Translations under genes and position numbers: made by a program | Assembly: GCA_023488685.1 (NCBI GenBank) | Contig: JAMDDR010000084.1 | Location: 1,916 to 65,915 of the forward strand | Length of the DNA stretch: 64,000 nt | Direction of reading: 5' to 3' | Source: Chloroflexota bacterium | GTDB taxonomy: Bacteria > Chloroflexota > Anaerolineae > J036 > Brachytrichaceae | Shown: positions 1 to 64,000 of the stretch, one piece after another | Position numbering within the stretch: the first letter of the stretch is position 1 | Layout: each line of letters opens with the position of its first letter | The notes under the pieces: model-generated | Told to the model about the DNA's origin: nothing | Database searches by the model: none | Seen by the model: only the letters and a program-made list of their open reading frames with translations

Positions 1-170
1 GCCTTGATGGTCAGATCGAACAGGCCATGGTGCGCAACGTGGTGCAGCATATGGTCGTAGAAGCCGACACCGGTATCGATTTCAGCCCTGCCGGTGCCGT
101 CCAGGTCCAGCATCACCCGCACATCCGTCTCTTTGGTTACCCGATGGATTTCTGTCGATCTACCTTTCAC
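1..170 (-). CDS. hisB: imidazoleglycerol-phosphate dehydratase, N-terminal part (gene runs off the window)
   Basis: Not in the ORF track. My minus-strand translation from GTG at 168-170 gives [56 protein letters not shown]. This is the canonical IGPD N-terminus (TKET..LDG.G....TG.GF.DHML). It starts 4 nt after the hisC stop. Confidence 0.8.
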
Positions 171-174
171 CCCG

Positions 175-1287
175 TCACTCCTTTACTGGCTCCAGTTCGC
201 GCAGGGTTGCCAACAGGCGGTCCGTTTCCTCGGGCCGCCCAACGCTAATGCGGATGCAATCCCGCAGACCATCTCTGTCGAAGTAACGCACCAGGATACC
301 GTGTTGCTCCAATCCAAGCTTCAACTGCCTGGCGTCGCGGTCGCGCACCCGGCACAACAGGAAATTGGCCTGGCTGGGGTACACGTGTAACCAGCCCAAC
401 TCACTCAGCAGTTCACCCATGCGCTCGCGTTCGGAGACGATGCGGCGCACCACCTCTTGCAGATACTCGGGATCGCTTAATGCCGCGATGGCCGCAATGC
501 TGCCCGCGACGTTGGGTGTGTAAGGCTGTTTGATTTTCCACAGGTGCTGGATGACGTTTTGTGGGAAGACCCCGTATCCTACGCGCACGCCGGCCAGCCC
601 GGCCAGCTTGCTAAAGGTGCGCAGAACGATGAGGTTGCCACGCTCGCGCACCCAACCGGCGCGGCTAGGATAGGCGCTGAAATCGATATAAGCCTCGTCC
701 AGGACGACGACTAAAGGCAGGTCGAGCAGTTCGTCCAAGTCGCGGTCGGCCAGCATGCAACCGTCTGGGTTGTTGGGATTTGCGACAAAGAGTAATTTGG
801 GTCTGCTGCCCGACGGCTGATGTGCAACGACCTGTTTGATGGCTTCCACATCGACGGAGAAATCGGCGCGGCGCGGTACAGTCACGTACGTTGCGTTGAC
901 GATATCGGCCTCAAACTTGTACATGCCAAATGTCGGCGGCAGATCGATGACGGCGTCGCCGGGCTGGATGAATGCCCGGCCGATCAGGTCGATCACCTCA
1001 TCCACGCCTGCGCCACACAGGATATGCTCTATCGGCACACCGATAAACCCCGAGATGGCCTCTCGCAGTGTCGTCTGGTCAGGGTCCGGGTAAATGTGCA
1101 ACACATCGGCGCCGGCAAGTGCCTGCAAGGCTCGCGGCGATGGCCCATAAGGGTTCTCGTTCGCGTCGAGCTTGACGATCTGAGCGCGTGTGACCCCCAG
1201 CCGTTTTGTGAGTACGTCAAACGGGACGATGGGTGTGTATGGCTGCATGTCGCGTAAGTGTGGCGCGATCATCTCTTCAACGTTCAT
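175..1287 (-). CDS. hisC: histidinol-phosphate aminotransferase
   Basis: 370-aa ORF with [18 protein letters not shown] and [16 protein letters not shown] (PLP-lysine motif). It sits between hisG and hisB. Confidence 0.9.
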
Positions 1288-1298
1288 GGATGAAACCT

Positions 1299-2300
1299 CT
1301 ACTGAGATACCAGCTCCTTCAGTGCCCGCACTCGATCCGGCTGTTCTTCGAAGATGTAAGTCACTGGTGTGACGACCACACCACTGCCGCCGATGCCACG
1401 CAGTTGCTGGATGGCATCGGTCAGTTCGCTGCGCCGCACGATCAGGTTAACGGCGAACCAGGGCAACTGCCCATGGCTGACATACACCGGCGACAGGGTG
1501 GGGCCTTGCAGTCCGCCGAGCGTCGTCTGCGTGCGCATGGCATGGGCCACGGCTTCTGCCGAGTCGCCGCGCATGTTTGCAAATACCATCACATAACCCT
1601 GGGCGCGCAGGTGTGCCTCGAAGTATTCGAGCAGCGTGACAGCGATTTGCATCACCTCGGGTCGCTTTAGCGATTGCCGGTTGGCGACAAGGCTGGCCTC
1701 GGTGTGAAGCATCACACCATCGCTGAGCGCGCGCAGACGATTCTGCTGCAGGGTCGAACCGGTCTCGGTAATGTCCACGATGATATCGGCGTAGCCAATC
1801 TCCGGAACGACTTCCAGCGAGCCTTCAGCGTCGATCAACACGAATGGTGTTACGGCATGCCGGCACAGGAAATCCGCTGTTAGCTTGTGATACTTGGTGA
1901 CCACGCGCAACGGCGCCGGCAACTGGCGTGTTCGCGCGGCCAGGTCGGCCATGCTTTGCACATCAGCCCAACGTTCGGGGACGGCGACGACGACTTTGCA
2001 CCGGCCAAAGCCGAGTGCATCGTGCAGGACGTGTGTTTGTGCACCCGTGTCGGTGTCGGCGATCACATCGTAGCCGGTGATGCCGAAGTCAACCCCACCA
2101 TTCGCCACGCTGACGGCGATATCCCGCGGACGCTGAAACAGGACGGTGACGCCAGGCAAGGCACTCACACTGCCGACGTAACTGCGTGTGACCGACTGTT
2201 TGATGTCAAACCCACAGTGAGAAAGAAACTCCAATGTCGGCCCTTGCATGCGGCCTTTGGAAGGTATGGCAATACGGATATCGGTTCGGGTCGGTGTCAC
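1299..2300 (-). CDS. hisG: ATP phosphoribosyltransferase (long form)
   Basis: 333-aa ORF with [10 protein letters not shown] and a C-terminal regulatory-domain-length extension. The GTG start overlaps the sucC TGA stop (GTGA). Confidence 0.88.
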
Positions 2301-3445
2301 TGCTTTGCCAACTCCACGGCCTTCTGTACGGCCGCACTGAAACTGCTTGCCGTGGCGATGTTCGCACTGGCGAGGATGCGGTTACCTTCTTCCTGGTTGG
2401 TGCCCACAATGCGGGCCACCATGGGCACGTTTGGTTTCACTTCGTCCAGGGCCTCGACAATCCCCCTGGCAACCTCGTCGCCGCGCGTGATTCCCCCGAA
2501 GATATTGAACAACACGACCTTGACCTTGGGGTCATCCAGGATGATCCGTAGGGCAGCGGCGACCTTGTCAGCCTTCGCCCCGCCGGCGACGTCCAGGAAA
2601 TTGGCTGGTTGGCCGCCGTAGTACTGGATGATGTCCATCGTCGCCATCGCCAACCCGGCTCCATTCACCATGCACCCAATGTTGCCGTCCAGCGAAATGA
2701 AGTTCAACCCGGCTGCACGGGCCTTCTTCTCGGCTTCGGAGTCCTCGTCGGGGTCACGCGCCTCGGTGAGTTCAGGGTGGCGGAACATGGCGTTGTCGTC
2801 AATGACGATTTTGCCGTCCAGCGCGATGAGACGGGCGGGGGCGTTGTCACCCTGTCCCACGACTGCGAGCGGATTGATTTCGGCCAGGGACGCATCATTC
2901 GCCACGAAAGCATTCGCCAGTCCTTTGGCGATCTGGATGAACTCGGACCAGTGTTCACGCGGCAGCCCGATGTGTACGGCAATGTCGCGTGCTGAGTAGT
3001 CGGGCAATCCGACGAAGGGATCGATAGGCACCCGCACGATTTTCTCCGGCGTCCTGGCCGCCACCTCCTCGATATCCATCCCACCAGCGGCGCTTGCCAT
3101 CAATGTCGCCCGCCGGGATGTGCGATCGATGACGATTCCCAGGTAGATTTCGCTACGGATATCGGCCGCGGGGTCGACGAGCACCTTGCGCACAGGCAAT
3201 CCTTTAATGGTCAGGCTCAAGATATCGCGCGCCCTGGCTTCGACTTCGTCCAGTGTCTTGGCGACTTTCACGCCGCCGGCTTTGCCGCGTCCACCAACCA
3301 ACACCTGTGACTTGATCACAACGGGCAACCCAATTCGCTCTGCAGCCGCGCGAGCGGCCCCAGGTGTCTCCGCCACAATGCCTTGTGGAACAGGCACGCC
3401 ATACTTGTCGAACAGTTGCTTGGACTGGTACTCGTGGAGTTTCAT
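2297..3445 (-). CDS. sucC: succinyl-CoA synthetase beta subunit (ADP-forming)
   Basis: 382-aa ORF starting [12 protein letters not shown], with an ATP-grasp N-domain and C-domain motifs [15 protein letters not shown] and NIFGGITR. Confidence 0.9.
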
Positions 3446-3541
3446 AGCAAATATATAACTTTACAGATTAATCATTCGCTGAATGTGTATACGTGATTAT
3501 AGTGGCCGGTAAGACATGAGGAACGAAATCATGCCGACAGA

Positions 3542-4462
3542 TCAGGTTTCAATGACCCGGTTAACCGAATACCCAAGCTGGTTCAATCCATCGACCAGCT
3601 TGGTTTCCGTGGCATAGATATCGGTGCGGATGGCAACCAGGTCACTGCCACCGGCTGAGAGAACCACGGTCAAGTGCACGCCGTCCTCCAGCATCTGGCC
3701 GCGTGATTTGATATACACCGTAGGGTGTTGCGTCTGGACGCTCTGTAGTAGCGTGGCGATGCGCGACTCGTCGCCGCGATCCAGCACCAGCGCGCGCTCG
3801 ACGTAACCGCCGGCGCCGATCGTCCGTTCGAGGATGGGTTGTAGTGAACTGGTAAAGATATCCTTCATCTCCGAAGGCACACCTGGCATGCTCACGATCG
3901 TGGTGCCATTTACGTCCAGCACCACACCAGGGGCGGCACCGTTCGCGTTGACCAATGGTGTGGCACCCTGTGGCAGAAGGGCCATCTTTCGACGCGCTTC
4001 GTTCAATTCGGCACTGAAGTTGGGACGGATGCTGGCGAGATACTCGTAACGCGTACGCACCATCGCCAATGCTTGCGCGTCTTCGACCAGGGAGAGATCG
4101 AGCGCACGTGCCAGGGCGCGCAGGGTCAGGTCGTCATCTGTAGGTCCCAGACCTCCCGTCGTGAGGATCAGGCGCGGCTTGCGTTGCAGGGCGCTCGCCA
4201 GTGCGTCGGCAATCTCGTCATACTCGTCGCGTAGTATCACTGCACGGCGTACGCGCGCACCGAGGGCTGTGAGCGAACGTATGAGCCAGTGGGTGTTGGT
4301 ATCCTGCACCTGGCCGACCAGGAGTTCATTGCCAATGGCAAAAATTTCCACGCAGCGGTCGCAGGCATCTGGTTTCAGCATGTCATCCATAGATTCCGTG
4401 ATGATACACCTGTGATCGTCGTCTCGAAGAACAGGTCCTGTGACTGACATTCGCGATCTCAT
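3542..4462 (-). CDS. CinA-like MoCF/molybdopterin-binding domain protein (no PncC deamidase domain)
   Basis: VEIFAIGNELLVGQVQDTNTHW and TTGGLGPTDDDLT are CinA N-domain hallmarks. The start is uncertain: in-frame ATGs at 4390 and 4381 would give a more typical N-terminus. Confidence 0.7.
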   Translation of the reverse strand: MRSRMSVTGPVLRDDDHRCIITESMDDMLKPDACDRCVEIFAIGNELLVGQVQDTNTHWLIRSLTALGARVRRAVILRDEYDEIADALASALQRKPRLILTTGGLGPTDDDLTLRALARALDLSLVEDAQALAMVRTRYEYLASIRPNFSAELNEARRKMALLPQGATPLVNANGAAPGVVLDVNGTTIVSMPGVPSEMKDIFTSSLQPILERTIGAGGYVERALVLDRGDESRIATLLQSVQTQHPTVYIKSRGQMLEDGVHLTVVLSAGGSDLVAIRTDIYATETKLVDGLNQLGYSVNRVIET

Positions 4463-4527
4463 TTGACATATCGATGGGTTGTGCTAATACCAGCGTTTAA
4501 ACCATTCTCACGAACGGAGTTCAAGAC

Positions 4528-5487
4528 ATGGACTATTCATCCATCAAAGGGTTTAATTACCAGCCAAGCTACGGCAGCAATGGGTTTGAAATATGGCGGC
4601 AGTTTGACGCGACGGTGGTCGATCGCGAATTGGGCGCAGGCAAGCGCTACTTCCCGGGAATGAATGCGATTCGTCTCTGGTTATCGTGGGATGCATTCAA
4701 CCGCGAGCCGGAGCGGTTTGCCCAGGCTTTTGACACGGCATTAGCAACAGCACAGAGTTACGATCTGGTGGTCATGCCGGTTCTGTTCAACCGCTGGCAT
4801 GATCGGGCACTGGACTATGGGGGCATCTATATCGATCACTTCCTGTCCCGCGTAAGCTGGGTGCAGCGAGAGCACATGTTCGACCGTTACATGGAGATGA
4901 TCGTTGGCCGGCATGCCGCCGACCCGCGCGTGTTTGCGTGGGATCTGTGCAACGAACCGTTTTCATATTCGTGTCCGCCTGAGGAGATCCCGGAGATCGT
5001 GGACGCAGAGTTGAGCTGGTTGGAGGGCTTATACAAGACCTGCAAGCGGCTTAATGCCACAGCGCCCGTCACAGTCGGTATCCACCCCGGCCATGGGCGA
5101 CGGGGGATGGAACAGGTGGCGCCTATTAGCGATATTCTCAGTATCCACCCCTACTGGACCGCCGACAGTCCGGCGCATGACAAGGGCGTTTACGAAAAGT
5201 CGTTGGATGACTACGTGGCTGTGGCAGCAAGACTGAACAAGCCGCTGCTCGCCACTGAGACGTGTTGGGGCGCGCTCGACGATGCAAAACGGGTGAGCAT
5301 CATCACCTACACCCTGGGTGAGCTGAAGAAACGCAACATCGGCTGGCTGGTCTATCTGTTACACCACAGCTTGATTGCCGACGCGCACCGGCCAGAATAT
5401 GGCCCGGTGACAGACCCGGGCAACCTCGCTTTTATCGAAGCCGATGACAGCCTGCGGCCTGGTCACGGCGTTTTCAATGAGTTCTAG
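4528..5487 (+). CDS. glycoside hydrolase, clan GH-A (GH5-like) TIM-barrel
   Basis: 319-aa ORF. WDLCNEPF is an NEP acid/base motif, and a later ATETCWG is a candidate nucleophile Glu. GGAG lies 9 nt upstream of the ATG. Confidence 0.55.
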   Translation: MDYSSIKGFNYQPSYGSNGFEIWRQFDATVVDRELGAGKRYFPGMNAIRLWLSWDAFNREPERFAQAFDTALATAQSYDLVVMPVLFNRWHDRALDYGGIYIDHFLSRVSWVQREHMFDRYMEMIVGRHAADPRVFAWDLCNEPFSYSCPPEEIPEIVDAELSWLEGLYKTCKRLNATAPVTVGIHPGHGRRGMEQVAPISDILSIHPYWTADSPAHDKGVYEKSLDDYVAVAARLNKPLLATETCWGALDDAKRVSIITYTLGELKKRNIGWLVYLLHHSLIADAHRPEYGPVTDPGNLAFIEADDSLRPGHGVFNEF

Positions 5488-5490
5488 GAC

Positions 5491-6897
5491 TCATCTGCCC
5501 GTGCAAAACTCGTGTACCACTTCGTACAAGACCTGCACGCCCCAGGCCAGCGACTCGACTGACACGCGCTCGTCATGCCCGTGCACCAGATCGCTGAAAT
5601 GCTCGCCTGGCCGGAACTTCAGCGGCGAGAAGCCGTAACAAATGGTGCCGAGTTTTGCCACGTGCTTTGCGTCAGTCGCGCCGGTGAGCATTGACGGGAT
5701 CGGAAGACCGGCCGGATCATGCCGTTTTAACGTCTGGCATAGCAGACGGTAAAGCGGCGTGTTCGTCCCAAATTCGACCGCCGGGGACAGGCTATCGACC
5801 TCGAAGGTGACGTTGCCGGCATCGTTTCCGAGCGTGTGCTTGATCTCGTCGATCATTTCGGCAGGGCTGAAGCCCGGCAGTGTACGGCAGTCCAGCACGG
5901 CATCCGCGAATGAGGGGATGACGTTCGTTTTCACCCCGGCGCGCAAACCGGTCGGTGTCGCCGTGTTATGGGTGATGGCGCGCAATTCGGCCGCCAGACC
6001 GGGATCACGCACGATGTGTTCGAAAAGAGGCGAGCCACTCGAGTCGCGTGAAGCAAGCAGCGCACGCAACCCGGCGCCCTGTGGGCCACCCAGACCGTCG
6101 GCCAGTCCGGCGATAAATGCTCGTGCGGTTGCGCTCATGTGCATTGGAAAGCGTGCCCGCGAGAGTTTGTCCACGGCCCGTGCCAGGTGTACCACCGCGT
6201 TATCGTCATGCGGCACACTGGCATGGCCGGGGCGGCCGGATGTGCGCATGCGCATCCAGGCTGTCCCTTTTTCAGCCACCTGGATGGGATAAAAGCATTT
6301 GCCGGAGGCGTACATCGAGAATCCCCCGAACTCGCTCAGACCATATTCGGCGCGCAGCAAATCGGGGTGGCATTGAATCAACGGGCCGATGCCCTGATCG
6401 GTGTCCGTCTCCTCATCGGCGGTTGCGGCCAGGATGATGTCTCGTTGCAAAGGTGTGTGACCTGCTTTGCTGACCTGGCGGGCCAGCGTCAGGAACGCGA
6501 CTAATTGCATGGCGCCAATGCCCTTCATATCGAGTGCGCCGCGGCCATATACGTAGCCGTTGTGCAACATGCCGCCGAAGGGGTCGACTGTCCAGTGCTC
6601 ACGTTCGACCGGTACCACGTCGGTGTGGGAATAGAGTAGCAGAGGCGCGGCGTTGCCATTGCCCTTAAGCCGTGCAACCACGTTGCCGCGCCCCGGTGCT
6701 GTCTCGATGACAGTCGGTTCGATGCCATTCTCGTGCAGGATGTTGGCGATGTACCCCGCCGCGATGCTTTCGTTCCCGGGTGGGTTGGAGGTATCGAGGC
6801 GAATCAATGCCTGTAACACGCGCACCGTTTCATCTGCCATTGCATTCCAGTTTACGTCGACCATGTATGCATTGTGCCACAGGCTGGCATCAGACAT
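5491..6897 (-). CDS. M20 family metallopeptidase (ArgE/DapE/ACY1/CPG2-like)
   Basis: LLLYSHTDVVP, GRGALDMKG and ADEETD motifs. I trimmed the start to ATG 6897 (MSDASLW...) because the longest ORF (7059) would overlap the divergent proS start. Confidence 0.8.
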   Translation of the reverse strand: MSDASLWHNAYMVDVNWNAMADETVRVLQALIRLDTSNPPGNESIAAGYIANILHENGIEPTVIETAPGRGNVVARLKGNGNAAPLLLYSHTDVVPVEREHWTVDPFGGMLHNGYVYGRGALDMKGIGAMQLVAFLTLARQVSKAGHTPLQRDIILAATADEETDTDQGIGPLIQCHPDLLRAEYGLSEFGGFSMYASGKCFYPIQVAEKGTAWMRMRTSGRPGHASVPHDDNAVVHLARAVDKLSRARFPMHMSATARAFIAGLADGLGGPQGAGLRALLASRDSSGSPLFEHIVRDPGLAAELRAITHNTATPTGLRAGVKTNVIPSFADAVLDCRTLPGFSPAEMIDEIKHTLGNDAGNVTFEVDSLSPAVEFGTNTPLYRLLCQTLKRHDPAGLPIPSMLTGATDAKHVAKLGTICYGFSPLKFRPGEHFSDLVHGHDERVSVESLAWGVQVLYEVVHEFCTGR

Positions 6898-7034
6898 GTG
6901 TCGCACGGTTCGTGTGCGTATAATCCTTGCACGCGCTTGCGTGCAAGCGTTGCCGGCAAGGGTCTGGCCCAATGGGCGATCGTTACTGGCAGCAATATGC
7001 GCACCAGTCGCAAATCGACAAACAGAAATCCAAA

Positions 7035-8465
7035 ATGGCAAAGATAACCCCACGTTCAAAAGACTTTTCCGAGTGGTATCTGGACGTCATCCGAGAAGCA
7101 GACATGGCCGATTACGCGCCGGTGCGCGGGTGCATCGTGGTCAAACCGTACGGCTGGTCTCTCTACGAGAACATGCGCGATTTCCTGGATCGGCGTTTTA
7201 AGGAGACCGGCCACAGCAATGCCGCTTTCCCGTTGTTCATCCCCATGAGCTTCTTGCAGAAAGAGGCGCAGCATGTAAAGGGATTCAGCCCTGAATTAGC
7301 AGTCGTCACGATTGGAGGCGGCGAGACACTGGAGGAGCCGCTGGCAGTGCGCCCGACGAGTGAAACCATCATCGGATCAATGTATGCGCAGTGGGTCAAG
7401 TCCTATCGTGATTTGCCGGTGCTTATCAATACCTGGAACAGTGTGGTGCGGTGGGAGAAGCGCACCAAGCCGTTCTTGCGGACGATGGAGTTTTACTGGC
7501 AGGAAGGTCACACCGCTCACGCCACGCACGACGAAGCGATGGAAGAAGTGTTGCGGATGCTGGGCGTGTATGCGGACCACGCCTCCGAGGAATGTGCCAT
7601 CCCAGTTATTCAGGGTCGTAAGAGCATCAGCGAGCGCTTCGCCGGTGCCGACAACACATTCAGCATCGAAGCGATGATGGGTGATAAGAAGGCGTTGCAG
7701 GCGGGTACCAGTCACGACCTGGGTCAGAACTTCGCGCGAGCATTTGAGATCAAATACCTGGACCGCGATAACACGGAGAAACTGTGTTGGACGACATCGT
7801 GGGGGATGAGTTGGCGTATGTTGGGCGCCGTCATTATGACCCACGGCGATGATCAGGGTCTGCGTCTGCCACCCAAGATTGCGCCTGTCCAGGTGGTCAT
7901 CGTGCCCATCTATAAAAACGATACCGAGAAGAGCAGTGTGTTCGAAACGGCCGAGCGTATCTATAAGGAGATAAAAGCGGCTGGTTTACGTGTCAAACTG
8001 GATGATCGCGAGGAGACGCCCGGGTTTAAGTTCAACGATTGGGAGATGCGCGGTGTGCCGGTGCGGGTGGAGATCGGCCCCAAGGATGTTGCAAATCGCG
8101 CGGCTGCATTGGCGCGCCGTGATATTCCTGGGAAAGCAGGTAAAAGCTTCGTTCCCCAGGACGGCCTGGTGCAGCGCGTCCAGGTGTTGCTGGTTGAAGT
8201 TCATAACTCGTTGCTGCAACAGGCTACTGCCTTTCGCGATGCCAACATTCATGAAGTCAATACCTACGAGGAGTTAAAGGAAGTGGTGGAGGATGGCTTC
8301 GCCCTGGCTCCGGTGGCGGACGATCCTGAAGTGGATGCCAAGATCAAGGAGGAGACCAGGGCTACCAACCGCAACTTCCCGACGCAACAGGCGGCAGGGG
8401 AGTGGAAATGCATCATCACTGGCAAACCAGTGCGTGAACGGGCGCTGTTCGGTAAGGCCTACTAA
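7035..8465 (+). CDS. proS: prolyl-tRNA synthetase, archaeal/eukaryote-like type
   Basis: MAKITPRSKDFSEWYLDVIREA..., RPTSETIIG and WNSVVRWEKRTKPFLRTMEFYWQEGHTAH. There is no bacterial INS editing domain, and the C-terminus ends ...FGKAY. About 476 aa from ATG 7035. Confidence 0.9.
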   Translation: MAKITPRSKDFSEWYLDVIREADMADYAPVRGCIVVKPYGWSLYENMRDFLDRRFKETGHSNAAFPLFIPMSFLQKEAQHVKGFSPELAVVTIGGGETLEEPLAVRPTSETIIGSMYAQWVKSYRDLPVLINTWNSVVRWEKRTKPFLRTMEFYWQEGHTAHATHDEAMEEVLRMLGVYADHASEECAIPVIQGRKSISERFAGADNTFSIEAMMGDKKALQAGTSHDLGQNFARAFEIKYLDRDNTEKLCWTTSWGMSWRMLGAVIMTHGDDQGLRLPPKIAPVQVVIVPIYKNDTEKSSVFETAERIYKEIKAAGLRVKLDDREETPGFKFNDWEMRGVPVRVEIGPKDVANRAAALARRDIPGKAGKSFVPQDGLVQRVQVLLVEVHNSLLQQATAFRDANIHEVNTYEELKEVVEDGFALAPVADDPEVDAKIKEETRATNRNFPTQQAAGEWKCIITGKPVRERALFGKAY

Positions 8466-8576
8466 AATCATCCTCGCGGCTGGCTATGCGCGAACGGTGT
8501 GGAGTATGCTTTTCGCCAGTTGCTCGCCCATAAAACGGCGGGCAATGTTCGTTTGAGCGCCTGTTAAAATGGCGCT

Positions 8577-8747
8577 ATGCATGCGGTCGAAACGTTGATG
8601 CTCGCGGATGCGGCACAGATGATGACCGACCCTCAAGCGCCGTTGTCGATCGACGTGCAAGAACCATGGGAATATGCCTATGCCCACATTGAGGGGGCAC
8701 AACTCCGGCCGTTAGGTGACCTTCAACAGTGGCTTGTTGAGGTTTGA
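8577..8747 (+). pseudogene. truncated rhodanese-like domain remnant (56 codons, below the ORF-track cutoff)
   Basis: My translation is MHAVETLMLADAAQMMTDPQAPLSIDVQEPWEYAYAHIEGAQLRPLGDLQQWLVEV*. It matches the first half of single-domain rhodaneses (..lIDVRep.Ey..gHI.GA..iPl.eL). It stops before the active-site Cys loop, and its stop overlaps the GH3 start. Confidence 0.45.
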
Positions 8748-11740
8748 AGCTGTTCATGATGCGTCGCCGAACAAAGATCACAAAGATCATCAATTACACG
8801 TTGCTTGTACTGGCTGTCGTGCTTGCTCTTGGCGCGTCTTCGCTCGTGCCGCTGTCCACCCGTGCGCAGACGGCGACGCCGCCGCCTACCTACGCCAAAA
8901 CCATTGCAGCGCTCATCAAAGGCATGAGTGTTAACCAGAAAGTCGGGCAACTTTTCCTGGTTAGTTTTCCGGGCGAGGACACCGCACCCAATAGCGATAT
9001 TGCCGACCTCATTGTCAACTACCGTGTTGGCGGGGTGTTGTTGCGCGCTGCCAACCAAAATATCACGAATTCGCCTGAAGGTCCACAGCAACTCGCGGAA
9101 CTTACGAGCCGGCTACAGTCACTTGCACTGATGACGCAGACTGTTGCGTCGAGTGCGCCCACGGTGACGCCTACAACCCAGGGATCGACGAAGGCATTGC
9201 CACCCGAGGTGGGATTCATCCCGCTTTTCATCGCTATGTCACAGGAAGGGGATGGCGCACCCTATACTGAGGTCACGCAAGGCGTTACGCCCATCCCCAG
9301 CCAGCTTGCTATTGGCGCTAGCTGGCAAGTAGAGAATGCGAATGTTGTTGGACAGGTGGTTGGGCGTGAGCTATCGTTGATGGGTGTGAATGTCTTGTTG
9401 GGACCCGTCTTGGATGTGTCGGACTCCCCGAAGCCGACCACGCCGGGCGATGCCGGCACACGGGTCTTCGGCGGCGATCCGTACTGGGTCGGTAAGTTTG
9501 GCGGGGCTTATATCAGCGGGGTTCACACCGGCAGTAACAACCGCGTTGCCGTCGTCGCCACCCGTTTCCCCGGACTGGGTTCATCAGATCGCAGTGTCGA
9601 CGACGAGATCCCCACGGTGCAAAAGTCGTTGGAACAGCTCAAGCAGATCGAGCTGGCTCCATTCTTCGCCGTGACACAGCTTGACAACAATAACCCCGTC
9701 TCCAGCACGGCGGATGGGCTGTTGGTATCGCACATCCGCTATCGCGGCTTCCAGGGCAACATCCGCGCCAGCACACGCCCAGTGAGCCTGGATCCACAAG
9801 CCTACCAGGCGCTAATGTCGTTGCCCGAAATTGCACCCTGGCGTGCGGCCGGCGGGGTTACTTTTAGCGACGCACTGGGTGTGCGCGGGGTGCGGCGTTT
9901 CTACGATCCGTTGGATAACACCTTTAACGCGCGGCGTGTGGCACACGAAGCATTCATGGCCGGCAACGACGTGCTGGTGTTGGGCAATTTTGGCCTTAAC
10001 AATTCCTGGCCAGAGCAACTGGCGAACATCAAAGACACCATCCAGTTTTTCCGCGAACGCTACGTGAGTGACCAGACATTTGCGGCGCGTGTGGACGCGG
10101 CGCTGGGACGCATCCTGGCATTGAAACTGAAGCAGTACCAGGGCACATTTACGAGCGCGACGGTAAACGTTGACCCGGCGCTTGCCGCGCAGATCGTGCC
10201 GAATACCGACGTCGTTTCTGCCATCGCGAAGGATGCTGTGACGTTGCTGTCGCCGGGGGTTCGTGAGCTGACTCCACTTGTGCCCGCCGCACCAGGTAAA
10301 GACGAATCGATCGTGTTCATTACCGACGACCGCCAGATCAAAGAGTGTGCGAAGTGTCCCTCGTATCCGCTCATCTCACGCACGGCGCTGGAGGAGATTG
10401 CGCTTAACCTGTACGGTCCAAAGACTACGGGTCAACTGAACCCGCTGCGTGTCTCGTCGCTCACTTTCAGCGATCTCGCCGATTACACAGTACGAGTGGC
10501 GGCAGGCCCCAGCGCTACCGGGTCGCTGACGGAGACGGAAACCGCCACGTCGCTCACCGCGACCACCTCGGGTGTGACGGCGACGGCGACGGTGGCGCCT
10601 CCGCTGGTTCAGACGGCGATAGACCAGGCGGATTTGATCGTCATTGCCATGCTTGATCTGAGTACAGATGCCAAATCCGCCAAGATCTTTCGCGATTTCC
10701 TGGCGCAGCGAGCAGATGCATTGCGCGATAAGCGGGTGGTGGTGTTTGCGTTTGGCGCGCCCTACTACCTGGACACAACAGAGATCAGCAAGCTGACGGC
10801 CTACTTTGGGGTTTACAGCCATGCGCAGCCGTTCCTGGAAGCGGCTGTGCGCGTGCTGTTTGGCGAAATCCCACCGAATGGCGCCTCGCCGGTCTCAATT
10901 ACTGCGTTGAACTATTCTCTCTTGCAACAGACTGCCCCTGACCCAAACCAGGTGATTCCACTGAGCGCGGGCGATCTCATTACGACCACGCAGGTCAGTG
11001 AAGGGCTGCTGGAACTGAAAATAGGTGAAAAGCTGAAATTGCGCGCAGGCCCGGTGTACGACCGGAATGGCCACATCGTACCGGATGGCACGCCCGTTCA
11101 ACTCGTGTTAGCTTACCCGGCAGAGCGAGTGGAACAGCAACAACCGGCGGTCTCGACGCGTGACGGTATCGCAGAGACGACTGTGGTCATCGAGCGGAAA
11201 GGCAAGCTTGAGATTCGGGCGGTTGCGGAGCCAGCGCAAACTTCCTACGTGATCCGTGTGGATATCGGCGATAATGCGGCCTCCATTGAGACGATCAAAC
11301 CCACCGCGATGCCTACGGGAACACCGGAGCCGACAGCGACCGCAACTGACAAGCCGACTGCCGAGGCGACGAGCGCGGCAACGCCTGCAGTCACGAACCA
11401 GCCGCCTGCTCAGATCGTGCGGTCCAATATCGTTGGCTTTGTGGTTACGTCCCTGGCATTGGTCGTCATTGCGCTGGTGGCGATCCTCACACTGAACGGC
11501 ACCCGGCGCGTGAGTCTGTCCATGCGTTGGCGTCTGATACTGCTGAGTTGGAGCGCGGGTTGGATCGCCTATGTGCTGTATGCAACCGGGGTGCCCGGCA
11601 CCACTCAACTGGCATCCATCCTGGGGTGGTATGGCTCGGTGTTGCTGGCTGCTGTGATCGCACTCATCGTCTTACTGGTTGCGCTGGTGATTGTGATGCG
11701 CGCCGAAGAAGGTCCTGCAGAACCTATCGGTGGGCATTAG
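8744..11740 (+). CDS. glycoside hydrolase family 3 (NagZ/beta-hexosaminidase-like N-domain), N-terminal signal anchor and C-terminal multi-TM anchor
   Basis: 998-aa ORF with KVGQLFLVSF, GPVLDV and RFPGLGSSDRSVDDEIP (GH3 N-domain). A hydrophobic N-terminal segment is present. The C-terminus has a Pro/Thr/Ala-rich linker followed by 3-4 hydrophobic helices. Confidence 0.8.
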   Translation: MKLFMMRRRTKITKIINYTLLVLAVVLALGASSLVPLSTRAQTATPPPTYAKTIAALIKGMSVNQKVGQLFLVSFPGEDTAPNSDIADLIVNYRVGGVLLRAANQNITNSPEGPQQLAELTSRLQSLALMTQTVASSAPTVTPTTQGSTKALPPEVGFIPLFIAMSQEGDGAPYTEVTQGVTPIPSQLAIGASWQVENANVVGQVVGRELSLMGVNVLLGPVLDVSDSPKPTTPGDAGTRVFGGDPYWVGKFGGAYISGVHTGSNNRVAVVATRFPGLGSSDRSVDDEIPTVQKSLEQLKQIELAPFFAVTQLDNNNPVSSTADGLLVSHIRYRGFQGNIRASTRPVSLDPQAYQALMSLPEIAPWRAAGGVTFSDALGVRGVRRFYDPLDNTFNARRVAHEAFMAGNDVLVLGNFGLNNSWPEQLANIKDTIQFFRERYVSDQTFAARVDAALGRILALKLKQYQGTFTSATVNVDPALAAQIVPNTDVVSAIAKDAVTLLSPGVRELTPLVPAAPGKDESIVFITDDRQIKECAKCPSYPLISRTALEEIALNLYGPKTTGQLNPLRVSSLTFSDLADYTVRVAAGPSATGSLTETETATSLTATTSGVTATATVAPPLVQTAIDQADLIVIAMLDLSTDAKSAKIFRDFLAQRADALRDKRVVVFAFGAPYYLDTTEISKLTAYFGVYSHAQPFLEAAVRVLFGEIPPNGASPVSITALNYSLLQQTAPDPNQVIPLSAGDLITTTQVSEGLLELKIGEKLKLRAGPVYDRNGHIVPDGTPVQLVLAYPAERVEQQQPAVSTRDGIAETTVVIERKGKLEIRAVAEPAQTSYVIRVDIGDNAASIETIKPTAMPTGTPEPTATATDKPTAEATSAATPAVTNQPPAQIVRSNIVGFVVTSLALVVIALVAILTLNGTRRVSLSMRWRLILLSWSAGWIAYVLYATGVPGTTQLASILGWYGSVLLAAVIALIVLLVALVIVMRAEEGPAEPIGGH

Positions 11741-11783
11741 GTGGTTATACCACTGTCAAGGGCTTCTAAACGAGGTTATAGCA

Positions 11784-12134
11784 ATGGGATTTCTCAAACG
11801 ACTCTTTGGCGGCGACTCTAAACCAGGTAGCCGCGGTAGTGACGCTGATTCAAATGCGATCATCTACTACGTAAAGGTGCGCAAGTGCGGCGCCATTGCA
11901 CGCGTGCGCGTGGATACTCGCAACGACCTGAGCCTCGACGATGATGGCGAGAACTATGTCGTGCGCAAACAGGTCGTTGACAACGTCTGTTACGGCATGG
12001 CCGAGATTGAGCTGCACTTCGATGTCAATCGTAAAGAACTGAGCCGTCACGTGGAGAACGGCGAGTTTGTGTCACACGAGGTGTGGGAACAGCAGGAACA
12101 GGAACGAAATGCCGCACGCTCTTCAAATGCTTGA
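11784..12134 (+). CDS. hypothetical small protein
   Basis: 116-aa ORF from ATG 11784 (MGFLKRLFGG...). No motif recognised. It is followed by a strong terminator. Confidence 0.45.
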   Translation: MGFLKRLFGGDSKPGSRGSDADSNAIIYYVKVRKCGAIARVRVDTRNDLSLDDDGENYVVRKQVVDNVCYGMAEIELHFDVNRKELSRHVENGEFVSHEVWEQQEQERNAARSSNA

Positions 12135-12219
12135 CGCGAGAGCCTGATCTTAGTCGCTGCTGCGAGGATTCCGCAAGTCCTTGACGGCACTTATCAGTTT
12201 GGTAGAAGGGGTGCCGTTG

Positions 12220-12259
12220 GCGAGACCATCACGAATAGATGTGATGGTCTCGCTTTTTT
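12220..12259 (+). terminator. rho-independent terminator
   Basis: Perfect 13-bp stem GCGAGACCATCAC / GTGATGGTCTCGC with an 8-nt loop, then TTTTTT. Confidence 0.75.
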
Positions 12260-12329
12260 GCGCGCGACGAATGGCGCTGGCAAGCCTGACGACGAAACGG
12301 GGTGGTCAGGCGCGTGCGATAATGATTGC

Positions 12330-13388
12330 ATGAATGATAGCCAGCCCGCCGCATTGATGCGACGTGAAATCTTCGAACAACCAACCATTCTTTCTCATTT
12401 GATCGACAGCGCTGGCGCCACACTGCGAACGGTAGCCGAACGTGCCAGCCAATGCGCATTCGCGGTGTTGGCTGCGCGTGGCAGTAGCGACAATGCCTCC
12501 ACCTATGGCAAGTACTTGCTGGAAAGCCTGGCCGGCCTGCCAACGGCACTCGCCGCACCGTCGCTCTTTACGCTCTACAGGCAACCGCCGCGCCTGGCAG
12601 GCGCACTCGTCATCGGTGTATCTCAGAGCGGGCAGTCAGCCGATGTCGTGGAGGTGTTACGGCAAGCCCGCCAGCAGGGGGCCATAACACTCGCAGTCAC
12701 CAACACGCCTGATTCGCCACTGACCGCAGCCGCCGAGTACGTCGTGCTGCTCAATGCGGATGTGGAGCAAGCCCTCGCTGCGACAAAAACGGTGACGGCC
12801 CAATGCGCCGTTTATGCGTTGCTGGCAAGTCTGCTGAGTCGCCGTGCCGATCTGTCCCGTGACCTTGCCTCCTTGGGGGAGCATGTTGACCGTATGCTGG
12901 CGCGAGAAGCCGATATTGCGGCGCTCGCACAGGGCTGGTTGACGGCTGAGCGTGCGGCAGTGATTGGACGCGGGTACAGTTATGGGGCGGCACAAGAAAC
13001 CGCGCTTAAGCTTAAGGAAACGTGCTACATCAGCGCCGAGCCGTACTCCGCGGCCGACTTCATGCATGGCCCATTAGCCATGATCGAGCGAGATTATCCG
13101 GTGTTGGCAATGCTCAACCACGATGCAACGCTTGACACCACGGTTGCATTTGTCGAGCGGGTGTGTGATAGGGGTGCAAAGGTGGTGGTATTCGCCACGG
13201 CTGAGGCCGCGCGATCCATATCACTGCCACATCAGGTCACTACGTTGCCAATCGCCAGTCCATCCCTGTGGTTGGCGCCGATCCCTTTCATCGTGGCCGG
13301 GCAACTGTTTGCAATGCATCTTTCGGTCGCGCGTGGGTATAACCCCGATGTTTCGCGCGGTCTGACCAAAGTGACTGTGACGGTATAG
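12330..13388 (+). CDS. double-SIS-domain sugar-phosphate isomerase/deaminase (GlmS isomerase-domain-like, no glutaminase domain)
   Basis: MRREIFEQP, ARGSSDNA and GVSQSGQSADV motifs. The C-terminal NPDVSRGLTKVTVTV resembles the GlmS/NagB-II/FrlB tail. The start was set to ATG 12330. Confidence 0.75.
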   Translation: MNDSQPAALMRREIFEQPTILSHLIDSAGATLRTVAERASQCAFAVLAARGSSDNASTYGKYLLESLAGLPTALAAPSLFTLYRQPPRLAGALVIGVSQSGQSADVVEVLRQARQQGAITLAVTNTPDSPLTAAAEYVVLLNADVEQALAATKTVTAQCAVYALLASLLSRRADLSRDLASLGEHVDRMLAREADIAALAQGWLTAERAAVIGRGYSYGAAQETALKLKETCYISAEPYSAADFMHGPLAMIERDYPVLAMLNHDATLDTTVAFVERVCDRGAKVVVFATAEAARSISLPHQVTTLPIASPSLWLAPIPFIVAGQLFAMHLSVARGYNPDVSRGLTKVTVTV

Positions 13389-13398
13389 AAAACGCCGT

Positions 13399-13443
13399 AA
13401 ACACCTGGCGCAGGCGCGTTGTTATCGCGCCTGCGCCAGGTGT
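13399..13443 (+). terminator. 19-bp perfect hairpin (probable terminator, no clear U-tract)
   Basis: AACACCTGGCGCAGGCGCG - TTGTTAT - CGCGCCTGCGCCAGGTGTT, immediately after the SIS gene stop. Confidence 0.5.
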
Positions 13444-13469
13444 TCATTCCCAAATATCTGTCTGCCTCA

Positions 13470-14813
13470 ATGGCCTATTTCGCATTTCGCAAAGGCATAA
13501 GGTACCTGCGCCAACTGGCTGGCCTGAATTATGCAGATGCGGTCGTGCTGCCGGACGCCCAACGCTCTTCCCTGCACAACATGTATCTGAATGGCATCTT
13601 CAGCAGCTTTTCAGATGGGGCGTCCGGGAGTTACACCAATGTGTTTATGGTGGCTTTGCGCGCGACAGACACCCAAATTGGGTTTCTGAACACGTTCACC
13701 CAGGCGTTGGCAGCGCTTGCGCCGTTGCCGGGCGCGCTGGTCGCTGAGCGCACGGGAGCTTACCGCGCGACTATCTTGTGGCCAAGCGTTCTTGCGCGTG
13801 TGGGCTTTTTATTGCTAGTCGCGTTGCCGCTGTTTCATATCGGCCAGCCGGTGATTGCTGCTGCCATCATCATCTTTTCACTCCGCTCTTTCCTGCTTTC
13901 CTTCGTCGGTGCTCCATGGGCAGCCGCCATGGGGCAGATGGTGCCCTTGCGGATCCGCGCGAATTACTTCTCGGCCCGGAATTTCGCTGGCGGGGTTGCC
14001 GTCATCGCCGGTACCCTGCTGGCAGGGCAAATCATCACTGTGTTTGGCTTTCCGTCTGGCTATCAGACCGTCTATCTGATGTCTGCATTGATGGGCTTTT
14101 ATGCCTCGTATGTATATGCGCGTGTGCCAGGAGCCGCCTACGGTTCGCTGGAAGGCCGCAAGCCTGCTGATCAAAACACCCAGCGCAAGGTTTCACTACT
14201 GGCGTTTCTCAGACACGGCCCATTTGCGCGCTTCGTACTGTGCTCGTGTGCGCTATCGTTTGCGGTAAGCGTCGGTGGCCCTTTCATTGCCCTTTACCAG
14301 GTGCGCGTGTTACAGTTTAACGCGGCCACGATTGGTGTGCTGGCATCGGCCGAGCTGGCGATGAACATCGTTATGCAGCGGGTGTATGGGTCGTTGCTGA
14401 TCCCGCGTTTTGGTGATTACCGCGTCATGCGCAGCCTGCGTTTCGCGACCGGGTTGGTCCCGTTGGCCTGGCTCTTCGTGCGTGATCCGATTGCCGGCGC
14501 ATTGGTGGGGGTTGGGGTAGGGGCAATCTGGTCTGGCCATGAACTGGCTAACTTCAACGGTCTACTTGAGATGACGCCGGAAGAGGGGCGAGCCAGTTAT
14601 ATCGCGGTTTACACCGTGTTGACGTCTCTCAGCGCAGCGCTGGGACCCGCGATTGGGGGATTGCTGACGGATGTGATTGGCTATCATCCGTTGTTCATCG
14701 CATCTGGTGTGTTGCGTATGCTGTCAGCCGTGTTGCTCGTGCTGCTGGTACGTGATTGGGCGACCAAGCCAATACCGGATCACAGCGTTAAAGAGGCATC
14801 TGAAACGTTGTAA
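13470..14813 (+). CDS. MFS-type transporter
   Basis: About 12 hydrophobic segments. The start was moved to ATG 13470 because the longest-ORF start (13419) lies inside the upstream hairpin. Confidence 0.7.
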   Translation: MAYFAFRKGIRYLRQLAGLNYADAVVLPDAQRSSLHNMYLNGIFSSFSDGASGSYTNVFMVALRATDTQIGFLNTFTQALAALAPLPGALVAERTGAYRATILWPSVLARVGFLLLVALPLFHIGQPVIAAAIIIFSLRSFLLSFVGAPWAAAMGQMVPLRIRANYFSARNFAGGVAVIAGTLLAGQIITVFGFPSGYQTVYLMSALMGFYASYVYARVPGAAYGSLEGRKPADQNTQRKVSLLAFLRHGPFARFVLCSCALSFAVSVGGPFIALYQVRVLQFNAATIGVLASAELAMNIVMQRVYGSLLIPRFGDYRVMRSLRFATGLVPLAWLFVRDPIAGALVGVGVGAIWSGHELANFNGLLEMTPEEGRASYIAVYTVLTSLSAALGPAIGGLLTDVIGYHPLFIASGVLRMLSAVLLVLLVRDWATKPIPDHSVKEASETL

Positions 14814-14823
14814 ACTAGACCCT

Positions 14824-15771
14824 ATGAGTTCGTATTTTGACGACGATGACACCTCCCTTCCCGGCTGGGCGCGCCCGCTGGGTAAGCAGGGTTATCGCTC
14901 ATTTCTAAGCCTTATCGAAGGTTATTTCGCCAATCGAAATATCGCTGTGGCGATTGACGACGAGGAGGGCTTAGTCAAGCCTGACCTTGGTAACTTCGCT
15001 TATAGCAGCACCTTTGGCTTACAGAATATCGCGCAGATTTGCCAGCAGGCTGATCGGGACGAGTGGCGCGATCTCATCGCTGCTCATTTTGATTCCATCT
15101 TTGAGGCCAAGGACGAGGATAATGCGTTACATATCCACATGGAAGACTTTGGCAAGTTGAAGTCGCAGTTGCGCTCAAGGCTGTATCCCGTCGATATTGT
15201 GAATCACGCGACCGAGATCATCCAGCGTCCAGGTCCTGAAGGTACGTTGGAGGTGCTTGCGCTTGATCTCCCCACAACCGTGCGAACGGTGTCACGCTCA
15301 GAAGCTGATGTGTGGGGGCTTGATCCTGATGACCTGTTTATGATCGGCCGGCAAAATCTGAAAGCGAAAGGGTTGTTGCGGCCGAATACGGTGCAACTGG
15401 AGCAGGGGACTACGCTCACCGTGTACACCGGCGACCCGTTTTATGCGGCCAGCCACGTGCTCATCATCGAAAACTATCTCCCCACCGATGCTGCCCATGG
15501 TGTACTGATCGGGGTGCCCAAGCGCGACATCCTGATCGTGCATCGAATTCAAAACATTGGCGCCATGGAGGCCGCCGGGGCGATGCTGCAGGTGATTGTG
15601 GGCATGCACCGCGATGGGCCGGGATCGATCAGCCCCTACCTGTACTGGTATCACGATGATGACTTCACGGTGCTGCCATATGAACTCGAAGATCAATCAT
15701 TGAAGTTTGTGCCGCCCGATGATTTCGCCGAGTTGCTTGAGGAATTGGAAGAACACGCGAGCTATTCCTGA
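14824..15771 (+). CDS. hypothetical protein, possibly DUF1444/UPF0354 (YtpQ-like)
   Basis: 315 aa from ATG 14824. The C-terminal half (DPFYAASHVLIIENYLP...GVLIGVPKRDILIVHRIQN...) resembles my recollection of B. subtilis YtpQ. The assignment is weak. Confidence 0.4.
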   Translation: MSSYFDDDDTSLPGWARPLGKQGYRSFLSLIEGYFANRNIAVAIDDEEGLVKPDLGNFAYSSTFGLQNIAQICQQADRDEWRDLIAAHFDSIFEAKDEDNALHIHMEDFGKLKSQLRSRLYPVDIVNHATEIIQRPGPEGTLEVLALDLPTTVRTVSRSEADVWGLDPDDLFMIGRQNLKAKGLLRPNTVQLEQGTTLTVYTGDPFYAASHVLIIENYLPTDAAHGVLIGVPKRDILIVHRIQNIGAMEAAGAMLQVIVGMHRDGPGSISPYLYWYHDDDFTVLPYELEDQSLKFVPPDDFAELLEELEEHASYS

Positions 15772-15880
15772 TTCAATCGATGAACATCACACCCGTTTAG
15801 CATAATGATTTGATTTGTATGCTTATCGGCAGGGCTGGTGTGCATACGGACGGGTGGAAAGACACTGCTGCTGCACTTAG

Positions 15881-16513
15881 ATGCTAAAAGTCATTCTTTT
15901 TGATCTCGATGAGACGCTTTACCCAAGGGCATCATCACTCATGCCAGCCATTGGTGCGCGTATCACGCAGTACGTGATCGATCGACTGGGGGTCTCTGCC
16001 GCACGGGCTGATGAACTACGCCGATCCTGGCGCCGGGCATACGGAACGGCATTGCGAGGGATGATCGAGGAGGGCTATGCCTTCGACCTGGATGATTACC
16101 TGCGGTACGTTCATGACATACCCCTGGATGGGGTGATCGAGGCACAGCCGGAGGTACGCGAGATGCTGTTGGCGCTGCCGTTGCGGCGTGCCGTGCTGAC
16201 GAATTCGAATATCGAACACGCAACGCGGGTGTTGCGGCATGTCAACTTGTTGGACTGTTTCGAGCGGATCATCGACATCCGCGCCTTGAAGTTCACCAAC
16301 AAGCCGGACCCCAAGGCGTACACGTTGGCACTGGAGATGATGTCTGTGCGTGCCGATGAAGTCATCCTGGTTGAGGACACACCCGTCAACACCAGACCGG
16401 CCAAACAGATGGGTATGCGGACAATCCTGGTGGACTGTCCGCCCTCTACTGATGCAGATGTTTGTGTGGCGAGACTACTTGAGGTGGGTGACTGGGTGAA
16501 GAAGCTTCTCTAA
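15881..16513 (+). CDS. HAD-superfamily hydrolase (pyrimidine 5'-nucleotidase/SDT1-like subfamily IA)
   Basis: Motif I ILFDLDETLY, a later LTNS, and a distal acidic motif VEDT. Confidence 0.75.
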   Translation: MLKVILFDLDETLYPRASSLMPAIGARITQYVIDRLGVSAARADELRRSWRRAYGTALRGMIEEGYAFDLDDYLRYVHDIPLDGVIEAQPEVREMLLALPLRRAVLTNSNIEHATRVLRHVNLLDCFERIIDIRALKFTNKPDPKAYTLALEMMSVRADEVILVEDTPVNTRPAKQMGMRTILVDCPPSTDADVCVARLLEVGDWVKKLL

Positions 16514-16547
16514 CCCTGTTCTAACCCTGTCTGTAACCCTCCAAACC

Positions 16548-17609
16548 TCAGCGCTTACGTACGTGGTACAGATAACGGCTGGATGTGGCAGTGGCTGGAT
16601 CAAACGGGGTCGTGCTACCCTCTGATTCGGCCATGATGTAATCGTACAGCGCCTGGTTTCCCTCGGCTTCGAATGCGGCTTTCAGTTCCAGGCCGATCTG
16701 TCGCTTTTGTTGCAGATGCCGATACGTCTCTGCGCTGAAATCCCACGTCTGGAAAGGCAAGCCACAGCGCATGAGGGCTGTCCCAAGAGGCGTGTTTTCC
16801 GGCAGCAGGCTCTCCCGCGGTGCCTGTGTATCCCACAACATATGTGAGTAAAACACGGCCATCTGCCCACCCGGCTTCAACACTGCCATGAGTGTGCGCA
16901 GTGTAGCGTCCAGGTCGTTTGGCATATACAGCGTATCGATCGAGAGGATGGCGCTGAAACTCCCGCTGGGGAAGTCGAGCGAATCCATGTTCGCCACCTG
17001 GAACGACAGGCAATGGCGTTTGTGTGCGGTGCGTGCCTGCGCCACAGCAATCGCTTCAGGTGAATAGTCGATCCCGGTAAATGATGCCCCGGTCCGATCG
17101 GAGACGTACTCGGCAATGAACCCGGCGCCGCAGCCTAGATCGAGAACGTGATCGCGCGAGTTTAGCCGCGTGACCTCGATCAGTTTATCCAGTTGTGCCA
17201 TGTCACTGAAGTTGGTCTGGCACAATGCTTTACCGTACAAGCGCTCACAGAAGGTGGCGTAAGCCCGACTGTGTGGGGCACTACTGTAATACTGTTTGTA
17301 CCAGTACCAGATGGGCGGGCGCGCGTCACGCACCTGGTTGGCAACACCTATTCCCTTGGGTGTGAGCACATAGGTGTTGCCCTGTTTGCTAATCAGGCCC
17401 TTTGCTGCCAGGTCTGGGTAGGCGCCAGCCCAATCAACCCGATAGCTTTTGAAGTAGCGTGCCGCCTCTTCAACTGTTTTTGGGTAGAACGTATAAAAGT
17501 TGTTGTTGGGCGTTTCCTTTGGCTGCGCAAGCTCGATCAGGACGATGAGCACCTGGATCTCGGCCTCGCTGTAGGTATCCATAATGTCTGTATATAGCGT
17601 GATCATCAC
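16548..17609 (-). CDS. class I SAM-dependent methyltransferase with an N-terminal wHTH-like extension
   Basis: VLDLGCGAGFIAEY (motif I) and LKPGGQMAVFY. Confidence 0.7.
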   Translation of the reverse strand: MMITLYTDIMDTYSEAEIQVLIVLIELAQPKETPNNNFYTFYPKTVEEAARYFKSYRVDWAGAYPDLAAKGLISKQGNTYVLTPKGIGVANQVRDARPPIWYWYKQYYSSAPHSRAYATFCERLYGKALCQTNFSDMAQLDKLIEVTRLNSRDHVLDLGCGAGFIAEYVSDRTGASFTGIDYSPEAIAVAQARTAHKRHCLSFQVANMDSLDFPSGSFSAILSIDTLYMPNDLDATLRTLMAVLKPGGQMAVFYSHMLWDTQAPRESLLPENTPLGTALMRCGLPFQTWDFSAETYRHLQQKRQIGLELKAAFEAEGNQALYDYIMAESEGSTTPFDPATATSSRYLYHVRKR

Positions 17610-17633
17610 GGTGCGCTACGCGTGCGGCTCTGA

Positions 17634-18935
17634 CTATAGATACTTGAGATCCTCCGCGCAGCGTTCCAGTTCCTCACGGAAATTGGGGTGTGCCACGTCG
17701 ATGAGCGCACGAGCTCGTTGTCGTATTGTCTTGCCGTATAAGCTGGCGACACCATACTCCGTCACCACATAGTGCACGTCGTTGCGCGTGGTCGTTACTC
17801 CGGCGCCGGGTTTGAGCATCGTTACGATCTTGCTGACCTGGCGTCCGTCGCGCAGTGTGGCAGTGCTCGTTAGTGCAATGATGGGTTTGCCACCATTGCT
17901 ACACGCTGCGCCGCGGATGAAATCGAGTTGGCCGCCCACACCGCTGTACAAACGGGGCCCAATGCTGTCGGCGCACACCTGGCCGGTGAGATCCACTTCG
18001 ATTGCAGAGTTAATAGCGACCATGTGATCGTTCTGGGCGATCAGGAAGGGGTTGTTAACATACTCAGTCGGCCGGAACTCCATGAGCGGGTTGTCGTGAA
18101 CGAAATCGTACAGACGTTGCGTGCCCAGGCAAAACCCGGCGATGATCTTCCCCGGATGCAAGGTTTTGCGCTCGCCGTTGATGATTCCCTGCTCGACCAG
18201 TTCGATGATCCCGTCGGAGAACATTTCGCTGTGAATGCCTAAATCGCGTTTGCTGCTGAGGTATGGCAATACCCCATTGGGGATCGCGCCGATGCCGAGT
18301 TGCAGACAATCTCCATCCTCGATCATGTCGGCGATGTACTTGCCAATCTTCTGGTAGAGCGGCCCTGTCTCGCTGCTGCGGAATTCGGGCAGCGGATAAT
18401 CCACGTCCACGCAGTAGTTGATTTTGGACATGTGGATGAAGCTGTCGCCCAGGGTGCGTGGCATGCGTGGATTCACTTCGGCGATCACCATGCGCGCCGA
18501 TTCTGCCGCGGCCTTTGTCACGCCGATTTCCACTCCGTATGAACAGAAGCCATGTTCGTCGGGTGGTGAAACGTGGACGAATGCTGCATCGAGTGGAAGT
18601 GTGGAACGCCTGAAGAGGAGTGGGATTTCACTCAGCAGACAGGGTGTGAAGTCGGCGCGCCCTTCGTTCACTGCTGCGCGCACGTTTTCGCTGATGAACA
18701 ATGTGTTCACCCGCAGGTGACCTTGCATGGCAGGCTGGACGTAATCGGCGTTGCCGATGGTAAGCACCTGGACGATTTCGACGTCCTGTAGCGCTGGCGC
18801 TCGACGGACCAGCGCATCCATCAATTGCTGCGGAAAGCTGCAGTTGCCAGTAATGAAAATGCGCATCCCGCTCTCGATGTGTGCAATAGCGTCATCGGCG
18901 GACATGGGTGGGTTGCAGATGGATAGGTGGTTCAT
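17634..18935 (-). CDS. acetyl-CoA hydrolase/transferase family protein (4-hydroxybutyrate CoA-transferase-like)
   Basis: 433 aa. The overall pattern (GNCSFPQQL, INSAIEVDLTGQV, SGVGGQLDF) is typical of Cat2/AbfT-type CoA-transferases. Confidence 0.8.
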   Translation of the reverse strand: MNHLSICNPPMSADDAIAHIESGMRIFITGNCSFPQQLMDALVRRAPALQDVEIVQVLTIGNADYVQPAMQGHLRVNTLFISENVRAAVNEGRADFTPCLLSEIPLLFRRSTLPLDAAFVHVSPPDEHGFCSYGVEIGVTKAAAESARMVIAEVNPRMPRTLGDSFIHMSKINYCVDVDYPLPEFRSSETGPLYQKIGKYIADMIEDGDCLQLGIGAIPNGVLPYLSSKRDLGIHSEMFSDGIIELVEQGIINGERKTLHPGKIIAGFCLGTQRLYDFVHDNPLMEFRPTEYVNNPFLIAQNDHMVAINSAIEVDLTGQVCADSIGPRLYSGVGGQLDFIRGAACSNGGKPIIALTSTATLRDGRQVSKIVTMLKPGAGVTTTRNDVHYVVTEYGVASLYGKTIRQRARALIDVAHPNFREELERCAEDLKYL

Positions 18936-18985
18936 ATTGCGAACTTGGGATATGAGATATGGAGATTCAAGACTGTTATAGCGAT

Positions 18986-19013
18986 TATCGCAACGAATAT
19001 CGTAACGAATCGC
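18986..19013. repeat. tandem 12-nt direct repeat (2.3 copies)
   Basis: TATCGCAACGAA TATCGTAACGAA TCGC, lying between the stop of GT-C A1 and the start of the CoA-transferase gene. Confidence 0.8.
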
Positions 19014-19015
19014 AG

Positions 19016-21166
19016 CTATTTGATTTCGAACCAGTGTAGCATCAAACTGTTTCCAGCGGCATCGTTGAGCGGGTCGTCGATGGACCGGCGTGTGCCGGAC
19101 GTGCGGTCATAAACGCCGACTCGGACCTGGTACACGCCGGGCTTCAAATTGTCTGGCAAAGCTACCCAATGCGGGTCGGTGACCACCTCGCCCTGTTGCC
19201 AGCGCGAGAAAGGATATGAGCCATACACCGGCTGCTGATCGGCTACCACGATAATTTCACCATTGGATTGGTCGACGATGTGGAGCAGCACAGTGTCATC
19301 CGGTTGCTGCGCTGCGGTGGATTGCCAGTAAAGTTCGACAGCGATCTCTCGTCTAGCCAGATCCACAGCCGCTTTTCCGCCCAGTAACGTCAACCCGCCA
19401 TCGAACACGGCGTTGCGTGTGGCCAGGGTGGGGGAGACCTCAAAGCTGCGAGGTGTGTCTTCAGCCTGGTAGATCACTGTGTTCGGCACCCCGTTACGCT
19501 CATACAATGTTTCCGTGGGGATCAACGTCTTGTGTTGTTTGGCCGCGCTACGTGCGAACACGTCCCAATGCCCTTGGAATGCCGTCGTCTCGGGCGTGTG
19601 AAAGACATAGATGTTCGAAGGATCGCGCAAGAGCACCGTGGAGACATCCGCGAACGTGGGCGATGGTTCCGGCAGATATTCGTACATCTCACGCATGTGC
19701 ACGCGCCCCTCTGTCAGGAACGTGACACTGCGCTCAAAACCCCAGTCCAGCGCAATCACAGGCCGGTTCGCGTAATTCGACTCCAGATCATGGGCGAGTG
19801 TGAAGATGGCATCGGACCACAACCCCCGGCCACCGGTCGTGACCAGGAATGTTTGGATCATCACATTGGTCGCGGTGTGGTTGATAACCAGTATGCCTAC
19901 GCCAACCGATGTGATCACGGCCGCCTGGCGCAGCGACATCCGCTGAGCGAGCCAGGCAAGCATGTCTATGAACGACCATGCGATGAGGAGCCAGGTCAGG
20001 GGTACGATGATGAATAGATGGCGCGCGCCGATGCTGCTGATACTAATCGTCCCCAACGGAATGACGGTGATGACGCACAACAGTAGCAGTAAACGCAGGC
20101 GAACGTAGCGCGGTTGAGCGATATCCGCCGTGGAACTCGTCCTCTGCTCCAGCGAACCTGCCTTGAGAGGTATATCGCTGCGACGACGGATGCATAGCGC
20201 CGCTGTGTAGACCAGGCTGGCGATCAGCGCGAGAGCGCCGAGTGGTAACCCGGCTGGTGCATCGAAGTGCAACGTGTCGCCGCCCAGCATGCGCACAAAC
20301 TCAACCGACTCAAACTGGATATTGCCCAACAGATCGAGGTTGTTATGGCCGTAGGTGCGCGAGCGCACGGCGTTCTCTGAGATGAACTGAAATGAGGCGC
20401 CGGAAGGGATATTGTGCACGATGAATGGCGCAAAGCCAAGGGCGCATGCGCACGCGCACAAGAACAGCGTCTTGATACCGATTGATCGAAGCAGACGCCA
20501 GAAGCCAGGAATGCCCAGGATGAGGATTGCGGTAAGGCCGATCGGCACAACAAGCCAGCTAAAAATCAGCTTCGTGGTCAGGCCCAGGCCAAACACAAAA
20601 GCTGCGGCGATCAGTATTGTGTTGCTGCGCGTGCGCCACCAGCGTGTAAGCAGCAGCAGAAACCCCAGCGCCAATGGCAACAGTGGCTGGGCGAAATGCG
20701 CGCCTGTGCGACTCCACCAGATGTATGCCGGTGCGCTGGCGCACAGGAGAACGGCAATGGCAGCGGTGAGTGGACCGGACCAGGTATGCGCGAGCCACCA
20801 CAGCAGGAAGATCGTGACTGCACCCAATAGCAATTGGCTGGTGCGCAATCCTTGTGTCGTCGTGCCAAACAGCGTCATGCCCACCAGGCTCGTGTAAATG
20901 GAGCTGGGGCCGGTGTAATGGCCCATCATCAAGGGCAGTCGCAATCCGAAGACCGTTACGGTGCTGAATGCGGTCGTCGGAAGGCCGTGGATCAATTCAA
21001 GCGCTGGAACGGCGTCGGCTGCTTCGTCATATTGCAGTCCTGGCAGATCCAGGTTGCTCAGACCAACGGAGAAATAGACCAGGTATGCGATCACCAGAGC
21101 AGTGAGAGCTACTGCGGTCTGCGTTCGTGTATGATTGCGTGCAACGCCCAAATGAGTCTCTACCAA
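19016..21166 (-). CDS. GT-C-fold membrane glycosyltransferase-like protein, class A copy 1 (ArnT/PMT-like) with a C-terminal soluble module
   Basis: 716-aa ORF. A many-TM N-terminal body carries an acidic first-loop motif LQYDEAAD. The soluble C-terminus reads ..ELYWQS..LLHIVDQ..ADQQP..SRWQQGE..YQVRVGVYDRTSG. The start is TTG 21166 or TTG 21151 (no ATG). Confidence 0.65.
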   Translation of the reverse strand: MVETHLGVARNHTRTQTAVALTALVIAYLVYFSVGLSNLDLPGLQYDEAADAVPALELIHGLPTTAFSTVTVFGLRLPLMMGHYTGPSSIYTSLVGMTLFGTTTQGLRTSQLLLGAVTIFLLWWLAHTWSGPLTAAIAVLLCASAPAYIWWSRTGAHFAQPLLPLALGFLLLLTRWWRTRSNTILIAAAFVFGLGLTTKLIFSWLVVPIGLTAILILGIPGFWRLLRSIGIKTLFLCACACALGFAPFIVHNIPSGASFQFISENAVRSRTYGHNNLDLLGNIQFESVEFVRMLGGDTLHFDAPAGLPLGALALIASLVYTAALCIRRRSDIPLKAGSLEQRTSSTADIAQPRYVRLRLLLLLCVITVIPLGTISISSIGARHLFIIVPLTWLLIAWSFIDMLAWLAQRMSLRQAAVITSVGVGILVINHTATNVMIQTFLVTTGGRGLWSDAIFTLAHDLESNYANRPVIALDWGFERSVTFLTEGRVHMREMYEYLPEPSPTFADVSTVLLRDPSNIYVFHTPETTAFQGHWDVFARSAAKQHKTLIPTETLYERNGVPNTVIYQAEDTPRSFEVSPTLATRNAVFDGGLTLLGGKAAVDLARREIAVELYWQSTAAQQPDDTVLLHIVDQSNGEIIVVADQQPVYGSYPFSRWQQGEVVTDPHWVALPDNLKPGVYQVRVGVYDRTSGTRRSIDDPLNDAAGNSLMLHWFEIK

Positions 21167-21168
21167 CG

Positions 21169-23208
21169 ATGAAACCTCGTACTTGCATCGAATTTGCGTT
21201 TCATGGCCGTTCAGTCGTGCTAGGTATCATTCTACTTGGCATCTTTGCACTGTATTCAGGCGCGCTGCGACAGGCGCTCATCTACGATGACCCCGTCAAC
21301 ATCACAGCACTGGCAACCCGCAACATAATCAGCCTATTCGACCTGCATCCCTACGGCACGGGCAACTACCGGCCGATGAGTTTCCTGCCCTGGCTGTTCA
21401 TGCGCGATTGGTTTGGCTGGTTTATCCCCAGCCTGTTGCATGCCTGGAATGTGTGGTCGCACGTACTCAATACAGCGTTGATTGCGTCGTTGGCGTGGCG
21501 ATTGGGTCGTCGTTTCGGCATGCGCAGCACCTTGTTGGCGGTGCTGTGCGGGCTGCGTTTTGGTCTATTTCCATTTTCGTATCAGGCCATTCTATTTGCT
21601 GGCGCCCTGCCACACCCGTTCATGGTCGCATTTGGCCTGGCTGCCGTCCATGCCTATCTGACCGCGCGCGGGCCAGGAAGCAAAGTGCATTTACCTCACA
21701 CGGTGCTGTGGCTGGTATGCATCCTGATGCTGCTCGCGTCCTTACTCAGTCACGAACAGGGCTTTGTATTCGGCGTGTTCATCTTGTTTGCCGATGTCAT
21801 GATCGCGTGGAGTCAGCGAAAGCGCCTGAGCGCCGGCGCATTTGCGGCGTGTGGGATAGCTCTTGCCTATGCGGTTTTCTATCGTCTCTTCATGCAAACC
21901 TATTGGACTGATACGTCGAACTGGGCGACGGGGCCAATGGGGTTATCCGAAATTCTAGCCAACTTTGGCTACCAGGCCCAGGGCCTGGTCTACGGATGGC
22001 TGGTTGCACTGCGCGACTATATCGGATTGCCTGAAAATGGCCAGATCCTCGTCCTTGTGATGCTCGGCGCAACGGCTGTGCTCACCGTGATCAGTTTTGT
22101 GCGCATGCGTTTACTGACCCTGGGTGTCATTACGGCGGGCTGGTGGTTGGTGGCTGTTGCTCCGTCGGTGTTATTGACGTCGCCCAACTATCTGCAGGTG
22201 AGCCCACGGCTCATGTACGTGCCATCCATTGGCGCCAGCCTGTTGCTGGGCATGTTGCTTGTTGCATGGGTGCGGTTGGTACGCCGGCCGTTGTTCCAGG
22301 GGGTCATCATTGCAGCGAGTCTTATCCTGCTGGCCTGGTGCGCGGGTTATATTGCGGATCGGTCGACTGAGAGCGATCATCTGGCAGTGGCGTTCAACCA
22401 GATCGATGCCGATTTGCAGCATTCTGATCCTTCGGCGCAGGTGCTTCTCATCAACCTGCCCTGGTGGAGCATCCCCGCGCGCCCGACATTCCCCATCGGC
22501 GTAGAGAGCATGCCGATCTACCTGGAGGGGGCCATGTCGCCATCTGACTACCTTGGCACCGTCAGTAATACCCGGCGCCAGACGGCACATATCCGGCATG
22601 ATATCTCTCTGACACACGGTGATCGTTACATGTATGGGATTGTAGGCGTGCCGCGGGATGATGCCGCACTGCGTGACGCTATCCTCAAATCGAACTACAT
22701 ATTCCGCTTTGACTATGACGATCCCTGGTTACGCGCGCGCCGATTGGCGATCGTCACTCTGGATCAAGGGGACGATGTTGTTGCCCGGCTGTCTGACGGT
22801 AAGGCACGTGTTATTCTGAGGGCGGCCAGCGCGCGCGCCTGTGAAAACCGTCTCAGGTTGGACTTGATCTGGGCCGATGTGGATAGCGCGGGTGAGTCAT
22901 TGGGTGTCTTTGTGCACGTGCTGGATAAGCAAGGGGCGCAGGTGCTTGCTGCCGATCGTGACCTGTTGGAGGGCTATTTACCCCTTGACCAGGTGCCAGA
23001 TAAGACAAAGGTCGCCGAGACACGCGAGATCGTATTGCCACAGCAGGTGGGTGAGGGGTCGTTTGATGGCCTGGCGGTGAGTGTGGGTGTTTACAACCGG
23101 GCGGACGTGAAGCGATTGGCTGCCGTGCGACAGAACGGCAGTATGTGGGAGGGCGACGCCATAACCGTGCCCGTGCGTGTTGAATCATGCCAAATGCCGT
23201 TCAATTAA
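21169..23208 (+). CDS. GT-C-fold membrane glycosyltransferase-like protein, class B copy 1 (TMTC/DUF1736-like N-terminus) with a C-terminal module
   Basis: LIYDDPVN...YRPMSFLPW...LLHAWNVWSHVLNTALIA, then about 10 TM segments. C-terminus: LDLIWAD..GVFVHVLDKQG..ADRD..VSVGVYNR. ATG 21169 (MKPRT..) aligns with the MTKPR start of its paralogue. Confidence 0.65.
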   Translation: MKPRTCIEFAFHGRSVVLGIILLGIFALYSGALRQALIYDDPVNITALATRNIISLFDLHPYGTGNYRPMSFLPWLFMRDWFGWFIPSLLHAWNVWSHVLNTALIASLAWRLGRRFGMRSTLLAVLCGLRFGLFPFSYQAILFAGALPHPFMVAFGLAAVHAYLTARGPGSKVHLPHTVLWLVCILMLLASLLSHEQGFVFGVFILFADVMIAWSQRKRLSAGAFAACGIALAYAVFYRLFMQTYWTDTSNWATGPMGLSEILANFGYQAQGLVYGWLVALRDYIGLPENGQILVLVMLGATAVLTVISFVRMRLLTLGVITAGWWLVAVAPSVLLTSPNYLQVSPRLMYVPSIGASLLLGMLLVAWVRLVRRPLFQGVIIAASLILLAWCAGYIADRSTESDHLAVAFNQIDADLQHSDPSAQVLLINLPWWSIPARPTFPIGVESMPIYLEGAMSPSDYLGTVSNTRRQTAHIRHDISLTHGDRYMYGIVGVPRDDAALRDAILKSNYIFRFDYDDPWLRARRLAIVTLDQGDDVVARLSDGKARVILRAASARACENRLRLDLIWADVDSAGESLGVFVHVLDKQGAQVLAADRDLLEGYLPLDQVPDKTKVAETREIVLPQQVGEGSFDGLAVSVGVYNRADVKRLAAVRQNGSMWEGDAITVPVRVESCQMPFN

Positions 23209-23933
23209 GTGTATTGTTGCCGGCTTATAACGAAGCCGGCCGGCTGCGCAGTAATCTGTACGAGACCATCCGGACGCTGGAGGGAGCGCCGTCCGTATCG
23301 GCGCAGACGGCATTTCACCCGTTTGAGCTGATCGTGATCGACGACGGCAGCAGCGATGGCACTGCTGCCGCAGCATTGGATGTGGCGCGACAGGACGGGC
23401 GCGTGCGGGTGATGTCATATAAGCCGAACGCGGGGAAAGGAGCCGCGCTGCGACGTGGCTTCGGATGTGCCCAAGGGTCGTTGGTGGCGTTTCTTGACGC
23501 CGATCTGGACCTGCACCCGCGCCTGCTCTTTGTGCTGCAAGATGCGATGCGCACACAACGTGCTGACGTTGTCATCGGTTCGAAACAGCACCCACAATCA
23601 CACATCGATTATCCTCTGTTGCGCCGTGCGTACAGCCTGGGGTACTTTGTGCTGGTCCAGGCGTTATTTGACTTACCCCTGCGCGACACGCAGACGGGTA
23701 TCAAGTTGTTCAAGCGTGAGGTGTTGGACTATGCCTTCCCACGCCTGTCCATTACAGGTTATGCGTTTGATCTTGAGCTGCTGGTGTTGGCGCATACAGC
23801 AGGCTATCGCATTACAGATGCGCCTGTCTCATTGACATCGCAACGAATGAACCGGCGCATTCGCCCGCGGGATGTGATGGTCATGTTGCGCGATACGATC
23901 AACCTGTGGCTGCGCATGCGGGCAAACCGATGA
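23187..23933 (+). CDS. GT2 family glycosyltransferase, polyprenyl-phosphate sugar synthase-like (DPM1/GtrB/ArnC type)
   Basis: 248 aa with SVLLPAYNE, VIDDGSSDGT, GKGAALRRG and LDADLD. It overlaps the end of class B copy 1 by 22 nt. Confidence 0.8.
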   Translation: MPNAVQLSVLLPAYNEAGRLRSNLYETIRTLEGAPSVSAQTAFHPFELIVIDDGSSDGTAAAALDVARQDGRVRVMSYKPNAGKGAALRRGFGCAQGSLVAFLDADLDLHPRLLFVLQDAMRTQRADVVIGSKQHPQSHIDYPLLRRAYSLGYFVLVQALFDLPLRDTQTGIKLFKREVLDYAFPRLSITGYAFDLELLVLAHTAGYRITDAPVSLTSQRMNRRIRPRDVMVMLRDTINLWLRMRANR

Positions 23934-23950
23934 ACGGATCTCATGCACCC

Positions 23951-26023
23951 TCAACGCTGCTTGATGGCAAGATTCACGCCGTTCTCGGGACTCTTTCCAT
24001 TCTCTGACACATTCACACCCTGGATATCAGGATAGCCATAACTTCCGATGCGGACATAGGCTGGTTCGGAAGGCATCGGGCCGGTGAAGGGAATGTCAAA
24101 CCGTTGCAAAAGATAGTCACCCACACGCCAGGACAACGGGTGGATGCCACTCCCATCAAGCTGGCCGAGTTTCGTGTCTCTGTCGAACAGGTGGTTGTAC
24201 CAGTGATAATCCACATTCTGGGGTGGTTCCTGGAACACGCGCAACACTGTTTCGACGCGCACTGCGTTGTTCACCGCTGAGATGCGGTAATGAGTCAGTT
24301 CGACGCCGCTTTCCCACTGCGCCGGCTGTGTTTGTGTAAAGTCACTCAAGTCGGGCATTTGTTTGACGCGCACGTAAACATAGCCACTGTTTAGCTCTGC
24401 TCGGATTGGTGTCATGCTGGTGATGACGTCGGAGGGTTTCAGGTAACTGAGTAAGCCCGCTAATGTGTTCTCAGTCCCGGGTGCGAAGATGTATGAGGTT
24501 CCTTCTGGCCGGAAGACCCAGCCATCGATATAGCTGTTGAGGAAACGATAAGGCATGTCGGCCAGCACCACCCCCAACAACAGGCCTTGTTCATGCCACG
24601 GCGTGACATAGTCTGGGACGACGACGACAACATCACCGTTAACACCCTCAGCCGCCGCTTGCCTGGCATGTTGGGCAGCTATCCACGCGCTACGCACCGG
24701 TAGTCCATAGCCGCCGTTGCTGGTGTCATGTTGCTCTACAAAATCCGCGAAACGCACCACGGTCGTGCACTGCCACAGGGTGATGACGCCTACCGTCACG
24801 GCTGCAAGCGCGGCGGTGGCTGTGCGTAGCCAGGCAAAGGTTCTCAGACGTGTTGCGTATGCCAGCACGCGATCGACGCCCAATCCCATCAGAATAAACG
24901 GCGCCGGGTAAAGCGGCAGCAGATAGTGCATTTGGATGGGTTGGGAATGTCGCATCTGCATCAATACAGGGATGCACCACCATGCCAGGAGCAACCAGAG
25001 GCCTATCCAGGGCGCACAGTTCCAGCGGCGTACGTGCCGTATGCAGACGACGGCCAGCAGCGGAATGCTGCTGGCAAGTAGGGCGATCTGGAGCGTCTCA
25101 ATCCCATTAAGCATCGCAGGAAGCTGGGCAACCCACATCCCGTAGGCGCCGTCCGTCAGATCACTGAGATGAGTGCCACCACTCTGCCACAGCGCGATGC
25201 GCAACGAGTCCAGGCTGAACGTCGCCTGCGCACCCCCAAAACCTAATATGGCGCGCGCGTTGCCAAACCCTTGTGTCGCGTCGTATCCCAGGTAGATAAT
25301 CGCCAGTGCAGCCAGGGGCAACAACCCCACCAGAGCAGGCATGGGGCGCAGCGTTCGCCAGCCCAGTAACACAGCGACAACCACAATCGGGACCAGATAG
25401 AGTGCAGACAGGTGAGAGCCTGTACACAGCGCCAGCCCCAGCCCCGCGATGGCCCATCCCCACGGGTTGCGGCGCTGCAGTGCCTCAAGCAGGCCGAATA
25501 AAAGGATGGCCGAGAACAACGGTGGTTGCAGGATGCCCAGGTTGCGAGAGAAGTAAACCGCCCAAGGCGCTGTCGCGAATAACAGTGTGGCGATCACCGC
25601 GACGCGCCCGTTGAAGTACCGCACGCACAGCGCCCAACACACTGCCACGGCCAATATGTCGAGCATGGCACGGTAAGCCGTGACGACGATGAAATCGTGT
25701 GTGAGGAGATAGGGCAATGCCAGTGTATACAAGTACACTGGCGGATGATTGGCGACTGAACCACTGTAAGGCGCCATGGACAACCAATGCCCATCTATGA
25801 TATCCAGAGCGAACCGTAGAGACGACGCCTCATCAAATCGCAGGTCTATCAGGTCGAAGCGGTAGAGACGCAGGAACACTGCGATTACAATGATGATGAA
25901 GGCGAGCAGGGGCCTCGCGTGCTTGTGTTTCGATACAGGGGAGATGCTTTGACGCAGACTCGACATGATCTTGAGTATGCCATAGCCCTTGCAAACCTTC
26001 ACAAGGCTGTTAGCTATTAACAC
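23951..26023 (-). CDS. GT-C-fold membrane glycosyltransferase-like protein, class A copy 2
   Basis: 690-aa ORF with first-loop RFDEASS and a many-TM body. C-terminus: VDYHWYNHLFD..GQLDG..LSWRVGDY..YVRIGSYGY. The longest ORF starts at GTG 26023; ATG 25966 (MSSLRQ) is an alternative. Confidence 0.65.
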   Translation of the reverse strand: MLIANSLVKVCKGYGILKIMSSLRQSISPVSKHKHARPLLAFIIIVIAVFLRLYRFDLIDLRFDEASSLRFALDIIDGHWLSMAPYSGSVANHPPVYLYTLALPYLLTHDFIVVTAYRAMLDILAVAVCWALCVRYFNGRVAVIATLLFATAPWAVYFSRNLGILQPPLFSAILLFGLLEALQRRNPWGWAIAGLGLALCTGSHLSALYLVPIVVVAVLLGWRTLRPMPALVGLLPLAALAIIYLGYDATQGFGNARAILGFGGAQATFSLDSLRIALWQSGGTHLSDLTDGAYGMWVAQLPAMLNGIETLQIALLASSIPLLAVVCIRHVRRWNCAPWIGLWLLLAWWCIPVLMQMRHSQPIQMHYLLPLYPAPFILMGLGVDRVLAYATRLRTFAWLRTATAALAAVTVGVITLWQCTTVVRFADFVEQHDTSNGGYGLPVRSAWIAAQHARQAAAEGVNGDVVVVVPDYVTPWHEQGLLLGVVLADMPYRFLNSYIDGWVFRPEGTSYIFAPGTENTLAGLLSYLKPSDVITSMTPIRAELNSGYVYVRVKQMPDLSDFTQTQPAQWESGVELTHYRISAVNNAVRVETVLRVFQEPPQNVDYHWYNHLFDRDTKLGQLDGSGIHPLSWRVGDYLLQRFDIPFTGPMPSEPAYVRIGSYGYPDIQGVNVSENGKSPENGVNLAIKQR

Positions 26024-26069
26024 AGTGTCTGACCGGCCCGTCTTGCATTAAACTGTGACTCACAGAACA

Positions 26070-28061
26070 ATGATGATGACGAAACCTCGCGCGCTGAAGC
26101 GCAACCTTCTCATTGCCGGCATCGCATTTGGTGTTTTCGTGTTATACGCACCATCTGTTCGGCTCATGCTTTTTCATGACGACGCGCCTGCCGCGCTCTG
26201 GATGACCGGTTATAACCCGATCAGCATCTTTGCCATGCGTGACGACATTGGCATCGCTGATCGCCCCATGGCCAATGTGCTGTGGGTCTTGACGCGCGAG
26301 TTGTTTGGCTGGTATATCCCGGCCATCACGCACATGTGGAACCTGTGCGCACATGTGCTGAACACCGTTTTGATCGCTGTGTTCGCCATCCGCCTGGGCC
26401 GTCTTTCCGGGTTACACAGCCCCGTATTTCCGCTCATTTGTGCGCTCATCCTGGGCCTTTTCCCCTTCTCTTACCAGGCGATCCTGTGGGCTAATGCGTT
26501 TTACCACCCCCTGGCGGCAATGTGGGGTTTGTTTATGCTGAACGCCTATTGGTTCGCGCGCAGCCGGCGCCAGGCACGCTGGTGGTTGTTGTGTGTCGTA
26601 CTCCTGGGCGCAGCCTGGCTTTCGCATGAGTCGGGCTTTATATTCGGTGTGCTGGTGCTTGGGCTGGAGTTGCTGCAAGTCCTGGTTGCCAGACAGCGTC
26701 CGAGCGTTGGTGCCATCGCCGTGGGTACATTGGGACTCATCTACCCGCTTGCCTACCGTCTGCTTCTGCCTCCAGTGTGGTTTGACGAAGTCGTGACCGT
26801 TGAGTCCGTGGTTTCGAACCTGATCTATTCCATGCAAGGTTTTGTGAGCTGGTTGTTGATCCTGGTTCGCGCACAGATAGGTCTGTCCGATGCAGTTGAC
26901 ACTATCATATTGGTGCTGTTCATCGGTAGTGTGGCGGCGGCGTCGATCTGGCTATTTCGTCAACGGAAGCTTCTTGTAGGCCTGTTTGCGCTGGCGTGTT
27001 GGGCAATCGCAACAGTGCCGTTATTACTGCTGGATACGTCGTACGTGCGTTTCAGCCCACGCTTGCTCTACATCGGTTCGATCGGCATAGCCCTGTTCTG
27101 GAGTATCGTGACGGTTACGCTCCTTGGCGTTATCCGTCGCCCTGGGCTACGAGCCGCCTTCGCAATCGCGCTGGTCGTGCTCTTTGCCTGGTGTGTGCCG
27201 TTTGTGGTTGACCGCCAGAACGAGACCGCCCGCCTCACACCGGCGATGAAATTGATTGATAACGATTTACACACGGCCAGTCCCGATGCGACCGTGCTGC
27301 TCATCAACATGCCGTATTGGAGTGCGCCCGCGTACCCCGCATTTCTCATCGGTTCGGAAGGAATGCCGATCTTTCAAAGCTCCGATACACCGGCCTGGTC
27401 GTGGCTGGCAGCAACCAGCGGAACGTGGCGTGAGATGAGCTACGTGCACCATGATATTTCCTTGACGCGGGGCGATCGCTATTTCTACGGGATCCCAGGC
27501 AAAATCGTCGACGATACGGCGCTACGTGCGCGAATCCTGTCGTCTAACTACACTTATCGCTTTGATTATGACTCGCCAGGGTTGCGTGCGCGCCGCCTGG
27601 CAATCATCGGTACTGACAAGACCACTGCGCCGCCGTTGGCCAAGCTGGCTGACGGTGAGACCAGCGCTGCCCTGCGTGAGGCGCATGCCGCCAGGTGCGC
27701 TGACCGCATCGCGCTTAACCTGACCTGGTCCGACGTGCGCAACATGGCGCAGCCGATAGGCGTCTTCGTGCACGTCTTCGACGAACAGGACCGCCAGGCA
27801 ATCGTGGCCGACCGCGACTTGATCGACGGGTATCTGCCGCTGGACCAGGTTCTGCCGAACGTCGTCATCACCGAGACGCGCGAGGTCACCATCCCTGCCA
27901 ACGTGGCAACAGTGAAGGACATCCGCCTCGGCGCATATCTGCGCTCGGATGGCAAGAGGCTGACAGCTACTCGCTCAGATGGTAGTGCCTGGGATGGCGA
28001 TGCGATCGTTGTGCCCATCCAGCCGGAGGACGAGGATCTGTGCCGCTTACTGGGTCGCTAG
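26070..28061 (+). CDS. GT-C-fold membrane glycosyltransferase-like protein, class B copy 2
   Basis: A clear paralogue of 21169-23208 along its whole length, e.g. FHDDAPA, HMWNLCAHVLNTVLIA, HHDISLTRGDRYFYGI and SNYTYRFDYDSPGLRARRLAII. ATG triplet at 26070-26078; the longest ORF starts at GTG 26055. Confidence 0.65.
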   Translation: MMMTKPRALKRNLLIAGIAFGVFVLYAPSVRLMLFHDDAPAALWMTGYNPISIFAMRDDIGIADRPMANVLWVLTRELFGWYIPAITHMWNLCAHVLNTVLIAVFAIRLGRLSGLHSPVFPLICALILGLFPFSYQAILWANAFYHPLAAMWGLFMLNAYWFARSRRQARWWLLCVVLLGAAWLSHESGFIFGVLVLGLELLQVLVARQRPSVGAIAVGTLGLIYPLAYRLLLPPVWFDEVVTVESVVSNLIYSMQGFVSWLLILVRAQIGLSDAVDTIILVLFIGSVAAASIWLFRQRKLLVGLFALACWAIATVPLLLLDTSYVRFSPRLLYIGSIGIALFWSIVTVTLLGVIRRPGLRAAFAIALVVLFAWCVPFVVDRQNETARLTPAMKLIDNDLHTASPDATVLLINMPYWSAPAYPAFLIGSEGMPIFQSSDTPAWSWLAATSGTWREMSYVHHDISLTRGDRYFYGIPGKIVDDTALRARILSSNYTYRFDYDSPGLRARRLAIIGTDKTTAPPLAKLADGETSAALREAHAARCADRIALNLTWSDVRNMAQPIGVFVHVFDEQDRQAIVADRDLIDGYLPLDQVLPNVVITETREVTIPANVATVKDIRLGAYLRSDGKRLTATRSDGSAWDGDAIVVPIQPEDEDLCRLLGR

Positions 28062-28125
28062 CGACGCGCGCCTAATATAATGCCCCTGTCAGACCGTTTA
28101 TTGGGTTCAAGAGGTGAGGAAAACT

Positions 28126-30045
28126 ATGTTGGAACAGGTGGCTCGAAATGGTACGGCGGCGGAGAAAGAGAACTCAAACGTGTACTACCCCTCAGCCGAT
28201 ATTGCTGATCGCGCGCATGTGGCAGATTGGGAAGCGGTGGCACAAGAGGCTCAGCAAGACCCTCCAAAATTCTGGGCGGAGCGTGCAGAGGAACTGGGTT
28301 GGTATCAGAAGTGGCGTACCGTTTTAGACGATAACGATAAGCCGTTCTATAAGTGGTTCGTCGGGGGCAGGACCAATATCGTCCACAATGCCATCGATCG
28401 CCACTTGCAAACATTTCGCAAAAACAAGCTGGCGTTCATCTGGCAGGGCGAGGATGGCAGCGAGCACTCCATGTCCTTCTTTTCGCTGAATCGTGAGGTG
28501 AGCAAGTTTGCCAATGTGCTCAAGGCTCTCGGTGCGCGAAAGGGTGATCGCGTCACCATTTACATGGGGCGTGTGCTTGAATTGCCAATTGCGATGCTGG
28601 CCTGCGCCAAGATTGGCGCAGTGCATTCCGTCGTTTATGGCGGTTTCTCCGTTGAGGCGTTACACAGCCGCATCGAAGATTCACAGAGCCGTATCCTCAT
28701 CACGTGTGATGGTGCTTTCCTGAATGGTAAGGTGGTTGAGCTGAAACAGATTGTGGATGAGGCTCTGAAACGAACAGCCGCCGTCGAAACGGTAGTGGTC
28801 TATAAACGCACGGGCAAACCCGTTCACATGGAGGAAGGGCGCGACTACTGGTGGCACGAGCTTATGGCGTTGCCCATCGCCAGCCCCAAGTGCGAGACTG
28901 AACAGATGGATGCCGAAGATCCTCTGTTTCTGCTGTATACCTCGGGGACGACGGGCCGGCCAAAGGCGCTGGTGCACACGCACGGCGGCTACAGCGTCGG
29001 CACGTATACGACGTTCAAGTATGTGTTTGACATCAATGACGAGGATCGTTACTGGTGTGCGGCTGACCCAGGCTGGATCACTGGTCACAGCTACATCGTG
29101 TATGCGCCGCTCATGAATGGCGCGACGAGCGTGATCTACGAGGGCGCGCCTACCTTCCCGTACCCGGATCGCTGGTGGCGTATCGTGGAGAAATATGGTG
29201 TCACGATCCTCTACACGGCGCCCACCGCTATTCGCGGTTTGATGCGCTTTGGCGAAGCCTGGCCGAACCGCTGTGACCTGTCCTCGCTTCGTCTACTCGG
29301 AAGTGTGGGTGAACCAATCAACCCCGAAGCGTGGCGGTGGTACTACAAGAACATCGGTAAAGAACGGTGCCCCATCATGGATACGTGGTGGCAGACGGAA
29401 ACCGGCATGTTCATGATCACACCAACGCCGACTGTGCCGTTAAAGCCTGGCAGCGCCACACGTCCGTTCTTCACCATCCAGGCCGAAGTGTTGGACGATC
29501 ATGGTCACCCAGTTCCGTCGAATGAGGAGGGCTACCTGGTCGTCACCACGCCATGGCCGGCCATGGCGCGCACCGTGTACAAGGACCCGGACCGCTATGT
29601 GGACACGTACTGGTCGAAGTACCCAGGCAAGTATTTCACCGGTGACTCCGCCCGTAGGGACGAGGATGGTTACTTCTGGATCATCGGACGCGTGGACGAC
29701 GTGATCAAAGTGAGTGGTTACCGGCTGGGCACGGCCGAGGTTGAGAGCGCGCTCGTATCACACCCTGCGGTGGCTGAAGCTGCGGCGATCGGTTTGCCGC
29801 ACGAGATCAAAGGTAATGCCATCTACACGTACGTGATCCTGCGGGGTGGTTTCGAGCCTACGGAGAAGCTGGCGGAAGAACTGCGCCAGCACGTCGGCAC
29901 CGAACTCGGCCCAATCGCCAAGCCAGAACATATCGAGTTTGTTCCTAAACTGCCCAAGACGCGCAGTGGAAAGATCATGCGTCGTTTGCTCAAGGCACGC
30001 GCGCAAGGGCTGCCAGAAGGGGATATTTCAACGCTGGAAGAGTAA
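28126..30045 (+). CDS. acs: acetyl-CoA synthetase (AMP-forming)
   Basis: YTSGTTGRPKA, TGDSARRDEDGYFWIIGRVDDVIKVSGYRLG and PKTRSGKIMRR motifs. ATG 28126 was chosen because GAGGTGAGGA lies 5-6 nt upstream; the longest ORF starts at GTG 28114. Confidence 0.9.
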   Translation: MLEQVARNGTAAEKENSNVYYPSADIADRAHVADWEAVAQEAQQDPPKFWAERAEELGWYQKWRTVLDDNDKPFYKWFVGGRTNIVHNAIDRHLQTFRKNKLAFIWQGEDGSEHSMSFFSLNREVSKFANVLKALGARKGDRVTIYMGRVLELPIAMLACAKIGAVHSVVYGGFSVEALHSRIEDSQSRILITCDGAFLNGKVVELKQIVDEALKRTAAVETVVVYKRTGKPVHMEEGRDYWWHELMALPIASPKCETEQMDAEDPLFLLYTSGTTGRPKALVHTHGGYSVGTYTTFKYVFDINDEDRYWCAADPGWITGHSYIVYAPLMNGATSVIYEGAPTFPYPDRWWRIVEKYGVTILYTAPTAIRGLMRFGEAWPNRCDLSSLRLLGSVGEPINPEAWRWYYKNIGKERCPIMDTWWQTETGMFMITPTPTVPLKPGSATRPFFTIQAEVLDDHGHPVPSNEEGYLVVTTPWPAMARTVYKDPDRYVDTYWSKYPGKYFTGDSARRDEDGYFWIIGRVDDVIKVSGYRLGTAEVESALVSHPAVAEAAAIGLPHEIKGNAIYTYVILRGGFEPTEKLAEELRQHVGTELGPIAKPEHIEFVPKLPKTRSGKIMRRLLKARAQGLPEGDISTLEE

Positions 30046-30057
30046 GTAAGTGTCGTG

Positions 30058-30087
30058 CTCCCCCTCCCGTAAAAAGGGGAGGGGGAG
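30058..30087 (+). terminator. G/C-rich 11-bp hairpin directly after acs (possible terminator or processing site, no U-tract)
   Basis: CTCCCCCTCCC - GTAAAAAG - GGGAGGGGGAG, beginning 13 nt after the acs stop. Confidence 0.45.
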
Positions 30088-30118
30088 TATAAATGATGCA
30101 AAGGATTGCCATTACACC

Positions 30119-32326
30119 GTGATACTTTCACGCTCCGTCGTTCCCCATGACTCACGCCGATATTCGCGGTTGTTCGTTGCCGGCATTGTGCTGGTTTTCG
30201 TGGCGTTGTGCGTGGCGTACAACGTAGCATTGCCGCTATTTGAGGCCCCCGATGAAGGCGCGCATTACATCTATGTTGACTACATCGCCCGCAACCGCGC
30301 GTTGCCGAGTATGGACGAACTGCCGTCGCACGAGGTGTCACAACCGCCGCTGTACTACGTCCTCAGCGCGCCGCTCATCGCCTGGATCGACCGGAGCGAC
30401 TTCAGTGAGGTATACCGGCCCAATCCCGGTCTGGATAATGGCATTGTCAACGATCATCTGCCGAAAGAACGACAGATGCCGCCCACCGGTGTGACCCTTG
30501 CGCTGCGCATGCTGCGACTTTTCTCAACTGTGCTGGGCGCCATCACAGTCGTCCTGGTGTATGCAACGGTGAAGGTCATGTTCAACAGCGAGGAGGTGGC
30601 GCTGCTCGCGATGGCCGTGACCGCGTTCAACCCCAAGTTCCTCCACATGAGCAGCCAGTTCAACAACGATATTGCGGTGGCCTGTGCGGCGGTGCTGAGC
30701 TTGTGGGTGGGTGTGCGTATGGTCAAACAACCCGGCGCGCCGTCGTGGCTGTCGTTGCTGGCCCTTGGCGCATCGGTTGGGGTGGCGACGGCGACCAAGT
30801 ACAGCGGCATGGCGCTGGCGGCTCCGGCTGCGTTCGTGGTTGCCTGGTGCGCCGTGAGCCAGGGACGGCGTGGGATGGGCACAACGCTGCGGCAAACAGC
30901 ACGTTCCGTTGTGCCGATCTTCCTCAAGTGGGGTGTCATTTGTGTCGTTGGGTTTGCGTTGACTGGGGGCTGGCTGTTGCTCTACAACATGTTACGTTAC
31001 GGTCACCCACTCGCGGCGACGCAGTTCCAACGCGCACACGCCCTCGGCATACGCCCGATCCCCCTTTCCCTGGAAGAAATCCTGGCGCGGCTCCCGAAAG
31101 TGCTCACCAGTTACTGGGGAGAGTTTGGCCACGGTGTGCAGTTCCCGCCCGCCGTCGATACCGTCATGATGGTGATCGCAGGTGTCGTGGCTGTGGGTGT
31201 GGTCATTGCACTGATCCGGCGTGAACTGCCGCAGGAGTTGAGTGTTCTCCTGGTCGTCGGGGTGGTTACCTTTGCCACGTTCATCATCTGGATGCGCAAT
31301 CAGACCGGCACCGAGAACAGCCGTCTGCTTTCGCCTGCATTTGCCGCGGTGTCGGCACTGAGCGCTGCCGGGTTGCTCGCGTGGCTCCCACGGCGTATCA
31401 GGGCGGCCGGAGTGGTGGTGTTGTCGGGGGTGAGCGTCGCCGGCGCGGTTGCCGGTCTCTTTTTATCGTTGATCGCAGGTTATGCGACACCGACCTATTT
31501 AACCGAGCTGGAAATCGCATCATTGCCCTCCCAGGCTGTGGCGCGGTTTGACAATGGTATTGAACTGGTGGCCGCATCCGTCAACCCCAACCGTATCGTT
31601 CCCGGGCATGAGCTTGAACTGAGTGCGTACTGGCGTGCCACGCAACCGATTACCGATGTGTACCGCGCCGTCGTGGAGGTGCGCGACGAACAGAACAGTC
31701 TGATCGGGCGGATGAGCCAGTTGCCTCTTGCCGGCCGGTATGCCACCACGCAGATGGAGGTGGGACGCGTCTTTCGCGACGAGTATCACCTGGAAATCAG
31801 CGCAACATCGCGCAGTGTGGCGCGTGTATTTATAGGTTGGTACCAACAGCGCCCGCCGAACACGGTATCGCACGTACAAGGGAGTGGTGCTGTTGGTGCG
31901 CAGGTCGGTCTGATCAAAGTGCGCGGCGCACAACCTGTCGCCATGATTCCTACGACGCCTTTCAGCAGCACATTCAGCAGTATCGCCGGTCTTGAAGGCT
32001 ATCAAGTGGAGGGTGATACGCTCACGTTATTCTGGCGTAGCCTGGGTGCACCCGCGCAGGATTACACCGTCTTCGTTCACGCGTTGGACCAGAATGGCCA
32101 GATCATCGGGCAGGCCGATGCGCCTATCGCATACCCCATGTCGCTGTGGGATGCGGGCGAGCAGATTGTCGATGAGCATCACGTGAGCGCAATCACTGGA
32201 GCCGCGACGTTGCGGATCGGGCTCTACGATCCGGCAACAGGACAACGCTTGTCCGTTCAGGATGCAGCCGGCACTCCCTGGCCAGACGACGCTGTCGATT
32301 TGCCTGTGGTCAAGGCCACTCCATGA
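30119..32326 (+). CDS. GT-C-fold membrane glycosyltransferase-like protein, class C copy 1 (PMT_2/ArnT-like), C-terminal module duplicated
   Basis: First-loop FEAPDEGAHY and QPPLYY, about 12 TM segments. C-terminal repeats: ELSAYWRAT... and LTLFWRSLGAPAQDYTVFVHALDQNGQ..QADAP..SLWDAGE..LRIGLYDPATGQRL. The start was set to GTG 30119, downstream of the acs hairpin; the longest ORF starts at 30050. Confidence 0.65.
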   Translation: MILSRSVVPHDSRRYSRLFVAGIVLVFVALCVAYNVALPLFEAPDEGAHYIYVDYIARNRALPSMDELPSHEVSQPPLYYVLSAPLIAWIDRSDFSEVYRPNPGLDNGIVNDHLPKERQMPPTGVTLALRMLRLFSTVLGAITVVLVYATVKVMFNSEEVALLAMAVTAFNPKFLHMSSQFNNDIAVACAAVLSLWVGVRMVKQPGAPSWLSLLALGASVGVATATKYSGMALAAPAAFVVAWCAVSQGRRGMGTTLRQTARSVVPIFLKWGVICVVGFALTGGWLLLYNMLRYGHPLAATQFQRAHALGIRPIPLSLEEILARLPKVLTSYWGEFGHGVQFPPAVDTVMMVIAGVVAVGVVIALIRRELPQELSVLLVVGVVTFATFIIWMRNQTGTENSRLLSPAFAAVSALSAAGLLAWLPRRIRAAGVVVLSGVSVAGAVAGLFLSLIAGYATPTYLTELEIASLPSQAVARFDNGIELVAASVNPNRIVPGHELELSAYWRATQPITDVYRAVVEVRDEQNSLIGRMSQLPLAGRYATTQMEVGRVFRDEYHLEISATSRSVARVFIGWYQQRPPNTVSHVQGSGAVGAQVGLIKVRGAQPVAMIPTTPFSSTFSSIAGLEGYQVEGDTLTLFWRSLGAPAQDYTVFVHALDQNGQIIGQADAPIAYPMSLWDAGEQIVDEHHVSAITGAATLRIGLYDPATGQRLSVQDAAGTPWPDDAVDLPVVKATP

Positions 32327-32470
32327 CGACAGCGCTGTCGTCTGTCCATGGCTTGCCGTCTGATTTCAGTGCCGAGAGCTGCGTCCCTGTGTCTAATTTT
32401 GTCCTAAAATGGAATCGGCCTCACTGCCAAGGCGGTCGAGTGCTAAAAACAAGCAGATTTCAGGAGCAAT

Positions 32471-33250
32471 ATGACACAGCAAATCAACGTCACTGTTTGG
32501 AGTGAGTATCGTCACGAAAAGACGCACCAGGAAGTCGCCAACGTTTACCCCAAAGGCATGCACGAGACCATCGCCGATGGGTTGCGCGCGTTCCCTGAAT
32601 TCACGGTTCGCACTGCCACCCTGGATGAACCTGAGCATGGGTTGACAAAGGACGTGCTCGCCAATACCGACGTGTTGACCTGGTGGGGACACATGGCACA
32701 CGGTGATGTCAAGGATGATATTGTCGAGCGAGTTGCCAGCCGGGTGTGGGATGGCATGGGCCTGATCGTGCTGCACTCGGGTCACTTCTCCAAAGTGTTC
32801 AAGCGCTTGATGGGTACGGATTGTGCGCTACGCTGGCGTGAGGCGAACGACAAGGAGCGCTTGTGGGTGGTCAACCCAGGTCACCCGATCGCCCAGGGCT
32901 TGCCGGATTATTTTGAACTGCCCCAGGAAGAAATGTACGGCGAGTACTTTGGCATCCCACAGCCGGACGAACTGGTCTTCGTAAGCTGGTTCACCGGGGG
33001 CGAAGTGTTCCGCAGCGGGTGCTGTTTCCATCGCGGCCAGGGCAAAGTGTTCTATTTCCGGCCCGGCCACGAGACCTATCCGACCTATTACAACCCCCTG
33101 GTGCGCCAGGTCATCACCAATGCCGTACGGTGGGCCGCGCCGACGACGGTGTCCAAGTTCACACGCAACCCCAACGGTCCTACCGCGCCGCTGGAGAAAA
33201 TGGAAGCCGCTGACCTGATGAAGAATGCCGGCCTGCACGGACTGGCCTAA
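32471..33250 (+). CDS. ThuA-like (trehalose-utilisation) domain protein
   Basis: 259 aa with [21 protein letters not shown] and [16 protein letters not shown], a typical ThuA pattern. Confidence 0.75.
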
Positions 33251-33265
33251 ACCTGCTATCCCATG

Positions 33266-33294
33266 ATGTCCGGCATCTCGACGGTGCCGGACAT
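33266..33294. terminator. 10-bp hairpin between convergent genes
   Basis: ATGTCCGGCA - 9 nt - TGCCGGACAT, between the thuA-like stop and the class C copy 2 stop. Confidence 0.5.
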
Positions 33295-33296
33295 GC

Positions 33297-35522
33297 TCAT
33301 TTCAGTACGATACTGCCATCAGCCCAGTCGCTCCCATTGGATTTGAGCGCGCGAAAACGCTGGCCTGTGTCTGGGTCATAGACGCCTACCTGGATGGAAG
33401 CGGTCTGCGCTAGACCGGGTACCTCAATACGCTGTTCGAACAGCTCGCCCTGACTCCAATAGGCTGCGGAGTACTCAAAAGGAACATCGTGCTGCCTGGC
33501 GATCTTCTGTTGTGCGTCCAACCCGTGTACAAAGATGGTGTAATTCTTCGCCGGCTCGGTTGTCGCACGCCAGTTCAAGATGACGGTGTCGCTTTCAACG
33601 CGGGCAGACACCAGATCCGCCAGATTTTCCAGTGTAGCGAGCGGCGTTGTGTCGATCGGCGTGGTTGCTTCGGGGCCGCGAACTTTGATCCGCCCAATCT
33701 CAACACTGACGGATGGATTATCGACTGGTCGAATCAACCCCCCTCCATCCAGCCACCAGCCTACCAATATCCGCAAAACCTCTCCTTTACTGGTGTCGGG
33801 CGTGATCTGGTAATTCTCGCGCAACGGCCGGCCCACCTGCCACGCGCGGGGGACATAGCTATAGCGTATGACGGTGCCTGTATTCAGAGCCCCTACGGTC
33901 TTGTCCTGTGAGTTGCGTATGTCCAACATCAGGTGCGCTGAGGTGGTCAAGGGTGTCGTCGTGCGCCACACGACGCTCAATTCGATAGGGGAGCCACTAT
34001 CGATGCGCTGTTTTTGAAGTTGCACATCCAACAGCTCGATCCCATTCTCGAATCTGATCCGCCCGGCATCAGGGCGATTCAAGAGATTGCGCGCTTCGGC
34101 TTCATTTAAGTACTGTGGAAAGGCGTACATCTCGTTCAGCGAATCGTAAAGAGTGACCGATGTGAATAGACCATATACGACGGTCACGAACACGGCGAAT
34201 CCCTTTTGCCAGCGCTTCGGCACGAACACCAATATACCCATGGCAATCAGCAGGGTAATGGGGATGTACATGGGTGAGAAGAAGCGCATATTCTGCGTCG
34301 AATCGCGCGAGCTCATCCAGGAATAATAGGTGATGATGTTCACCACGATTGCGGCTAGCATTGGCCAGTAGGCAGCGCCCAGCCTACGCCGTACCATCAG
34401 CCATACCGCGCCTGCTATACCCACCAGAAACACGGCGTACATGAACTCGTTGTGCCGGTTAGGCCAGGTGAAGATGAAGCCCGGGTGTGCAAAATAGCTC
34501 TTTAAGATGAACGGCAACCATTCCAATGTGTTTTGCAGCGTGCGTGGTGTTGTCAGGTTGGCCGGGTTCATCTCGTTGACCCGATTCCATGCCAGGAGGT
34601 CGCCGTAAAGTTGCCAGTTGTGCACGAAGTAAGCGCCGGTGACTAGCAAGGCGCCTGCGGCTAATAACGCGCCGTTGAGGAACAGCCACCTCAATGAATG
34701 CCGCGATCGGATCATGCGCACGAGGATGGCAAATGCGGCGGCAACCACGACGACCCCGCCGCTATATTTCGTCAACAGCGTCAAACCAGCCAGTATCCCC
34801 AACAGAAATGAATGAGTGAACGGTGGCTCTTTCTCCGTTAAGGTGAAATGGACAACCAATAGGAGTGTCAGTGCTGCCATGCACCCGACTGCCATGTCGT
34901 TCGAAATGGCGCCGCTGAGCACCAGGTTACGCGGGTTGAACGCCAACAGTGTCGTTGTGAGCACGGCAATTTCGGCTCGCCGGGTCAATTTGAGGGTGAT
35001 GTAATACGCGCAGATGACGACGACGGCTCCCATCAGCACCGTGGCAAAGCGTACGAGGTGCCCGGCCAACACCTGGCCGGTGCCCAGGCTCCCGTCATCG
35101 CTGGGTAAGTAGTTCCCGTACATCCCGTTGGGTGCGCCACCTTGTAAGAGCACTTGCTCTTGCATCAGGTCGCCTCGCGGGATCAACGCAACCAACCGGC
35201 CCATGAGCATGTAATACAACGGCGGTTGGGTCGCTTCATGGGTCTGCCAATAGGGCGCGGCGCTATCGCCAGTGGTGAAGTGCTTGTTCAGGTTGGGCAG
35301 CGGGCGGCCGAGTGCGTAATGCTCCACATATGCGTAGTGCCAGCCCTCATCTGCCCCCTGATAGAGCGGTGTTTTGAGGCTGACCATGACTCCCAGCACG
35401 ACGAAGATGCCGGTTATGGCCCAGGCGAGAATGGGTGAGGCCACTACGAGCGCGTTAGCGCGCGTGAACCAGTGGCTAACGGTATGTGAGGTTGCTGCCA
35501 GCGATGGGTGACCGGTTCGCAT
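33297..35522 (-). CDS. GT-C-fold membrane glycosyltransferase-like protein, class C copy 2
   Basis: 741 aa with YQGADEGWHY and QPPLYY. C-terminal repeats: IELSVVWRTT... and VILNWRATTEPAKNYTIFVHGLDAQQ..RQHD..AYWSQGE..IQVGVYDPDTGQRF. Confidence 0.65.
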   Translation of the reverse strand: MRTGHPSLAATSHTVSHWFTRANALVVASPILAWAITGIFVVLGVMVSLKTPLYQGADEGWHYAYVEHYALGRPLPNLNKHFTTGDSAAPYWQTHEATQPPLYYMLMGRLVALIPRGDLMQEQVLLQGGAPNGMYGNYLPSDDGSLGTGQVLAGHLVRFATVLMGAVVVICAYYITLKLTRRAEIAVLTTTLLAFNPRNLVLSGAISNDMAVGCMAALTLLLVVHFTLTEKEPPFTHSFLLGILAGLTLLTKYSGGVVVVAAAFAILVRMIRSRHSLRWLFLNGALLAAGALLVTGAYFVHNWQLYGDLLAWNRVNEMNPANLTTPRTLQNTLEWLPFILKSYFAHPGFIFTWPNRHNEFMYAVFLVGIAGAVWLMVRRRLGAAYWPMLAAIVVNIITYYSWMSSRDSTQNMRFFSPMYIPITLLIAMGILVFVPKRWQKGFAVFVTVVYGLFTSVTLYDSLNEMYAFPQYLNEAEARNLLNRPDAGRIRFENGIELLDVQLQKQRIDSGSPIELSVVWRTTTPLTTSAHLMLDIRNSQDKTVGALNTGTVIRYSYVPRAWQVGRPLRENYQITPDTSKGEVLRILVGWWLDGGGLIRPVDNPSVSVEIGRIKVRGPEATTPIDTTPLATLENLADLVSARVESDTVILNWRATTEPAKNYTIFVHGLDAQQKIARQHDVPFEYSAAYWSQGELFEQRIEVPGLAQTASIQVGVYDPDTGQRFRALKSNGSDWADGSIVLK

Positions 35523-35575
35523 CAGGCGTTTTTATATTGGTATTGCCGGCGTATCGCCGGCGCATCAACGACACA

Positions 35576-36277
35576 TCAACGACGCTTCCCAAAGATCCGT
35601 AGCAGCCGGATAAACAGGTTGATGAAATCAAGGTACAGGGCCAATGCGCCGATCACGGCAGCCTTGCGTTGTGCGTCGCCATCCTCGCTCACGCCGTAGG
35701 CCATGCGCTTGATGCGTTGGGTGTCGTAGGCGATCAATCCGACAAATACGATGACGCCCACAAAGGTTAATACCCAGTACAGCCCGCTGCTGTTTAAGAA
35801 GAAGTTGACGAATGACGCCAGGATGATGCCAATGAGTCCCATGAACAGCAAATTGCCTATGCTGGTCAAGTCGCGTTTGGTAACGTAACCGTAGGCGCTG
35901 ACCAGGGCAAATGTCCCGGCTGTGATCAAGAAGACCTGTGCGATGGATTCTGTGGTGTAAACGTAGAACAGCAGCGCGAACGTGATGCCTGTCAGTGCCG
36001 AATAGACGATGAACAAACCAGTGGCCACGCCTGCGTTAAGCTTGCCGATCGCCGCGCTGAGGACGACCACCAGCACCAACTGTGCAATGACGATGCCCAG
36101 CAGGAGGGGTGTGCCGGCGATGGCTGTGATGAAGTCCGGGTTGGTTGCTGTTGCATAAGCCACCAGGCCGGTGATGGACAAAGCCAGTGCCATCCAGCCA
36201 TACACTTTGGTGATGAAATTGCGCTCAACTGCCTGATCGACCACGATATTGGATTGACTGACGCTGAAACGATTCAT
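35576..36277 (-). CDS. Bax-inhibitor-1/YccA family membrane protein
   Basis: 233 aa from ATG 36277 (MNRFSVSQ...) with FITKVYGWMALAL, seven hydrophobic segments and the basic tail RLLRIFGKRR. Confidence 0.75.
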   Translation of the reverse strand: MNRFSVSQSNIVVDQAVERNFITKVYGWMALALSITGLVAYATATNPDFITAIAGTPLLLGIVIAQLVLVVVLSAAIGKLNAGVATGLFIVYSALTGITFALLFYVYTTESIAQVFLITAGTFALVSAYGYVTKRDLTSIGNLLFMGLIGIILASFVNFFLNSSGLYWVLTFVGVIVFVGLIAYDTQRIKRMAYGVSEDGDAQRKAAVIGALALYLDFINLFIRLLRIFGKRR

Positions 36278-36289
36278 GAAATACCTCGT

Positions 36290-36345
36290 GAAATATGCAA
36301 CCGAAATATGCAACCATACCCAGCCATACCCAGCCATACCCAGCC
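36290..36345. repeat. compound tandem repeat: 13-mer x2 followed by 10-mer x3
   Basis: GAAATATGCAACC x2 (36290-36315), then ATACCCAGCC x3 (36316-36345). All copies are perfect. The array lies in the spacer between class C copy 3 and the BI-1 gene. Confidence 0.9.
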
Positions 36346-36393
36346 AGCGCCCGGAATGCGGGTTTTGATGAAGGGAGGCGTTCTACTGCGTGC

Positions 36394-38712
36394 CTATTTG
36401 ATGCGCAGTCGTATCATCTCAATCTCCGTGTTGATGTATTGACCGCTCTCGTCGTAGGCACCCAAGCGTGAAAAATCCTTGGGAGAGTATAGCACCAGCA
36501 ACAAGCGATAAACGCCTGGTGATGCGTCAGCATTGATTTGCAGGATATGGGGATCAATAATGACCTGGCCAGGGATCCAGGAGGACGTTGGCGCATTCCC
36601 CTCAACCGGTGTTGAATCGTGCTGGGCGACCTTATTGGCCTTGTCATCCAGGAGTTGCAGTGACACCGTATAGTCATCCCCAATCTTGCGTTCCGTGCGC
36701 CAACGTAGTGTCACGGTCATGGCTGTACCGGGGCCTGCGCTGCGAGGTTGAACATCATAGCTGGTCAGGCTAATTCCATTGTCATAATTTAGTAGCGCTA
36801 TTGGGCTTTGGGCAAACGGTACCAGTTCAGCCTGACCGAACACAATACCCTGTTCACTATCTGTGCCGTGTGTCACGGTTAAACGTTGCCCTGTTTGTAG
36901 GTCATACAGGCCCACTGCCCATCGCAACCTCTGTGGCGCGAGTGTTAGGTGAGGAACGCGCGCAGCATAATGATCCGTCCAGCGATAGCCGGGTGATAAC
37001 TCGCTTGTCGCCAGAGAGCCCTGACCGGGGTACATATCACGCTGGGCGACGATGACATCATCCTCGTTGATCAGGTGGACAAATACACTGTAGTTGTCCG
37101 GTAGCGGCTGGCGTGCGTGCCAATACAAGCGTACGGTTGCCTCGTCCCCCGGCTCGACAGATGGTGTTAGCAGATCGTAACCGATCAGATCGAGTCCATC
37201 GCCAAACGTGATGTCAAGCGGATGGGAGGGGGAGACATTCGTGGGAGCAGGTTGCGCATAGGCAGACATGATGATCGCGAATGGTACAGACACCGCAAGC
37301 ACGATCAAACCGGCGCTCGCAACCCATAGCACCGTGCGATGGATATGGTATAGCCCGAACGCAAACCATGCGGCAATGACGGCGATGCAGGGGAACATGA
37401 GCCTGCCCTGTGACGCGGGCGTGAGCGAGGTCCATCGCACCAGTGCAGCGAACGTAATGGCTACCCACGCGGCACTGATGACGAGTGCTGCATGGCGAAT
37501 GAGGAGCGGCTGGTCTTGCCCCGGCGTTGGATATTCTTGCCCGGTCTTTCGTCTCAAAATCGCCCAAACCGCGCCGGCAGATGCCATGACGGCAGCCCCA
37601 TTTAGAACATCGTAAACCAGCGGTGGCATGATGACGTTGAGTGTGCCAAACACTCCCCAATAAGCCCAGACAAAGCCCTCACGCTCACTCCATAGCTGTG
37701 CCAGTGAGGCGGGGGGGGCACGCCGGCCAACGACATCCAGGAATGCGCTCCATCCTAATGGATCACCGTATAACTGTTGGTTACGTATGAACCACCAGCC
37801 CGCGAGGATGGCCGTAACGGCAATAACGATCAGGATGAAACGCGCCATCCGCGCTATCAGGCCGAGGACACTCCCACCTGGGCGCAATGTGTAATGTTTA
37901 AATCCTGCGAATAACGTGGATAGCGCAAGCAATCCGATAAGGCCCAGCGTGCTCGATTTACTGAGTGCGGCCGCCGCTGTGATCAAGCCCGCTATGAGCG
38001 CCGCGCGGATGGATAGATCGGCGCGCCGCGCTGTGTGTAATGCCCACCACAGTCCCAGGGTTCCGAACATGGCAGCGGCGTTGTCATTATTAACTGAACC
38101 GCTGATAAACGCGAACATGGGGATGAATGCTGTAAAGACCATCGTGCCGAGGCGTATAAAGGCACCCTGATCAGTTGGAAGCGAGGCTGCGCCTGTATTG
38201 GAATTGAGTGTGCGGTCACCACCACCAATTCTTGGAAATAGCTCACACGCTACCAGGTAAGCGAAGAATACCGTCGCGGTGGAGAACAGGACAGAGACTA
38301 ACCGTGCCAGGTGGACGGCCAGCGTCGCGCGTGTCCAGGGGAATTGCTCGGCGGTAGTGTGGAGGATGGCGTTGGCGTTGCCATCGCGCGTCGGCTGTCC
38401 CATGTCGCTGTGTGGGTTGATGCGACGGATCTCCTGCCAGTTGGACGAGTCAACCGGGCCGCTGACGAGGGCCGCAACGGCATAATAAAAGGGAGGTTGG
38501 CTGCCTTCCTGCCGCCAGGGCGCATCCTCGTCGCTCTGATCGCGGCGCTGTTCGGGCAGCGAACCAGTCGTTGCCAGATGGCGGACAAGCGGATAGTGCC
38601 ATAGCTCGTCCGAAGCCTCGAACAGGGGAGTCGCTATGCTGTATAAGCTGAAGAGAAGCAGCGCCGCCACGAGCAGCAAGGCCGCACTGACTCTCTCGGC
38701 GCGCACACTCAC
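36394..38712 (-). CDS. GT-C-fold membrane glycosyltransferase-like protein, class C copy 3
   Basis: 772 aa with FEASDELWHY and QPPFYY. Two clear C-terminal modules: ATVRLYWHARQPLPDNYSVFVHLINEDD..AQRD..WAVGLYDLQTGQRL, and MTVTLRWRTERKIGDDYTVSLQLLDDK..AQHD..SSWIPGQ..YRLLLVLY. The start overlaps the upstream gene's stop by 4 nt. Confidence 0.65.
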   Translation of the reverse strand: MSVRAERVSAALLLVAALLLFSLYSIATPLFEASDELWHYPLVRHLATTGSLPEQRRDQSDEDAPWRQEGSQPPFYYAVAALVSGPVDSSNWQEIRRINPHSDMGQPTRDGNANAILHTTAEQFPWTRATLAVHLARLVSVLFSTATVFFAYLVACELFPRIGGGDRTLNSNTGAASLPTDQGAFIRLGTMVFTAFIPMFAFISGSVNNDNAAAMFGTLGLWWALHTARRADLSIRAALIAGLITAAAALSKSSTLGLIGLLALSTLFAGFKHYTLRPGGSVLGLIARMARFILIVIAVTAILAGWWFIRNQQLYGDPLGWSAFLDVVGRRAPPASLAQLWSEREGFVWAYWGVFGTLNVIMPPLVYDVLNGAAVMASAGAVWAILRRKTGQEYPTPGQDQPLLIRHAALVISAAWVAITFAALVRWTSLTPASQGRLMFPCIAVIAAWFAFGLYHIHRTVLWVASAGLIVLAVSVPFAIIMSAYAQPAPTNVSPSHPLDITFGDGLDLIGYDLLTPSVEPGDEATVRLYWHARQPLPDNYSVFVHLINEDDVIVAQRDMYPGQGSLATSELSPGYRWTDHYAARVPHLTLAPQRLRWAVGLYDLQTGQRLTVTHGTDSEQGIVFGQAELVPFAQSPIALLNYDNGISLTSYDVQPRSAGPGTAMTVTLRWRTERKIGDDYTVSLQLLDDKANKVAQHDSTPVEGNAPTSSWIPGQVIIDPHILQINADASPGVYRLLLVLYSPKDFSRLGAYDESGQYINTEIEMIRLRIK

Positions 38713-39206
38713 GTTGCTGCTTCAGACTCCGTGGTTGGATTACTGGCTGCCATGCGCTCAGTGTGCTCCGCTTCCAGTTTGGAGATACCGTTATTGACGA
38801 CGGTTGTCACACGGTCCAGCTCTTCGCGCAGCCGGGCGAGCGTCTCCAGGGCGTAGTTGTCGGCCTCGGCGCGCATGCGCTCGACCTCGCGCCGCGCACG
38901 TTCCTCTATCGCCTGTGCACGGCCCTGCGCTATGGACATTACCGCCGTGTCGTCGGCAAGGTGCGCAGCTTCTTCGCGGGCCAGCTCACGAATGCGATCA
39001 GCCTCTTCCTTAGCCTGCGCCAAGATGCGATCGTGCTCCTGCTGGATGCGTTGTGCTTTTTTGATCTCCTCGGGGATCGCGAGTACCATTTGATCAATCA
39101 ACTGAAAGCACCGGTCTGCATCCACCAGACGCATCTTGGTGCCGGGTACGCGTCGACTTTCAAGAAGAATGGCTTCGAGTCGTCCCAACAGATGTTGAAT
39201 GTCCAT
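38709..39206 (-). CDS. coiled-coil protein (ATPase subunit-b/H-like or DivIVA-like heptad region), function unknown
   Basis: 165 aa from ATG 39206 (MDIQHLLGRLE...). The central region is charged Glu/Arg/Ala-rich. The longest ORF (39392) would overlap coaD. Confidence 0.5.
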   Translation of the reverse strand: MDIQHLLGRLEAILLESRRVPGTKMRLVDADRCFQLIDQMVLAIPEEIKKAQRIQQEHDRILAQAKEEADRIRELAREEAAHLADDTAVMSIAQGRAQAIEERARREVERMRAEADNYALETLARLREELDRVTTVVNNGISKLEAEHTERMAASNPTTESEAAT

Positions 39207-39283
39207 AGTGAATAAGTATGAACTGACTGTTAACAACTGGCAAGTGCCCCCGGCACTTGCTGAGCCTAACCACGCCAGCGTCT

Positions 39284-39841
39284 TCAGCCGGTTGAGGACA
39301 CTGCGTTCGAATTCCTGCCTGCTGTAACGATAGCTTCTTGTGGCTTGACCTGCGTCAATTGGCGTTTCTTGATAATGGCCGTTGAGACGCAAGGCGGCAC
39401 AAGCTCGGAAACATCACCTCCTAAGGTTGCCACTTCGCGCACCAATGTCGCGCTCACGAAGGTGTGGGGTTCGTTCGCGAACAGGCACACGATTTCAACA
39501 TCGCTCGCTAACCAGTGATTCGTTTGGGCCATCTGCCACTCGAAATCGAAGTCCACACCATTGCGTAGCCCGCGAATGATCACTTGCGCCCCTTGCTGGC
39601 GCGCAAAGTGCACCGTCAAGCCGGAATAGCCGATGACAGACACGCGATTATCGTGATTCAATGGCGCCAACGCTTCATGAGCCAGCGCGATCCGCTCTGC
39701 GTGCGTAAAGAGCATCTGCTTTGAGGGTGCTATATACACGCCCAGGATGAGACGATCAAACAATGCCATGGCACGTTTTGCGATGTGCAGATGTCCATTA
39801 TGGAACGGGTCGAAAGTGCCCGGGTAAACCGCCGTAATCAT
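39284..39841 (-). CDS. coaD: phosphopantetheine adenylyltransferase
   Basis: AVYPGTFDPFHNGHL (HxGH motif) and SATLVREV. It carries a C-terminal tail about 25 aa longer than usual. Confidence 0.88.
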   Translation of the reverse strand: MITAVYPGTFDPFHNGHLHIAKRAMALFDRLILGVYIAPSKQMLFTHAERIALAHEALAPLNHDNRVSVIGYSGLTVHFARQQGAQVIIRGLRNGVDFDFEWQMAQTNHWLASDVEIVCLFANEPHTFVSATLVREVATLGGDVSELVPPCVSTAIIKKRQLTQVKPQEAIVTAGRNSNAVSSTG

Positions 39842-42636
39842 TAACTCGCATCTCCGTGATTTTCATGTGCTGCCCAGAACGTCGCGACCTTATCTGCAAG
39901 CGGCCGATATTCCGGCGTGCTTAACTCCAGGTCGCGGGAAAATACCATTTCGGCCTGTTCGCGCGCGACGAGCAGTAAGTCGCGGTCACGCAGGTTGACC
40001 AGCTTCAACTCCGGTTCGCCACTCTGGCGTACGCCGAAGAACTCGCCCGGACCTCGTATTTCGAGATCTTTCTCGGCGAGTTTGAAGCCGTCTTGGGTCG
40101 ATACAATTGCCATGAGTCGTTCGTCGCTGACCGCCGCGCTTGTGTCTGCAATCAACAGGCAGTAGGAGCGGTGCATGCCTCGTCCCACACGCCCACGGAA
40201 CTGATGAAGCTGTGACAGACCGAAACGGTTCGCACCCTCGATCATCATTACCGTCGCATTCGCAACGTCGATGCCGACTTCGACGACAGAGGTGGACACC
40301 AGGATGTCCAACTCACCGCGGCCGAACTGGGACATCACGTCATCCTTCTCATCGGCCTTCATCCGCCCGTGCAACAGCCCAAGTCTGAGCTTTGGGAACA
40401 CCTCGCGCTGTAACCGCGTATGTTCCTCAACCGCAGCCTTGGCCTCGATTTTCTCGGATTCCTCGACCAATGGGCAGATGATGAAGGCCTGTCGTCCTTG
40501 CTCCACTTGCTGGCGCACGAATGAATAGGCCCGTTCGCGCTCTGCAGGGGCAAACCAGTGCGTTTCGATGGGTTGTCGTCCTGGTGGCATCTCATCCAAC
40601 ACCGTATTATCCAGGTCACCATACAATGTCAAGGCCAGTGTGCGCGGGATGGGCGTCGCCGTCATCACCAGTGTGTGCGGGTTCGATGCGTGGCCTTTAT
40701 CCCGCAATGCCTTGCGTTGTGCCACCCCGAAGCGATGCTGTTCGTCCACCACCACCAGACCCAGGTTCTTGAACGAGACGCCATCCTGGATCAGCGCGTG
40801 CGTGCCGATGACGATGTGTACACTCCCGTCGGCCAGGGCGTCATAGACTTCACGCTTCTCGGATGCTTTGACGCTGCCGGTCAGAAGGCGCACCTGGAGG
40901 GGAGCGATCGCTCCCTTCTCACGCATGACGTCGAAAAGCTTGCTCAGATTGTTGAAGTGCTGTTCGGCCAGAATCTCGGTCGGGGCCATCAGTGCTGACT
41001 GCGCGCCGGCGCTGGCCGCGAGCACCATGCCCAGAGCTGCGATGACCGTTTTTCCGGAGCCGACGTCGCCTTGAAGCAGCCGGTGCATTGCCGTGGGTTT
41101 GCGCAGATCATCGACGATTGCTCTGATGGCGCGATCCTGTGCTCCGGTGAGGGTATAGGGGAGCGTTGCCTTCAGTGCATCCAATAAGCCGTCCTCGAAC
41201 GGCAGCGGTTGGGCCGGCTCGGACCGCCAATCGCGGCGCTGTTTCAGAACGGCCATCTGCAACACGAACAATTCGTCGAATGCCAGGCGACGGCGCGCCT
41301 GTTCCTGTGCCTCCAAGTCGCGAGGCCAATGAATCTGGCGTATGGCTTCGTTGATTGGCATCAACCCGGTATTCTGCCGCACGTCATTGGGCAGAAATTC
41401 GTCGAGTTTCTCCGGCCAATATTCGATCAATCGCTTCATCGCACGGCGCAAGCGCAAGGGTTGCAGGCCTTCGGTCAGACGGTATACCGGTACGATGCTG
41501 CCACCGATGACCCATTCCTTCTCTGCCGGCTCCTGCGAAGGGTTCTGGAAGATGAGTTTGCCCAGGTACTCGGTCACCTTGCCGCTGATCACCGTTTCAC
41601 GACCGACCTGCAATTGCTTTAGCAGATTCTCAGCGCCGTATTCGTTCGAGAACCACGAGCATTCGATCATGCCCGATGCGTCTTCGAGGGCGATGCGCAC
41701 GATGAGTAACCCACTCTTGGTGCGCTGTTTCCATGCGGACGCCACGCGTCCGATGATCGTGACGGATTCGCCATACTCAAGCTGATTGATCGTCTTGAGC
41801 GCGCTGTAATCGTCGTAACGGGTGGGGAAGAAGTAGAGCAGGTCCCGGATCGTCTTCACGCCCAGCTTTGCCAATCGCTCTGCTGTGGAATCCCCGAAAC
41901 CGCTCATCGTGCTGACCGGGGCATCCAGGCCCAGCCCGCTGTATTGGCGTGGAGGAGTGCGCGTGCTTCTGCGTGGCTGCAACTGTTCCAATTGTCGTGG
42001 CGATGGTGAGAGGCGTGGCTGTGTCTGCGACCGCGCAGGTGCACGAGCTTGAGCGGGTGTGGGCGCTACGCCGGCGGATGCCTGCCCAACGGAAGCTGGT
42101 TCCGCGGATGCTGTCGTGGCGCCGGGCTCGGCGGTTGCGGCTTGGTCTGCAGCCGCCGGCGTTACAGGCGCAGGTGGATGATTGATCAATGCGGCGCTGG
42201 TGGCTTGTTGGTCGGTGTCTGTGTTTTGGGGCCGTTTGCTGGCTGGTGGCCGGTTGGCGAATTGAGGCGCAGCTCGCTGTGCCGGTCGTGCCCTTTCAGG
42301 TTTATATGGCGGGTGTTGAGCTGCTGATTCCCGTCCACTCGGAGATGCACCTGCCGGCCCCTTCGCGGTCCCGCCAGCCAGTGTGGGGGTTTGTAGCCGT
42401 TGTATGAGTGCGCTCAGGGCAGTGCGTCGCGTAGCCACGTCTGGGGCGGCGCTATACGTGCGCATTTCATCGGCGATGGACATGGCCCAAGCCGCATCGA
42501 TGTTGGACTTGGCCGCGTCTGCGAGCCAGGCGTTGGCAAACGAAGCCAGCCCGCGGGTGACGGCCTTATCCTGGTACCCGCGCTCGGCTTCGAGCTTCAG
42601 GATTTTTGTTAGTTTCTCTGTGGCGCTATTTGGCAT
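39841..42636 (-). CDS. recG: ATP-dependent DNA helicase RecG with a long low-complexity N-terminal extension
   Basis: GDVGSGKT, VDEQHRFG and MTATPIPRTL motifs in the C-terminal ~680 aa. The first ~250 aa include a Pro/Ala/Gln-rich stretch. Confidence 0.88.
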   Translation of the reverse strand: MPNSATEKLTKILKLEAERGYQDKAVTRGLASFANAWLADAAKSNIDAAWAMSIADEMRTYSAAPDVATRRTALSALIQRLQTPTLAGGTAKGPAGASPSGRESAAQHPPYKPERARPAQRAAPQFANRPPASKRPQNTDTDQQATSAALINHPPAPVTPAAADQAATAEPGATTASAEPASVGQASAGVAPTPAQARAPARSQTQPRLSPSPRQLEQLQPRRSTRTPPRQYSGLGLDAPVSTMSGFGDSTAERLAKLGVKTIRDLLYFFPTRYDDYSALKTINQLEYGESVTIIGRVASAWKQRTKSGLLIVRIALEDASGMIECSWFSNEYGAENLLKQLQVGRETVISGKVTEYLGKLIFQNPSQEPAEKEWVIGGSIVPVYRLTEGLQPLRLRRAMKRLIEYWPEKLDEFLPNDVRQNTGLMPINEAIRQIHWPRDLEAQEQARRRLAFDELFVLQMAVLKQRRDWRSEPAQPLPFEDGLLDALKATLPYTLTGAQDRAIRAIVDDLRKPTAMHRLLQGDVGSGKTVIAALGMVLAASAGAQSALMAPTEILAEQHFNNLSKLFDVMREKGAIAPLQVRLLTGSVKASEKREVYDALADGSVHIVIGTHALIQDGVSFKNLGLVVVDEQHRFGVAQRKALRDKGHASNPHTLVMTATPIPRTLALTLYGDLDNTVLDEMPPGRQPIETHWFAPAERERAYSFVRQQVEQGRQAFIICPLVEESEKIEAKAAVEEHTRLQREVFPKLRLGLLHGRMKADEKDDVMSQFGRGELDILVSTSVVEVGIDVANATVMMIEGANRFGLSQLHQFRGRVGRGMHRSYCLLIADTSAAVSDERLMAIVSTQDGFKLAEKDLEIRGPGEFFGVRQSGEPELKLVNLRDRDLLLVAREQAEMVFSRDLELSTPEYRPLADKVATFWAAHENHGDAS

Positions 42637-42644
42637 AGATTCGG

Positions 42645-42677
42645 TATCAGTATCAGTCGTCAGTAGTCAGTAATCAG
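42645..42677. repeat. degenerate 6-7-nt tandem repeat (5 units ending TCAG)
   Basis: TATCAG TATCAG TCGTCAG TAGTCAG TAATCAG, in the spacer upstream of recG. Confidence 0.8.
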
Positions 42678-42727
42678 AGCGACAATGTACGACTTCCGAT
42701 ATCTGAGAACTGAATGCTGCCAGCGAA

Positions 42728-43576
42728 TTATACGTCGGCCACCATGGCTATCCCGACGGCCATCGGTCCCACGTGTGTGCCCAGCACGGGAGTGACCTGG
42801 ACCGCCATTTGCTGTTCCACGGGGATCAGGTCGCTCAGATGTGTTTGCAGATGGGTCATATCAGCCTGCATGTCGTTGCTGGTATGCATTACCGAGATGT
42901 ATTGCACGTTGTGATGGCCGTGCGCAACCTCCAGCATACGCGCGATCCCACGGCTGCGCGTGCGGATACGATCGACCTGGGAAATCAGGCCATCATACAC
43001 ACTGAGCAATATCTTTATCTGCAGCATGTCGCCGATGCTGGCCATCAACGCGCTCGCCCGGCCGCTCTTGCGCAAGTACTTCAGCGTATCGATCAAAGGA
43101 TAAACATATACCTGTTTACGCATGGACTCGATGGTGTGCACGATATCCTGGGCGGATTGGCTTGTTTGCACCAGCCGGGCGGCGATGATGGCGAGCCAGC
43201 CTAGCCCCATGGTGACCGTTTTTGAATCCACGACGTGTACGCGCAATCCCTCTGTGGCTACCTCCTGAGCTGCTACTTCGGCTACATTGCACAATGCGCT
43301 GAATTTACGGTTGACGTGAATGGCGATGATTTCATCCGCACCCTGATTTCTTGCTTCACGAAACACTTTGACGAATGTCTCCGGTGAGGGAGCGGCTGTC
43401 TTAGGAATTTCCCGATAGCTGTCCAGGTTGCTATAAAACTGCTGCCGCGATAACGTGACGCCGTCCAGGTATGAAACGCCGTCGATCTGTACGATGACAG
43501 GCACGATGCTGATACCCAATTGTGCCGCAATATCAGGTGGCACATCTGATGTCGAGTCAGTTACGATCTTGATCAT
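42728..43576 (-). CDS. DegV family fatty-acid-binding protein
   Basis: MIKIVTDSTSD... from ATG 43576, with the typical DegV N-terminus and length (282 aa). Confidence 0.8.
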   Translation of the reverse strand: MIKIVTDSTSDVPPDIAAQLGISIVPVIVQIDGVSYLDGVTLSRQQFYSNLDSYREIPKTAAPSPETFVKVFREARNQGADEIIAIHVNRKFSALCNVAEVAAQEVATEGLRVHVVDSKTVTMGLGWLAIIAARLVQTSQSAQDIVHTIESMRKQVYVYPLIDTLKYLRKSGRASALMASIGDMLQIKILLSVYDGLISQVDRIRTRSRGIARMLEVAHGHHNVQYISVMHTSNDMQADMTHLQTHLSDLIPVEQQMAVQVTPVLGTHVGPMAVGIAMVADV

Positions 43577-43643
43577 GTCATGGAAGATTAGAGACGAGAG
43601 GCCGGAGATTGTCAATCTCCAATCTCCAGTCCTGAACCCCGAA

Positions 43644-44675
43644 TTACGCAACGGCAAACGTGTCGACCATTAACTGCACGTCACCCAGCGGGTAAAGAAT
43701 CGGGCACGTGCAGCCGTTGGCACGATACTCATCCACTTTGCGGCGGGCTTCGTCGGGTGTGCCACTTGCGGTAATCAGTTGTACCACGTCGTCGGGCACA
43801 AGTTCCATCGCGCGCTCGATCTGCGCTTCGGTGGCGGGCCAGGTGAGCACTCTGCCAATGGCTTCGAGCAGGTCGCCGCTGACGCCACTGGCCTTCATGA
43901 TGTGCGGTTGCTGGCCCAGGTACTGTGTCACAAGTTTGCGCGCGCCATCCAACGCCTTCTTGCGGTCGTGATCGACACTACATACAACAAGCTGGGGGCG
44001 ATCGATATCGTCGAGTGTCTTCCCTGCACGCTTCGCGCCCGATTCGAGCAGTTGTAGCGCCTTTGCGTTATAAGCTGGTGACACCAGGTAATTGAGCACG
44101 ATGCCATCGGCGATTTCACCGGTTAACTCAACCATCTGGTCGCCTGTCGCGCCGATATAGATGGGGACGTGTCGCGGCTCGCGCCGGCCATGCACGATAT
44201 CCAGTTCGACACCATCCATGTGCACGAATTCGCCATGGAACGTGACGCGTTTCATGGCGAGCAGGTCGCGGACGACGGTGACGCATTCGCGCATTGCCTT
44301 AAGCGGTTTACTGCGTGTGATGCCCACGCTCTTAGCCAGTGGGTCCCACCACGCGCCAATGCCGCAGTAGATACGGTTTGGCGCGAGGTCGTCCAGCGTC
44401 AGGAAGGTCGCGGCGATGAGTGCGGCATTGCGCGTCCAGTTATTGATCACGCCGCTGCCGACGTGAATGCGCTCCGTCACCGCAGCGAAGGCTGCCATCG
44501 GCACGATGGCGTCGCGCACCATGCGCGACTCGGCCTGCCACACCGCTTCAAAGCCGCGTCGTTCGGCATATTGCACGTATTGCATCCCGTCGCGTAAAGG
44601 GTGTGCGTCTTGCAGGTACATTGCGACGCGCTGATTGCCGGCTGCCGATTCCTGTTGGGCGCTCGTCGTTTGCAT
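43644..44675 (-). CDS. LLM-class (luciferase-like) flavin/F420-dependent oxidoreductase
   Basis: [12 protein letters not shown] and other LLM patterns. ATG 44675 was preferred because GGGAGA lies 9 nt upstream; the longest ORF starts at TTG 44717. Confidence 0.75.
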
Positions 44676-44731
44676 GATTGTTGTTCTCCCAGTATTTTCT
44701 AGTCTAAGGGTTGCCAATCGTAAATCGACAG

Positions 44732-44801
44732 TCCAAATTCGACAATCTCAAATCCCAAATCTCGATCCCCAAATCCCAAGTCCAAAATCTAAATTCCCAA
44801 A
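44732..44801. repeat. heptanucleotide-periodic degenerate tandem array (about 10 units, TCNNAAA-like)
   Basis: TCCAAAT TCGACAA TCTCAAA TCCCAAA TCTCGA TCCCCAAA TCCCAAG TCCAAAA TCTAAAT TCCCAAA. The array abuts the infA promoter -35. Confidence 0.85.
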
Positions 44802-44805
44802 TCGA

Positions 44806-44834
44806 TTGACCGTGATTTTACTGTCGCCTATAAT
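44806..44834 (+). promoter_or_regulatory. sigma-70-type promoter for infA
   Basis: TTGACC - 17 nt - TATAAT, ending 48 nt upstream of the infA ATG. Confidence 0.6.
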
Positions 44835-44882
44835 AACAATAACTTATCGGTTATTTATTCAAATCTATATTGAAAGGATCAA

Positions 44883-45158
44883 ATGGCACGAAACCAGAAG
44901 GACGAGTACAAACAGAAAGAAGGCATGATTGAGGTCGAAGGTGAGGTGGTAGAAGCCTTGCCGGGGACCATGTTCAAAGTCAGGATTGAGGGCGGGCACG
45001 AGGTGCTTACGACGCTAGCCGGCAAATTGCGCAAGTATTACATCCGCATTCTGCTCGGTGACCGCGTCAAAGTGGAGCTTTCTCCCTACGATCTCACCCG
45101 AGGTCGCATCACCTACCGCATGCATTCTAACCGGGGCGGTGGGCAAGCGATATCGTAA
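44883..45158 (+). CDS. infA: translation initiation factor IF-1
   Basis: The core [65 protein letters not shown] is canonical IF-1. The ORF adds 14 N-terminal and about 13 C-terminal residues. An alternative start is ATG 44925. Confidence 0.9.
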
Positions 45159-45165
45159 GGCTGAT

Positions 45166-45196
45166 GTCCGGAGCAAATGCATCGTTCGCTCCGGAC
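45166..45196. terminator. 9-bp hairpin between convergent infA and prmA
   Basis: GTCCGGAGC - 13 nt - GCTCCGGAC. Confidence 0.45.
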
Positions 45197-45197
45197 G

Positions 45198-46106
45198 TTA
45201 ACCGTTCGCCCTGCAGATCAGGCAGACCCAATCCGTGATTTGATTGCGCTCGATCAGCGTCAACCCTGAGCGAGTGATGGCGGCGCTTACCTCATGGACT
45301 TGCGTGTCGAGGATGCCGGAGAAGATAAACTGTCTCCCCAGGCGCGCGAGGCCACTATCAAGCATGCGAACAATGACTCCAGCGAGGATATTCGCCACCA
45401 CCACGTCGTAGACACCGGTTGCCCGATCGAACGAGCCGTGCTCGATCGTGACGCGATTGCTGACCCCGTTCTGAGCGACGTTTTCACGGCCGGCTCGGAC
45501 GGCTTCTTCATCAGTGTCCACACCCAGGACTTCGTTGGCGCCGACCTTGGCGCCAATGATGGAGAGCACAGCCGATCCGCACCCAACATCCAGCAGTCGT
45601 GCACCTGGTTGCACTTGCTCCGCGATGGCTAATGCGCAGAGTTGGGTGGTGGGGTGGAGACCGGTGCCGAAAGCAAGGCCTGGATCGAGCGCGATGACGA
45701 TATCGCCCGGCTGCGGTTCGACGTCAATCCAGGAGGGACGGATGAGGATGTGGTTGCCGATACGCAGCGGCTTGAACGACACCTTCCATGCCTCCGCCCA
45801 ATCGGCCTGTGCGATGGACCGGTAGCTGGGCATGGGCACAGGTTGCACCAGATTGAGACAGCGCAATGCGTACTCGACGTTCTGCCGTCGCTCTTCGAGT
45901 GTCTTATCCATTGGCAGGTAGGCGCGTACGATGACGGGTCCGGTGACGGTTTCCTCCTCCCACCGATCGACCGCCCGATCGTATGAGTTCAACTGCTCGG
46001 CAGCGACGCCGCCTTCTACGTAGGGGAAAATAGCTTCGCTGATCGCTTCGGCAAGCTCGCTGCTGGTCTCGATGGAAAGTTCAAGCCACTGCTGGTTCGT
46101 TGTCAT
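45198..46106 (-). CDS. prmA: ribosomal protein L11 methyltransferase
   Basis: 302 aa with the PrmA N-domain, LLDVGCGSAVLSI and VVANILA. Confidence 0.85.
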   Translation of the reverse strand: MTTNQQWLELSIETSSELAEAISEAIFPYVEGGVAAEQLNSYDRAVDRWEEETVTGPVIVRAYLPMDKTLEERRQNVEYALRCLNLVQPVPMPSYRSIAQADWAEAWKVSFKPLRIGNHILIRPSWIDVEPQPGDIVIALDPGLAFGTGLHPTTQLCALAIAEQVQPGARLLDVGCGSAVLSIIGAKVGANEVLGVDTDEEAVRAGRENVAQNGVSNRVTIEHGSFDRATGVYDVVVANILAGVIVRMLDSGLARLGRQFIFSGILDTQVHEVSAAITRSGLTLIERNQITDWVCLICRANG

Positions 46107-46166
46107 TGTGCGTGGATTGTATCAATCATCCATCGTTTCGCTTCTGAAACACATCACGATCTACGA

Positions 46167-48281
46167 ATGACACCCAGTACAATACGTCTTATGACGACAG
46201 AGCGATATCCACCGTCATGCTACATCAACCGAGAATTGAGCTGGATCGAGTTCAACGAACGGGTTCTACGTGAGGCTGCTGATCCGACTCATCCGCTGCT
46301 GGAACGGGCGAAATTCCTCGCCATCTTTGCCACCAACCTCGATGAGTTCTTCATGATCCGCGTTTCGGGTTTAAAGAAGCAGATTGAAGCCGAGGTGGTC
46401 GACGTAACCCCGGATGGGAACACGCCCAACGCAACCTTAGACCACATCGTGGCAAAGTTGACGCCATTGCTGGTCGAGCACTCACGGGTGTGGAACGACG
46501 AGGTGAAGCCGCTGCTGTGTAGTCATGGTGTGTGTGTGCTCGGTTACGATGAACTAAACGAGGAGCAACGCACTCGCGCAATCAGATACTTCGATAGTGA
46601 GGTGTTCCCAGTCCTCACGCCACTGGCGTTTGACCCAGGCCATCCCTTCCCACATATCAGCAACTTAAGCCTCAACCTCGCCGTGGTGGTGCTGGATGAA
46701 AAAGGGCGTGAACGTTTTGCGAGGGTAAAGGTGCCGCCATCACTGCCGCGGTTGGTGCCACTCACCGATTGTCCGGATGACGAGTGCGGGCACTGCTTCG
46801 TGTGGCTGGATCAGGTGATAGCCGCCAATATTGCCGCGCTGTTTCCCGGGATGGCTGTGCAACGCACCTATGCCTTTCGCGTCACACGCGATACCGATAT
46901 TGAGATCCAGGAGGACGAAGCCGGCGACCTGCTATCGACCATCGAACGTGTGATGCAAGACCGCCGCTTCGGTTCGGTCGTGCGGCTGGAGATTGCCCAC
47001 GATATGCCCGACCGCGTGCGCGACATTTTGATTCAGAACCTCGAAATTGACCTGCGTGATGTCTACCGTGTGGATGGAACGCTCAGTCTGAGCAGCCTGA
47101 CGGAATTGCTGCGGCTGCCTCTCCCGAAGCTCAAGGATCCGCCATTCACTCCGCACCCGCCTTTTGTGCTGGCCGACAATGGTGAGGACGTCTTCAGTCT
47201 GGTCCGGCAGGGCGATATTCTGCTGCACCATCCGTATGACGCGTTTTCCCCAGTGGTGGACTTCATTAGTGCGGCGGCGCGCGATCCGCAGGTGCTGACG
47301 ATCAAGGTTACCCTGTACCGAGTTGGTGCGAATTCGCCCATCGTGCAGGCGTTGATCGAGGCGATTCAGAATGGAAAACAGGTCGCGGTCCTGGTTGAGC
47401 TGAAGGCTCGCTTTGACGAGGAGAATAATATACAGTGGGCCCGCGCATTGGAAGATGAGGGTGTGCACGTGGTCTATGGATTGCCAGGCCTGAAAGTACA
47501 CTGTAAGGTGGCGCTGGTCGTACGGCGCGAACATGATCGCATCCGCCGCTACGTGCACCTAAGCACCGGCAACTATAACGCGACCACTGCGCGCATTTAC
47601 ACCGACCTGGGCATATTCACCTGTCGAGACGATATTGGGGAGGATGCCTCGGATCTGTTCAACCTGCTGACGGGTTACTCGCGCCAGCGCGAATTCCGGC
47701 AGTTGTACGTCGCGCCGGTCAATCTGCGCAAGAGGTTGATCGACTTGATTGAACGCGAGATCGAGCTGCATAAACAGTACGGTGGTGGTCATCTCATCTT
47801 TAAGATGAACTCGCTGGTCGATCCGGCGATGATCAATGTGTTGTACTGCGCCTCGCAGGTTGGCATCAAGGTTGACCTCATCGCGCGCGGCATCTGTTGC
47901 CTGCGGCCGGGCATGTCTGGGATCAGCGATAACATCCGTGTGATTAGCATCGTAGGGCGCTTCCTGGAGCACAGCCGCGTATACTATTTCCGTAACAACG
48001 GCGACGAGGAACTGTTCGTCGGCAGTGCCGACCTGATGCCACGCAACCTGGATCGGCGCGTGGAGACGGTCTTTCCCATTCTCGATGCCGATCTGCGCAA
48101 CCGTGTGCGGGATGAAGTATTACTCCTACAGTTGCGCGACAATGTGAAGGCACGCGAACTCAACTCGGACGGTTCATATTGCCCCGTGGCATCCTGGCCA
48201 GGCGAGCCGCGCATCAATAGTCAAGAGGAGCTACTAAGAAGGGCGGGACAAATGGGTTATCTGTCCTATCTGCCACTATGA
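46167..48281 (+). CDS. ppk1: polyphosphate kinase 1
   Basis: 704 aa with YINRELSWIEFNERVL and two PLD-like HKD regions (VHCKVALVVRRE, LEHSRVYYF). Confidence 0.9.
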   Translation: MTPSTIRLMTTERYPPSCYINRELSWIEFNERVLREAADPTHPLLERAKFLAIFATNLDEFFMIRVSGLKKQIEAEVVDVTPDGNTPNATLDHIVAKLTPLLVEHSRVWNDEVKPLLCSHGVCVLGYDELNEEQRTRAIRYFDSEVFPVLTPLAFDPGHPFPHISNLSLNLAVVVLDEKGRERFARVKVPPSLPRLVPLTDCPDDECGHCFVWLDQVIAANIAALFPGMAVQRTYAFRVTRDTDIEIQEDEAGDLLSTIERVMQDRRFGSVVRLEIAHDMPDRVRDILIQNLEIDLRDVYRVDGTLSLSSLTELLRLPLPKLKDPPFTPHPPFVLADNGEDVFSLVRQGDILLHHPYDAFSPVVDFISAAARDPQVLTIKVTLYRVGANSPIVQALIEAIQNGKQVAVLVELKARFDEENNIQWARALEDEGVHVVYGLPGLKVHCKVALVVRREHDRIRRYVHLSTGNYNATTARIYTDLGIFTCRDDIGEDASDLFNLLTGYSRQREFRQLYVAPVNLRKRLIDLIEREIELHKQYGGGHLIFKMNSLVDPAMINVLYCASQVGIKVDLIARGICCLRPGMSGISDNIRVISIVGRFLEHSRVYYFRNNGDEELFVGSADLMPRNLDRRVETVFPILDADLRNRVRDEVLLLQLRDNVKARELNSDGSYCPVASWPGEPRINSQEELLRRAGQMGYLSYLPL

Positions 48282-49831
48282 ATACCATCATTGGACTTGA
48301 CATCGGCGGTACCAAGACCGCTGTGCTCGAAGGGACGTATCAGGCTGAGATCTTTCAAAGACGTGAGATACCCACACAGGCCAGCGACGCATTCGACGTG
48401 ACGTTCGAGCGCATCTGCGCCGAGATTGATGTCGTGCTCGACGCAGCGCGCCAGGCCGGTCATCACGTGGACGCCCTCAGCGTATCGATCGGTGGGCCGC
48501 TCAAGATAGGCGAGGGGATCATCCTGTCGCCCCCGCACCTGCCGAACTGGGTCAATGTGCCACTCAAGCGCCTGTTGGCGGATCACTACAGTTTGCCGGT
48601 TCACGTCGAACACGACGGTAACGCCGGCGCATTGGCGGAGCATTACTTTGGCGCGGGACGCACAGCCCAGAATGTCATCTTTCTCACCGCCGGCACTGGA
48701 CTCGGCGGTGGACTCATCTTAAACGGACGCATCTACCGTGGCGCGACGGACACGGCTGGCGAAGTGGGGCATATCCGTCTTGCGGACAGCGGCCCGGTCG
48801 AATACGGTAAAGCGGGTTCGTGGGAGGCGTTCTGCAGCGGTGCGGGCATGGTGAAACTGGCGCACGCGCTGTACCCTGGGCGTTGGCCGGAGTCGTTGAC
48901 TACCCGCGAGCTTGTCACGCAGGCGCTCGACGGCGACGAACAGGCCAGCCAGGTGATCCGCGAGTCGGGCCAGTGGTTGGGCCGCGGGCTGGCGATCCTG
49001 ATCGATACCCTCAACCCCGACGTGATCGTGCTGGGCAGCCTGGGTGGCGCACTGGGTGATTTATACCTGGAGCCGGCACGCGAGGTGGTTCGAATGGAGT
49101 GTCTGCCGCAACCCGTGGCTGCCTGCCGCATTGTGCCCGCAGCGTTGGGATCTCGCCTGGGTGATGTGGCTGCGCTCATGGCTGCTATTAGTGCTGTTGA
49201 GACGGGTGAAGTGCAGCAGTTGTCTGGGGCAGCCAGTTTATCGTCTCCGGGCAAGGTGCCCGGAGAGGCCTCTGGTGCTTTTGCCGAGGCGCTCGCAGAC
49301 AGTCTGCGTGTGCAGGCCATGCTCGACGAGATCGCCGACGTCATCGAACGTTCTGCGATCGTGATCCGCCAGTCACTCCAGGAAGGGCACAAGGTGATCG
49401 TGTTCGGAAATGGCGGCAGTGCTGCGCAGGCACAGCACCTGGCTGGTGAGTTGGTTGGCAAGTTCGGGCCGGTGCGCAAGTCATTACCCTCCATTGCGCT
49501 GACTGCCGACTCGGGTGTGGTCACCTGCATCGCCAATGACTTCGGCTATGACCAGTTGTTTTCTCGCCAGGTGGAGGCATTTGCGCAGCCGGGTGATATT
49601 GCCATCGGCATCACGACCAGCGGCAAATCACCCAACGTGCTGCAGGCTCTCGATGTTGCGCGCGAACGGGGTGCAGTCACCATTGCAATGACGGGTGAGC
49701 GTGGACTGGTCGGTTCGCGCGCCGATTACATGGTGGCCGTGCCGAGCAACAGCACGGCGCGCATCCAGGAGGGTCACGCCTTCATCGTGCACTACTGGTG
49801 CGACGTGATCGACGCGGCATTTGTAAAGTGA
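48278..49831 (+). CDS. fusion protein: ROK-family sugar kinase (N-terminal) + SIS-domain phosphoheptose isomerase GmhA/DiaA-like (C-terminal)
   Basis: The N-terminus has IGLDIGGTKTA, DGNAGALAE, LTAGTGLGGGLI and GEVGH. The C-terminal ~190 aa has VFGNGGSAAQAQHLAGELVGKF, GITTSGKSPNVL and EGHAFIVH. The ATG overlaps the ppk1 stop (ATGA). Confidence 0.75.
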   Translation: MNTIIGLDIGGTKTAVLEGTYQAEIFQRREIPTQASDAFDVTFERICAEIDVVLDAARQAGHHVDALSVSIGGPLKIGEGIILSPPHLPNWVNVPLKRLLADHYSLPVHVEHDGNAGALAEHYFGAGRTAQNVIFLTAGTGLGGGLILNGRIYRGATDTAGEVGHIRLADSGPVEYGKAGSWEAFCSGAGMVKLAHALYPGRWPESLTTRELVTQALDGDEQASQVIRESGQWLGRGLAILIDTLNPDVIVLGSLGGALGDLYLEPAREVVRMECLPQPVAACRIVPAALGSRLGDVAALMAAISAVETGEVQQLSGAASLSSPGKVPGEASGAFAEALADSLRVQAMLDEIADVIERSAIVIRQSLQEGHKVIVFGNGGSAAQAQHLAGELVGKFGPVRKSLPSIALTADSGVVTCIANDFGYDQLFSRQVEAFAQPGDIAIGITTSGKSPNVLQALDVARERGAVTIAMTGERGLVGSRADYMVAVPSNSTARIQEGHAFIVHYWCDVIDAAFVK

Positions 49832-49883
49832 CACGATGGAATTGACCAGGGACACCTTTTCCCTGGTCAATCGTCATAGCAGG

Positions 49884-49968
49884 TAGGGCGGGTGGGACTC
49901 GAACCCACACGCTACTTTCGTAGCAGAAGATTTTAAGTCTCCGGCGTCTGCCATTTCGCCACCGCCCC
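49884..49968 (-). tRNA. tRNA-Leu (anticodon UAA), class II with a long variable arm
   Basis: Hand-folded from the minus strand: acceptor GGGGCGG/CCGCCCU (G1:U72); D arm GCG-AAAUGGCAGA-CGC; anticodon arm GGAGA-CUUAAAA-UCUUC; variable stem GCUAC-GAAA-GUAGC; T arm GUGGG-UUCGAGU-CCCAC; discriminator A. Confidence 0.85.
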
Positions 49969-50050
49969 GAGAATACCCTCGCGCGCGTTCGTCCTGCCGT
50001 GGCAGTTATGATCGCGTGTGAAAATTGTAGCACGGACGCAGCTAATTTCA

Positions 50051-51346
50051 ATGGAAGATCGACAAGCCGCATCGTTTACGGAATCCGATACAAAACCTTC
50101 GCTGCGCAACTTCTTGGCATTGGTGGCCGAAAAGGCCTGTTTCATCCTTGCCATGTCGTTGGCCGGCCCTTTCACGGTACTGACGGCGCTCGCTACGCAA
50201 CTGACCACTTCGACGGTTGTGATTGGGTCGGTCACGACGGTGTGGAATGGTGCGCTTTTTGCTCCGGTGATGCTCATCGCGCGCTGGATTCGTGGGCACC
50301 CCGAGCGCATGCCCATCATCCGGCGCGCGACGCTGGTGCGAGGCATGGCGTTTCCGCTGGTTGCCGTGTGGCTCTTTCTGACGCATGCGCAGAATCTCAC
50401 CCTGACGCTGGCAGTGCTGCTCATTGGGATGCTGATGTTCTGCGTCGCCGACGGTTTTGTGGCGGTGCCGTACGTCGATGTCATTGCGCGCGTGCTCACG
50501 TCGCGCGAACGGGCGCGCATGGTGTGGCAAGGTTTGCTCTTGGGCGGTGTACTGAGTATCGCCGGCAGTCTGGCTGTGCAGTACATTCTGACGCCTGGCG
50601 TGGTTGCATTTCCGTTCAACTTCGGCGTTTTACTGGCATTCGCCGGTGTGTTCTTTCTTTCAGCAGGGCTGGCGTTGCGGTTCATCCCGGAAGCCGATGT
50701 GCAGGCGATGCGGCCGCACCAGGTGCTCGTGGATGGATCGACCGGCCCACGTCGTGCGCACGACATTGTCCGGCAGGATGCGGCTTTTCGCCGTATGTTG
50801 TTGACACGTCTTCTGACAGGTGCAGATCAGATGGCGTTTCCGTTCTACACGGTGTTCGCGCTCAATGTATTGCACCTGTCGCCTGAATCGGTGGGCGTGT
50901 TTGTTGGTGCACAGACACTCGGCTCTTTGATAGGCCCGGCTGTGTTCGGGCGGGTGGCGGAACGATCCGGCCCACAACGGGTCATACAGCTTTCGGCGTT
51001 TATGCAATGTCTGGCACCCTTGCTAGGCTTGTTGTTTACGCTGGCATTAGGAGCTCATCCTTCACTCAGCCTGGGCATTGCCGGCGCGTTCGTCGTGGCG
51101 GGATTGAGCATGAGCAGTATGTCGCTCGGTTACTTCAACTACCCGCTGGATTGGTGTCCCGACCATGATCGCCCCACCTACGTTGGGTTGCTGAGCCTTG
51201 CCGGTGCAGCGCTCATGCTTGCACCGGTTCTCGGCGGCTTCATCGTCCAATATGTGTCCTATGCAGCGCTCTTTGCCATGACGGCTTTCCTGGTCGGCGC
51301 GGGTGTGCTGGTCAGTCTGACATTGCCGGATAAGCGATCTCACTAG
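50051..51346 (+). CDS. MFS-type transporter
   Basis: About 12 hydrophobic segments. The start was set to ATG 50051 (MEDRQ...); the longest ORF starts at 50018. Confidence 0.65.
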   Translation: MEDRQAASFTESDTKPSLRNFLALVAEKACFILAMSLAGPFTVLTALATQLTTSTVVIGSVTTVWNGALFAPVMLIARWIRGHPERMPIIRRATLVRGMAFPLVAVWLFLTHAQNLTLTLAVLLIGMLMFCVADGFVAVPYVDVIARVLTSRERARMVWQGLLLGGVLSIAGSLAVQYILTPGVVAFPFNFGVLLAFAGVFFLSAGLALRFIPEADVQAMRPHQVLVDGSTGPRRAHDIVRQDAAFRRMLLTRLLTGADQMAFPFYTVFALNVLHLSPESVGVFVGAQTLGSLIGPAVFGRVAERSGPQRVIQLSAFMQCLAPLLGLLFTLALGAHPSLSLGIAGAFVVAGLSMSSMSLGYFNYPLDWCPDHDRPTYVGLLSLAGAALMLAPVLGGFIVQYVSYAALFAMTAFLVGAGVLVSLTLPDKRSH

Positions 51347-51358
51347 GGCTGAGATTGC

Positions 51359-52366
51359 TCAGCGCAGGTCAATCATGTGTTCGAAAAGTTTACCTGTCTC
51401 CACGATGGTCACCGGCGCTTCGGTCGTCTGCTCTACTTTTGCGATCAGCGCCTTGATGGCCGGCGTCAATTGATCTGCCCCGGTAACACCTGTGATCTGA
51501 GGATCATAATGATCGCAGAACGTCAATGCGATCTCTGTCGGCCCATTCAACATCGCGGCATACCGCAGCATATCCCAGGGGATGCCCTCTGCTTTGCGGC
51601 GTAAACGCCCAGTGACCACCCCGTATTCTGCGATACCTCGGCGCCGGATCTCATCTGGGCTTATCTCACCCGGCAATGGCCCCGCGCCAACACGCGAAGG
51701 TACCGCTTTGACGACCATCACTGCTCCGCTCACCTTGCGCCAGTTGAGGCCAACGTCGTCGACCGCGGCAGCCACGGTGCAGTTGCCGGAGGTTACATAC
51801 GGATAATCCGGTGATAGGGCTAACGATGGATAAGTCCCCTGAGACGACTCGACGACGACCGTGTTCACACTGGCTTGTTCGTTCGCCAACTGCGCCACAT
51901 CCGCCAGGTATGGTTTGAGAACGTCGACATCTTTTGCCTGTTGGGCTTTGCGCAAGGCAAAGTCAGCCTGTGCCATACCTGATCCACTGGCCGTGGTGCC
52001 CACCGTTTGCACGAGGTGGGTATTATCGCGTTCCCGTTGGATATGCTCAGGGGTGATGATCGGGCACCGATAATCAACCTTGACGCGTTCCTGCAGATGG
52101 TAGCGCGTCACTTCATCGTTAAAAATGCGTGGGTCGACAGCGACACCCGATCCAACGGCAACCACGGTGGTGGGATGTAGAAAACCCAGGGGCAACTGGC
52201 GTGTGCGAATCGACTCTTCTGCAGTGAGATAAACACTGTGCCCGGCGTTCGTGCCTATGCCGGCACGCACACACAATGTTGCATTCTCACGCTGTGTGAG
52301 AAAAGCGGCCACTTTGCCTTTGCCAGAATCGCCCCAAAGTGCATCGACGACGATGATCGCTCCCAA
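51359..52366 (-). CDS. adenylosuccinate synthetase-like protein, short (archaeal-length) form
   Basis: 335 aa with ALWGDSGKGK (P-loop; canonical is GDEGKGK) and GTNAGHSV. TTG start with GAAGGAG 7 nt upstream. Confidence 0.6.
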   Translation of the reverse strand: MGAIIVVDALWGDSGKGKVAAFLTQRENATLCVRAGIGTNAGHSVYLTAEESIRTRQLPLGFLHPTTVVAVGSGVAVDPRIFNDEVTRYHLQERVKVDYRCPIITPEHIQRERDNTHLVQTVGTTASGSGMAQADFALRKAQQAKDVDVLKPYLADVAQLANEQASVNTVVVESSQGTYPSLALSPDYPYVTSGNCTVAAAVDDVGLNWRKVSGAVMVVKAVPSRVGAGPLPGEISPDEIRRRGIAEYGVVTGRLRRKAEGIPWDMLRYAAMLNGPTEIALTFCDHYDPQITGVTGADQLTPAIKALIAKVEQTTEAPVTIVETGKLFEHMIDLR

Positions 52367-52527
52367 GTTTGACTCCTTCTCAGTTCAAAGATTGTGATAA
52401 AAGCGGACTCATGAGAAAAAGAAATGGATGGCTTTACTGCCAGACTTAACCGCCAGAAGTTTACACCCACGGCGCAAGCTCATTGCGCACCTTCTCACGC
52501 GCCGACGTCACTACAATGAGTCGATGC

Positions 52528-52569
52528 AAAAAACCGGGATTCCGCCACTTAATGGCGGAATCCCGGTTT
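52528..52569 (-). terminator. rho-independent terminator of dps
   Basis: Perfect stem AAACCGGGATTCCGCCA / TGGCGGAATCCCGGTTT with a 5-nt loop, followed on the minus strand by TTTTTT. Confidence 0.8.
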
Positions 52570-52601
52570 CTCTAGAGTCACTGACGGTGCGTCAGGATAT
52601 C

Positions 52602-53093
52602 CTATGCTTGCAGGTGTGCCTCCAGGAACCACACCCACTTGTCCATATCGCGCGATATTTCTGTCAACAGGTCTGCGGTGTCGGCGTCGCCGGCCTCAGT
52701 CGCGATATTGATGGCTGCGCGCACGTTCTTTGCGACAAGCGCGTAACGCTCGACTAACGCGCTCACATGCTCCATGCCTTCAACTGCCTCGGTCGGATAC
52801 TCACTCACACGCGAAGCGGATGCCGACATACGGTTTGTGCCTGTGGCATAGCCGCCGAGCTCGGTCGTGCGCTCGGCGATGTCATCCACATAACCAATCA
52901 CTTCGCCGGCCAGCTTGTCAAACAACTCATGCAGAGCAATGAAATTTCGCCCTTTCACGTTCCAATGGGCTTGCTTGGTCTGGCTGTACAAATCACTCAT
53001 ATCGGCCAGGTTTTGATTGAGGAGCGTGATCATGTGCCCACGCACATCCATAGGTAAGTCATTACTGGTTTTAAAGGTTGTTAAAGTTGCCAT
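52602..53093 (-). CDS. dps: Dps family DNA-protection/ferritin-like protein
   Basis: QTKQAHWNVKGRNFIALHELFD and DDIAERTTELGG motifs. ATG 53093 has AAGGGGA 8 nt upstream. Confidence 0.85.
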   Translation of the reverse strand: MATLTTFKTSNDLPMDVRGHMITLLNQNLADMSDLYSQTKQAHWNVKGRNFIALHELFDKLAGEVIGYVDDIAERTTELGGYATGTNRMSASASRVSEYPTEAVEGMEHVSALVERYALVAKNVRAAINIATEAGDADTADLLTEISRDMDKWVWFLEAHLQA

Positions 53094-53262
53094 TTTAAAT
53101 TTCCCCTTTCGTTTATCGAAACGAAAAACGTTTGTTCTCATCACTCAGCTTCTATGTGTCCTCCCTCTGTCCCATTACCAATTGTTGTCGAATTGCTTAA
53201 TGCTGTCTGAGTGGAGGTTCAGCACTCTTTAAGGCGATCGATGCCTGACCCCACGTCCGGAC

Positions 53263-53943
53263 TCATTGACTGGCCTGGCAGATCTGCTGCATATCTGCGG
53301 TTGTATCTGTGTTGTTCGTCACTTCCTTCATGGTGGCCAGGGTAATGCCCAACGGCTTGAAGGGTGGCTGGGCTTGAATGCCGGGATTGGCCAGATGTAA
53401 CCGGTAGCAACTGACGAACGTCTGCGTGCTGCCGTCGCTGTTCCTGGCGATTAGCGTGGCGGGGACACTATAGTAGACTTGGCCGGCTCCTGCATAGGTA
53501 CTGATGGTGCCCAGGGTGATCTCCACGGATTCTGTTTGGGCATAACCCTGCGCGAACTGCTGGAACGCTGGAAGCCCCTCCGTTGTTTCCCAATAGGAGT
53601 AGGCGCGCGCATACTCTTTGCGGTTTATGGCGTTAAAGAAGGATGACAGGGTTTGCACAGGGCCGCTGCGATCGTCGAGGTAGACATCCTTTGTGATGGC
53701 AGGGACTCCTGGCGCGCTCGTCGGCGGGACCTGTGTGGGATTGGCAGCGCTTGGTGTGACTGAACTCGTCGATGTTGCTGGGGTAGCCGGTTGCGTTGCT
53801 TCGCCGGCAGAGGGCGCTCCATCTGTTGTGGGCAGCGCTGCCTCTGAAGCGGATGGCGTCTCCGTTGGCGTCTCTGTTGTATCGGAGCAGCCGGACGCCA
53901 GCAACAAGCTCATGAGTAATGTTGCAATTAATGCTCGCCGCAT
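53263..53943 (-). CDS. putative lipoprotein, unknown function
   Basis: Lipobox-like signal peptide MRRALIATLLMSLLLASGC, followed by a Thr/Pro/Ala/Ser-rich linker and a ~120-aa globular part. Confidence 0.6.
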   Translation of the reverse strand: MRRALIATLLMSLLLASGCSDTTETPTETPSASEAALPTTDGAPSAGEATQPATPATSTSSVTPSAANPTQVPPTSAPGVPAITKDVYLDDRSGPVQTLSSFFNAINRKEYARAYSYWETTEGLPAFQQFAQGYAQTESVEITLGTISTYAGAGQVYYSVPATLIARNSDGSTQTFVSCYRLHLANPGIQAQPPFKPLGITLATMKEVTNNTDTTADMQQICQASQ

Positions 53944-54026
53944 ATCTGTTCCTCCAACCTATATCACGATACCACACGCTTACTCTAACGCTCACTCTGT
54001 TGTATAACCTTGAATGGAGGTTACAG

Positions 54027-54971
54027 ATGGCAACGATACAGTTTGGTTGGCGTGTGCCGGATTTCCCCGTCGACGGAACCAGGGGGCGGGCGTTTGTCGA
54101 CCAGATCGCTGGGACACTGGATGTGTTGCGCGGGCAGTTTGCTTCGGCGTGGGTGGCCGATCACTTTGTCCCGTGGGCGACGTTTCTGGACCCGACCACC
54201 GACACATACGAATGCTTTTCGACGTTATGCTACCTGGCCGGTTTGTTCCAGGAGTTCACGTTTGGCAACATCGTGTTGTCGCAGTCTTATCGCAACCCGG
54301 CGCTGGTGGCGAAGATGGGCGCCACGTTGCAGGTGTTGACCGGCGGTCGCTATGTGCTTGGGATTGGCGCTGGTTGGAAGCGCGATGAGTACCTGGCCTA
54401 CGGCTATGACTTCCCTGTCCCGGCGACGCGCATTCACCAACTTGAGGAAGCGGTGCAGATCATCCGTTTGATGTGGACGCAAACACCCGCCACCTTCCAT
54501 GGGCGCTATTACCACATAGAAGGCGCCGTCTGTGAACCCAAACCGCAGCCGATGGCCCCGATTCTGATCGGCGGGGGTGGGCGGCAGTTGACGTTAAAGG
54601 TGGTGGCGCAGTATGCAGACTGGTGGAACTTCCCAGGTGGAACCGTCGAGCACTACAGCGAACTGCTGGACACGCTACGCGGTCATTGCGAGACGGTGGG
54701 GCGCGACTACAACAGCATTGTGAAGACGTGGGGCAACGAGTGCGTGGCCGTGGCGCCGACCAATGGGGCGGCGCAGCGCATAGCCCAGGCCAGCCCCTTC
54801 TACGATGCACGCACATCCATCGCCGGCACCCCGGATGAAGTCGCGGCTTATCTGCGACGCTTCACCGATCTGGGTGTGCAGCATTTCATCCTGCGCTTTG
54901 CCGACTTCCCCAAGACCGACAGCGCGCGGCTGTTTGCGCAGGAGGTGCTGCCGCGCTTCAGAGCCGGTTAA
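54027..54971 (+). CDS. LLM-class F420/flavin-dependent oxidoreductase
   Basis: MATIQFGWRVPDF... and GGRYVLGIGAGW. GGAGG lies 7 nt upstream of ATG 54027. Confidence 0.75.
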   Translation: MATIQFGWRVPDFPVDGTRGRAFVDQIAGTLDVLRGQFASAWVADHFVPWATFLDPTTDTYECFSTLCYLAGLFQEFTFGNIVLSQSYRNPALVAKMGATLQVLTGGRYVLGIGAGWKRDEYLAYGYDFPVPATRIHQLEEAVQIIRLMWTQTPATFHGRYYHIEGAVCEPKPQPMAPILIGGGGRQLTLKVVAQYADWWNFPGGTVEHYSELLDTLRGHCETVGRDYNSIVKTWGNECVAVAPTNGAAQRIAQASPFYDARTSIAGTPDEVAAYLRRFTDLGVQHFILRFADFPKTDSARLFAQEVLPRFRAG

Positions 54972-54980
54972 CACGAACAG

Positions 54981-55182
54981 TCAACGGATTTCTGGGAACG
55001 GATTGAACGGATTTGTGGATCTCGCCTATGATGGCTCTTGCTGTTCTGGATTGTATGGATTGATGTGCCGAGTACGGCGGGAATGGATCGCTGTCAATAG
55101 ACGGCGATCCTTCCCGTCAAGAGCAACAGGCCATCCCAGGCGAGACGACTTAATCCGTTCAATCCGTTCAAAAATCCGTTGA
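54981..55182. repeat. ~200-bp imperfect palindromic element with terminal inverted arrays of GAACGGATT units
   Basis: The left arm TCAACGGATTTCTGGGAACGGATTGAACGGATT is nearly the reverse complement of the right arm AATCCGTTCAATCCGTTCAAAAATCCGTTGA. Interior segments also pair, e.g. CTCGCCT..GGCTCTTGC with GCAAGAGC-like..AGGCGAG. Confidence 0.8.
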
Positions 55183-55552
55183 CAGCAGTCGCTCGCAGTA
55201 GTAAGTGATGGCCTGTTCCAGGAACTCCGGCAAATCTGGGTGGATCTTCTTGAACGTCGCGATGAAGTCGGGGTGCTGGTTATACCCGTGCCCCAATCCA
55301 GACAGGATCTCCGGTGTGGGCTCATAGAAATAGCGTATGTGTTGATGCCAGCGCGCAATGATCTGCTGAACCTCGGGGCTGCTGGGGCCTTTATCCATGT
55401 GGGCGAGCAAGTCGCGGTAGATGGCTTCGCCTTCAATCCCAATTTGCTTCTTCTGTTCCTTTGTGTAGCTGTTCCAGCGTCTATTTGACTCCGCCACGAT
55501 CTTCTTGCCCCAACGTGTGGCTGCCTCCTGCTCGTACTGCTTTTGCTTTTCT
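55168..55552 (-). pseudogene. C-terminal (TipAS-like effector domain) fragment of an IS-split MerR/TipA-family regulator
   Basis: ...EKQKQYEQEAATRWGKKIVAESNRRWNSYTKEQ... continues in frame with the N-terminal fragment once the IS and one TSD copy are removed. Confidence 0.8.
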
Positions 55553-56763
55553 GGCTCTCCCGACTTTGGCGGGAAACGGTTCATAACGAGGCGGCCTCGG
55601 TCATATCGAAAGCGACCAGCACATGCAAACGGAACGATTCGAACAGATGGTAGCCAAAGGCCCGCCGATTGATCAGCTTGATCTTGAGGTTCGCTCCCTC
55701 GGCGAATCCGTTACTGTGGCGTCCCGCAAAGTAGTTTAGGATTTGAGCACGCCAGTGATTGATCGTGCCGATGAAAGCGTGCAGCGCCTTGAGCCCCGTG
55801 GCCTTGGCCTGGTCCAGCCAATCGGTCAACCGAGCGTCGGCCTGCGGGCGATCCGGGCAGGTGTTGAACCAGTCGCGAAATGATTCCTTCAACTCGTACA
55901 AGGTCTTCAACTCCGGCGCAGCCGCCAGCAGGGTCTGTCAGGGGTGCGGTTCTTCGTCGCTCAGGTTTTCGCGGTTCGTCACTAACCACCAGCGACAGCC
56001 CTTCAGCAACGCTTTCTGCGCTTCGGTCGCCTGGCGCTGAATGGCGCGCCGCGCTTTCGTTACGGCCTCGCTCAGGTTCTTCATCACATGAAAGCGGTCT
56101 TTCAGCACGTCCAGCACGATCCCCAACGCTGGCGCATAGATCACCAACTCATAGTTGCCATGCCCTTTGTGGGGCGCGATCTCATCAAAGCACAACACCT
56201 TCACCAGCGGATACCCGCGCGCGGCTATCTTTTTTTCGCCCGCCGCGCGAAGATGCCTGCCAGCGTGTCTTCACTCAAGCCTTCATCCTTGGCCACTTGG
56301 GCCACGCTCTCGCGCCGCACCTGTTCATACACGTACTCCTCGTAGCGCGTCGTGTAGTTCAAGCCCGGCTCGCGCCACGCGACCCGCTCCACGAACGTCT
56401 TGTGGCAGGGTTCACACGTGAACCGGCGGGGCGCATAGCCGATCCAACAGCGCCGATGCCACATCGGCAGGTCGCGGATCATCTGCGCTTCGTCCACGGC
56501 GTGAAGCTTCGCGCAGACGCTTTCGCAATCCGGACACACGGCCGCGCTGATCGTCGATTCGATGAACACGTTGACCCGATGATGGCCCTGCGTTTGGTAT
56601 TTCGTCACGCGCACATTGGGCATGTCCAACAACTCACCGATTGTCCTCATCAGTTCCTGATAACTCGAACTCGCCATCGTCGTTGCACCTCGCCGCTTGA
56701 AGATGCACCGATCTTAGCGCGTCATCCGGTTATGGCAACTTTCCCGTTAAAGTCGGGAGAGCC
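55553..56763 (-). mobile_element. decayed ISL3-family insertion sequence (1211 bp) with imperfect terminal inverted repeats and an 8-bp target-site duplication
   Basis: Ends are GGCTCTCCCGACTTTGGCGGGAAA and TTTCCCGTTAAAGTCGGGAGAGCC (22/24 complementary). It is flanked by direct GCTTTTCT at 55545-55552 and 56764-56771. Confidence 0.85.
55581..56677 (-). pseudogene. ISL3-family transposase, broken into three frames with an apparent internal deletion
   Basis: Three consecutive minus-strand ORFs. 56225-56677 is the zinc-finger/HTH N-terminus (CPDCES...CEPCHK). 55938-56204 reads FDEIAPHKGHGNYELVI...DRFHVMKNL. 55581-55910 reads HSNGFAEGANLKIKLINRRAFGY. The total is shorter than the usual ~400+ aa. 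Confidence 0.8.
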
Positions 56764-57151
56764 GCTTTTCTTCGCTGAAACCTTCGAAAAGTTCTTGTGT
56801 GCTCATCTCGGATTTTCCTTGTAAATGCATGATCGTCTTATCGATGGTGGCCATGAGATGGTTCAACCGCCCGGCCTGTTCCTGTAACGCCTGCCGGTGC
56901 GTCTGTAGGGCACGCAACACGTCGAAATCCGGGTCATCCAGAATGTCTTTGATGTCATCCAGGCAGAGGCCCAGTTCCCGGTAGAACAGGATCTGTTGCA
57001 GGCGTAGCGTGGCATCCTCGCCATAGTAGCGATAGCCGTTGTTCCCATACGACGAAGGCTTTAGCAGCCCGATCTCGTCATAATAGTGAAGTGTGCGTAT
57101 GCTCACGCCTGCCAGCTTGGACAACTGTTTAACCGTATGTACCATCTTCAT
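56764..57151 (-). pseudogene. N-terminal (MerR HTH + coiled-coil) fragment of the IS-split MerR/TipA-family regulator
   Basis: VKQLSKLAGVSIRTLHYYDEIGLLKPS...GYRYY is the MerR HTH signature. In the disrupted state the ORF reads into the IS and stops at 56747. Confidence 0.85.
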
Positions 57152-57168
57152 TCCCTCGAACGTGCGAG

Positions 57169-57199
57169 ATCATAAACGATGACGTTACGTGAGTGTCAA
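57169..57199 (-). promoter_or_regulatory. MerR-type promoter (19-nt spacer) with an ACGT-A-ACGT palindrome
   Basis: The minus strand reads TTGACA - CTCACGTAACGTCATCGTT (19 nt) - TATGAT, ending 17 nt upstream of the regulator ATG at 57151. The -35 is tandemly duplicated (TTGACAC TTGACAC). Confidence 0.5.
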
Positions 57200-57276
57200 G
57201 TGTCAAACTTCGAATGCACGATGGCAGGTTGTCGATATAACATAGGGCATGGAGAGCAAGCAATCTGGAGGGTAAG

Positions 57277-58005
57277 ATGGAGCATCCGCTGGCGGGTAAA
57301 GTAGTCATCATCACGGGCGCAAGTTCGGGCATCGGTGCGGCGACGGCTCGTGCCATGGCGCACCTGGGCTGTAAGTTAACGCTGGCAGCACGTTCGGAGG
57401 AGAAACTGTGCGCGCTGGCGGAGGAACTGGGGCCGGCTGCCATGGCGATCCCGACCGACGTCACCATCGGCGCGGACGTCCAACAGATGGTGGCGAAAAC
57501 CGTTGAGCAGTTCGGGCGCGTCGACGTGCTCTTCGCCAATGCCGGCATCTATATCCCCGGGCCTGTGGCGGAAGGGGACCCGGACGCGTGGGCCAGGTTG
57601 ATGGACGTGAATGTCAATGGCGTGTTGCGCTGTGTGCACGCGGTGCTGCCACACATGCTGGCGCAGCATTGTGGCGATATCCTGATTACAAGCTCAATCT
57701 CGGGTCACATTGATATTCATTGGGAACCTGTCTACAGCGCGTCGAAGCATGCCATCCAGGGCTTCGTGCATACCTTACGCCGGCAGGTGGCGGCTTCCGG
57801 CATCCGCGTGGGTGCGATTGCGCCGGGCATGGTCGCCAATGAATTGTGGGGCATCACGACGCCGGAGGATATCGCCAGGTGGGTGGGGCAGCATGCCAGC
57901 CTGCGCTCCGAGGACGTGGCCGATGCTGTCGTGTTTATGCTGTCGCAGCCGCCGCACGTCACCATTCGCGACCTGGTCATGCTGCCACAGAATCAGGATC
58001 TCTGA
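57277..58005 (+). CDS. short-chain dehydrogenase/reductase (classical SDR)
   Basis: TGASSGIGAA and YSASKHA catalytic motifs. It is divergent from the MerR-family gene. Confidence 0.85.
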   Translation: MEHPLAGKVVIITGASSGIGAATARAMAHLGCKLTLAARSEEKLCALAEELGPAAMAIPTDVTIGADVQQMVAKTVEQFGRVDVLFANAGIYIPGPVAEGDPDAWARLMDVNVNGVLRCVHAVLPHMLAQHCGDILITSSISGHIDIHWEPVYSASKHAIQGFVHTLRRQVAASGIRVGAIAPGMVANELWGITTPEDIARWVGQHASLRSEDVADAVVFMLSQPPHVTIRDLVMLPQNQDL

Positions 58006-58020
58006 TCGCCTCTCAGCGAT

Positions 58021-58749
58021 GTGAGCAGAATGATCTTTCCCAAAAGGTTTTTCGAACTCAACTGGCTCTTCGCGTTGCGGGTAGCCGAAGTATCAAACAG
58101 GCCTTTAGCCGGCGTGCTCCTGGACCACACACATTTTTACGTGCGCTTAAAGCTGGGGCGATCGTTCGACGCTGCACATCCTGTCTGGCAAGAATATCTG
58201 CGCGGGTTGGAACAGGCTCAAGATCCTGTTGAATGGACGTATCAGTTGTATCTGCAGCGGCAGGCACAAGGGGGCATCAGGCCGGATGAACCGGCCTTCG
58301 GTTGTTTTTCATATACGCTGTTGCCGGGTCAGAAGATTCGGGTGCATTTTCATAATGCCGAGGCTGGCACACTAAGTCCGCTAAGCCACGAGCGTGCGCC
58401 GTTCCGCTTAGCGGAACTGACGGCGATGTTCGCACAAATAAAAGACAGGGAGATCGGCGTGACCAACGTCATCGGTTGTTCGTGGCTTTACAATCGTGCC
58501 GCCTATCGACGGCTTTTTCCGCCTGCATACCTGTCGACGGCGCGTATCAGTGATAATGAGTTTCGCTATCTGACCCTGTGGGGACAGTTTATCGCTAGAG
58601 ATGGCCAGGTGAAGGAAGACCTGGCGACTGAATTCATAAACCGCCTGTATTCCCAGCGTGTGATGGACGGTCTGCATTACTGTTTTCCGTTCCAGGCGCT
58701 ACGGCTGGAATGTGAGATTCAACCCTTCTTTATGTTTTATGGTGTGTAA
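58021..58749 (+). CDS. hypothetical protein (possibly a GNAT-like C-terminal-domain acyltransferase relative)
   Basis: 242-aa ORF (GTG 58021, ATG 58030) lying 15 nt after the SDR. The only hint is weak resemblance around VIGCSWLYNRAAYRRLFPPAY. Confidence 0.4.
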   Translation: MSRMIFPKRFFELNWLFALRVAEVSNRPLAGVLLDHTHFYVRLKLGRSFDAAHPVWQEYLRGLEQAQDPVEWTYQLYLQRQAQGGIRPDEPAFGCFSYTLLPGQKIRVHFHNAEAGTLSPLSHERAPFRLAELTAMFAQIKDREIGVTNVIGCSWLYNRAAYRRLFPPAYLSTARISDNEFRYLTLWGQFIARDGQVKEDLATEFINRLYSQRVMDGLHYCFPFQALRLECEIQPFFMFYGV

Positions 58750-58813
58750 GAGTTGTTTGATGAGTCAGCGGGGATTGACTGTTTCGAACATCTGTTCTAA
58801 AATATAGGATACC

Positions 58814-59491
58814 ATGTGTGGACGATTTACGCTTACCGTCGATCCGGAGGACTTGATGGAACGTTTCCATCTCGATTCCGCCGATGCTGTGTCTGCGCCG
58901 CGTTACAACGTCGCCCCCACGCAAGATGTATCCGTTGTGTTGAATGAATCCCCTACGCGCCTCTCAGTCGTGCAGTGGGGGCTCATCCCAGGTTGGGCTA
59001 AAGACCCCGGCATCGGCGCACAAATGATCAATGCGCGCGCCGAGACGGTGGCCGAGAAACCAGCCTTCCGCAGCGCCTTCAAGAAACGACGTTGCTTCGT
59101 CCTGGCAGATGGCTTCTACGAGTGGCGCAAAGAGGGGGATGGCAAAACCAAGACGCCGATGTACCTGCGTCTGAAGTCGGGTGAGCCCTTTGCGCTGGCA
59201 GGTCTGTGGGAAGTGTGGAACTCGCCGGAGGGTGAACCACGTCGCACTTGCACGATCATCACCACAGAGCCGAATGAGCTGGTCGCGCCGATTCACAACC
59301 GCATGCCGGCGATCCTCCCGCGTGACGCCGAGGCGGCCTGGCTGGATGGCAGCCTGGAGCCGGCTGCCCTCATGGCGCTATTGAAGCCATATCCAGCGGA
59401 CCAGATGCAGGCTCACGCGGTGTCGCGGCGGGTGAACGCACCCCAGAACGACGAGCCGGCGCTGATCGAGCCTGTGCAGACGCTCATCTAA
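58814..59491 (+). CDS. SOS-response-associated peptidase (SRAP/YedK/HMCES family, abasic-site processing)
   Basis: N-terminal MCGRF with catalytic Cys2, plus INARAET and ADGFYEW motifs. Confidence 0.88.
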   Translation: MCGRFTLTVDPEDLMERFHLDSADAVSAPRYNVAPTQDVSVVLNESPTRLSVVQWGLIPGWAKDPGIGAQMINARAETVAEKPAFRSAFKKRRCFVLADGFYEWRKEGDGKTKTPMYLRLKSGEPFALAGLWEVWNSPEGEPRRTCTIITTEPNELVAPIHNRMPAILPRDAEAAWLDGSLEPAALMALLKPYPADQMQAHAVSRRVNAPQNDEPALIEPVQTLI

Positions 59492-59532
59492 TCGACTATC
59501 GCCAAACACCGTGCTGGCCGGGTGCTAACATA

Positions 59533-59565
59533 GGGCGGGGCTCATCTGTAGCCCCGCCCTTTTCT
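59533..59565 (+). terminator. rho-independent terminator
   Basis: GGGCGGGGC - 9 nt - GCCCCGCCC followed by TTTTCT. Confidence 0.75.
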
Positions 59566-59587
59566 ATCTGACGCAAGGAGAACCGGC

Positions 59588-60604
59588 ATGAAGGTGTTGT
59601 ACATCGGCGGTACGGGTCTGATCAGTTCGGCATGTTCACAACTGGCCATTGAGCGTGGCATGGCGCTATACATCCTCAACCGCGCCCAATCGAGGAAGCA
59701 CGATGTGCCAGCAGGAGCACAGATCCTCACAGCGGATGTGCGTGCCGACCGTGCTGCCGTGGCGGATCAACTCAAAGATCACTATTTTGACGCGGTGGTG
59801 GACTGGATTGCGTTCACCCCTGCCGATATCGAACGGGATATCGAACTTTTCGCTGCTAAGACACGCCAGTTTGTCTTTATCAGCTCTGCCAGCGTCTATC
59901 AGAAGCCGCCCAATCATTACTTGATCACTGAAGACACACCGCTGGCGAACCCGCACTGGGCGTACTCACAAAACAAAATCGCATGTGAGGAGCGCCTGAT
60001 GGATGAGTACCGTCGTAATGGATTTCCCATTACCATCATACGTCCGTCGCTGACGTATGGCCCCAGCCAGATTCCGATTGTCGTCGGTAGCTGGCAACAC
60101 CCGTGGACCATCGTGGATCGCATGAAGCGCGGGCAGAAAGTGATCGTGCCGGGTGATGGTACGTCGTTGTGGCCGCTTACGTACAACACCGATTTTGCCA
60201 AAGGCCTGGTCGGGTTGCTCGGGCGCGAGCAGACCATTGGGCATGCCTTCCACATCACGTCGGATGAGGTGTTGTCGTGGAATCAAATCTACGTCGAACT
60301 TGGCCACGCCATTGGTGTCGAGCCCAAGCTGGTCCATATCCCGTCCGATCTCATCGCCGCATATGACCCCGATTCGTACGGCAGCCTGATCGGCGACAAG
60401 ATCTACAGTGTTGTGTTCGACAACAGCAAGATCAAGCGTTTCGTGCCCGACTACGTAGCGACGGTGCCATGGACTGAGGGAGTACGCGAGGCGCTGGCAT
60501 GGTTCGAAGCCGACCCATCACGCCGGACCATCGACGATGATGCAAACCGCAAGTGGGATAGCATCATCGCGGCATACGAGCGAGCCTGGCCCCAGTCGTC
60601 TTAG
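59588..60604 (+). CDS. NAD-dependent epimerase/dehydratase family protein (extended SDR)
   Basis: MKVLYIGGTGLIS Rossmann motif and YSQNK (YxxxK). AAGGAGA lies upstream of the ATG. Confidence 0.8.
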   Translation: MKVLYIGGTGLISSACSQLAIERGMALYILNRAQSRKHDVPAGAQILTADVRADRAAVADQLKDHYFDAVVDWIAFTPADIERDIELFAAKTRQFVFISSASVYQKPPNHYLITEDTPLANPHWAYSQNKIACEERLMDEYRRNGFPITIIRPSLTYGPSQIPIVVGSWQHPWTIVDRMKRGQKVIVPGDGTSLWPLTYNTDFAKGLVGLLGREQTIGHAFHITSDEVLSWNQIYVELGHAIGVEPKLVHIPSDLIAAYDPDSYGSLIGDKIYSVVFDNSKIKRFVPDYVATVPWTEGVREALAWFEADPSRRTIDDDANRKWDSIIAAYERAWPQSS

Positions 60605-60654
60605 ATGGGCTGTGGCAGCTTCGGCCTGTGTGCTGATCACGTGATTATTTGAAC

Positions 60655-60684
60655 CACCAAGGACACCAAGAGCACCAAGAACAC
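60655..60684. repeat. 9-nt tandem repeat (3.3 copies)
   Basis: CACCAAGGA CACCAAGAG CACCAAGAA CAC. Confidence 0.8.
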
Positions 60685-60807
60685 TATTGCCGAGATGCCG
60701 CCCCGTCTCTCCATACGAATACTCAACGCCCTGTCTCGGGGGTTTGGAGTACAAGGGGAGAGACAGGGCGTCGTCCTTGCGAGCCACCGGGGTGCGGTGG
60801 CCGCCGC

Positions 60808-60883
60808 CAGTTGTCAGTTGTCAGGCTCCCCTGACAATCGCGACTGAACACTGAGCACTCAGTAGTGAGCACTCGGTACTCGG
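60808..60883. repeat. heptamer-periodic degenerate repeats with an embedded 8-bp hairpin
   Basis: CAGTTGT CAGTTGT CAGG; hairpin TTGTCAGG-CTCC-CCTGACAA; then CACTGAG CACTCAG TAGTGAG CACTCGG TACTCGG. Confidence 0.75.
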
Positions 60884-60915
60884 AACTGCAAAATGTTATT
60901 GACAGGTGGCTTGTT

Positions 60916-61653
60916 CTAATGCGCTTGTGTCTTGCGCCACGCCTGATATTCCGCCTGCGCGGCTTCGGACAGCGGATAGTATTTGCGCAGGTCGCCACCC
61001 TCCGACAATCTCAGCCGTGAAAATTCCTCCCACTCGTGGTGTTCGCTGGCCTTCTTGAGCAGCTCGGGCGCCAGTTTGATCGGTACGACGACCGCGCCGT
61101 CGTCGTCGGCCACGATGATGTCGCCCGGCATCACCAGGGTATTCCCGCATGCCACCGGCCTGTTGACGGCGAAGGGGAAAATGTTGGTCTGTGTGTGGAA
61201 GTTGGGCGTGGTGCCCTTCAGCCATAGCCCCAGGCCAAGGTGTTGTGCCTTGGGGAAGTCGCGGATGCAACCGTCGATGACTGCGCCGATGCCACCACGA
61301 CCCTTGAAGTAAGTGAGCATCATCTCGCCGAACACGCCGCTGCCCATATCGCCCCTGGCATCCACGACAATGATGTCGCCGGGTTGTGTGTGATAGAGAG
61401 CGTGACGGTGCAATTGCCTCTCTGGATCGGCGTACTCGTCTGCGCCGTACAGGTCCTCACGTTTGGGCATGAACTGCAAGGTGAGCGCCGGGCCGACGAC
61501 AACCTTGCCGGGTGTGCGGGCAATAGGTCCTCGGATCTGAGGGTCGTGGATCCCCAGGCGGTTTAACTCGCCGGCAGCGGTGGCGCTGCTGATGTGGGAA
61601 AGGCCTTCGATCAATTCTTTGGGCGGGCGGACGATTTCGGGTGTCTCAATCAT
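60916..61653 (-). CDS. RraA/HMG-CHA-aldolase-fold family protein
   Basis: GDIIVVDARGDMGSGVFGEMM and GAVIDGCIRD motifs. Confidence 0.7.
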   Translation of the reverse strand: MIETPEIVRPPKELIEGLSHISSATAAGELNRLGIHDPQIRGPIARTPGKVVVGPALTLQFMPKREDLYGADEYADPERQLHRHALYHTQPGDIIVVDARGDMGSGVFGEMMLTYFKGRGGIGAVIDGCIRDFPKAQHLGLGLWLKGTTPNFHTQTNIFPFAVNRPVACGNTLVMPGDIIVADDDGAVVVPIKLAPELLKKASEHHEWEEFSRLRLSEGGDLRKYYPLSEAAQAEYQAWRKTQAH

Positions 61654-61851
61654 CTCTTTTCCTCTCTGTCGATCGGTTCAAACGATGCACATGGGTATGA
61701 TCCATTGCCAGGTAGCAGTTTAGCGCAGCTTGTGAGATTGCGCAGAGTAGGGGATGACGCCATCTGTTTACCGTAATCTGGTACAACATGTCTCAATGGC
61801 CGATTGGCGACTGTAGATCGCTGATTCGCCATCCTTTTATGGAGCTGTTTC

Positions 61852-62958
61852 ATGATCACCAAAACTAAAATCGGCATCGTCGGATGCGGCAACATCAGTG
61901 GAACCTATCTGAAAGTTGCCAAGACGTTTGACATTCTCAACACAGTGGCCTGTGCCGACGTCATCGCCGACCTGGCGAAGGCAAAGGCGGCGGAGTATGG
62001 CGTGCCGTGCGCCTGCACCCCGGACGAACTGTTGGCCAACCCGGACATCAACATCGTCGTCAACCTGACACCGCCGGCTGCGCACGGCGCCATCGCGCTA
62101 AAAGCGTTGCAGGCGGGCAAGAGCGTTTACAACGAGAAACCCCTGGCTGTCTCGCGTGAAGATGCTCAACGTATGTTGCAGATCGCGCGCGAGCGCAACC
62201 TGCGCGTCGGCTGCGCCCCCGACACGTTCATGGGTGCGGGATTGCAGACCTGCCGTAAATTGATAGACGAGGGCGCCATCGGACGTCCCATCGCGGCGAC
62301 TGCCTTCATGCTTGGGCGCGGCCCGGAGCCATGGCACCCGAACCCGGATTTCTTCTATCAACGGGGCGGCGGCCCGATGTTTGATATGGGCCCGTATTAC
62401 CTCACTGCGCTCGTCAGCATGTTGGGCCCGGTGAAGCGCGTCACTGGTTCGGCGCAGGTATCGTTCCCCGAGCGCACGATCGGTGCTGGGGCCAGGCAGG
62501 GTCATAAAATCAAGGTCGAGACCCCGACACACATCGCGGGTGTATTGGATTTCGCATCCGGTGTGGTGGGCAACATCATCACCAGTTTCGACGTGTGGGC
62601 GCACCAATTGCCTCGCATAGAGATCTATGGCACGGACGGCAGCCTGAGCGTGCCCGACCCGAACACGTTCGGCGGGCCGGTCAAGCTGTGGAAGCCGGGG
62701 ACCAAGGCGTGGGAGGAAGTGCCGCTACTGCCCATCCGCGCGGAGAACAGCCGCAGCCTGGGTATCGCCGATATGGCCTATGCGCTGCGTTCTGGTCGTG
62801 CGCATCGCGCCAGCGGGCAGTTGGCCTTCCACGTACTCGATATCATGCACACCATCCATGATGCTTCACGTGAGGGCAAACACATCGAGTTGAACAGCAT
62901 GTGTGAGCGCCCGGCCCCCATGCCGTTGGATCTACCACCCAACGTGCTGGACCAGTAA
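61852..62958 (+). CDS. Gfo/Idh/MocA family oxidoreductase
   Basis: N-terminal [13 protein letters not shown] Rossmann motif and EKPLA motif. Confidence 0.85.
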
Positions 62959-63023
62959 CGTGTGAGGAACCTTGCGGAGCTCGTCACGATCCTTCGCAAG
63001 GTTCGATTCTGCTCAAACGACGC

Positions 63024-63051
63024 TTGACTTGCGTTTGTCTCGTCATATAAT
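63024..63051 (+). promoter_or_regulatory. candidate sigma-70 promoter of the TetR gene
   Basis: TTGACT - 16 nt - TATAAT, followed by the small palindrome GAGTG-GG-CACTC. If this promoter is real, the TetR start would be ATG 63074 rather than 63050. Confidence 0.35.
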
Positions 63052-63730
63052 GAGTGGGCACTCACTCAGTACCATGTCCCAGGAAGGATCGGTCGATTCA
63101 GCTAGCGATAAGGCGTTGACGTCCTCAGAGCAACGCCAACCCCGCCGGCGGCCTGCACAACGGCGCGCGGAGATCCTTGAGGCTGCGGCCGAGGTCTTTG
63201 CTCGTAAGGGTTTTGAGCGCGCAACCACCAAAGAAATCGCTGCCCAGGCGGGGGTGTCGGAAGGTACCCTCTACAATTACTTCGGCGGCAAACGTGACAT
63301 ACTGCTCGCATTGCTCAACCAGATGGGAGAAAGTGCATCTGCGGCCATCGCTCGTATGCAGAACGGCTCCTTTGAGGAGATGCTGGCGCAGTTATTGGCA
63401 GATCAGATCCGTATGGTGCACCGGCGTCCCCTCATGATTCTTCTGCTCCAACAAGCCGTGTTGGATGACGAAGTGGGCCGGGCGTTCGATCAGATGATTG
63501 CTGGGCTGCAACGTGAGACGATGAACCAGTTCGCCACACTATTCGCGAGCGGCAAGCTGCGCACCGTAGACCCCTTTGTGGCCGAGGAGATCGTCGGTAG
63601 CATGATGATGGGCTTGACGATTGGGGCGGAACTGGCGGAGCGAGGCTGGCACCACGAGCCACTTTCACCCGAAGTGCTGGGTAAGAGCGTCGTCGATGTC
63701 ATCATGAAAGGGCTGCGTGCCAGGACGTGA
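63050..63730 (+). CDS. TetR/AcrR family transcriptional regulator
   Basis: ILEAAAEVFARKGFERATTKEIAAQAGVSEGTLYNYF HTH signature. The start is uncertain (63050 or 63074; the longest ORF starts at 62972). Confidence 0.85.
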   Translation: MSGHSLSTMSQEGSVDSASDKALTSSEQRQPRRRPAQRRAEILEAAAEVFARKGFERATTKEIAAQAGVSEGTLYNYFGGKRDILLALLNQMGESASAAIARMQNGSFEEMLAQLLADQIRMVHRRPLMILLLQQAVLDDEVGRAFDQMIAGLQRETMNQFATLFASGKLRTVDPFVAEEIVGSMMMGLTIGAELAERGWHHEPLSPEVLGKSVVDVIMKGLRART

Positions 63731-63784
63731 AAGAGAAACCAATTCAGTCATATCCATATCGCTGAATGAAAGGAGTGTCTCGAC

Positions 63785-64000
63785 GTGTCAAAACCTGTTA
63801 CACCACAAGATTTCCCCGAGATTCGCTGGAAAGGCAACTGGGTCTGGGTGCCGGATGAGGCTCTTTCCCCCACCTCCATGTTCTCGTTTGGCACGGGTGG
63901 TCAAAAGAAAGAAGCCCATGCGTTGTTTCGCAAGACGTTTGACCTTGAACGTGTCCCGGCACGAGCACCGGCGCGCGTAACCGCGGATTCACGCTATGTC
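63785..64000 (+). CDS. partial ORF (5' end only), unknown; possibly a glycoside-hydrolase-like N-terminus
   Basis: GTG 63785 lies 9 nt after AAGGAG. My translation is VSKPVTPQDFPEIRWKGNWVWVPDE...ALFRKTFDLERVPARAPARVTADSRY, which runs off the window. The FRKTF...A.a.vtAd..Y pattern recalls rhamnosidase-type N-termini, but only weakly. Confidence 0.4.
   Translation, partial: MSKPVTPQDFPEIRWKGNWVWVPDEALSPTSMFSFGTGGQKKEAHALFRKTFDLERVPARAPARVTADSRYV

Follow-up and report, generated by a model that had tools for sequence, protein, structure and literature searches.

The window examined here, a stretch of 64,000 nucleotides from a Thermoflexales-like Chloroflexota genome, contains within about 20 kb seven genes for membrane glycosyltransferases together with one gene for a lipid-sugar synthase. 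The genes, with alternative starts and the corresponding lengths separated by a slash, are:

A1: 19016-21166, minus strand, 716 aa; GT-C enzyme of the PMT_2 type with one C-terminal beta-sandwich domain (CTD)
B1: 21127/21169-23208, plus strand, 693/679 aa; class B GT-C enzyme with a TM body, an alpha/beta domain and a CTD
GT2: 23187-23933, plus strand, 248 aa; short protein resembling polyprenyl-phosphate-sugar synthases, lacking a TM anchor
A2: 23951-26023, minus strand, 690 aa; GT-C enzyme of the PMT_2 type, in a different subfamily from A1, its CTD divergent
B2: 26055/26070-28061, plus strand, 668/663 aa; second class B GT-C enzyme
acs: 28114-30045, plus strand; acetyl-CoA synthetase gene, tightly spaced between B2 and C1 on the same strand
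C1: 30050/30119-32326, plus strand, 758/735 aa; PMT-like GT-C enzyme with two CTD copies
C2: 33297-35522, minus strand, 741 aa; PMT-like GT-C enzyme, a paralogue of C1, with two CTD copies
C3: 36394-38712, minus strand, 772 aa; divergent class C GT-C enzyme with two CTD copies

ORF calls and translations place the seven ORFs, all of them intact and full-length, and the overlapping GT2 gene exactly where the original prediction had located them. The translations also contain the motifs that it had quoted: LQYDEAAD in A1 and RFDEASS in A2; LIYDDPVN, YRPMSF and HAWNVWSHVLNTALIA in B1; LFHDDAPA, RPMANV and HMWNLCAHVLNTVLIA in B2; FEAPDEGAHY, YQGADEGWHY and FEASDELWHY, with QPP(L/F)YY, in class C; and LLPAYNE, VIDDGSSDGT and DADLD in GT2. 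By hydropathy, each of the seven membrane proteins has 9-11 TM segments, the last of which ends at residue 385-482 and leaves a soluble tail of 230-290 aa. Their N-terminal tails are mostly basic or very short, and the acidic motif follows immediately after TM1. Searches of all six-frame ORFs with phmmer and with a domain HMM revealed no further paralogue or CTD copy in the window. The NCBI gene call for B1 starts at 21169 and is named hypothetical protein, while that for C1 starts at 30119 and is named glycosyltransferase family 39 protein. The start of C3 overlaps the stop of a small ORF upstream.

GT-C status, proposed for all seven proteins, is borne out by several routes: Pfam matches for A1, A2, C1 and C2, homology to C1 for C3, and predicted fold for class B. 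With a gathering cut-off of 26.1 bits, PMT_2 (PF13231) scores 38.5 for A1, 33.2 for A2, 56.5 for C1 and 34.9 for C2, and B1, B2 and C3 fall below it. PMT (PF02366; cut-off 22.7 bits) is passed by C1 (45.1 bits) and C2 (50.0 bits), each matching only part of the model (positions 61-243 of 245), with C3, A1, A2, B1 and B2 below the cut-off. Pfam gave no MIR match in any of the proteins. A regular-expression search found no WWD or WWDYG-like OST motif in any of the seven, and membership of the oligosaccharyltransferases (STT3/PglB/AglB) was rejected on this ground. Membership of ArnT/GT83 was likewise rejected, the ArnT family being missing from the NCBIfam matches, which include only a weak Agl23 match for A2 and C1. 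Single-sequence PDB searches with B1, C1 and A1 returned nothing useful.

The division into three classes was not upheld: the proposed class A comprises two unrelated subfamilies. Judged by sequence, A1 and A2 are barely related and do not form one class: BLASTP aligns them at 28% identity across 227 aa (E = 4e-4), and in hhalign comparisons their TM bodies pair with a probability of 8%, while the TM body of A1 pairs with class C (80-84%) and that of A2 with class B (90%). The seven enzymes fall into at least four GT-C subfamilies: A1 and A2 each form one, class B has two genes and class C three. In support of the original prediction, the acidic residues of the first loop are kept in the orthologues of every group. 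The DE motif past TM1 is conserved in A1 orthologues, which are 65% identical in the related loci L003 and L004, and A2 orthologues in L006, L007 and L011 have the motif FD(E/Q).

Within class C, D68, E69 and H72 are invariant across 33 homologues. C2 is 30% identical to C1 (BLASTP, E = 2e-103) and is missing at its position in L005 and L036. C3 is a clear homologue of C1 (phmmer, E = 1.5e-48), and its orthologue in L005 (61% identity) conserves the motif FEASDE..HY. Some distant class C relatives carry a precomputed match to DUF2142 (PF09913); membership of C3 in that family was rejected, with a score of 14.8 bits against a cut-off of 30.1. The only significant solved relative of the class C profile is yeast Pmt1 (E = 2e-4).

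Neither B1 nor B2, which are 40% identical to each other (BLASTP, E = 1e-162), matched any Pfam or NCBIfam model, and the class B profile has no solved relative by sequence in the PDB; structure prediction was therefore needed. Structural similarity to solved GT-C enzymes was examined for class B only. The AlphaFold (AF2) model of B1 (pLDDT 87, pTM 0.86) has about 11 TM helices, and its best 14 Foldseek matches in the PDB are all GT-C enzymes (E = 3e-6 to 3e-3), among them STT3 (3e-6), ArnT (3e-5), ALG12, AftD, PglB, AftA and EmbB, with low global TM-scores of 0.26-0.37. Class B is thus GT-C by predicted fold. Across 25 class B homologues D54 never varies, and at least 90% retain D55; two relatives among the 25, both distant, pass PMT_2. 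The resemblance of class B to TMTC/DUF1736 enzymes noted in the original prediction was not upheld, and membership was rejected: no DUF1736 or TPR match was found in B1, B2 and 23 relatives at E <= 0.1.

The first 22 nt of the GT2 gene lie within the end of B1. The protein matches PF00535 (1.7e-26), and D104 and D106 of its DxD motif are invariant across 29 homologues. Its family profile aligns with the Dol-P-Man synthase PfDPMS (6e-27, positions 3-222 of 245), GtrB (8e-25, positions 4-169) and ArnC (5e-23, positions 3-174), so that the similarity reaches the acceptor half and the interface helix. GT2 enzymes with other acceptors align with the profile only to about position 120, that is, over the nucleotide-binding half. 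This full-length alignment supports the earlier assignment of the gene to the polyprenyl-phosphate-sugar synthase type. NCBIfam matches spanning most of the protein are PpgS, AglJ and dolichyl-phosphate hexose transferase, and no equivalog cut-off was reached (the best were EpsD, 61.9 bits vs 370, and PpgS, 51 vs 370). GT2 has no TM segment and ends in a basic helix. GtrB and ArnC have C-terminal anchors of two TM helices and PfDPMS one of four; human DPM1 and the catalytic domain of mycobacterial Ppm1 are anchorless members of the type.

In L003, L004, L005, L009 and L036 the gene is embedded in the class B array, and it shows linkage to class B genes alone. The clusters L006 and L007, otherwise syntenic, lack it, and it was found neither in L008, a partial locus, nor in L010-L013, which are more distant. 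That members of this GT2 family always adjoin GT-C genes was rejected, since homologues elsewhere (about 50% identical) do not. Given its absence from the cluster in several relatives, the idea that one donor feeds all seven transferases is unproven, and together with the other neighbours of its homologues this leaves the supply of its product to A1, A2 and class C unsupported.

The soluble tails have a common feature. A C-terminal beta-sandwich of about 115 aa, which matched no Pfam model, is clearly common to six of the seven proteins and marginal in A2, giving 10 copies in total:

CTD of A1: 19019-19375, minus strand; domain HMM, E = 1e-34
CTD of B1: 22819-23184, plus strand; domain HMM; conserved Cys pair C572/C688
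CTD of A2, weak and divergent: 23960-24283, minus strand; missed by the seed HMM and found by the domain HMM once iterated (E = 7e-4)
CTD of B2: 27675-28028, plus strand; domain HMM
CTDs of C1, two in tandem: 31580-32317 (31580-31924, 31982-32317), plus strand; domain HMM
CTDs of C2, two in tandem: 33300-34019 (33678-34019, 33300-33623), minus strand; domain HMM
CTDs of C3, two in tandem: 36397-37173 (36823-37173, 36397-36753), minus strand; domain HMM

The CTD matches more than 25,000 protein clusters and is fused to many GT-C families. Short matches resembling standalone CTD proteins were discounted, because they appear to be truncated gene calls, with starts inside the last TM helix. The AF2 model of the A1 copy (pLDDT 85) is a seven-strand beta-sandwich, and the top fold matches of the CTD are carbohydrate- or lipid-binding sandwiches. 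The best PDB match is the carbohydrate-binding domain of the O-antigen protein Wzt (TM 0.57), a weak one at E = 7e-3; as no fold match falls under E = 1e-3, glycan binding is only a suggestion. The CBM of EmbC is not among the top 50 matches. The Cys pair conserved in the class B domain fits an outside location. If the CTD alone set acceptor specificity it would be expected to vary more than the TM body; this was rejected for the class B paralogues (mean identity 48% vs 46%), whose comparison gives no sign that the domain alone carries specificity. Most plausibly, the CTD would position or bind the acceptor, and its presence throughout the set suggests that the enzymes act on the same type of acceptor.

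The cluster is interleaved with acs, ThuA and BI-1 genes, and also with CoaD and RecG. An MFS gene is present at 13419-14813. The interleaving with acs, ThuA and BI-1, which had seemed atypical, is lineage-local synteny: acs is kept between B2 and C1 in close relatives, whereas in L010 five GT-C genes are contiguous without any of these three. Since acs is absent from the L010 array, it is probably not part of the glycosylation system. The flanks were scanned with Pfam over about 20 of the longer ORFs between 5.5 and 52.4 kb. Among these there is no GtrA, Wzx, ABC exporter or nucleotide-sugar gene, in line with the earlier reading, and no SMR or MATE lipid-sugar flippase. The genes are clustered in relatives as well, and this clustering is conserved across Thermoflexales-like MAGs. 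Through rearrangement in L006-L013 the three families B, C and PMT_2 remain neighbours, as they do also in the more distant Anaerolineae L015, L016, L020, L028 and L031, where the interleaved genes differ. Class B itself varies from one to six copies across Thermoflexales-like MAGs and comprises at least five orthogroups. B2 groups, at 50-52% identity, with an orthogroup that is located after GT2 in L003, L004 and L009 and to which the only class B gene of L006 also belongs. B1 stands as an orphan and shares no more than 45% identity with its relatives, as compared with 60-65% for the orthologues of A1, C1, C3 and GT2. Distant class B members are singletons in unrelated contexts.

Taken together, these results point to a lineage-specific variant of the known extracytoplasmic glycosylation by GT-C enzymes that use polyprenyl-phosphate sugars. 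The locus probably encodes a lineage-conserved set of such enzymes, dependent on lipid-linked sugar, together with a GT2 donor synthase, which jointly build an envelope glycoconjugate. In this mechanism GT2, translationally coupled to B1 and embedded among the class B genes, would act peripherally at the membrane as a polyprenyl-phosphate-hexose synthase like DPMS, GtrB and ArnC, charging polyprenyl phosphate from a nucleotide sugar at the cytoplasmic face. The lipid-sugar would then be flipped by a transporter not found in the scan of the flanking genes, after which the class B enzymes, at least, would use it as their donor. Each GT-C enzyme would have an N-in polytopic body, with the DE, DD or DE..H motif in the first outside loop holding the catalytic site, and would end outside the membrane in one or two CTDs (marginal in A2). 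Several distinct enzymes may attach sugars that differ in position or linkage within the glycoconjugate. By analogy with the Mpt, Emb and Aft enzymes of Corynebacteriales, the acceptor is more likely to be a cell-wall or lipid-anchored glycan.

It is possible, at rather lower probability, that the seven genes do not form one pathway and are independent GT-C enzymes held together by tandem duplication and inherited gene order. GT2 would then serve class B only, and the others would use other donors, possibly polyprenyl-diphosphate-linked oligosaccharides, as ligases and oligosaccharyltransferases do. The exclusive linkage of GT2 to class B, its dispensability in the cluster, the interleaved housekeeping genes (acs, ThuA, BI-1, CoaD, RecG), the variable number of class B genes across at least five orthogroups, the distant class B singletons and STT3 as best fold match of B1 all fit this explanation. 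However, the clustering of B, C and PMT_2 families outlasts rearrangement and extends to distant Anaerolineae with different interleaved genes, none of the proteins has a WWDYG-type OST motif, and the common CTD suggests a shared acceptor type.

A multi-acceptor protein O-glycosylation system, in which class C and perhaps other enzymes move hexose from a polyprenyl-phosphate donor to Ser/Thr residues of proteins in the membrane or secreted from the cell (S-layer or sheath proteins, for example), with the CTDs binding protein substrates, is unlikely. Its models are Pmt of actinobacteria and the GtrB/PgfM systems of streptococci. The Pfam PMT cut-off is passed by C1 and C2, and the standing of Pmt1 as the only solved sequence relative of class C favours a protein acceptor for that class; in addition, the conserved first-loop motif D-E-x-x-H-(Y/F) of class C is reminiscent of the loop-1 motif of PMT. 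Protein glycosylation by GT2 and GT-C enzymes is, moreover, established in streptococci (PMC12041528). Against this, the enzymes lack substrate-binding domains of the MIR or TPR kind, the locus shows no evident gene for a secreted protein rich in Ser/Thr, the top CTD fold matches bind carbohydrate or lipid, and four subfamilies with seven enzymes exceed the known bacterial O-mannosylation systems. That some paralogues are catalytically dead or non-enzymatic (scaffold, transporter or flippase-like) might be argued from the orphan status of B1 and the Q that replaces the E of the FDE motif in A2 orthologues, but is very improbable, as all seven ORFs are intact and keep the acidic first-loop motif and other family-invariant residues.

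The locus leaves the established mechanism of lipid-linked extracytoplasmic glycosylation unchallenged; this kind of cell-surface machinery is known, and in the present case takes in one family without a database model and a common, unnamed tail domain. Chloroflexota envelope glycan biosynthesis is largely uncharted, and literature searches on GT-C arrays of Chloroflexota or Anaerolineae and on the envelope glycans of the lineage found nothing relevant. Class B, as a GT-C family, goes unrecognised by current HMM libraries and is listed at NCBI as hypothetical protein, and a model of the CTD, a very common beta-sandwich marking several GT-C families, would better annotate thousands of proteins. 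GT2 and class B offer a compact gene set for testing how donors and transferases are paired. A more far-reaching proposal, advanced only tentatively and with doubt, is that class B is a previously unrecognised, Anaerolineae-confined GT-C family (a candidate new CAZy family) that has diversified into five or more orthogroups and numbers one to six copies in a genome, that with the anchorless synthase and the A- and C-type enzymes it builds a lineage-specific envelope lipoglycan or wall glycan, and that the CTD is an undescribed module by which bacterial GT-C enzymes in general bind their acceptors. If true, the locus would be the equivalent in Chloroflexota of LM/LAM or arabinogalactan assembly in mycobacteria.

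Mycobacterial and corynebacterial GT-C sets comprise MptA/B/C, PimE and Pmt, fed by Ppm1, and EmbA/B/C and AftA-D, fed by decaprenyl-phosphate-arabinose; one lipid-monophosphate-sugar pool supplies several paralogues, partly in tandem (embCAB). Their donor synthases include the short, anchorless Ppm1 catalytic domain and PpgS. AftD, AftA and EmbB are among the fold matches of B1. The Chloroflexota locus differs in belonging to another phylum (Anaerolineae) and in having no Emb, Aft or Mpt membership at the sequence level. Several of the mycobacterial and corynebacterial enzymes also bear C-terminal beta-sandwich carbohydrate-binding modules (PMC3044687, PMC11127046), and GT-C enzymes with a CBM include EmbC, AftD and ORF12 of GT136 (PMC11127046, PMC3044687); the Chloroflexota CTD is not the EmbC CBM, which lies outside its top 50 fold matches.

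In the three-component periplasmic systems (GtrA/GtrB/Gtr*, ArnC/ArnEF/ArnT, CsbB/GtcA/YfhO and GT136), as here, a GT2 polyprenyl-phosphate-sugar synthase adjoins a GT-C enzyme with an acidic first-loop motif, and ORF12 of the GT136 system has a C-terminal CBM as well (PMC11127046). The Chloroflexota locus departs from them in having no flippase gene among the scanned flanking genes, a GT2 without the two C-terminal TM helices of GtrB and ArnC, seven GT-C genes rather than one, and no attached O-antigen or teichoic acid locus. Class C resembles the protein O-mannosyltransferases (GT39) in the PMT matches of C1 and C2, the GT39 name of C1 at NCBI, the Pmt1 match and the DE loop-1 motif, but matches only part of the PMT model, lacks MIR and carries two CTD beta-sandwiches past the TM body. 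Class B shares with TMTC/DUF1736 enzymes a GT-C fold and, by eye only, a DD motif followed by RP...H..N..H..N, but has no DUF1736 match (25 proteins, E <= 0.1) and no TPR repeats. Finally, the CTD is a beta-sandwich of a size similar to that of the Wzt carbohydrate-binding domain (PDB 8dky, 6o14; TM 0.57-0.59), although the match reaches only E = 7e-3 at 16% identity; the Wzt domain is cytoplasmic and joined to an ABC ATPase, whereas the CTD is joined to GT-C enzymes.

Seven long ORFs and one short ORF, the polyprenyl-phosphate-sugar synthase-like gene GT2, are all present at the coordinates given by the original prediction, and each motif that it quoted is found in the translations:

19016-21166, minus strand: A1, long ORF
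21127-23208, plus strand: B1, long ORF (NCBI start at 21169)
23187-23933, plus strand: GT2, short ORF, 22-nt overlap with the end of B1
23951-26023, minus strand: A2, long ORF
26055-28061, plus strand: B2, long ORF
30050-32326, plus strand: C1, long ORF (NCBI start at 30119)
33297-35522, minus strand: C2, long ORF
36394-38712, minus strand: C3, long ORF

A hydropathy scan places 9-11 TM segments in each of the seven long proteins, the last of which ends at residues 385-482 and is followed by a soluble tail of 230-290 aa. The acidic motif lies immediately after TM1, and the N-tails are mostly basic or very short. A search across the window for further copies of the GT-C genes, or of the C-terminal domain (CTD) described below, found none.

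The two class B proteins, B1 and B2, match no Pfam or NCBIfam model, and NCBI annotates B1 as a hypothetical protein. The family has few members: a search of 5.8 billion proteins found only 24, none annotated beyond hypothetical protein. PMT_2 is matched by two distant members, and the genomes nearest to the window that contain the family are Thermoflexales MAGs of the class Anaerolineae. The AlphaFold model of B1, made with 25 homologues, is confident (pLDDT 87, pTM 0.86); its roughly 11 TM helices are followed by an alpha/beta domain at residues ~433-550 and a beta-sandwich at ~551-686. The best 14 PDB fold matches of this model are all GT-C enzymes (STT3, ArnT, ALG12, AftD, PglB, AftA, and EmbB), with E values of 3e-6 to 3e-3, but the global TM-scores are low (0.26-0.37). 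Class B is therefore predicted to have a GT-C fold, beyond the reach of present sequence models. B1 and B2 are 40% identical in an all-against-all BLASTP; class B divides into at least five orthogroups, a locus carries from 1 to 6 copies, and B1 shares no more than 45% identity with any orthogroup member. One distant member is a singleton. In distant Anaerolineae, class B genes lie directly downstream of mutL at L015 8033-9865 and L020 8015-9916, where Pfam confirms MutL, and probably also at L016 8042-9865; this adjacency is conserved and has no relation to glycosylation.

Among the other proteins, A1 and A2 pass Pfam PMT_2, and C1 and C2 pass both PMT and PMT_2; C3 has only a sub-threshold Pfam match, to DUF2142, and is homologous to C1 (E = 1.5e-48). 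The only significant solved relative of the class C profile is yeast Pmt1 (2e-4). By BLASTP, C1 is 30% identical to C2 and 28% to C3, and A1 is just 28% identical to A2 over 227 aa (E = 4e-4). When the TM bodies are compared profile to profile, C1/C2 join C3 at 100% probability, A2 joins B at 90%, and A1 joins C at 80-84%; A1 pairs with A2 at only 8%. These pairings argue that the seven genes represent at least four subfamilies, and the class A proposed originally does not hold together as a class. Conservation of the first-loop acidic residues, whose absence would have counted against the original prediction, is seen in orthologues of A1, A2, class B, and class C. All 33 class C sequences compared have D68, E69, and H72; DE is kept in A1 orthologues and FD(E/Q) in A2 orthologues. 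Among 25 class B sequences, D54, R82, P83, H105, N108, and N115 are invariant, and D55 and H112 are each kept in at least 90%.

Similarity across the classes is limited to the last ~100 residues in an all-against-all BLASTP of the seven proteins. An iterated domain HMM finds one CTD copy each in A1, B1, and B2, two in tandem in each of C1, C2, and C3, and one weak copy in A2, for a total of ten with the weak copy counted. Among 1.84 billion cluster representatives, the ten-copy profile matches 25,345 proteins at E <= 1e-3 and 16,167 at E <= 1e-10. The top matches are proteins of ~1000 aa with three tandem copies, and the matches that bear names are from Chloroflexota; the N-terminal bodies of those sampled are PMT_2, PMT, TMEM260-like (DUF2723), PTPS_related/YfhO, or DUF2142. 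No Pfam model matches the CTD itself. Its AF2 model (pLDDT 85) is a seven-strand beta-sandwich, for which no PDB fold match reaches E = 1e-3; the O-antigen transporter Wzt of Aquifex, through its carbohydrate-binding domain, comes first (E = 7e-3, TM 0.57), followed by the lipid-binding sandwiches of MD-2/NPC2 and Ig-like domains of GH2. A Cys pair is retained in the copies of class B, consistent with a location outside the membrane. Since C-terminal CBMs are known on the GT-C enzymes EmbC, AftD, and GT136 ORF12 (PMC3044687, PMC11127046), a role for the CTD in acceptor binding is plausible.

GT2 passes Glycos_transf_2 (1.7e-26), and its seven best solved sequence relatives are chains of GtrB, PfDPMS, and ArnC. 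A profile of 29 homologues aligns over nearly its whole length (positions 3-222 of 245) with PfDPMS (6e-27), and it aligns also with GtrB and ArnC; GT2 enzymes that use other acceptors align with it over the nucleotide-binding half only. PpgS, AglJ, and dolichyl-phosphate hexose transferase are the NCBIfam matches that span most of GT2, and all score far under their equivalog cut-offs, too low to name the sugar. GtrB, ArnC, and PfDPMS have TM anchors, whereas the hydropathy scan finds no TM segment in GT2. At ~50% identity the GT2 family is widespread in several phyla, and in both contexts examined the homologues lack adjoining GT-C genes. In another Chloroflexota MAG (L038 6001-9270, L039 1765-5034), a 51%-identical homologue is followed on the same strand by an overlapping B12-binding radical SAM gene and then a DUF362 gene, a neighborhood unlike the GT-C context of the window.

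Gene order was compared with that at loci of close relatives (L003/L005, on one 2.9-Mb ENA contig, L004, L009, and L036). The order there is acetyl-CoA hydrolase, A1, class B (1-4 copies), GT2, class B (2), acs, C1, ThuA, BI-1, C3, a small ORF, CoaD, and RecG. Orthologues of A1, C1, C3, and GT2 are 60-65% identical, and A2 and C2 are missing from these contigs. L006 and L007 have A1, A2, one class B gene, C1, and C3 without GT2; the partial locus L008 has one class B gene, C1, and C3, with no GT2 seen. At the more distant L010-L013, genes of the B, C, and PMT_2 families remain neighbors, and L010 has an uninterrupted run of five GT-C genes from which acs, ThuA, and BI-1 are absent. Ardenticatenaceae and other Anaerolineae have arrays of 3-6 GT-C paralogues, and that of L015 includes a short GT2. 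Clustering of the GT-C subfamilies is thus a conserved trait, the interleaving of housekeeping genes is local synteny, and GT2 is tied to class B only.

Several neighboring genes deserve mention. The acs gene (acetyl-CoA synthetase, 28114-30045, plus strand) is set between B2 and C1, which share its strand, and is separated from each by a very short gap; an acetyl-CoA hydrolase/transferase gene (17634-18935, minus) flanks A1. Both positions are kept in close relatives, and L010 has neither; a connection with glycan O-acetylation is no more than conceivable. The small ORF between CoaD and C3 (38709-39392, minus) is coiled-coil-like and has no Pfam match; its end shares 4 nt with the start of C3, a gene of ~180 aa occupies the matching position in L005/L036, and it may be co-translated with C3. 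RecG (39841-42636, minus, 931 aa) carries a ~240-aa low-complexity N-terminal extension, rich in Pro/Ala/Ser/Thr/Gln, ahead of the wedge domain, and is long in relatives as well (909-912 aa). The adenylosuccinate synthetase ORF (51359-52366, minus) has 335 aa only, and its match to the 416-position Pfam model is split over two stretches; truncation, a frameshift, or an unusually short form of the enzyme could each explain this. An MFS gene (13419-14813, plus), located ~4 kb upstream of A1 and in the matching place in L003, is the sole transporter gene near the cluster and could be considered a candidate lipid-sugar flippase. A mechanical ORF (14677-15771, plus) begins within its 3' end with the Cys-rich stretch CCVCCQPCCSCC; it has no Pfam match, and its true start is probably further downstream.

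Taken together, the original observation is confirmed and its interpretation is partly supported. The locus is best read as a Chloroflexota version of lipid-linked extracytoplasmic glycosylation, in which GT2, as a peripheral polyprenyl-phosphate-sugar synthase, would supply at least the class B GT-C enzymes, and several GT-C subfamilies, all with CTD modules, would decorate or extend an envelope glycoconjugate. With class C, which is PMT-like, a protein acceptor must be seriously considered; the seven genes may also not form one single pathway. Literature searches on such systems in Chloroflexota found nothing. What is truly new is the class B GT-C family, which lacks a model, and the widespread, unnamed CTD. 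Within the reading of lipid-linked glycosylation, the three-component Gtr/Arn type (PMC11127046) is formally the nearest system, from which the locus differs in having no visible flippase among the flanking ORFs scanned between 5.5 and 52.4 kb, and the closest functional analogy is with the multi-enzyme Mpt/Emb/Aft sets of Corynebacteriales.

Follow-up and report, generated by a model that had tools for sequence, protein, structure and literature searches.

A C-terminal beta-sandwich module shared by seven GT-C glycosyltransferase paralogues of a Chloroflexota bacterium, with a possible role in acceptor-glycan binding

The window analysed here (a 64,000-nucleotide stretch of a Chloroflexota bacterium contig) contains seven large membrane protein ORFs, A1, A2, B1, B2, C1, C2, and C3, that share a homologous C-terminal module; an HMM search of the window finds the module in these seven ORFs only. 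A1, A2, B1, and B2 each carry one copy, and C1, C2, and C3 each carry two, in agreement with the tandem duplication in class C described in the initial annotation. The single A1 copy lies at 19019..19420 on the minus strand (residues 583–716), and the single, highly divergent A2 copy lies on the same strand at 23954..24331 (residues 565–690). The class B copies are on the plus strand, at 22792..23205 in B1 (residues 556–693) and 27642..28058 in B2 (residues 530–668). C1, also on the plus strand, has a divergent copy a (31535..31933, residues 496–628) and a copy b (31955..32323, residues 636–758) that is the most canonical in the window. C2 is on the minus strand, with copy a at 33687..34058 (residues 489–612; HMM score 117.3 bits) and copy b at 33300..33659 (residues 622–741; 115.1 bits). 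The whole C3 gene (36394..38712, minus strand), which has more than 1,000 homologues, encodes an 11-helix GT-C membrane domain followed by copy a (36811..37224, minus strand, residues 497–634; 139.9 bits) and copy b (36397..36795, minus strand, residues 640–772; 149.9 bits), both checked in translation. A gene for a GT2 glycosyltransferase of 248 amino acids (23187..23933, plus strand; Pfam Glycos_transf_2, E 1.7e-26) lies between B1 and A2.

Homology of the module across all seven ORFs is confirmed, far above chance. BLASTP comparisons between classes give alignments confined to the C-terminal ends, in which every class C protein is matched twice; A1 residues 612–698, for example, are 40% identical to C1 residues 660–738 in copy b (58 bits). 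An HMM built from the six class C copies only, with 7,000 shuffled full-length proteins as the control, scores A1 at 68 bits, B2 at 41, B1 at 26, and A2 at 11.3, and the best shuffled protein reaches 6.8 bits. HMMs made from class A only, class B only, or A and B together likewise recover the remaining classes. When a profile of 25 B-class homologues is compared with one of 63 C3 orthologues (hhalign), the single match between them is the module, with 98% probability and an E value of 1.7e-13. A2, whose score with the class C HMM is the lowest among classes A and B and whose copy had already been called the more divergent, is the weakest case; it reaches the family through intermediate sequences (phmmer and jackhmmer). 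The initial annotation had built its idea of one common module on short peptide strings, all of which are found in the translations where it placed them, and an alignment and HMM of the excised modules show that the motif likeness is significant. Two of its details need correction: the unit is not about 100 amino acids long but spans 120–139 (typically about 125–135) and has nine strands, and the F/Y-x-N/D-G-I/L element that it placed ahead of the module is the module's own beta1–beta2 turn.

The membrane domains that precede the module identify the seven carriers as GT-C enzymes of the PMT_2/GT39-like type, related to PMT and ArnT, an assignment that is supported by several kinds of comparison. 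Pfam PMT_2/PMT matches above the cut-off are present in A1 (38.5 bits), A2 (33.2 bits), C1 (56.5 and 45.1 bits), and C2 (34.9 and 50.0 bits). C3, B1, and B2 have no PMT_2/PMT match above the Pfam cut-off; the C3 model matches Pmt4, ArnT, ALG9, and Pmt1-2 in Foldseek, the B-class profile matches the A2-class profile with 96.6% probability over 186 columns (hhalign, E 6e-10), and PF13231 is present in two distant B homologues. The membrane domains of the window belong, on Pfam or fold grounds, with the PMT/ArnT-type GT-C proteins (PMT_2, PF13231; PMT, PF02366; Pmt4, 9i5k; ArnT, 5f15 and 5ezm; Pmt1-Pmt2, 6p25). The AF2 model of C3 has 11 membrane helices, as in PMT; a simple hydropathy count gave 8–11 segments and did not fix the helix parity, so the AF2 count was taken instead. 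An acidic dyad lies just after TM1 in all seven carriers, another likeness to the PMT/ArnT type. It is DE at positions 47 in A1, 64 in A2, 68 in C1, 58 in C2, and 35 in C3, and DD at 54 in B1 and 42 in B2; in class B D54 is invariant and D55 nearly so, and D35 and E36 are nearly invariant among C3 orthologues. ArnT has an alpha/beta periplasmic domain. Eukaryotic PMTs have a luminal beta-trefoil MIR domain within a loop (PMC7759382). Both differ from the window proteins in lacking a C-terminal sandwich of the present kind.

The donors and substrates of GT-C enzymes are polyprenyl-linked. The GT2 protein encoded between B1 and A2 has a weak NCBIfam likeness to PpgS, ArnC, AglJ, and dolichyl-P-hexose transferases, all below the cut-offs, and is a candidate synthase of a polyprenyl-phosphate-sugar donor for the GT-C enzymes; the presence of its gene inside the cluster is the context that suggests that the carriers would use polyprenyl-phosphate sugars.

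The initial annotation envisaged a module shuffled onto three different GT-C scaffolds. Attachment to GT-C domains holds by Pfam, fold, and hhalign; shuffling is not established and has partial support at most, since the three scaffolds are themselves distant relatives (hhalign probabilities of 99% for A1 with A2, 98% for A2 with C3, and 97% for B with A2). The data fit equally well with one ancestral fusion whose descendants were duplicated and diverged. According to this second account, the seven genes would descend from one ancestor that already joined a GT-C domain to the module, after which the membrane domains drifted so far apart that they are no longer easily recognised, while the module stayed recognisable and was doubled in class C. 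The homology of the membrane domains (hhalign probabilities of 97–99%) is in its favor, as is the comparison of B with C3, where the N-terminal regions have no similarity detectable by hhalign and the module, as the sole match, shows conservation no lower than that of the membrane core. Arrays of 5–8 paralogues per locus in other Anaerolineae indicate ongoing tandem duplication, and paralogue content varies among syntenic relatives, in which C2 is absent and the number of B copies differs. Against it, the layouts are not alike: in classes A and B the final membrane helix is separated from the module by an additional unannotated soluble stretch of about 145 amino acids, whereas in class C copy a follows directly after the membrane domain, with no such stretch, and there are two copies. 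The wider family includes module-bearing scaffolds of the PMT_2, TMEM260-like, PTPS_related, YfhO, and DUF2142 Pfam types, and the last four would require a very old fusion or transfers; occurrence behind several GT-C types is in itself compatible with shuffling or ancestral fusion alike. We consider descent from a single fused ancestor to be evenly balanced between true and false.

Beyond the window, the module family comprises at least 26,755 clusters at 50% identity. The module is C-terminal in 150 of 150 best representatives (the best 150 of the 26,755), in 107 of which it is preceded by at least six membrane segments; in the loci of relatives, at least four membrane segments precede it in 174 of 181 module ORFs. 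Copy number ranges from one to four in tandem among the proteins examined. The module was not seen detached from a GT-C domain among the best 150 representatives, the 181 locus ORFs, and the short proteins that were traced. Apparent stand-alone copies were considered: a first profile search gave 18 short proteins, and the two that were traced turned out to be the downstream parts of PMT_2 genes that are split. Odd module ORFs in related loci sit at contig ends or are frameshifted, and on these grounds an occurrence of the module outside GT-C proteins was rejected. The carriers bear the NCBI names “glycosyltransferase family 39 protein”, “DUF2723 domain-containing protein”, or “hypothetical protein”.

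The module is all-beta, as the initial annotation anticipated. Its AF2 model is a nine-strand Ig-like beta-sandwich (pLDDT 96.3), and full-length C3 with its tandem pair is also predicted with confidence (pLDDT 92.3, pTM 0.92). The strands of C3 copy a occupy residues 497–630 (pLDDT >90) and those of copy b residues 641–771. Copy a is canonical at YSVFVHL, AQRD, and VGLYDLQTGQRL and lacks the second family Trp; copy b retains W671, D699, the PT..W..G motif, PGVY, and Y742. Over 183 representative copies the near-invariant positions are W (0.99), W (0.98), Y (0.96), and D (0.94), with P, T, G, Y, and L at about 0.9. Judged from strand order alone, three conserved elements would form a polar and aromatic cluster at one pole of the sandwich: beta5 closes with Q-x-D, beta7 closes with G-x-Y-D..TG-x-R-L, and the third element is the P..G..PT..W..GE loop together with the first part of beta6. 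For several of the conserved residues, including the core Trp and G-x-Y, the reason for conservation could be structural alone. No Cys occurs in the translated class A and C modules, and in class B the module is flanked by a conserved Cys pair (Cys572 and Cys688 in B1).

The initial annotation did not recognise the module as a named domain, and nothing above threshold was found for it in Pfam-A, NCBIfam, or the PDB sequences. Searches of Pfam and NCBIfam at E values up to 10 with the seven proteins and the excised modules gave only sub-threshold or spurious matches (Plectin, FBA, and BcsE), none of the Pfam CBM families matches it, and the module profile and family consensus gave chance matches or none among PDB sequences. 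A limited literature search found no description of the module, and a DUF4832 lead was followed in the literature with no useful result. A fold search of viral models (BFVD) returned generic sandwiches only, with a recurring “WztC-like” protein. By model and fold matches, and at the level of fold only, the module is an Ig-like or E-set domain (a two-sheet Greek key of 7–9 strands), with matches of this kind to MG, CARDB, the GH3 C-terminal domain, RhoGDI, and NPC2. Fold matches overall have TM scores of at most 0.57 and sequence identities of 8–15% and are spread across many beta-sandwich families, including lipid binders (NPC2, RhoGDI, GM2A, and MD-1/2) and plain spacers (MG, CARDB, and transglutaminase barrels).

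The nearest relative by fold and by weak sequence signal is the carbohydrate-binding C-terminal domain of Wzt, with lipid-binding ML/NPC2-like sandwiches next. The top PDB fold matches are the Wzt C-terminal structures 2r5o and 6o14 (E 4e-5 to 6e-5, TM 0.53–0.55, rmsd 5.5–9.4 Å), with other sandwiches nearly equal. Wzt_C (PF14524) is also the best weak Pfam match of the family consensus, at 16.5 bits and E 0.0087 over 93 residues, far below its cut-off of 30.4 bits; 4 of 50 representatives match it at E up to 1, and the window copies do not match it at E up to 10. Like the module, Wzt_C (2r5o, 6o14, and 8dl0) is a beta-sandwich of similar size on membrane machinery that handles polyprenyl-linked glycans, and the Wzt C-terminal domain recognises the capped terminus of O antigen (PMC9445017). 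The two differ in that Wzt_C is cytoplasmic and follows the ABC nucleotide-binding domain of an O-antigen exporter, whereas the module follows a GT-C domain, is predicted to be extracytoplasmic, and belongs to a family with tandem arrays. A parallel in design is provided by the mycobacterial GT-C arabinosyltransferases EmbC (PMC3044687), EmbB (PMC7341804), and AftD (bioRxiv 10.1101/2019.12.22.885152), which carry C-terminal lectin-like carbohydrate-binding modules. There a GT-C membrane domain is followed by an extracytoplasmic beta-sandwich that binds the growing acceptor glycan, and the window carriers have the same order of parts, with binding suggested by analogy. A profile search of PDB sequences detected no sequence relationship between them, the GT-C and module families both differ, and Emb and AftD chains are absent from the 50 best fold matches listed in either fold search.

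The initial annotation proposed an extracytoplasmic domain that binds acceptor or glycan. The C3 model's 11 membrane helices, like those of PMT, and the conserved Cys pair of class B suggest that the module is outside, and the K/R-rich N-terminus and the position of the dyad after TM1 agree with this. Glycan binding is suggested by the coincidence of top fold match and top weak Pfam match on Wzt_C, tempered by the modest TM score (0.53) and the gap between 16.5 and 30.4 bits; the cytoplasmic, ABC ATPase context of Wzt_C counts against the analogy. We give a probability of about 0.5 to the reading that the module is an extracytoplasmic Ig-like sandwich that serves as an acceptor-glycan-binding accessory domain of polyprenyl-phosphate-sugar-dependent GT-C enzymes. 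In such an enzyme the acidic pair immediately after TM1, DD in class B and DE in the other two classes, would be catalytic, and on the outer face the module or modules would come after the final membrane helix and pack rigidly on the membrane domain. The polar and aromatic cluster at one pole of the sandwich would bind the acceptor, perhaps a cell-envelope glycan chain or a glycoprotein, and would position it or keep it tethered for transfer in the manner of the EmbC and AftD carbohydrate-binding modules. Acceptor specificity may be tuned by copy number (1–4) and by sequence divergence between paralogues.

The module could instead have a structural role, as a cap or spacer packed on extracytoplasmic loops of the GT-C protein, with the periplasmic parts of ArnT and PglB and the MG domains of complement C3 as parallels. 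It would then stabilise or shape the acceptor cavity or mediate oligomerisation, and its motifs would act as fold or interface determinants. The pTM of 0.92 for whole C3 indicates that the modules are held in a fixed arrangement on the membrane domain, and such rigid docking would suit a cap. So would the absence, among the proteins examined, of any module apart from a GT-C domain, the matches of the full-length model to the tandem MG domains of complement C3b and to transglutaminase beta-barrels, which are scaffolding sandwiches, and the weak Pfam matches to MG2, NPCBM_assoc, and CARDB-type families. A core Trp and a G-x-Y motif, both conserved here, are common structural hallmarks of beta-sandwich folds. 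However, polar and charged loop residues (Q, D, T, E, D, and R) are kept over 183 copies and several scaffolds, which is more than spacers usually need; the distal members of arrays of three or four copies cannot all touch the membrane domain; and the best fold match is a ligand-binding domain. We regard a purely structural role as rather unlikely.

A more elaborate proposal, which we think improbable, is that the module would define an unnamed superfamily specific to GT-C enzymes, in which tandem modules act as a ruler or processivity clamp. They would fix how far the growing envelope polysaccharide, or else its polyprenyl carrier, is held from the active site, with copy number and paralogue arrays (up to eight genes per locus) encoding the diversity of an undescribed envelope or sheath glycan of filamentous Chloroflexota. 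Also improbable, in our view, is an ML/NPC2/RhoGDI-type lipid binder (PF02221) that would hold, at the outer leaflet, the polyprenyl of the donor, the released polyprenyl phosphate, or a lipid-linked acceptor: such sandwiches match the module at TM 0.44–0.57, with NPC2 the highest of all (0.57, 5kwy_D) and RhoGDI, GM2 activator, MD-1/MD-2, and Unc119 also found (E 1e-4 to 1e-3), 13 of 50 representatives have sub-threshold Pfam ML matches (best E 3.2e-5), and GT-C substrates are polyprenyl-linked, but every ML match is below the gathering score (family consensus 15.9 bits, cut-off 22.7 bits), the disulphide-forming cysteines characteristic of ML domains are missing, with class A and C modules being Cys-free, conservation falls mainly on polar or aromatic loop positions rather than on a hydrophobic core cavity, and the solved GT-C structures (ArnT, PglB, and PMT) place the lipid carrier within the membrane domain.

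GT-C enzymes make cell-envelope glycans and glycoproteins and, to our knowledge, their acceptor recognition is poorly understood beyond a few model enzymes. Emb and AftD already provide examples of GT-C enzymes with a beta-sandwich accessory domain, and the present finding extends that theme: an unnamed family of modules on GT-C C-termini that probably holds the substrate, a sugar chain or a glycoprotein, on the outside of the cell. Tens of thousands of GT-C proteins that still lack characterisation bear the module, which is blank in the current Pfam and NCBIfam models. As a soluble module that is predicted to fold well (pLDDT 96), it may be useful as a probe for envelope glycans. A domain name and a ligand would improve the annotation of Chloroflexota genomes and would offer a starting point for work on the envelope glycans that Anaerolineae-type filaments carry.

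The part of the window from 19.0 to 38.7 kb contains seven long ORFs, each with numerous hydrophobic segments: A1 (19016–21166, minus strand), B1 (21127–23208, plus), A2 (23951–26023, minus), B2 (26055–28061, plus), C1 (30050–32326, plus), C2 (33297–35522, minus), and C3 (36394–38712, minus). The initial annotation had proposed that these seven GT-C paralogues share a C-terminal module of ∼100 aa that is doubled in class C, and the similarity is statistically solid by BLASTP, class-wise HMMs, and profile–profile comparison; every peptide quoted in its support is found in the translations. BLASTP alignments across classes are confined to the C-terminal ends and match the class C proteins twice; the segment at 36394–37210, the final ∼272 residues of C3, comprises both of its copies (called C3a and C3b below). 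An HMM built from the six class C copies alone scores 68 bits with A1, 41 with B2, 26 with B1, and 11.3 with A2, against a top score of 6.8 bits among 7,000 shuffled proteins, and reciprocal HMMs (A-only, B-only, and A+B) likewise recover the other classes. In a comparison of profiles of 25 B-class homologs and 63 C3 orthologs, the module is the sole match (98% probability, E = 1.7e-13), and no ORF of the window other than the seven contains it. The module is real and its original delimitation was correct except in length: the unit measures 120–139 aa, and the F/Y-x-N/D-G-I/L element described as preceding each copy is the first hairpin of the module itself.

The membrane parts of the three classes were compared by local hhalign. 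A1 and A2 match at 99% over 468 columns, the A2 class matches the C3 class at 98% (E = 1e-14, 133 columns) and the B class matches the A2 class at 97% (E = 6e-10, 186 columns); similarity between B and C3 is not detectable by this method. In all seven proteins an acidic dyad, conserved in homologs, immediately follows the first membrane helix; it is DE in classes A and C and DD in B. By these matches and the shared dyad, A, B, and C belong to a single GT-C superfamily, within which they have diverged deeply, and are not unrelated scaffolds. Conservation between classes is no lower in the module than in the membrane core, and so an ancestral fusion fits as well as the proposed shuffling onto three different scaffolds. 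The differing linker architecture and the attachment of the module to several GT-C Pfam types (see below) show that it has been duplicated, lost, or transferred. Classes A and B have an extra soluble stretch of ∼145 aa between membrane domain and module (A1 residues ∼429–582, window ∼19421–19882; A2 ∼424–564; B1 ∼411–555; B2 ∼386–529) that class C lacks; it has no Pfam or NCBIfam match and, judged by eye, an alpha/beta look. The class B scaffold is rare, with 24 homologs, 16 of them close, in a word-indexed search of 5.8 billion proteins, compared to >1,000 for C3. Pfam does not recognize it, and it is tied to PMT_2 only by profile–profile comparison and two distant homologs.

Other genes lie among and beside the seven. 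The sole cytoplasmic glycosyltransferase of the cluster, a 248-aa GT2 protein (23187–23933) whose gene overlaps the B1 3′-end by 22 nt, is weakly similar to the polyprenyl-phosphate sugar synthases PpgS, ArnC, and AglJ and so may supply a polyprenyl-phosphate sugar donor. Genes for an acetyl-CoA transferase (17634–18935) and an acetate-CoA ligase (28114–30045) are interleaved with the GT-C genes, an arrangement kept in relatives, although no functional tie between the two sets of genes is evident; ThuA-like and Bax1-I family protein genes are also interspersed, and cytidylyltransferase and RecG genes lie downstream. An unannotated 227-aa ORF (orf227; 38709–39392, minus) shares 4 nt with C3, its stop overlapping the start of that gene, and every close relative has it in the same place (RecG–cytidylyltransferase–orf227–C3). 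It weakly resembles ATP synthase subunit b (32 bits), the one signal it gives, and could encode a coiled-coil protein, anchored in the membrane, that partners C3. A1 and B1 are divergent, and their longest ORFs share 40 nt at the 5′-ends (21127–21166). Translation probably begins further inside each gene, which would leave a short shared promoter region; in the public annotation B1 is 679 rather than 693 aa long.

The order RecG–cytidylyltransferase–orf227–C3–Bax1-I–ThuA–C1–acetate-CoA ligase–B2 recurs in L001, L003, L004, and L022, four of the five loci closest to the window, with A2 following B2 in L001 and L004. The fifth, L002, keeps the RecG-to-ThuA part and continues with acetate-CoA ligase–A2–A1–acetyl-CoA transferase, with neither C1 nor a B gene. 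None of the five has a C2 counterpart, ThuA there adjoining Bax1-I, and C2 appears to be a lineage-specific extra paralog or to have been lost elsewhere. B genes differ in number too, with two in L022 and three on an ENA contig, and distant Anaerolineae have same-strand arrays of six to eight C-like paralogs. From these differences, the module-bearing GT-C family evidently grows and shrinks by tandem duplication. In two such arrays (all of L033, and L025 5021–20466), six to eight consecutive same-strand GT-C genes have one to three module copies each; a 1,679-aa reading frame in L033 (10870–15906) with two copies mid-protein (505–788) may be a fused or read-through gene pair.

When 1.84 billion representatives were searched exhaustively with a profile of the module, 26,755 proteins matched at E ≤1e-3 and 17,578 at E ≤1e-10. 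In every one of the best 150 of the 26,755 it is C-terminal, in two to four tandem copies, and 107 have at least six hydrophobic segments upstream, the remainder being mostly fragments. The N-terminal parts of 50 of these 150 match PMT_2 (38), PMT (12), TMEM260-like/DUF2723 (9), PTPS_related (8), YfhO (4), DUF2142 (2), STT3 (2), and ALG9-like (2), all of which are GT-C-type membrane families. Every module-bearing representative with a source name is from Chloroflexota. A genome scan with C3 found its nearest relatives (58–60% identity) in Chloroflexota or uncultured MAGs and one Thermoflexales MAG, and more distant matches in Thermoflexales, Roseilinea, Brachytrichaceae, and other Anaerolineae MAGs. 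The 79 related loci contain 181 module-bearing ORFs, up to eight per 22-kb locus; in 174 the module follows at least four membrane segments, and the exceptions are contig-end or frameshifted ORFs. Two short, seemingly stand-alone module proteins on long contigs are split genes, since they lie directly downstream of truncated PMT_2 genes. No module was seen outside a GT-C context in the small part of the family inspected (the best 150, the 79 loci, and these two proteins). On three MAG contigs, L080 (2420–4636) and L081/L082 (2341–4507), a PMT_2 gene is broken into two or three ORFs that follow one another on the same strand, and the final one holds the module; pseudogenes, sequencing frameshifts, and genuinely split genes are all possible explanations.

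The initial annotation did not recognize the module as a named domain, and neither do the databases. Pfam-A and NCBIfam give nothing over it in the seven proteins, PDB sequence searches give no match, NCBI names describe the N-terminal part alone or read "hypothetical protein," and no description of the domain turned up in the literature searched. The consensus of 183 representative copies scores highest with Wzt_C (16.5 bits, cut-off 30.4), followed by NPCBM_assoc, ML, DUF4832, and MG2, all sub-threshold; among 50 full-length representatives the weak families are ML (13), DUF4832 (12), NPCBM_assoc (8), MG2 (5), and Wzt_C (4). Because these searches were all empty or sub-threshold, the module is assigned to no well-described family; this very large family is unnamed so far as the searched libraries show.

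Structure prediction agrees with the beta-rich character first proposed. Full-length C3, modeled with 63 orthologs (pLDDT 92.3, pTM 0.92), has eleven long membrane helices by our count followed by all-beta domains at 497–630 and 641–771, and C3a alone, modeled with 34 sequences (pLDDT 96.3), has nine strands. In the PDB, the membrane part matches the folds of Pmt4, ArnT, ALG9/ALG12, and Pmt1–Pmt2, and the tandem sandwiches match the tandem MG domains of complement C3b and transglutaminase barrels. The best matches of C3a are Wzt C-terminal carbohydrate-binding domains (2r5o, 6o14, and 8dl0; E = 4e-5 to 1e-4, TM 0.53–0.55), then NPC2/ML, RhoGDI, GM2 activator, MD-1/2, and Unc119, with a GH3 C-terminal domain, a porphyran-binding CBM, and CARDB. 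All matches are modest (TM ≤0.57, 6–15% identity), and the predicted fold is a generic Ig-like sandwich with no close solved relative; fold search and weak sequence signal both point to Wzt_C, which gives a lead to distant homology but does not make the module a member of that family.

In every protein, though only marginally in B2, K and R are more frequent in the N-terminal and even-numbered loops than in the odd ones, which places the acidic dyad outside. The C3 model shares its number of membrane helices, eleven, with PMT enzymes, in which the C-terminus is luminal. In class B, a Cys pair absent from A and C brackets the module (B1 invariant Cys572, window ∼22840, and nearly invariant Cys688, ∼23188, with equivalents in B2) and likely forms a disulfide. 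From these features together, we infer that the module lies outside the cytoplasmic membrane.

Conservation over the 183 copies is highest at W of β3 (0.99), Y-x-V-F-x-H-L-x-D of β4 (0.72–0.85), Q-x-D at the end of β5 (0.81 and 0.94), P..G..P-T..W..G-E in the β5–β6 loop (0.73–0.98), D at the start of β6 (0.86), P-G-x-Y (0.9), G-x-Y at the end of β7 (0.89 and 0.96), and R-L after the β7–β8 turn (0.80 and 0.91). Deduced from strand connectivity and secondary structure rather than coordinates, several of these (β6 start, β7 end, and the following turn) would lie at one pole of the sandwich, probably with the β5 end and its long loop. The second Trp and P-G-x-Y are missing from C3a, which keeps the H/Q/D/G-Y-D-R set; in C3b the pattern is reversed.

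As to function, which we infer by analogy, the module would serve GT-C glycosyltransferases on the acceptor side as an extracytoplasmic accessory domain; it most probably binds a glycan or glycoprotein acceptor and may be a remote Wzt-C relative, a reading to which we give a probability of about 0.5. The model is the lectin-like modules of EmbC and AftD, which bind acceptor glycan (PMC3044687; bioRxiv 10.1101/2019.12.22.885152), and the Wzt-C domain binds a glycan end (PMC9445017). A purely structural cap or spacer is a less likely alternative, and an ML-like sandwich that binds the lipid carrier is improbable. As a β-sandwich accessory domain on a GT-C enzyme, the module is of a kind already known.

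Follow-up and report, generated by a model that had tools for sequence, protein, structure and literature searches.

ROK-family kinases carry an N-terminal nucleotide-binding motif (DxGxT), an Asn before the catalytic Asp that has a role in sugar binding, and a Cys-rich zinc motif, CxCGxxGCx(E/D), which is dispensable in some active members (PMC5458393). F. nucleatum NanK (FnNanK) is a zinc-free ROK kinase of this kind, in which the motif is missing and the active-site architecture is kept (PMC5458393). The phosphoheptose isomerase GmhA is a free protein of about 195 aa. Its active site holds zinc (PMC11056994). The enzyme is distinguished by the "E-QH" residue rule from the DnaA initiator-associating protein DiaA, which carries Ser where GmhA has its catalytic Glu (PMC4697000).

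Here we describe a gene that joins domains of these two types, found in a 64,000-nucleotide stretch (the window) of a Chloroflexota genome. This genome is 82.5% complete, and absences from it are therefore weak evidence. The initial annotation of the window knew of no described ROK-GmhA fusion, and our literature search likewise found no paper describing one.

Domain architecture and catalytic residues

The fusion gene (P0001; 48278..49831, plus strand, as are all of its parts given below) encodes a protein of 517 aa, in which a zinc-free ROK kinase at the N-terminus is connected through a disordered linker to a GmhA-type SIS domain at the C-terminus. The two-domain product proposed in the initial annotation is borne out by the translation and by Pfam (ROK, residues 5-295, 181.5 bits against a gathering threshold of 22.9; SIS_2, residues 345-473, 89 bits). 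Every motif that had been named is found in the translation: DIGGTK (8-13), EHDGNAGALAE (111-121), GTGLGGG (139-145) and GEVGH (161-165) in the ROK domain (PF00480; residues 1-310, 48278..49207), and FGNGGSAAQAQHLAGEL (376-392) and TTSGKSPNV (446-454) in the SIS domain (residues about 335-517 plus the stop codon, 49280..49831; SIS_2 and gmhA models). The AlphaFold2 model (mean pLDDT 89.5) contains two confident domains. The Ser/Gly/Ala/Pro-rich linker between them (about residues 314-334, 49217..49279), also noticed before, has pLDDT below 50 at residues 314-330, and its length and sequence differ between homologues.

The best solved relative of the ROK domain is the T. thermophilus ROK hexokinase 3vov (E 4e-37), and Foldseek matches to ROK kinases, with TM (target) of 0.81-0.87, place it in the actin-like ATPase fold. 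With this hexokinase, S. griseus GlkA (3vgk) and the N-acetylmannosamine kinase domain of human GNE (2yhw) it shares the fold, DxGxT, the catalytic Asp, ExGH and the Glu that follows the zinc-motif position; it differs from them in its low identity (about 30%), in lacking the Cys zinc motif and in having His112 in place of the sugar-binding Asn before the catalytic Asp113. When the protein is aligned with these three structures, the Cys residues of CxCGxxGCxE are taken by V/E, Y and S, and the zinc motif is therefore absent, which agrees with the earlier claim that all three Cys are replaced. The loop found instead (GPVEYGKAGSWEAF, residues 172-185, 48791..48832) includes the aligned segment V-EYGKAGSWE, which is also Cys-free in all members of the zinc-free family that were aligned. 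Since the zinc motif is dispensable in some active ROK kinases, we consider this domain an atypical member of the family and not a non-member.

The catalytic set is kept family-wide. Among 47 fusions, G11 of DxGxT (D8-I-G-G-T12) is invariant and D8, G10 and K13 nearly so, the glycine loops show little or no variation, and E162 and G164 of ExGH (E162-V-G-H165) do not vary. In the active-site loop EHDGNAGALAE (48608..48640), E111 and D113-L119 are invariant, D113 corresponding in the alignments to the catalytic Asp of 3vov, 3vgk and 2yhw, and H112 is nearly invariant. The replacement loop is similarly constrained across fusions and standalone orthologues (G180 and E183 invariant, W182 nearly so). 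Judged by these residues, the ROK domain is predicted to be catalytically intact. A pseudokinase or repressor-like domain, which the initial annotation had considered, does not agree with the retained DxGxT (8-12), Asp113 and ExGH (162-165).

Structural matches of the model include the zinc-free ROK kinases FnNanK (5nck), Listeria Lmo2764/BglK (4htl) and S. aureus NanK (6q26). The fusion ROK is distant from them in sequence (E 5e-27 or weaker), its replacement loop, a conserved GP.EYGK.GSWE, differs from theirs, and none of the three carries a fused SIS domain. The fold of the kinase domain is that of ROK proteins, and not the PfkB fold of HldE domain I or the GHMP fold of HddA.

The SIS domain shares about 40% identity with B. 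pseudomallei GmhA (2xbl; E 2e-43), and its Foldseek matches to GmhA structures have TM (target) of 0.80-0.85. The GNGGS and TTSG.S.NV motifs, the His/Glu/Gln/His positions and the ND loop are common to this domain and the GmhA proteins of B. pseudomallei (2xbl/2x3y), E. coli (2i22) and C. jejuni (1tk9). In contrast to these, it forms the C-terminal part of a kinase, its gene lies outside any LPS or capsule cluster, and Asp61 (B. pseudomallei numbering), a position variable in the family, is Gln. H387, E391, Q497 and H505 are invariant in the 47 fusions and align with B. pseudomallei GmhA residues that we take to be zinc-ligand or catalytic sites; by this comparison, the domain keeps the whole catalytic and zinc-ligand set, and these residues also conform to the "E-QH" rule. 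Its scores with the gmhA model TIGR00441 (169 bits, trusted cut-off 209) and with the phosphoheptose isomerase model PRK13936 (180 bits, cut-off 276) are below the thresholds, so that strict equivalence to GmhA is not established; no GmhA of the whole order attains the gmhA cut-off, which indicates that this threshold is strict for the phylum. DiaA has the same SIS_2 fold and is similar in sequence (E 2e-35), but this assignment was rejected: Glu391 is retained, unlike in DiaA, the DiaA model gives 125 bits against a cut-off of 352, and the matches to GmhA are stronger than those to DiaA.

Distribution and genomic context of the ROK-GmhA linkage

Full-length homologues of the fusion protein are 46-95% identical to it, and about 85 of the best 120 metagenome clusters have the ROK::GmhA architecture. 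The initial annotation had asked whether this architecture is common and characterised; it proves to be common, yet uncharacterised. The zinc-free ROK ("EHDGNAG...GSWE") constitutes a widespread, uncharacterised family, recognised here for the first time, whose members stand alone in at least seven phyla. It is a subfamily of its own within ROK and is closely conserved, with 55-80% identity across phyla. In Chloroflexota and a few Acidobacteriota it is repeatedly fused or adjacent to a GmhA-type domain, which is also a new observation, and in diderm phyla, where a housekeeping GmhA exists, it stands alone. A GmhA-type gene is present by definition in fusion-bearing genomes and was found in 9 of 10 further genomes checked; however, diderm phyla usually have ADP-heptose pathways, which makes ROK/GmhA co-occurrence in diderm genomes nearly uninformative. 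No GmhA gene lies near the ROK gene at 63 of the 94 loci of the subfamily, and the contexts of these are housekeeping-like, so the core substrate of the kinase need not be a heptose. Genomes with a standalone ROK also hold a higher-scoring canonical ROK, and Glk occurs in two of five; the zinc-free ROK is not the housekeeping glucokinase, and coexists with ordinary glucokinases.

The link between ROK and GmhA does not depend on the two being fused. In one locus with the same synteny as the fusion they form a naturally split pair (ROK of 309 aa, a gap of 19 nt, then SIS of 198 aa), and elsewhere the two are separate adjacent genes, in either order. Members of a second, insertion-bearing GmhA-like lineage are located upstream of ROK or, within the operon, form a fusion with a GSU2086-family protein, and an independent GmhA-type fusion involves a canonical Cys-motif ROK. 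On the ROK tree, the fused/downstream state requires at least five changes.

In the window, the fusion gene follows ppk1 (46167..48281, plus strand), encoding a polyphosphate kinase 1 of 704 aa with four strong Pfam domains (PP_kinase_N, middle, C_1 and C_2) and 873 bits against NCBIfam TIGR03705, above the cut-off. The ppk1 stop codon TGA and the fusion start codon ATG overlap, as had been reported, in an ATGA visible at 48278..48281 (plus strand). This 4-nt overlap is not conserved among relatives, where 11-126 nt separate the ppk1 stop from the kinase start (one locus was mis-framed in this measurement). The divergent neighbour prmA (45198..46106, minus strand; PF06325, 248 bits) belongs to the same conserved synteny block, and the RecG-DegV-LLM-PrmA/ppk1-fusion order is found in 12 related loci. 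Adjacency of ppk1 and the fusion, with gaps of up to 126 nt, holds in all 12 Thermoflexales/Roseilinea-lineage loci examined, one split version included. It is limited to two genera in the family of the window and to metagenomic relatives of these, always within the RecG-DegV-LLM-PrmA-ppk1 block, and is therefore indistinguishable from inherited synteny; no ppk1 was found near more distant fusions or standalone orthologues among the loci examined. As a conserved feature, the adjacency thus stands for the window's lineage and fails for all more distant fusions examined. Together with the ATGA overlap, it indicates that the two genes are probably co-transcribed in this organism, and it reflects a lineage-specific gene order, not a family-wide functional tie to polyphosphate.

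Downstream of the fusion, a co-directional MFS transporter gene (50018..51346, plus strand; PF07690, 63 bits) is possibly part of the same transcription unit; a subfamily search for the transporter gave no informative subfamily. Its orthologues (55-58% identity) lie directly downstream in three same-genus relatives (L040-L042) and are absent downstream in L043. The conserved co-directional neighbours in the window's lineage are only ppk1 and, in part of the genus, this transporter, which leaves some room for a polyphosphate link within this lineage.

Related bacteria also have the ROK-GmhA pairing, in loci for sugar utilisation. Fusions at greater distance (53-63% identity) adjoin genes for LacI, glycoside hydrolases, PfkB kinases, HAD hydrolases and class II aldolases. 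Carbohydrate genes at these loci encode LacI, GH38, GH63/MGH-like, GH3 and GH172 proteins, an SSF symporter and FGGY, as well as a 1-PFK/LacC-type PfkB and a class II ketose-bisphosphate aldolase, both above cut-off. A further PfkB partner matches the HldE heptose-7-P kinase domain far better than anything else (147-157 bits, ribokinase reaching 59-66), a similarity that points to C7 chemistry. The presence of GH38 and GH63/MGH-like genes nearby fits mannose better than a C7 sugar.

Elsewhere in the genome, on another contig (C34), lies a separate and complete GDP-heptose cluster, comprising a GHMP kinase (HddA-like), a GmhA::nucleotidyltransferase fusion and a GmhB-type HAD. This cluster too includes a GmhA-type isomerase, but it is the cluster's own GmhA, fused to a nucleotidyltransferase and 34% identical to the GmhA domain studied here. 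An HddA orthologue is absent from 5 of the 10 other fusion-bearing genomes of the order, 4 of those 5 having no second GmhA, and many genomes with HddA have no fusion. The presence of the fusion does not track the GDP-heptose cluster; their distributions are independent.

Candidate functions of the fusion

Two roles had been suggested in the initial annotation. According to one, the ROK domain would be a polyphosphate-dependent sugar kinase, coupled to PPK1 as the supplier of its phosphoryl donor. The co-directional, overlapping genes and their adjacency in 12 of 12 Thermoflexales/Roseilinea loci fit this idea, and known polyphosphate glucokinases are ROK-family proteins, also without the Cys motif. 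The proposal is nevertheless improbable: the adjacency is inseparable from the RecG-DegV-LLM-PrmA block and lineage-restricted, and the ROK subfamily is 55-62% identical across phyla whatever its ppk1 context. Membership in the known polyphosphate glucokinase family was rejected, the polyphosphate-glucose phosphotransferase model NF045942 giving 38 bits against 250 and covering only residues 5-170, i.e. the N-terminal half. PPGKs have about 240-270 aa, and Arthrobacter PPGMK (1woq), of the ROK superfamily, aligns with the same half only (residues 4-167, E 2e-10). The other suggestion was a biosynthetic isomerase-kinase, whose GmhA domain would make heptose-7-P and whose ROK domain would replace the anomeric kinase (HldE/HddA) in NDP-heptose supply for surface glycosylation. 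The GmhA domain is intact, and the most conserved distant operon resembles the first ADP-heptose steps in having an HldE-like kinase and a HAD hydrolase; yet such a kinase beside ROK would make ROK redundant as an anomeric kinase. Moreover, the genome already has an HddA-type kinase, GmhA::nucleotidyltransferase and GmhB in one cluster, the HddA and second GmhA genes are missing from other fusion genomes as described above, no nucleotidyltransferase is linked to the fusion, and the glycosylation cluster upstream of ppk1 and the fusion consists of GT-C/PMT-type enzymes. Known ROK kinases phosphorylate the terminal primary hydroxyl and not O1. This role is thereby weakened, and we give it little credence. 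Of the earlier interpretation, the two-domain structure and the missing zinc motif stand, and the polyphosphate coupling is not supported.

The fusion could instead serve mannoside utilisation, with ROK as a mannokinase and the GmhA-type domain as a mannose-6-phosphate isomerase (M6P <-> F6P). The reaction of GmhA, from S7P to a manno-configured heptose-7-P, corresponds at the C7 level to that of PMI, two related loci have a GH38 alpha-mannosidase gene next to the fusion, and a GH63/mannosylglycerate-hydrolase-like gene follows ROK in the GSU2086-type operon. However, a class I ManA that scores strongly (about 250 bits, exceeding the cut-off) in the window's genome and genus leaves no gap for a PMI to fill, and the two GH38 loci are close relatives (LacI 73% identical) and thus not independent. 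The HldE-like partner also speaks for C7, as does a domain that keeps every catalytic residue and has about 40% identity to bona fide GmhA, and we regard a mannose pathway as rather unlikely. It is a long shot that there is no metabolic coupling at all, i.e. that a general hexokinase/glucokinase paralogue was fused by chance with a GmhA gene in one lineage, even though most orthologues stand alone in housekeeping contexts (e.g. after the ATP synthase operon) and the nearest relatives of solved structure are glucokinases and hexokinases. Chance accords poorly with a linkage that recurs in several forms (fusion, split pair, reversed gene order) and also involves a second GmhA-like lineage and another ROK lineage (at least five changes on the ROK tree), with the canonical ROK glucokinase that accompanies the zinc-free ROK, and with the exchange of the sugar-binding Asn for a nearly invariant His.

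We tentatively favour, with a probability of roughly 0.45, a bifunctional two-step entry module that combines a sugar kinase with an aldose/ketose phosphate isomerase, most likely for a seven-carbon substrate. In it, a flexible linker would connect a zinc-independent ROK sugar kinase with a GmhA-type isomerase that is catalytically intact, and the two domains would catalyse consecutive steps, presumably in this order, leading from a free sugar to central metabolism. The kinase would use ATP to phosphorylate the terminal primary hydroxyl of the free sugar, and the GmhA domain would interconvert the aldose phosphate and the ketose phosphate. D-glycero-D-manno-heptose may thus be converted via heptose-7-P to sedoheptulose-7-P, which would enter the pentose-phosphate pathway; alternatively, sedoheptulose would yield S7P, in exchange with heptose-7-P. 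On this reading, the fusion would act in salvage or catabolism of a sugar rather than in biosynthesis.

Architecture and conserved residues of the fusion protein

The fusion of a ROK kinase with a GmhA-type isomerase is real, intact, recurrent and uncharacterised, and both of its domains are members of already known families. Its ORF (517 aa; 48278-49831, + strand) lies directly behind ppk1 (46167-48281, + strand; four PPK1 domains by Pfam), and the ATGA sequence at 48278-48281 is common to the TGA stop codon of ppk1 and the ATG start codon of the fusion gene. Pfam places a ROK domain at residues 5-295 (181 bits) and a SIS_2 domain at residues 345-473 (89 bits). Among NCBIfam models, ROK glucokinase-type models rank highest for the N-terminal part and phosphoheptose isomerase models for the C-terminal part (PRK13936, 180 bits; TIGR00441, 169 bits; both scores under the strict cut-offs). 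The two-domain structure, the motifs and the overlap with ppk1 described in the initial annotation were therefore confirmed by ORF analysis, translation and Pfam, and every motif quoted there is found in the translated 517-aa ORF. An AlphaFold2 model, built with 47 full-length homologues, has a mean pLDDT of 89.5 and contains two confident domains, a linker (residues 314-330) with pLDDT <50, and a pTM of 0.61, which fits two domains without fixed mutual orientation. When this model was used as a Foldseek query, TM scores normalised by target were 0.81-0.87 to ROK kinases and 0.80-0.85 to GmhA.

Alignment of the ROK domain to the solved ROK kinases 3vov, 3vgk and 2yhw (Thermus thermophilus hexokinase, Streptomyces griseus GlkA and human MNK, respectively) revealed that the DxGxT motif, the catalytic Asp (D113), the ExGH motif (E162/H165) and the Glu following the zinc motif (E183) are all kept. 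In the same alignment, all three Cys residues of the CxCGxxGCxE motif are substituted, as originally noticed, and H112 stands in place of the sugar-binding Asn that precedes the catalytic Asp. Since these positions are invariant or nearly so in 47 fusions, they represent a conserved variant rather than decay. A ROK kinase need not be inactive without the zinc site: NanK of Fusobacterium nucleatum and other NanKs lack it and retain the active-site architecture (PMC5458393). That the kinase domain might be a pseudokinase, a possibility raised earlier, thus appears improbable for the fusion, judging from the conservation of its motifs. Two fusion homologues in the alignment of the family have diverged at these motifs, with those of GmhA intact: P0080 carries NITRSE for DIGGTK and ETNGN for EHDGN, and P0072 carries NICGSK and EPDGN, respectively. 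Both may be pseudokinase derivatives.

The C-terminal domain shares approximately 40% identity with GmhA of Burkholderia pseudomallei (E 2e-43). Residues H387, E391, Q497 and H505, which align with what we take to be the zinc ligands and catalytic residues of GmhA, are kept in this domain and are invariant in the family. The GmhA active site carries zinc (PMC11056994), and in DiaA and HobA the catalytic Glu of GmhA has been lost (PMC4697000); in the fusion it is retained (E391). The predicted protein is accordingly classified, from its residues, as GmhA-like and not DiaA-like in this part.

A promoter and terminator scan of 45900-51600 gave counts not above those of shuffled sequence, and a subfamily comparison of the MFS transporter encoded downstream was uninformative. 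The beginning of the MFS gene is overlapped on the opposite strand by a 277-aa ORF (49933-50766, - strand) without a match in Pfam; in a GC-rich region such as this, the ORF is probably spurious. Further downstream, a short adenylosuccinate-synthetase-like ORF (51359-52366, - strand; 335 aa) gives a Pfam match in two stretches. Contigs of mine-tailings and sediment metagenome runs from two studies carry 60-100% of the words sampled from 46167-49831; the source sample is probably among these runs, and no RNA run was among the matches listed.

Distribution of the fusion and its proximity to ppk1

The architecture is not rare: in a search of 5.8 billion proteins, ROK+SIS_2 proteins of roughly 500 aa accounted for about 85 of the best 120 clusters (46-95% identity). 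Among these 120, the named ROK+SIS_2 clusters belong to Chloroflexota (Thermoflexales, Anaerolineae and Phototrophicaceae), and their annotation goes no further than 'ROK family protein' or 'glucokinase'. The initial annotation knew of no described ROK-GmhA fusion, and no paper on a fusion of ROK with phosphoheptose isomerase was found in the literature searched. Within the order (50 GTDB representative genomes, all of one family) the fusion is present in 10 genomes besides that of the window, representing two genera, of which one is that of the window; in one further genome of this genus the gene seems to be split or truncated by the end of a contig, and in a third genus the ROK orthologue stands alone. 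Across 400 evenly drawn Chloroflexota genomes, matches with E <= 1e-60 occurred in only six besides the window's, and one match spans both domains. Related records include Candidatus Roseilinea mizusawaensis and Thermoflexales MAGs.

The overlap with ppk1 had suggested that a polyphosphate-dependent sugar kinase is coupled to its polyphosphate supplier. The adjacency is conserved within the lineage of the window, where the kinase gene immediately follows a co-directional ppk1 in 12 of 12 related loci, and in the 11 with enough contig the other side is occupied, as in the window, by divergent PrmA and the LLM-DegV-RecG string. It does not extend to more distant fusions (53-63% identity), near which no ppk1 was found in the loci examined. 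The intergenic distance in the relatives is 11-126 nt (leaving out the mis-framed ppk1 stop of L042), hence the ATGA overlap is peculiar to the window's genome. One locus (L058) represents a natural split form, in which the ROK (309 aa) and SIS (198 aa) domains are encoded by two genes 19 nt apart. Proximity to ppk1 is thus inseparable from inherited gene order; moreover, the polyphosphate glucokinase family model scores only 38 bits on the fusion, against a cut-off of 250. Polyphosphate coupling of the kinase in this lineage is therefore unlikely. The case calls for caution in context-based annotation, as a stop/start overlap suggested functional coupling where the adjacency exists only within one lineage's synteny block.

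Zinc-free ROK proteins and their gene contexts

Searching one genome per species with conserved peptides of the family yielded at least 561 genomic matches to zinc-free ROK relatives in at least seven phyla; among the best 80 of these, identity to the ROK domain of the window ranges from 52 to 79%. The majority are about 310 aa long and encoded by Acidobacteriota, Planctomycetota, Bacteroidota and Kryptoniota, Rhodothermota, Gammaproteobacteria and Chloroflexota, and the signatures EHDGNAG and GSWE are present in those checked. No GmhA-type gene lies nearby in 63 of 94 classified loci. A canonical-type GmhA is fused or immediately downstream in 21, an insertion-bearing second GmhA-like gene is immediately upstream in four, and in five this second type is the C-terminal part of a GSU2086-family protein encoded within the operon. 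The fused/downstream state changed at least five times on a maximum-likelihood tree of ROK domains, and another Chloroflexota genome has a separate fusion involving a ROK with the canonical Cys motif, which argues that the kinase-isomerase link is recurrent and not an accident of one lineage.

In the second GmhA-like lineage, the GEL motif is followed by about 20 inserted residues. This lineage shows 73-81% identity among Chloroflexota loci (48% in L055) and is encoded either by a separate gene immediately before ROK or as a fusion with the GSU2086-family protein (e.g. L055:7396-8957 of genome G199, L082:7965-9707, L128:7953-9567 and L094:7953-9459).

Three kinds of context recur. One has a LacI gene as the immediate upstream neighbour, together with a class II ketose-bisphosphate aldolase in divergent orientation, a GH31-like protein and GH38. 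Another is an operon encoding a GSU2086-family protein, a PfkB kinase, a capped HAD hydrolase and ROK, with or without GmhA, found in several Chloroflexota and one Terriglobia genome (L074:1664-11472, L080, L129, L087, L006:3174-7557, L008:2238-8504 and L071:6724-11388). Its PfkB protein matches the heptose-7-P kinase domain of HldE best by a wide margin (147-157 bits vs 59-66 for ribokinase), and it is often flanked by genes for an FGGY kinase, a GH63/mannosylglycerate-hydrolase-like protein and a phosphodiesterase. The third comprises compact sets such as L094, where a GmhA-like gene and ROK are accompanied by a class II ketose-bisphosphate aldolase and a 1-PFK/LacC-type kinase, which score above the cut-offs of TIGR00167 and TIGR03168, respectively; this is the layout of a classical catabolic route leading from sugar through sugar phosphate, ketose phosphate and ketose bisphosphate to aldol cleavage. 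The window's genome (82.5% complete) has no orthologues of the GSU2086 family, the HldE-like PfkB, the HAD, the GH31-like or the 1-PFK-type proteins.

The GSU2086 family (NF052581) has a DHS/ArgZ-like Rossmann domain, to which a GmhA-like SIS domain is often joined at the C-terminus; in the literature searched its name appeared in just one unrelated Tn-seq study. In L008 a LarC (Ni_insertion) gene lies 3' of the operon. The independent fusion at L053:5995-9398 (genome G397), whose ROK carries the canonical zinc motif CACGRLGCLE, has directly 5' a homologue of the 572-aa GH31-like protein of L003, possibly in one 963-aa open frame.

A GmhA-type gene was present in nine of ten further ROK-bearing genomes checked, and HldE in all five diderm genomes among them. 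This fits a situation in which diderms use their housekeeping GmhA, whereas Chloroflexota have to supply one themselves; as evidence the co-occurrence counts for little, since the ADP-heptose pathway is generally present in the diderm phyla checked. The idea that the standalone ROK is the sole glucokinase was rejected, since the genomes additionally encode a canonical ROK with a higher score and, in some cases, Glk.

Possible role in heptose metabolism

The initial annotation also proposed that the fusion activates heptose for biosynthesis, possibly supplying the upstream glycosylation cluster, which is of GT-C/PMT type. Heptose partners of the kind that it suggested looking for do exist elsewhere in the genome. 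A complete, canonical GDP-heptose-type cluster on contig C34 (L001 5587-12609) encodes an HddA-like GHMP kinase, a Bac_transf initiating sugar transferase, a 446-aa GmhA::NTP_transferase (nucleotidyltransferase) fusion, a GmhB-type HAD phosphatase, a Wzz/ParA-type tyrosine kinase and an LMW phosphotyrosine phosphatase, which suggests a heptose-containing exopolysaccharide in a Chloroflexota organism. The GmhA of this cluster is only 34% identical to that of the ROK fusion. Order-wide, many fusion-free genomes have an HddA orthologue and five fusion genomes lack it (four of these five also have no second GmhA), so the fusion is not obligatory for that pathway. The separate cluster and the differing distributions weaken the biosynthetic proposal, and the link to heptose chemistry survives in another form.

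We put at about 0.45 the probability that the fusion is a kinase-then-isomerase entry module for a free sugar, probably a C7 one; the figure refers to the module logic, and our confidence in the C7 substrate is lower. Given that a GmhA-type isomerase and an HldE-like kinase are among the partners, the most economical assumption is a seven-carbon sugar. Mannose, favoured by the mannosidase-type neighbours of ROK/GmhA loci, is a competing substrate still in play. A related suggestion, that the GmhA domain fills in for a missing PMI, was discarded, as fusion genomes have a class I ManA (~250 bits in the window's genus).

If the entry module works as proposed, S7P would pass straight into the pentose-phosphate pathway in the window's genome, which has no extra partners. 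In some Chloroflexota the route could go on via the 1-PFK-type kinase and class II aldolase, S7P being converted to sedoheptulose-1,7-bisphosphate and then to DHAP and erythrose-4-P, while in diderm phyla a lone kinase might serve, together with the housekeeping GmhA, in heptose recycling. This broader view, in which zinc-free ROK and a GmhA-type isomerase form the entry to an undescribed heptose salvage or catabolic route with these extensions, is tentative and less probable than the entry module itself. The literature searched contained no paper that mentions the catabolism or utilisation of heptose or sedoheptulose, and among the matches listed for 'sedoheptulose kinase' the animal FGGY enzyme SHPK/CARKL predominates.

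The module defines a large unannotated subfamily of zinc-free ROK proteins, now labelled 'glucokinase' or 'ROK family protein', and its conservation offers a concrete and cheap enzymological test for a heptose/sedoheptulose kinase. If confirmed, the substrate of this subfamily and the heptose salvage/catabolic route would be the greater novelty. Heptoses rank among the major constituents of bacterial envelopes, and ADP-heptose acts as a signal in innate immunity. Were the route to exist, scavenging monoderm Chloroflexota could feed on heptoses from the envelopes of other bacteria.
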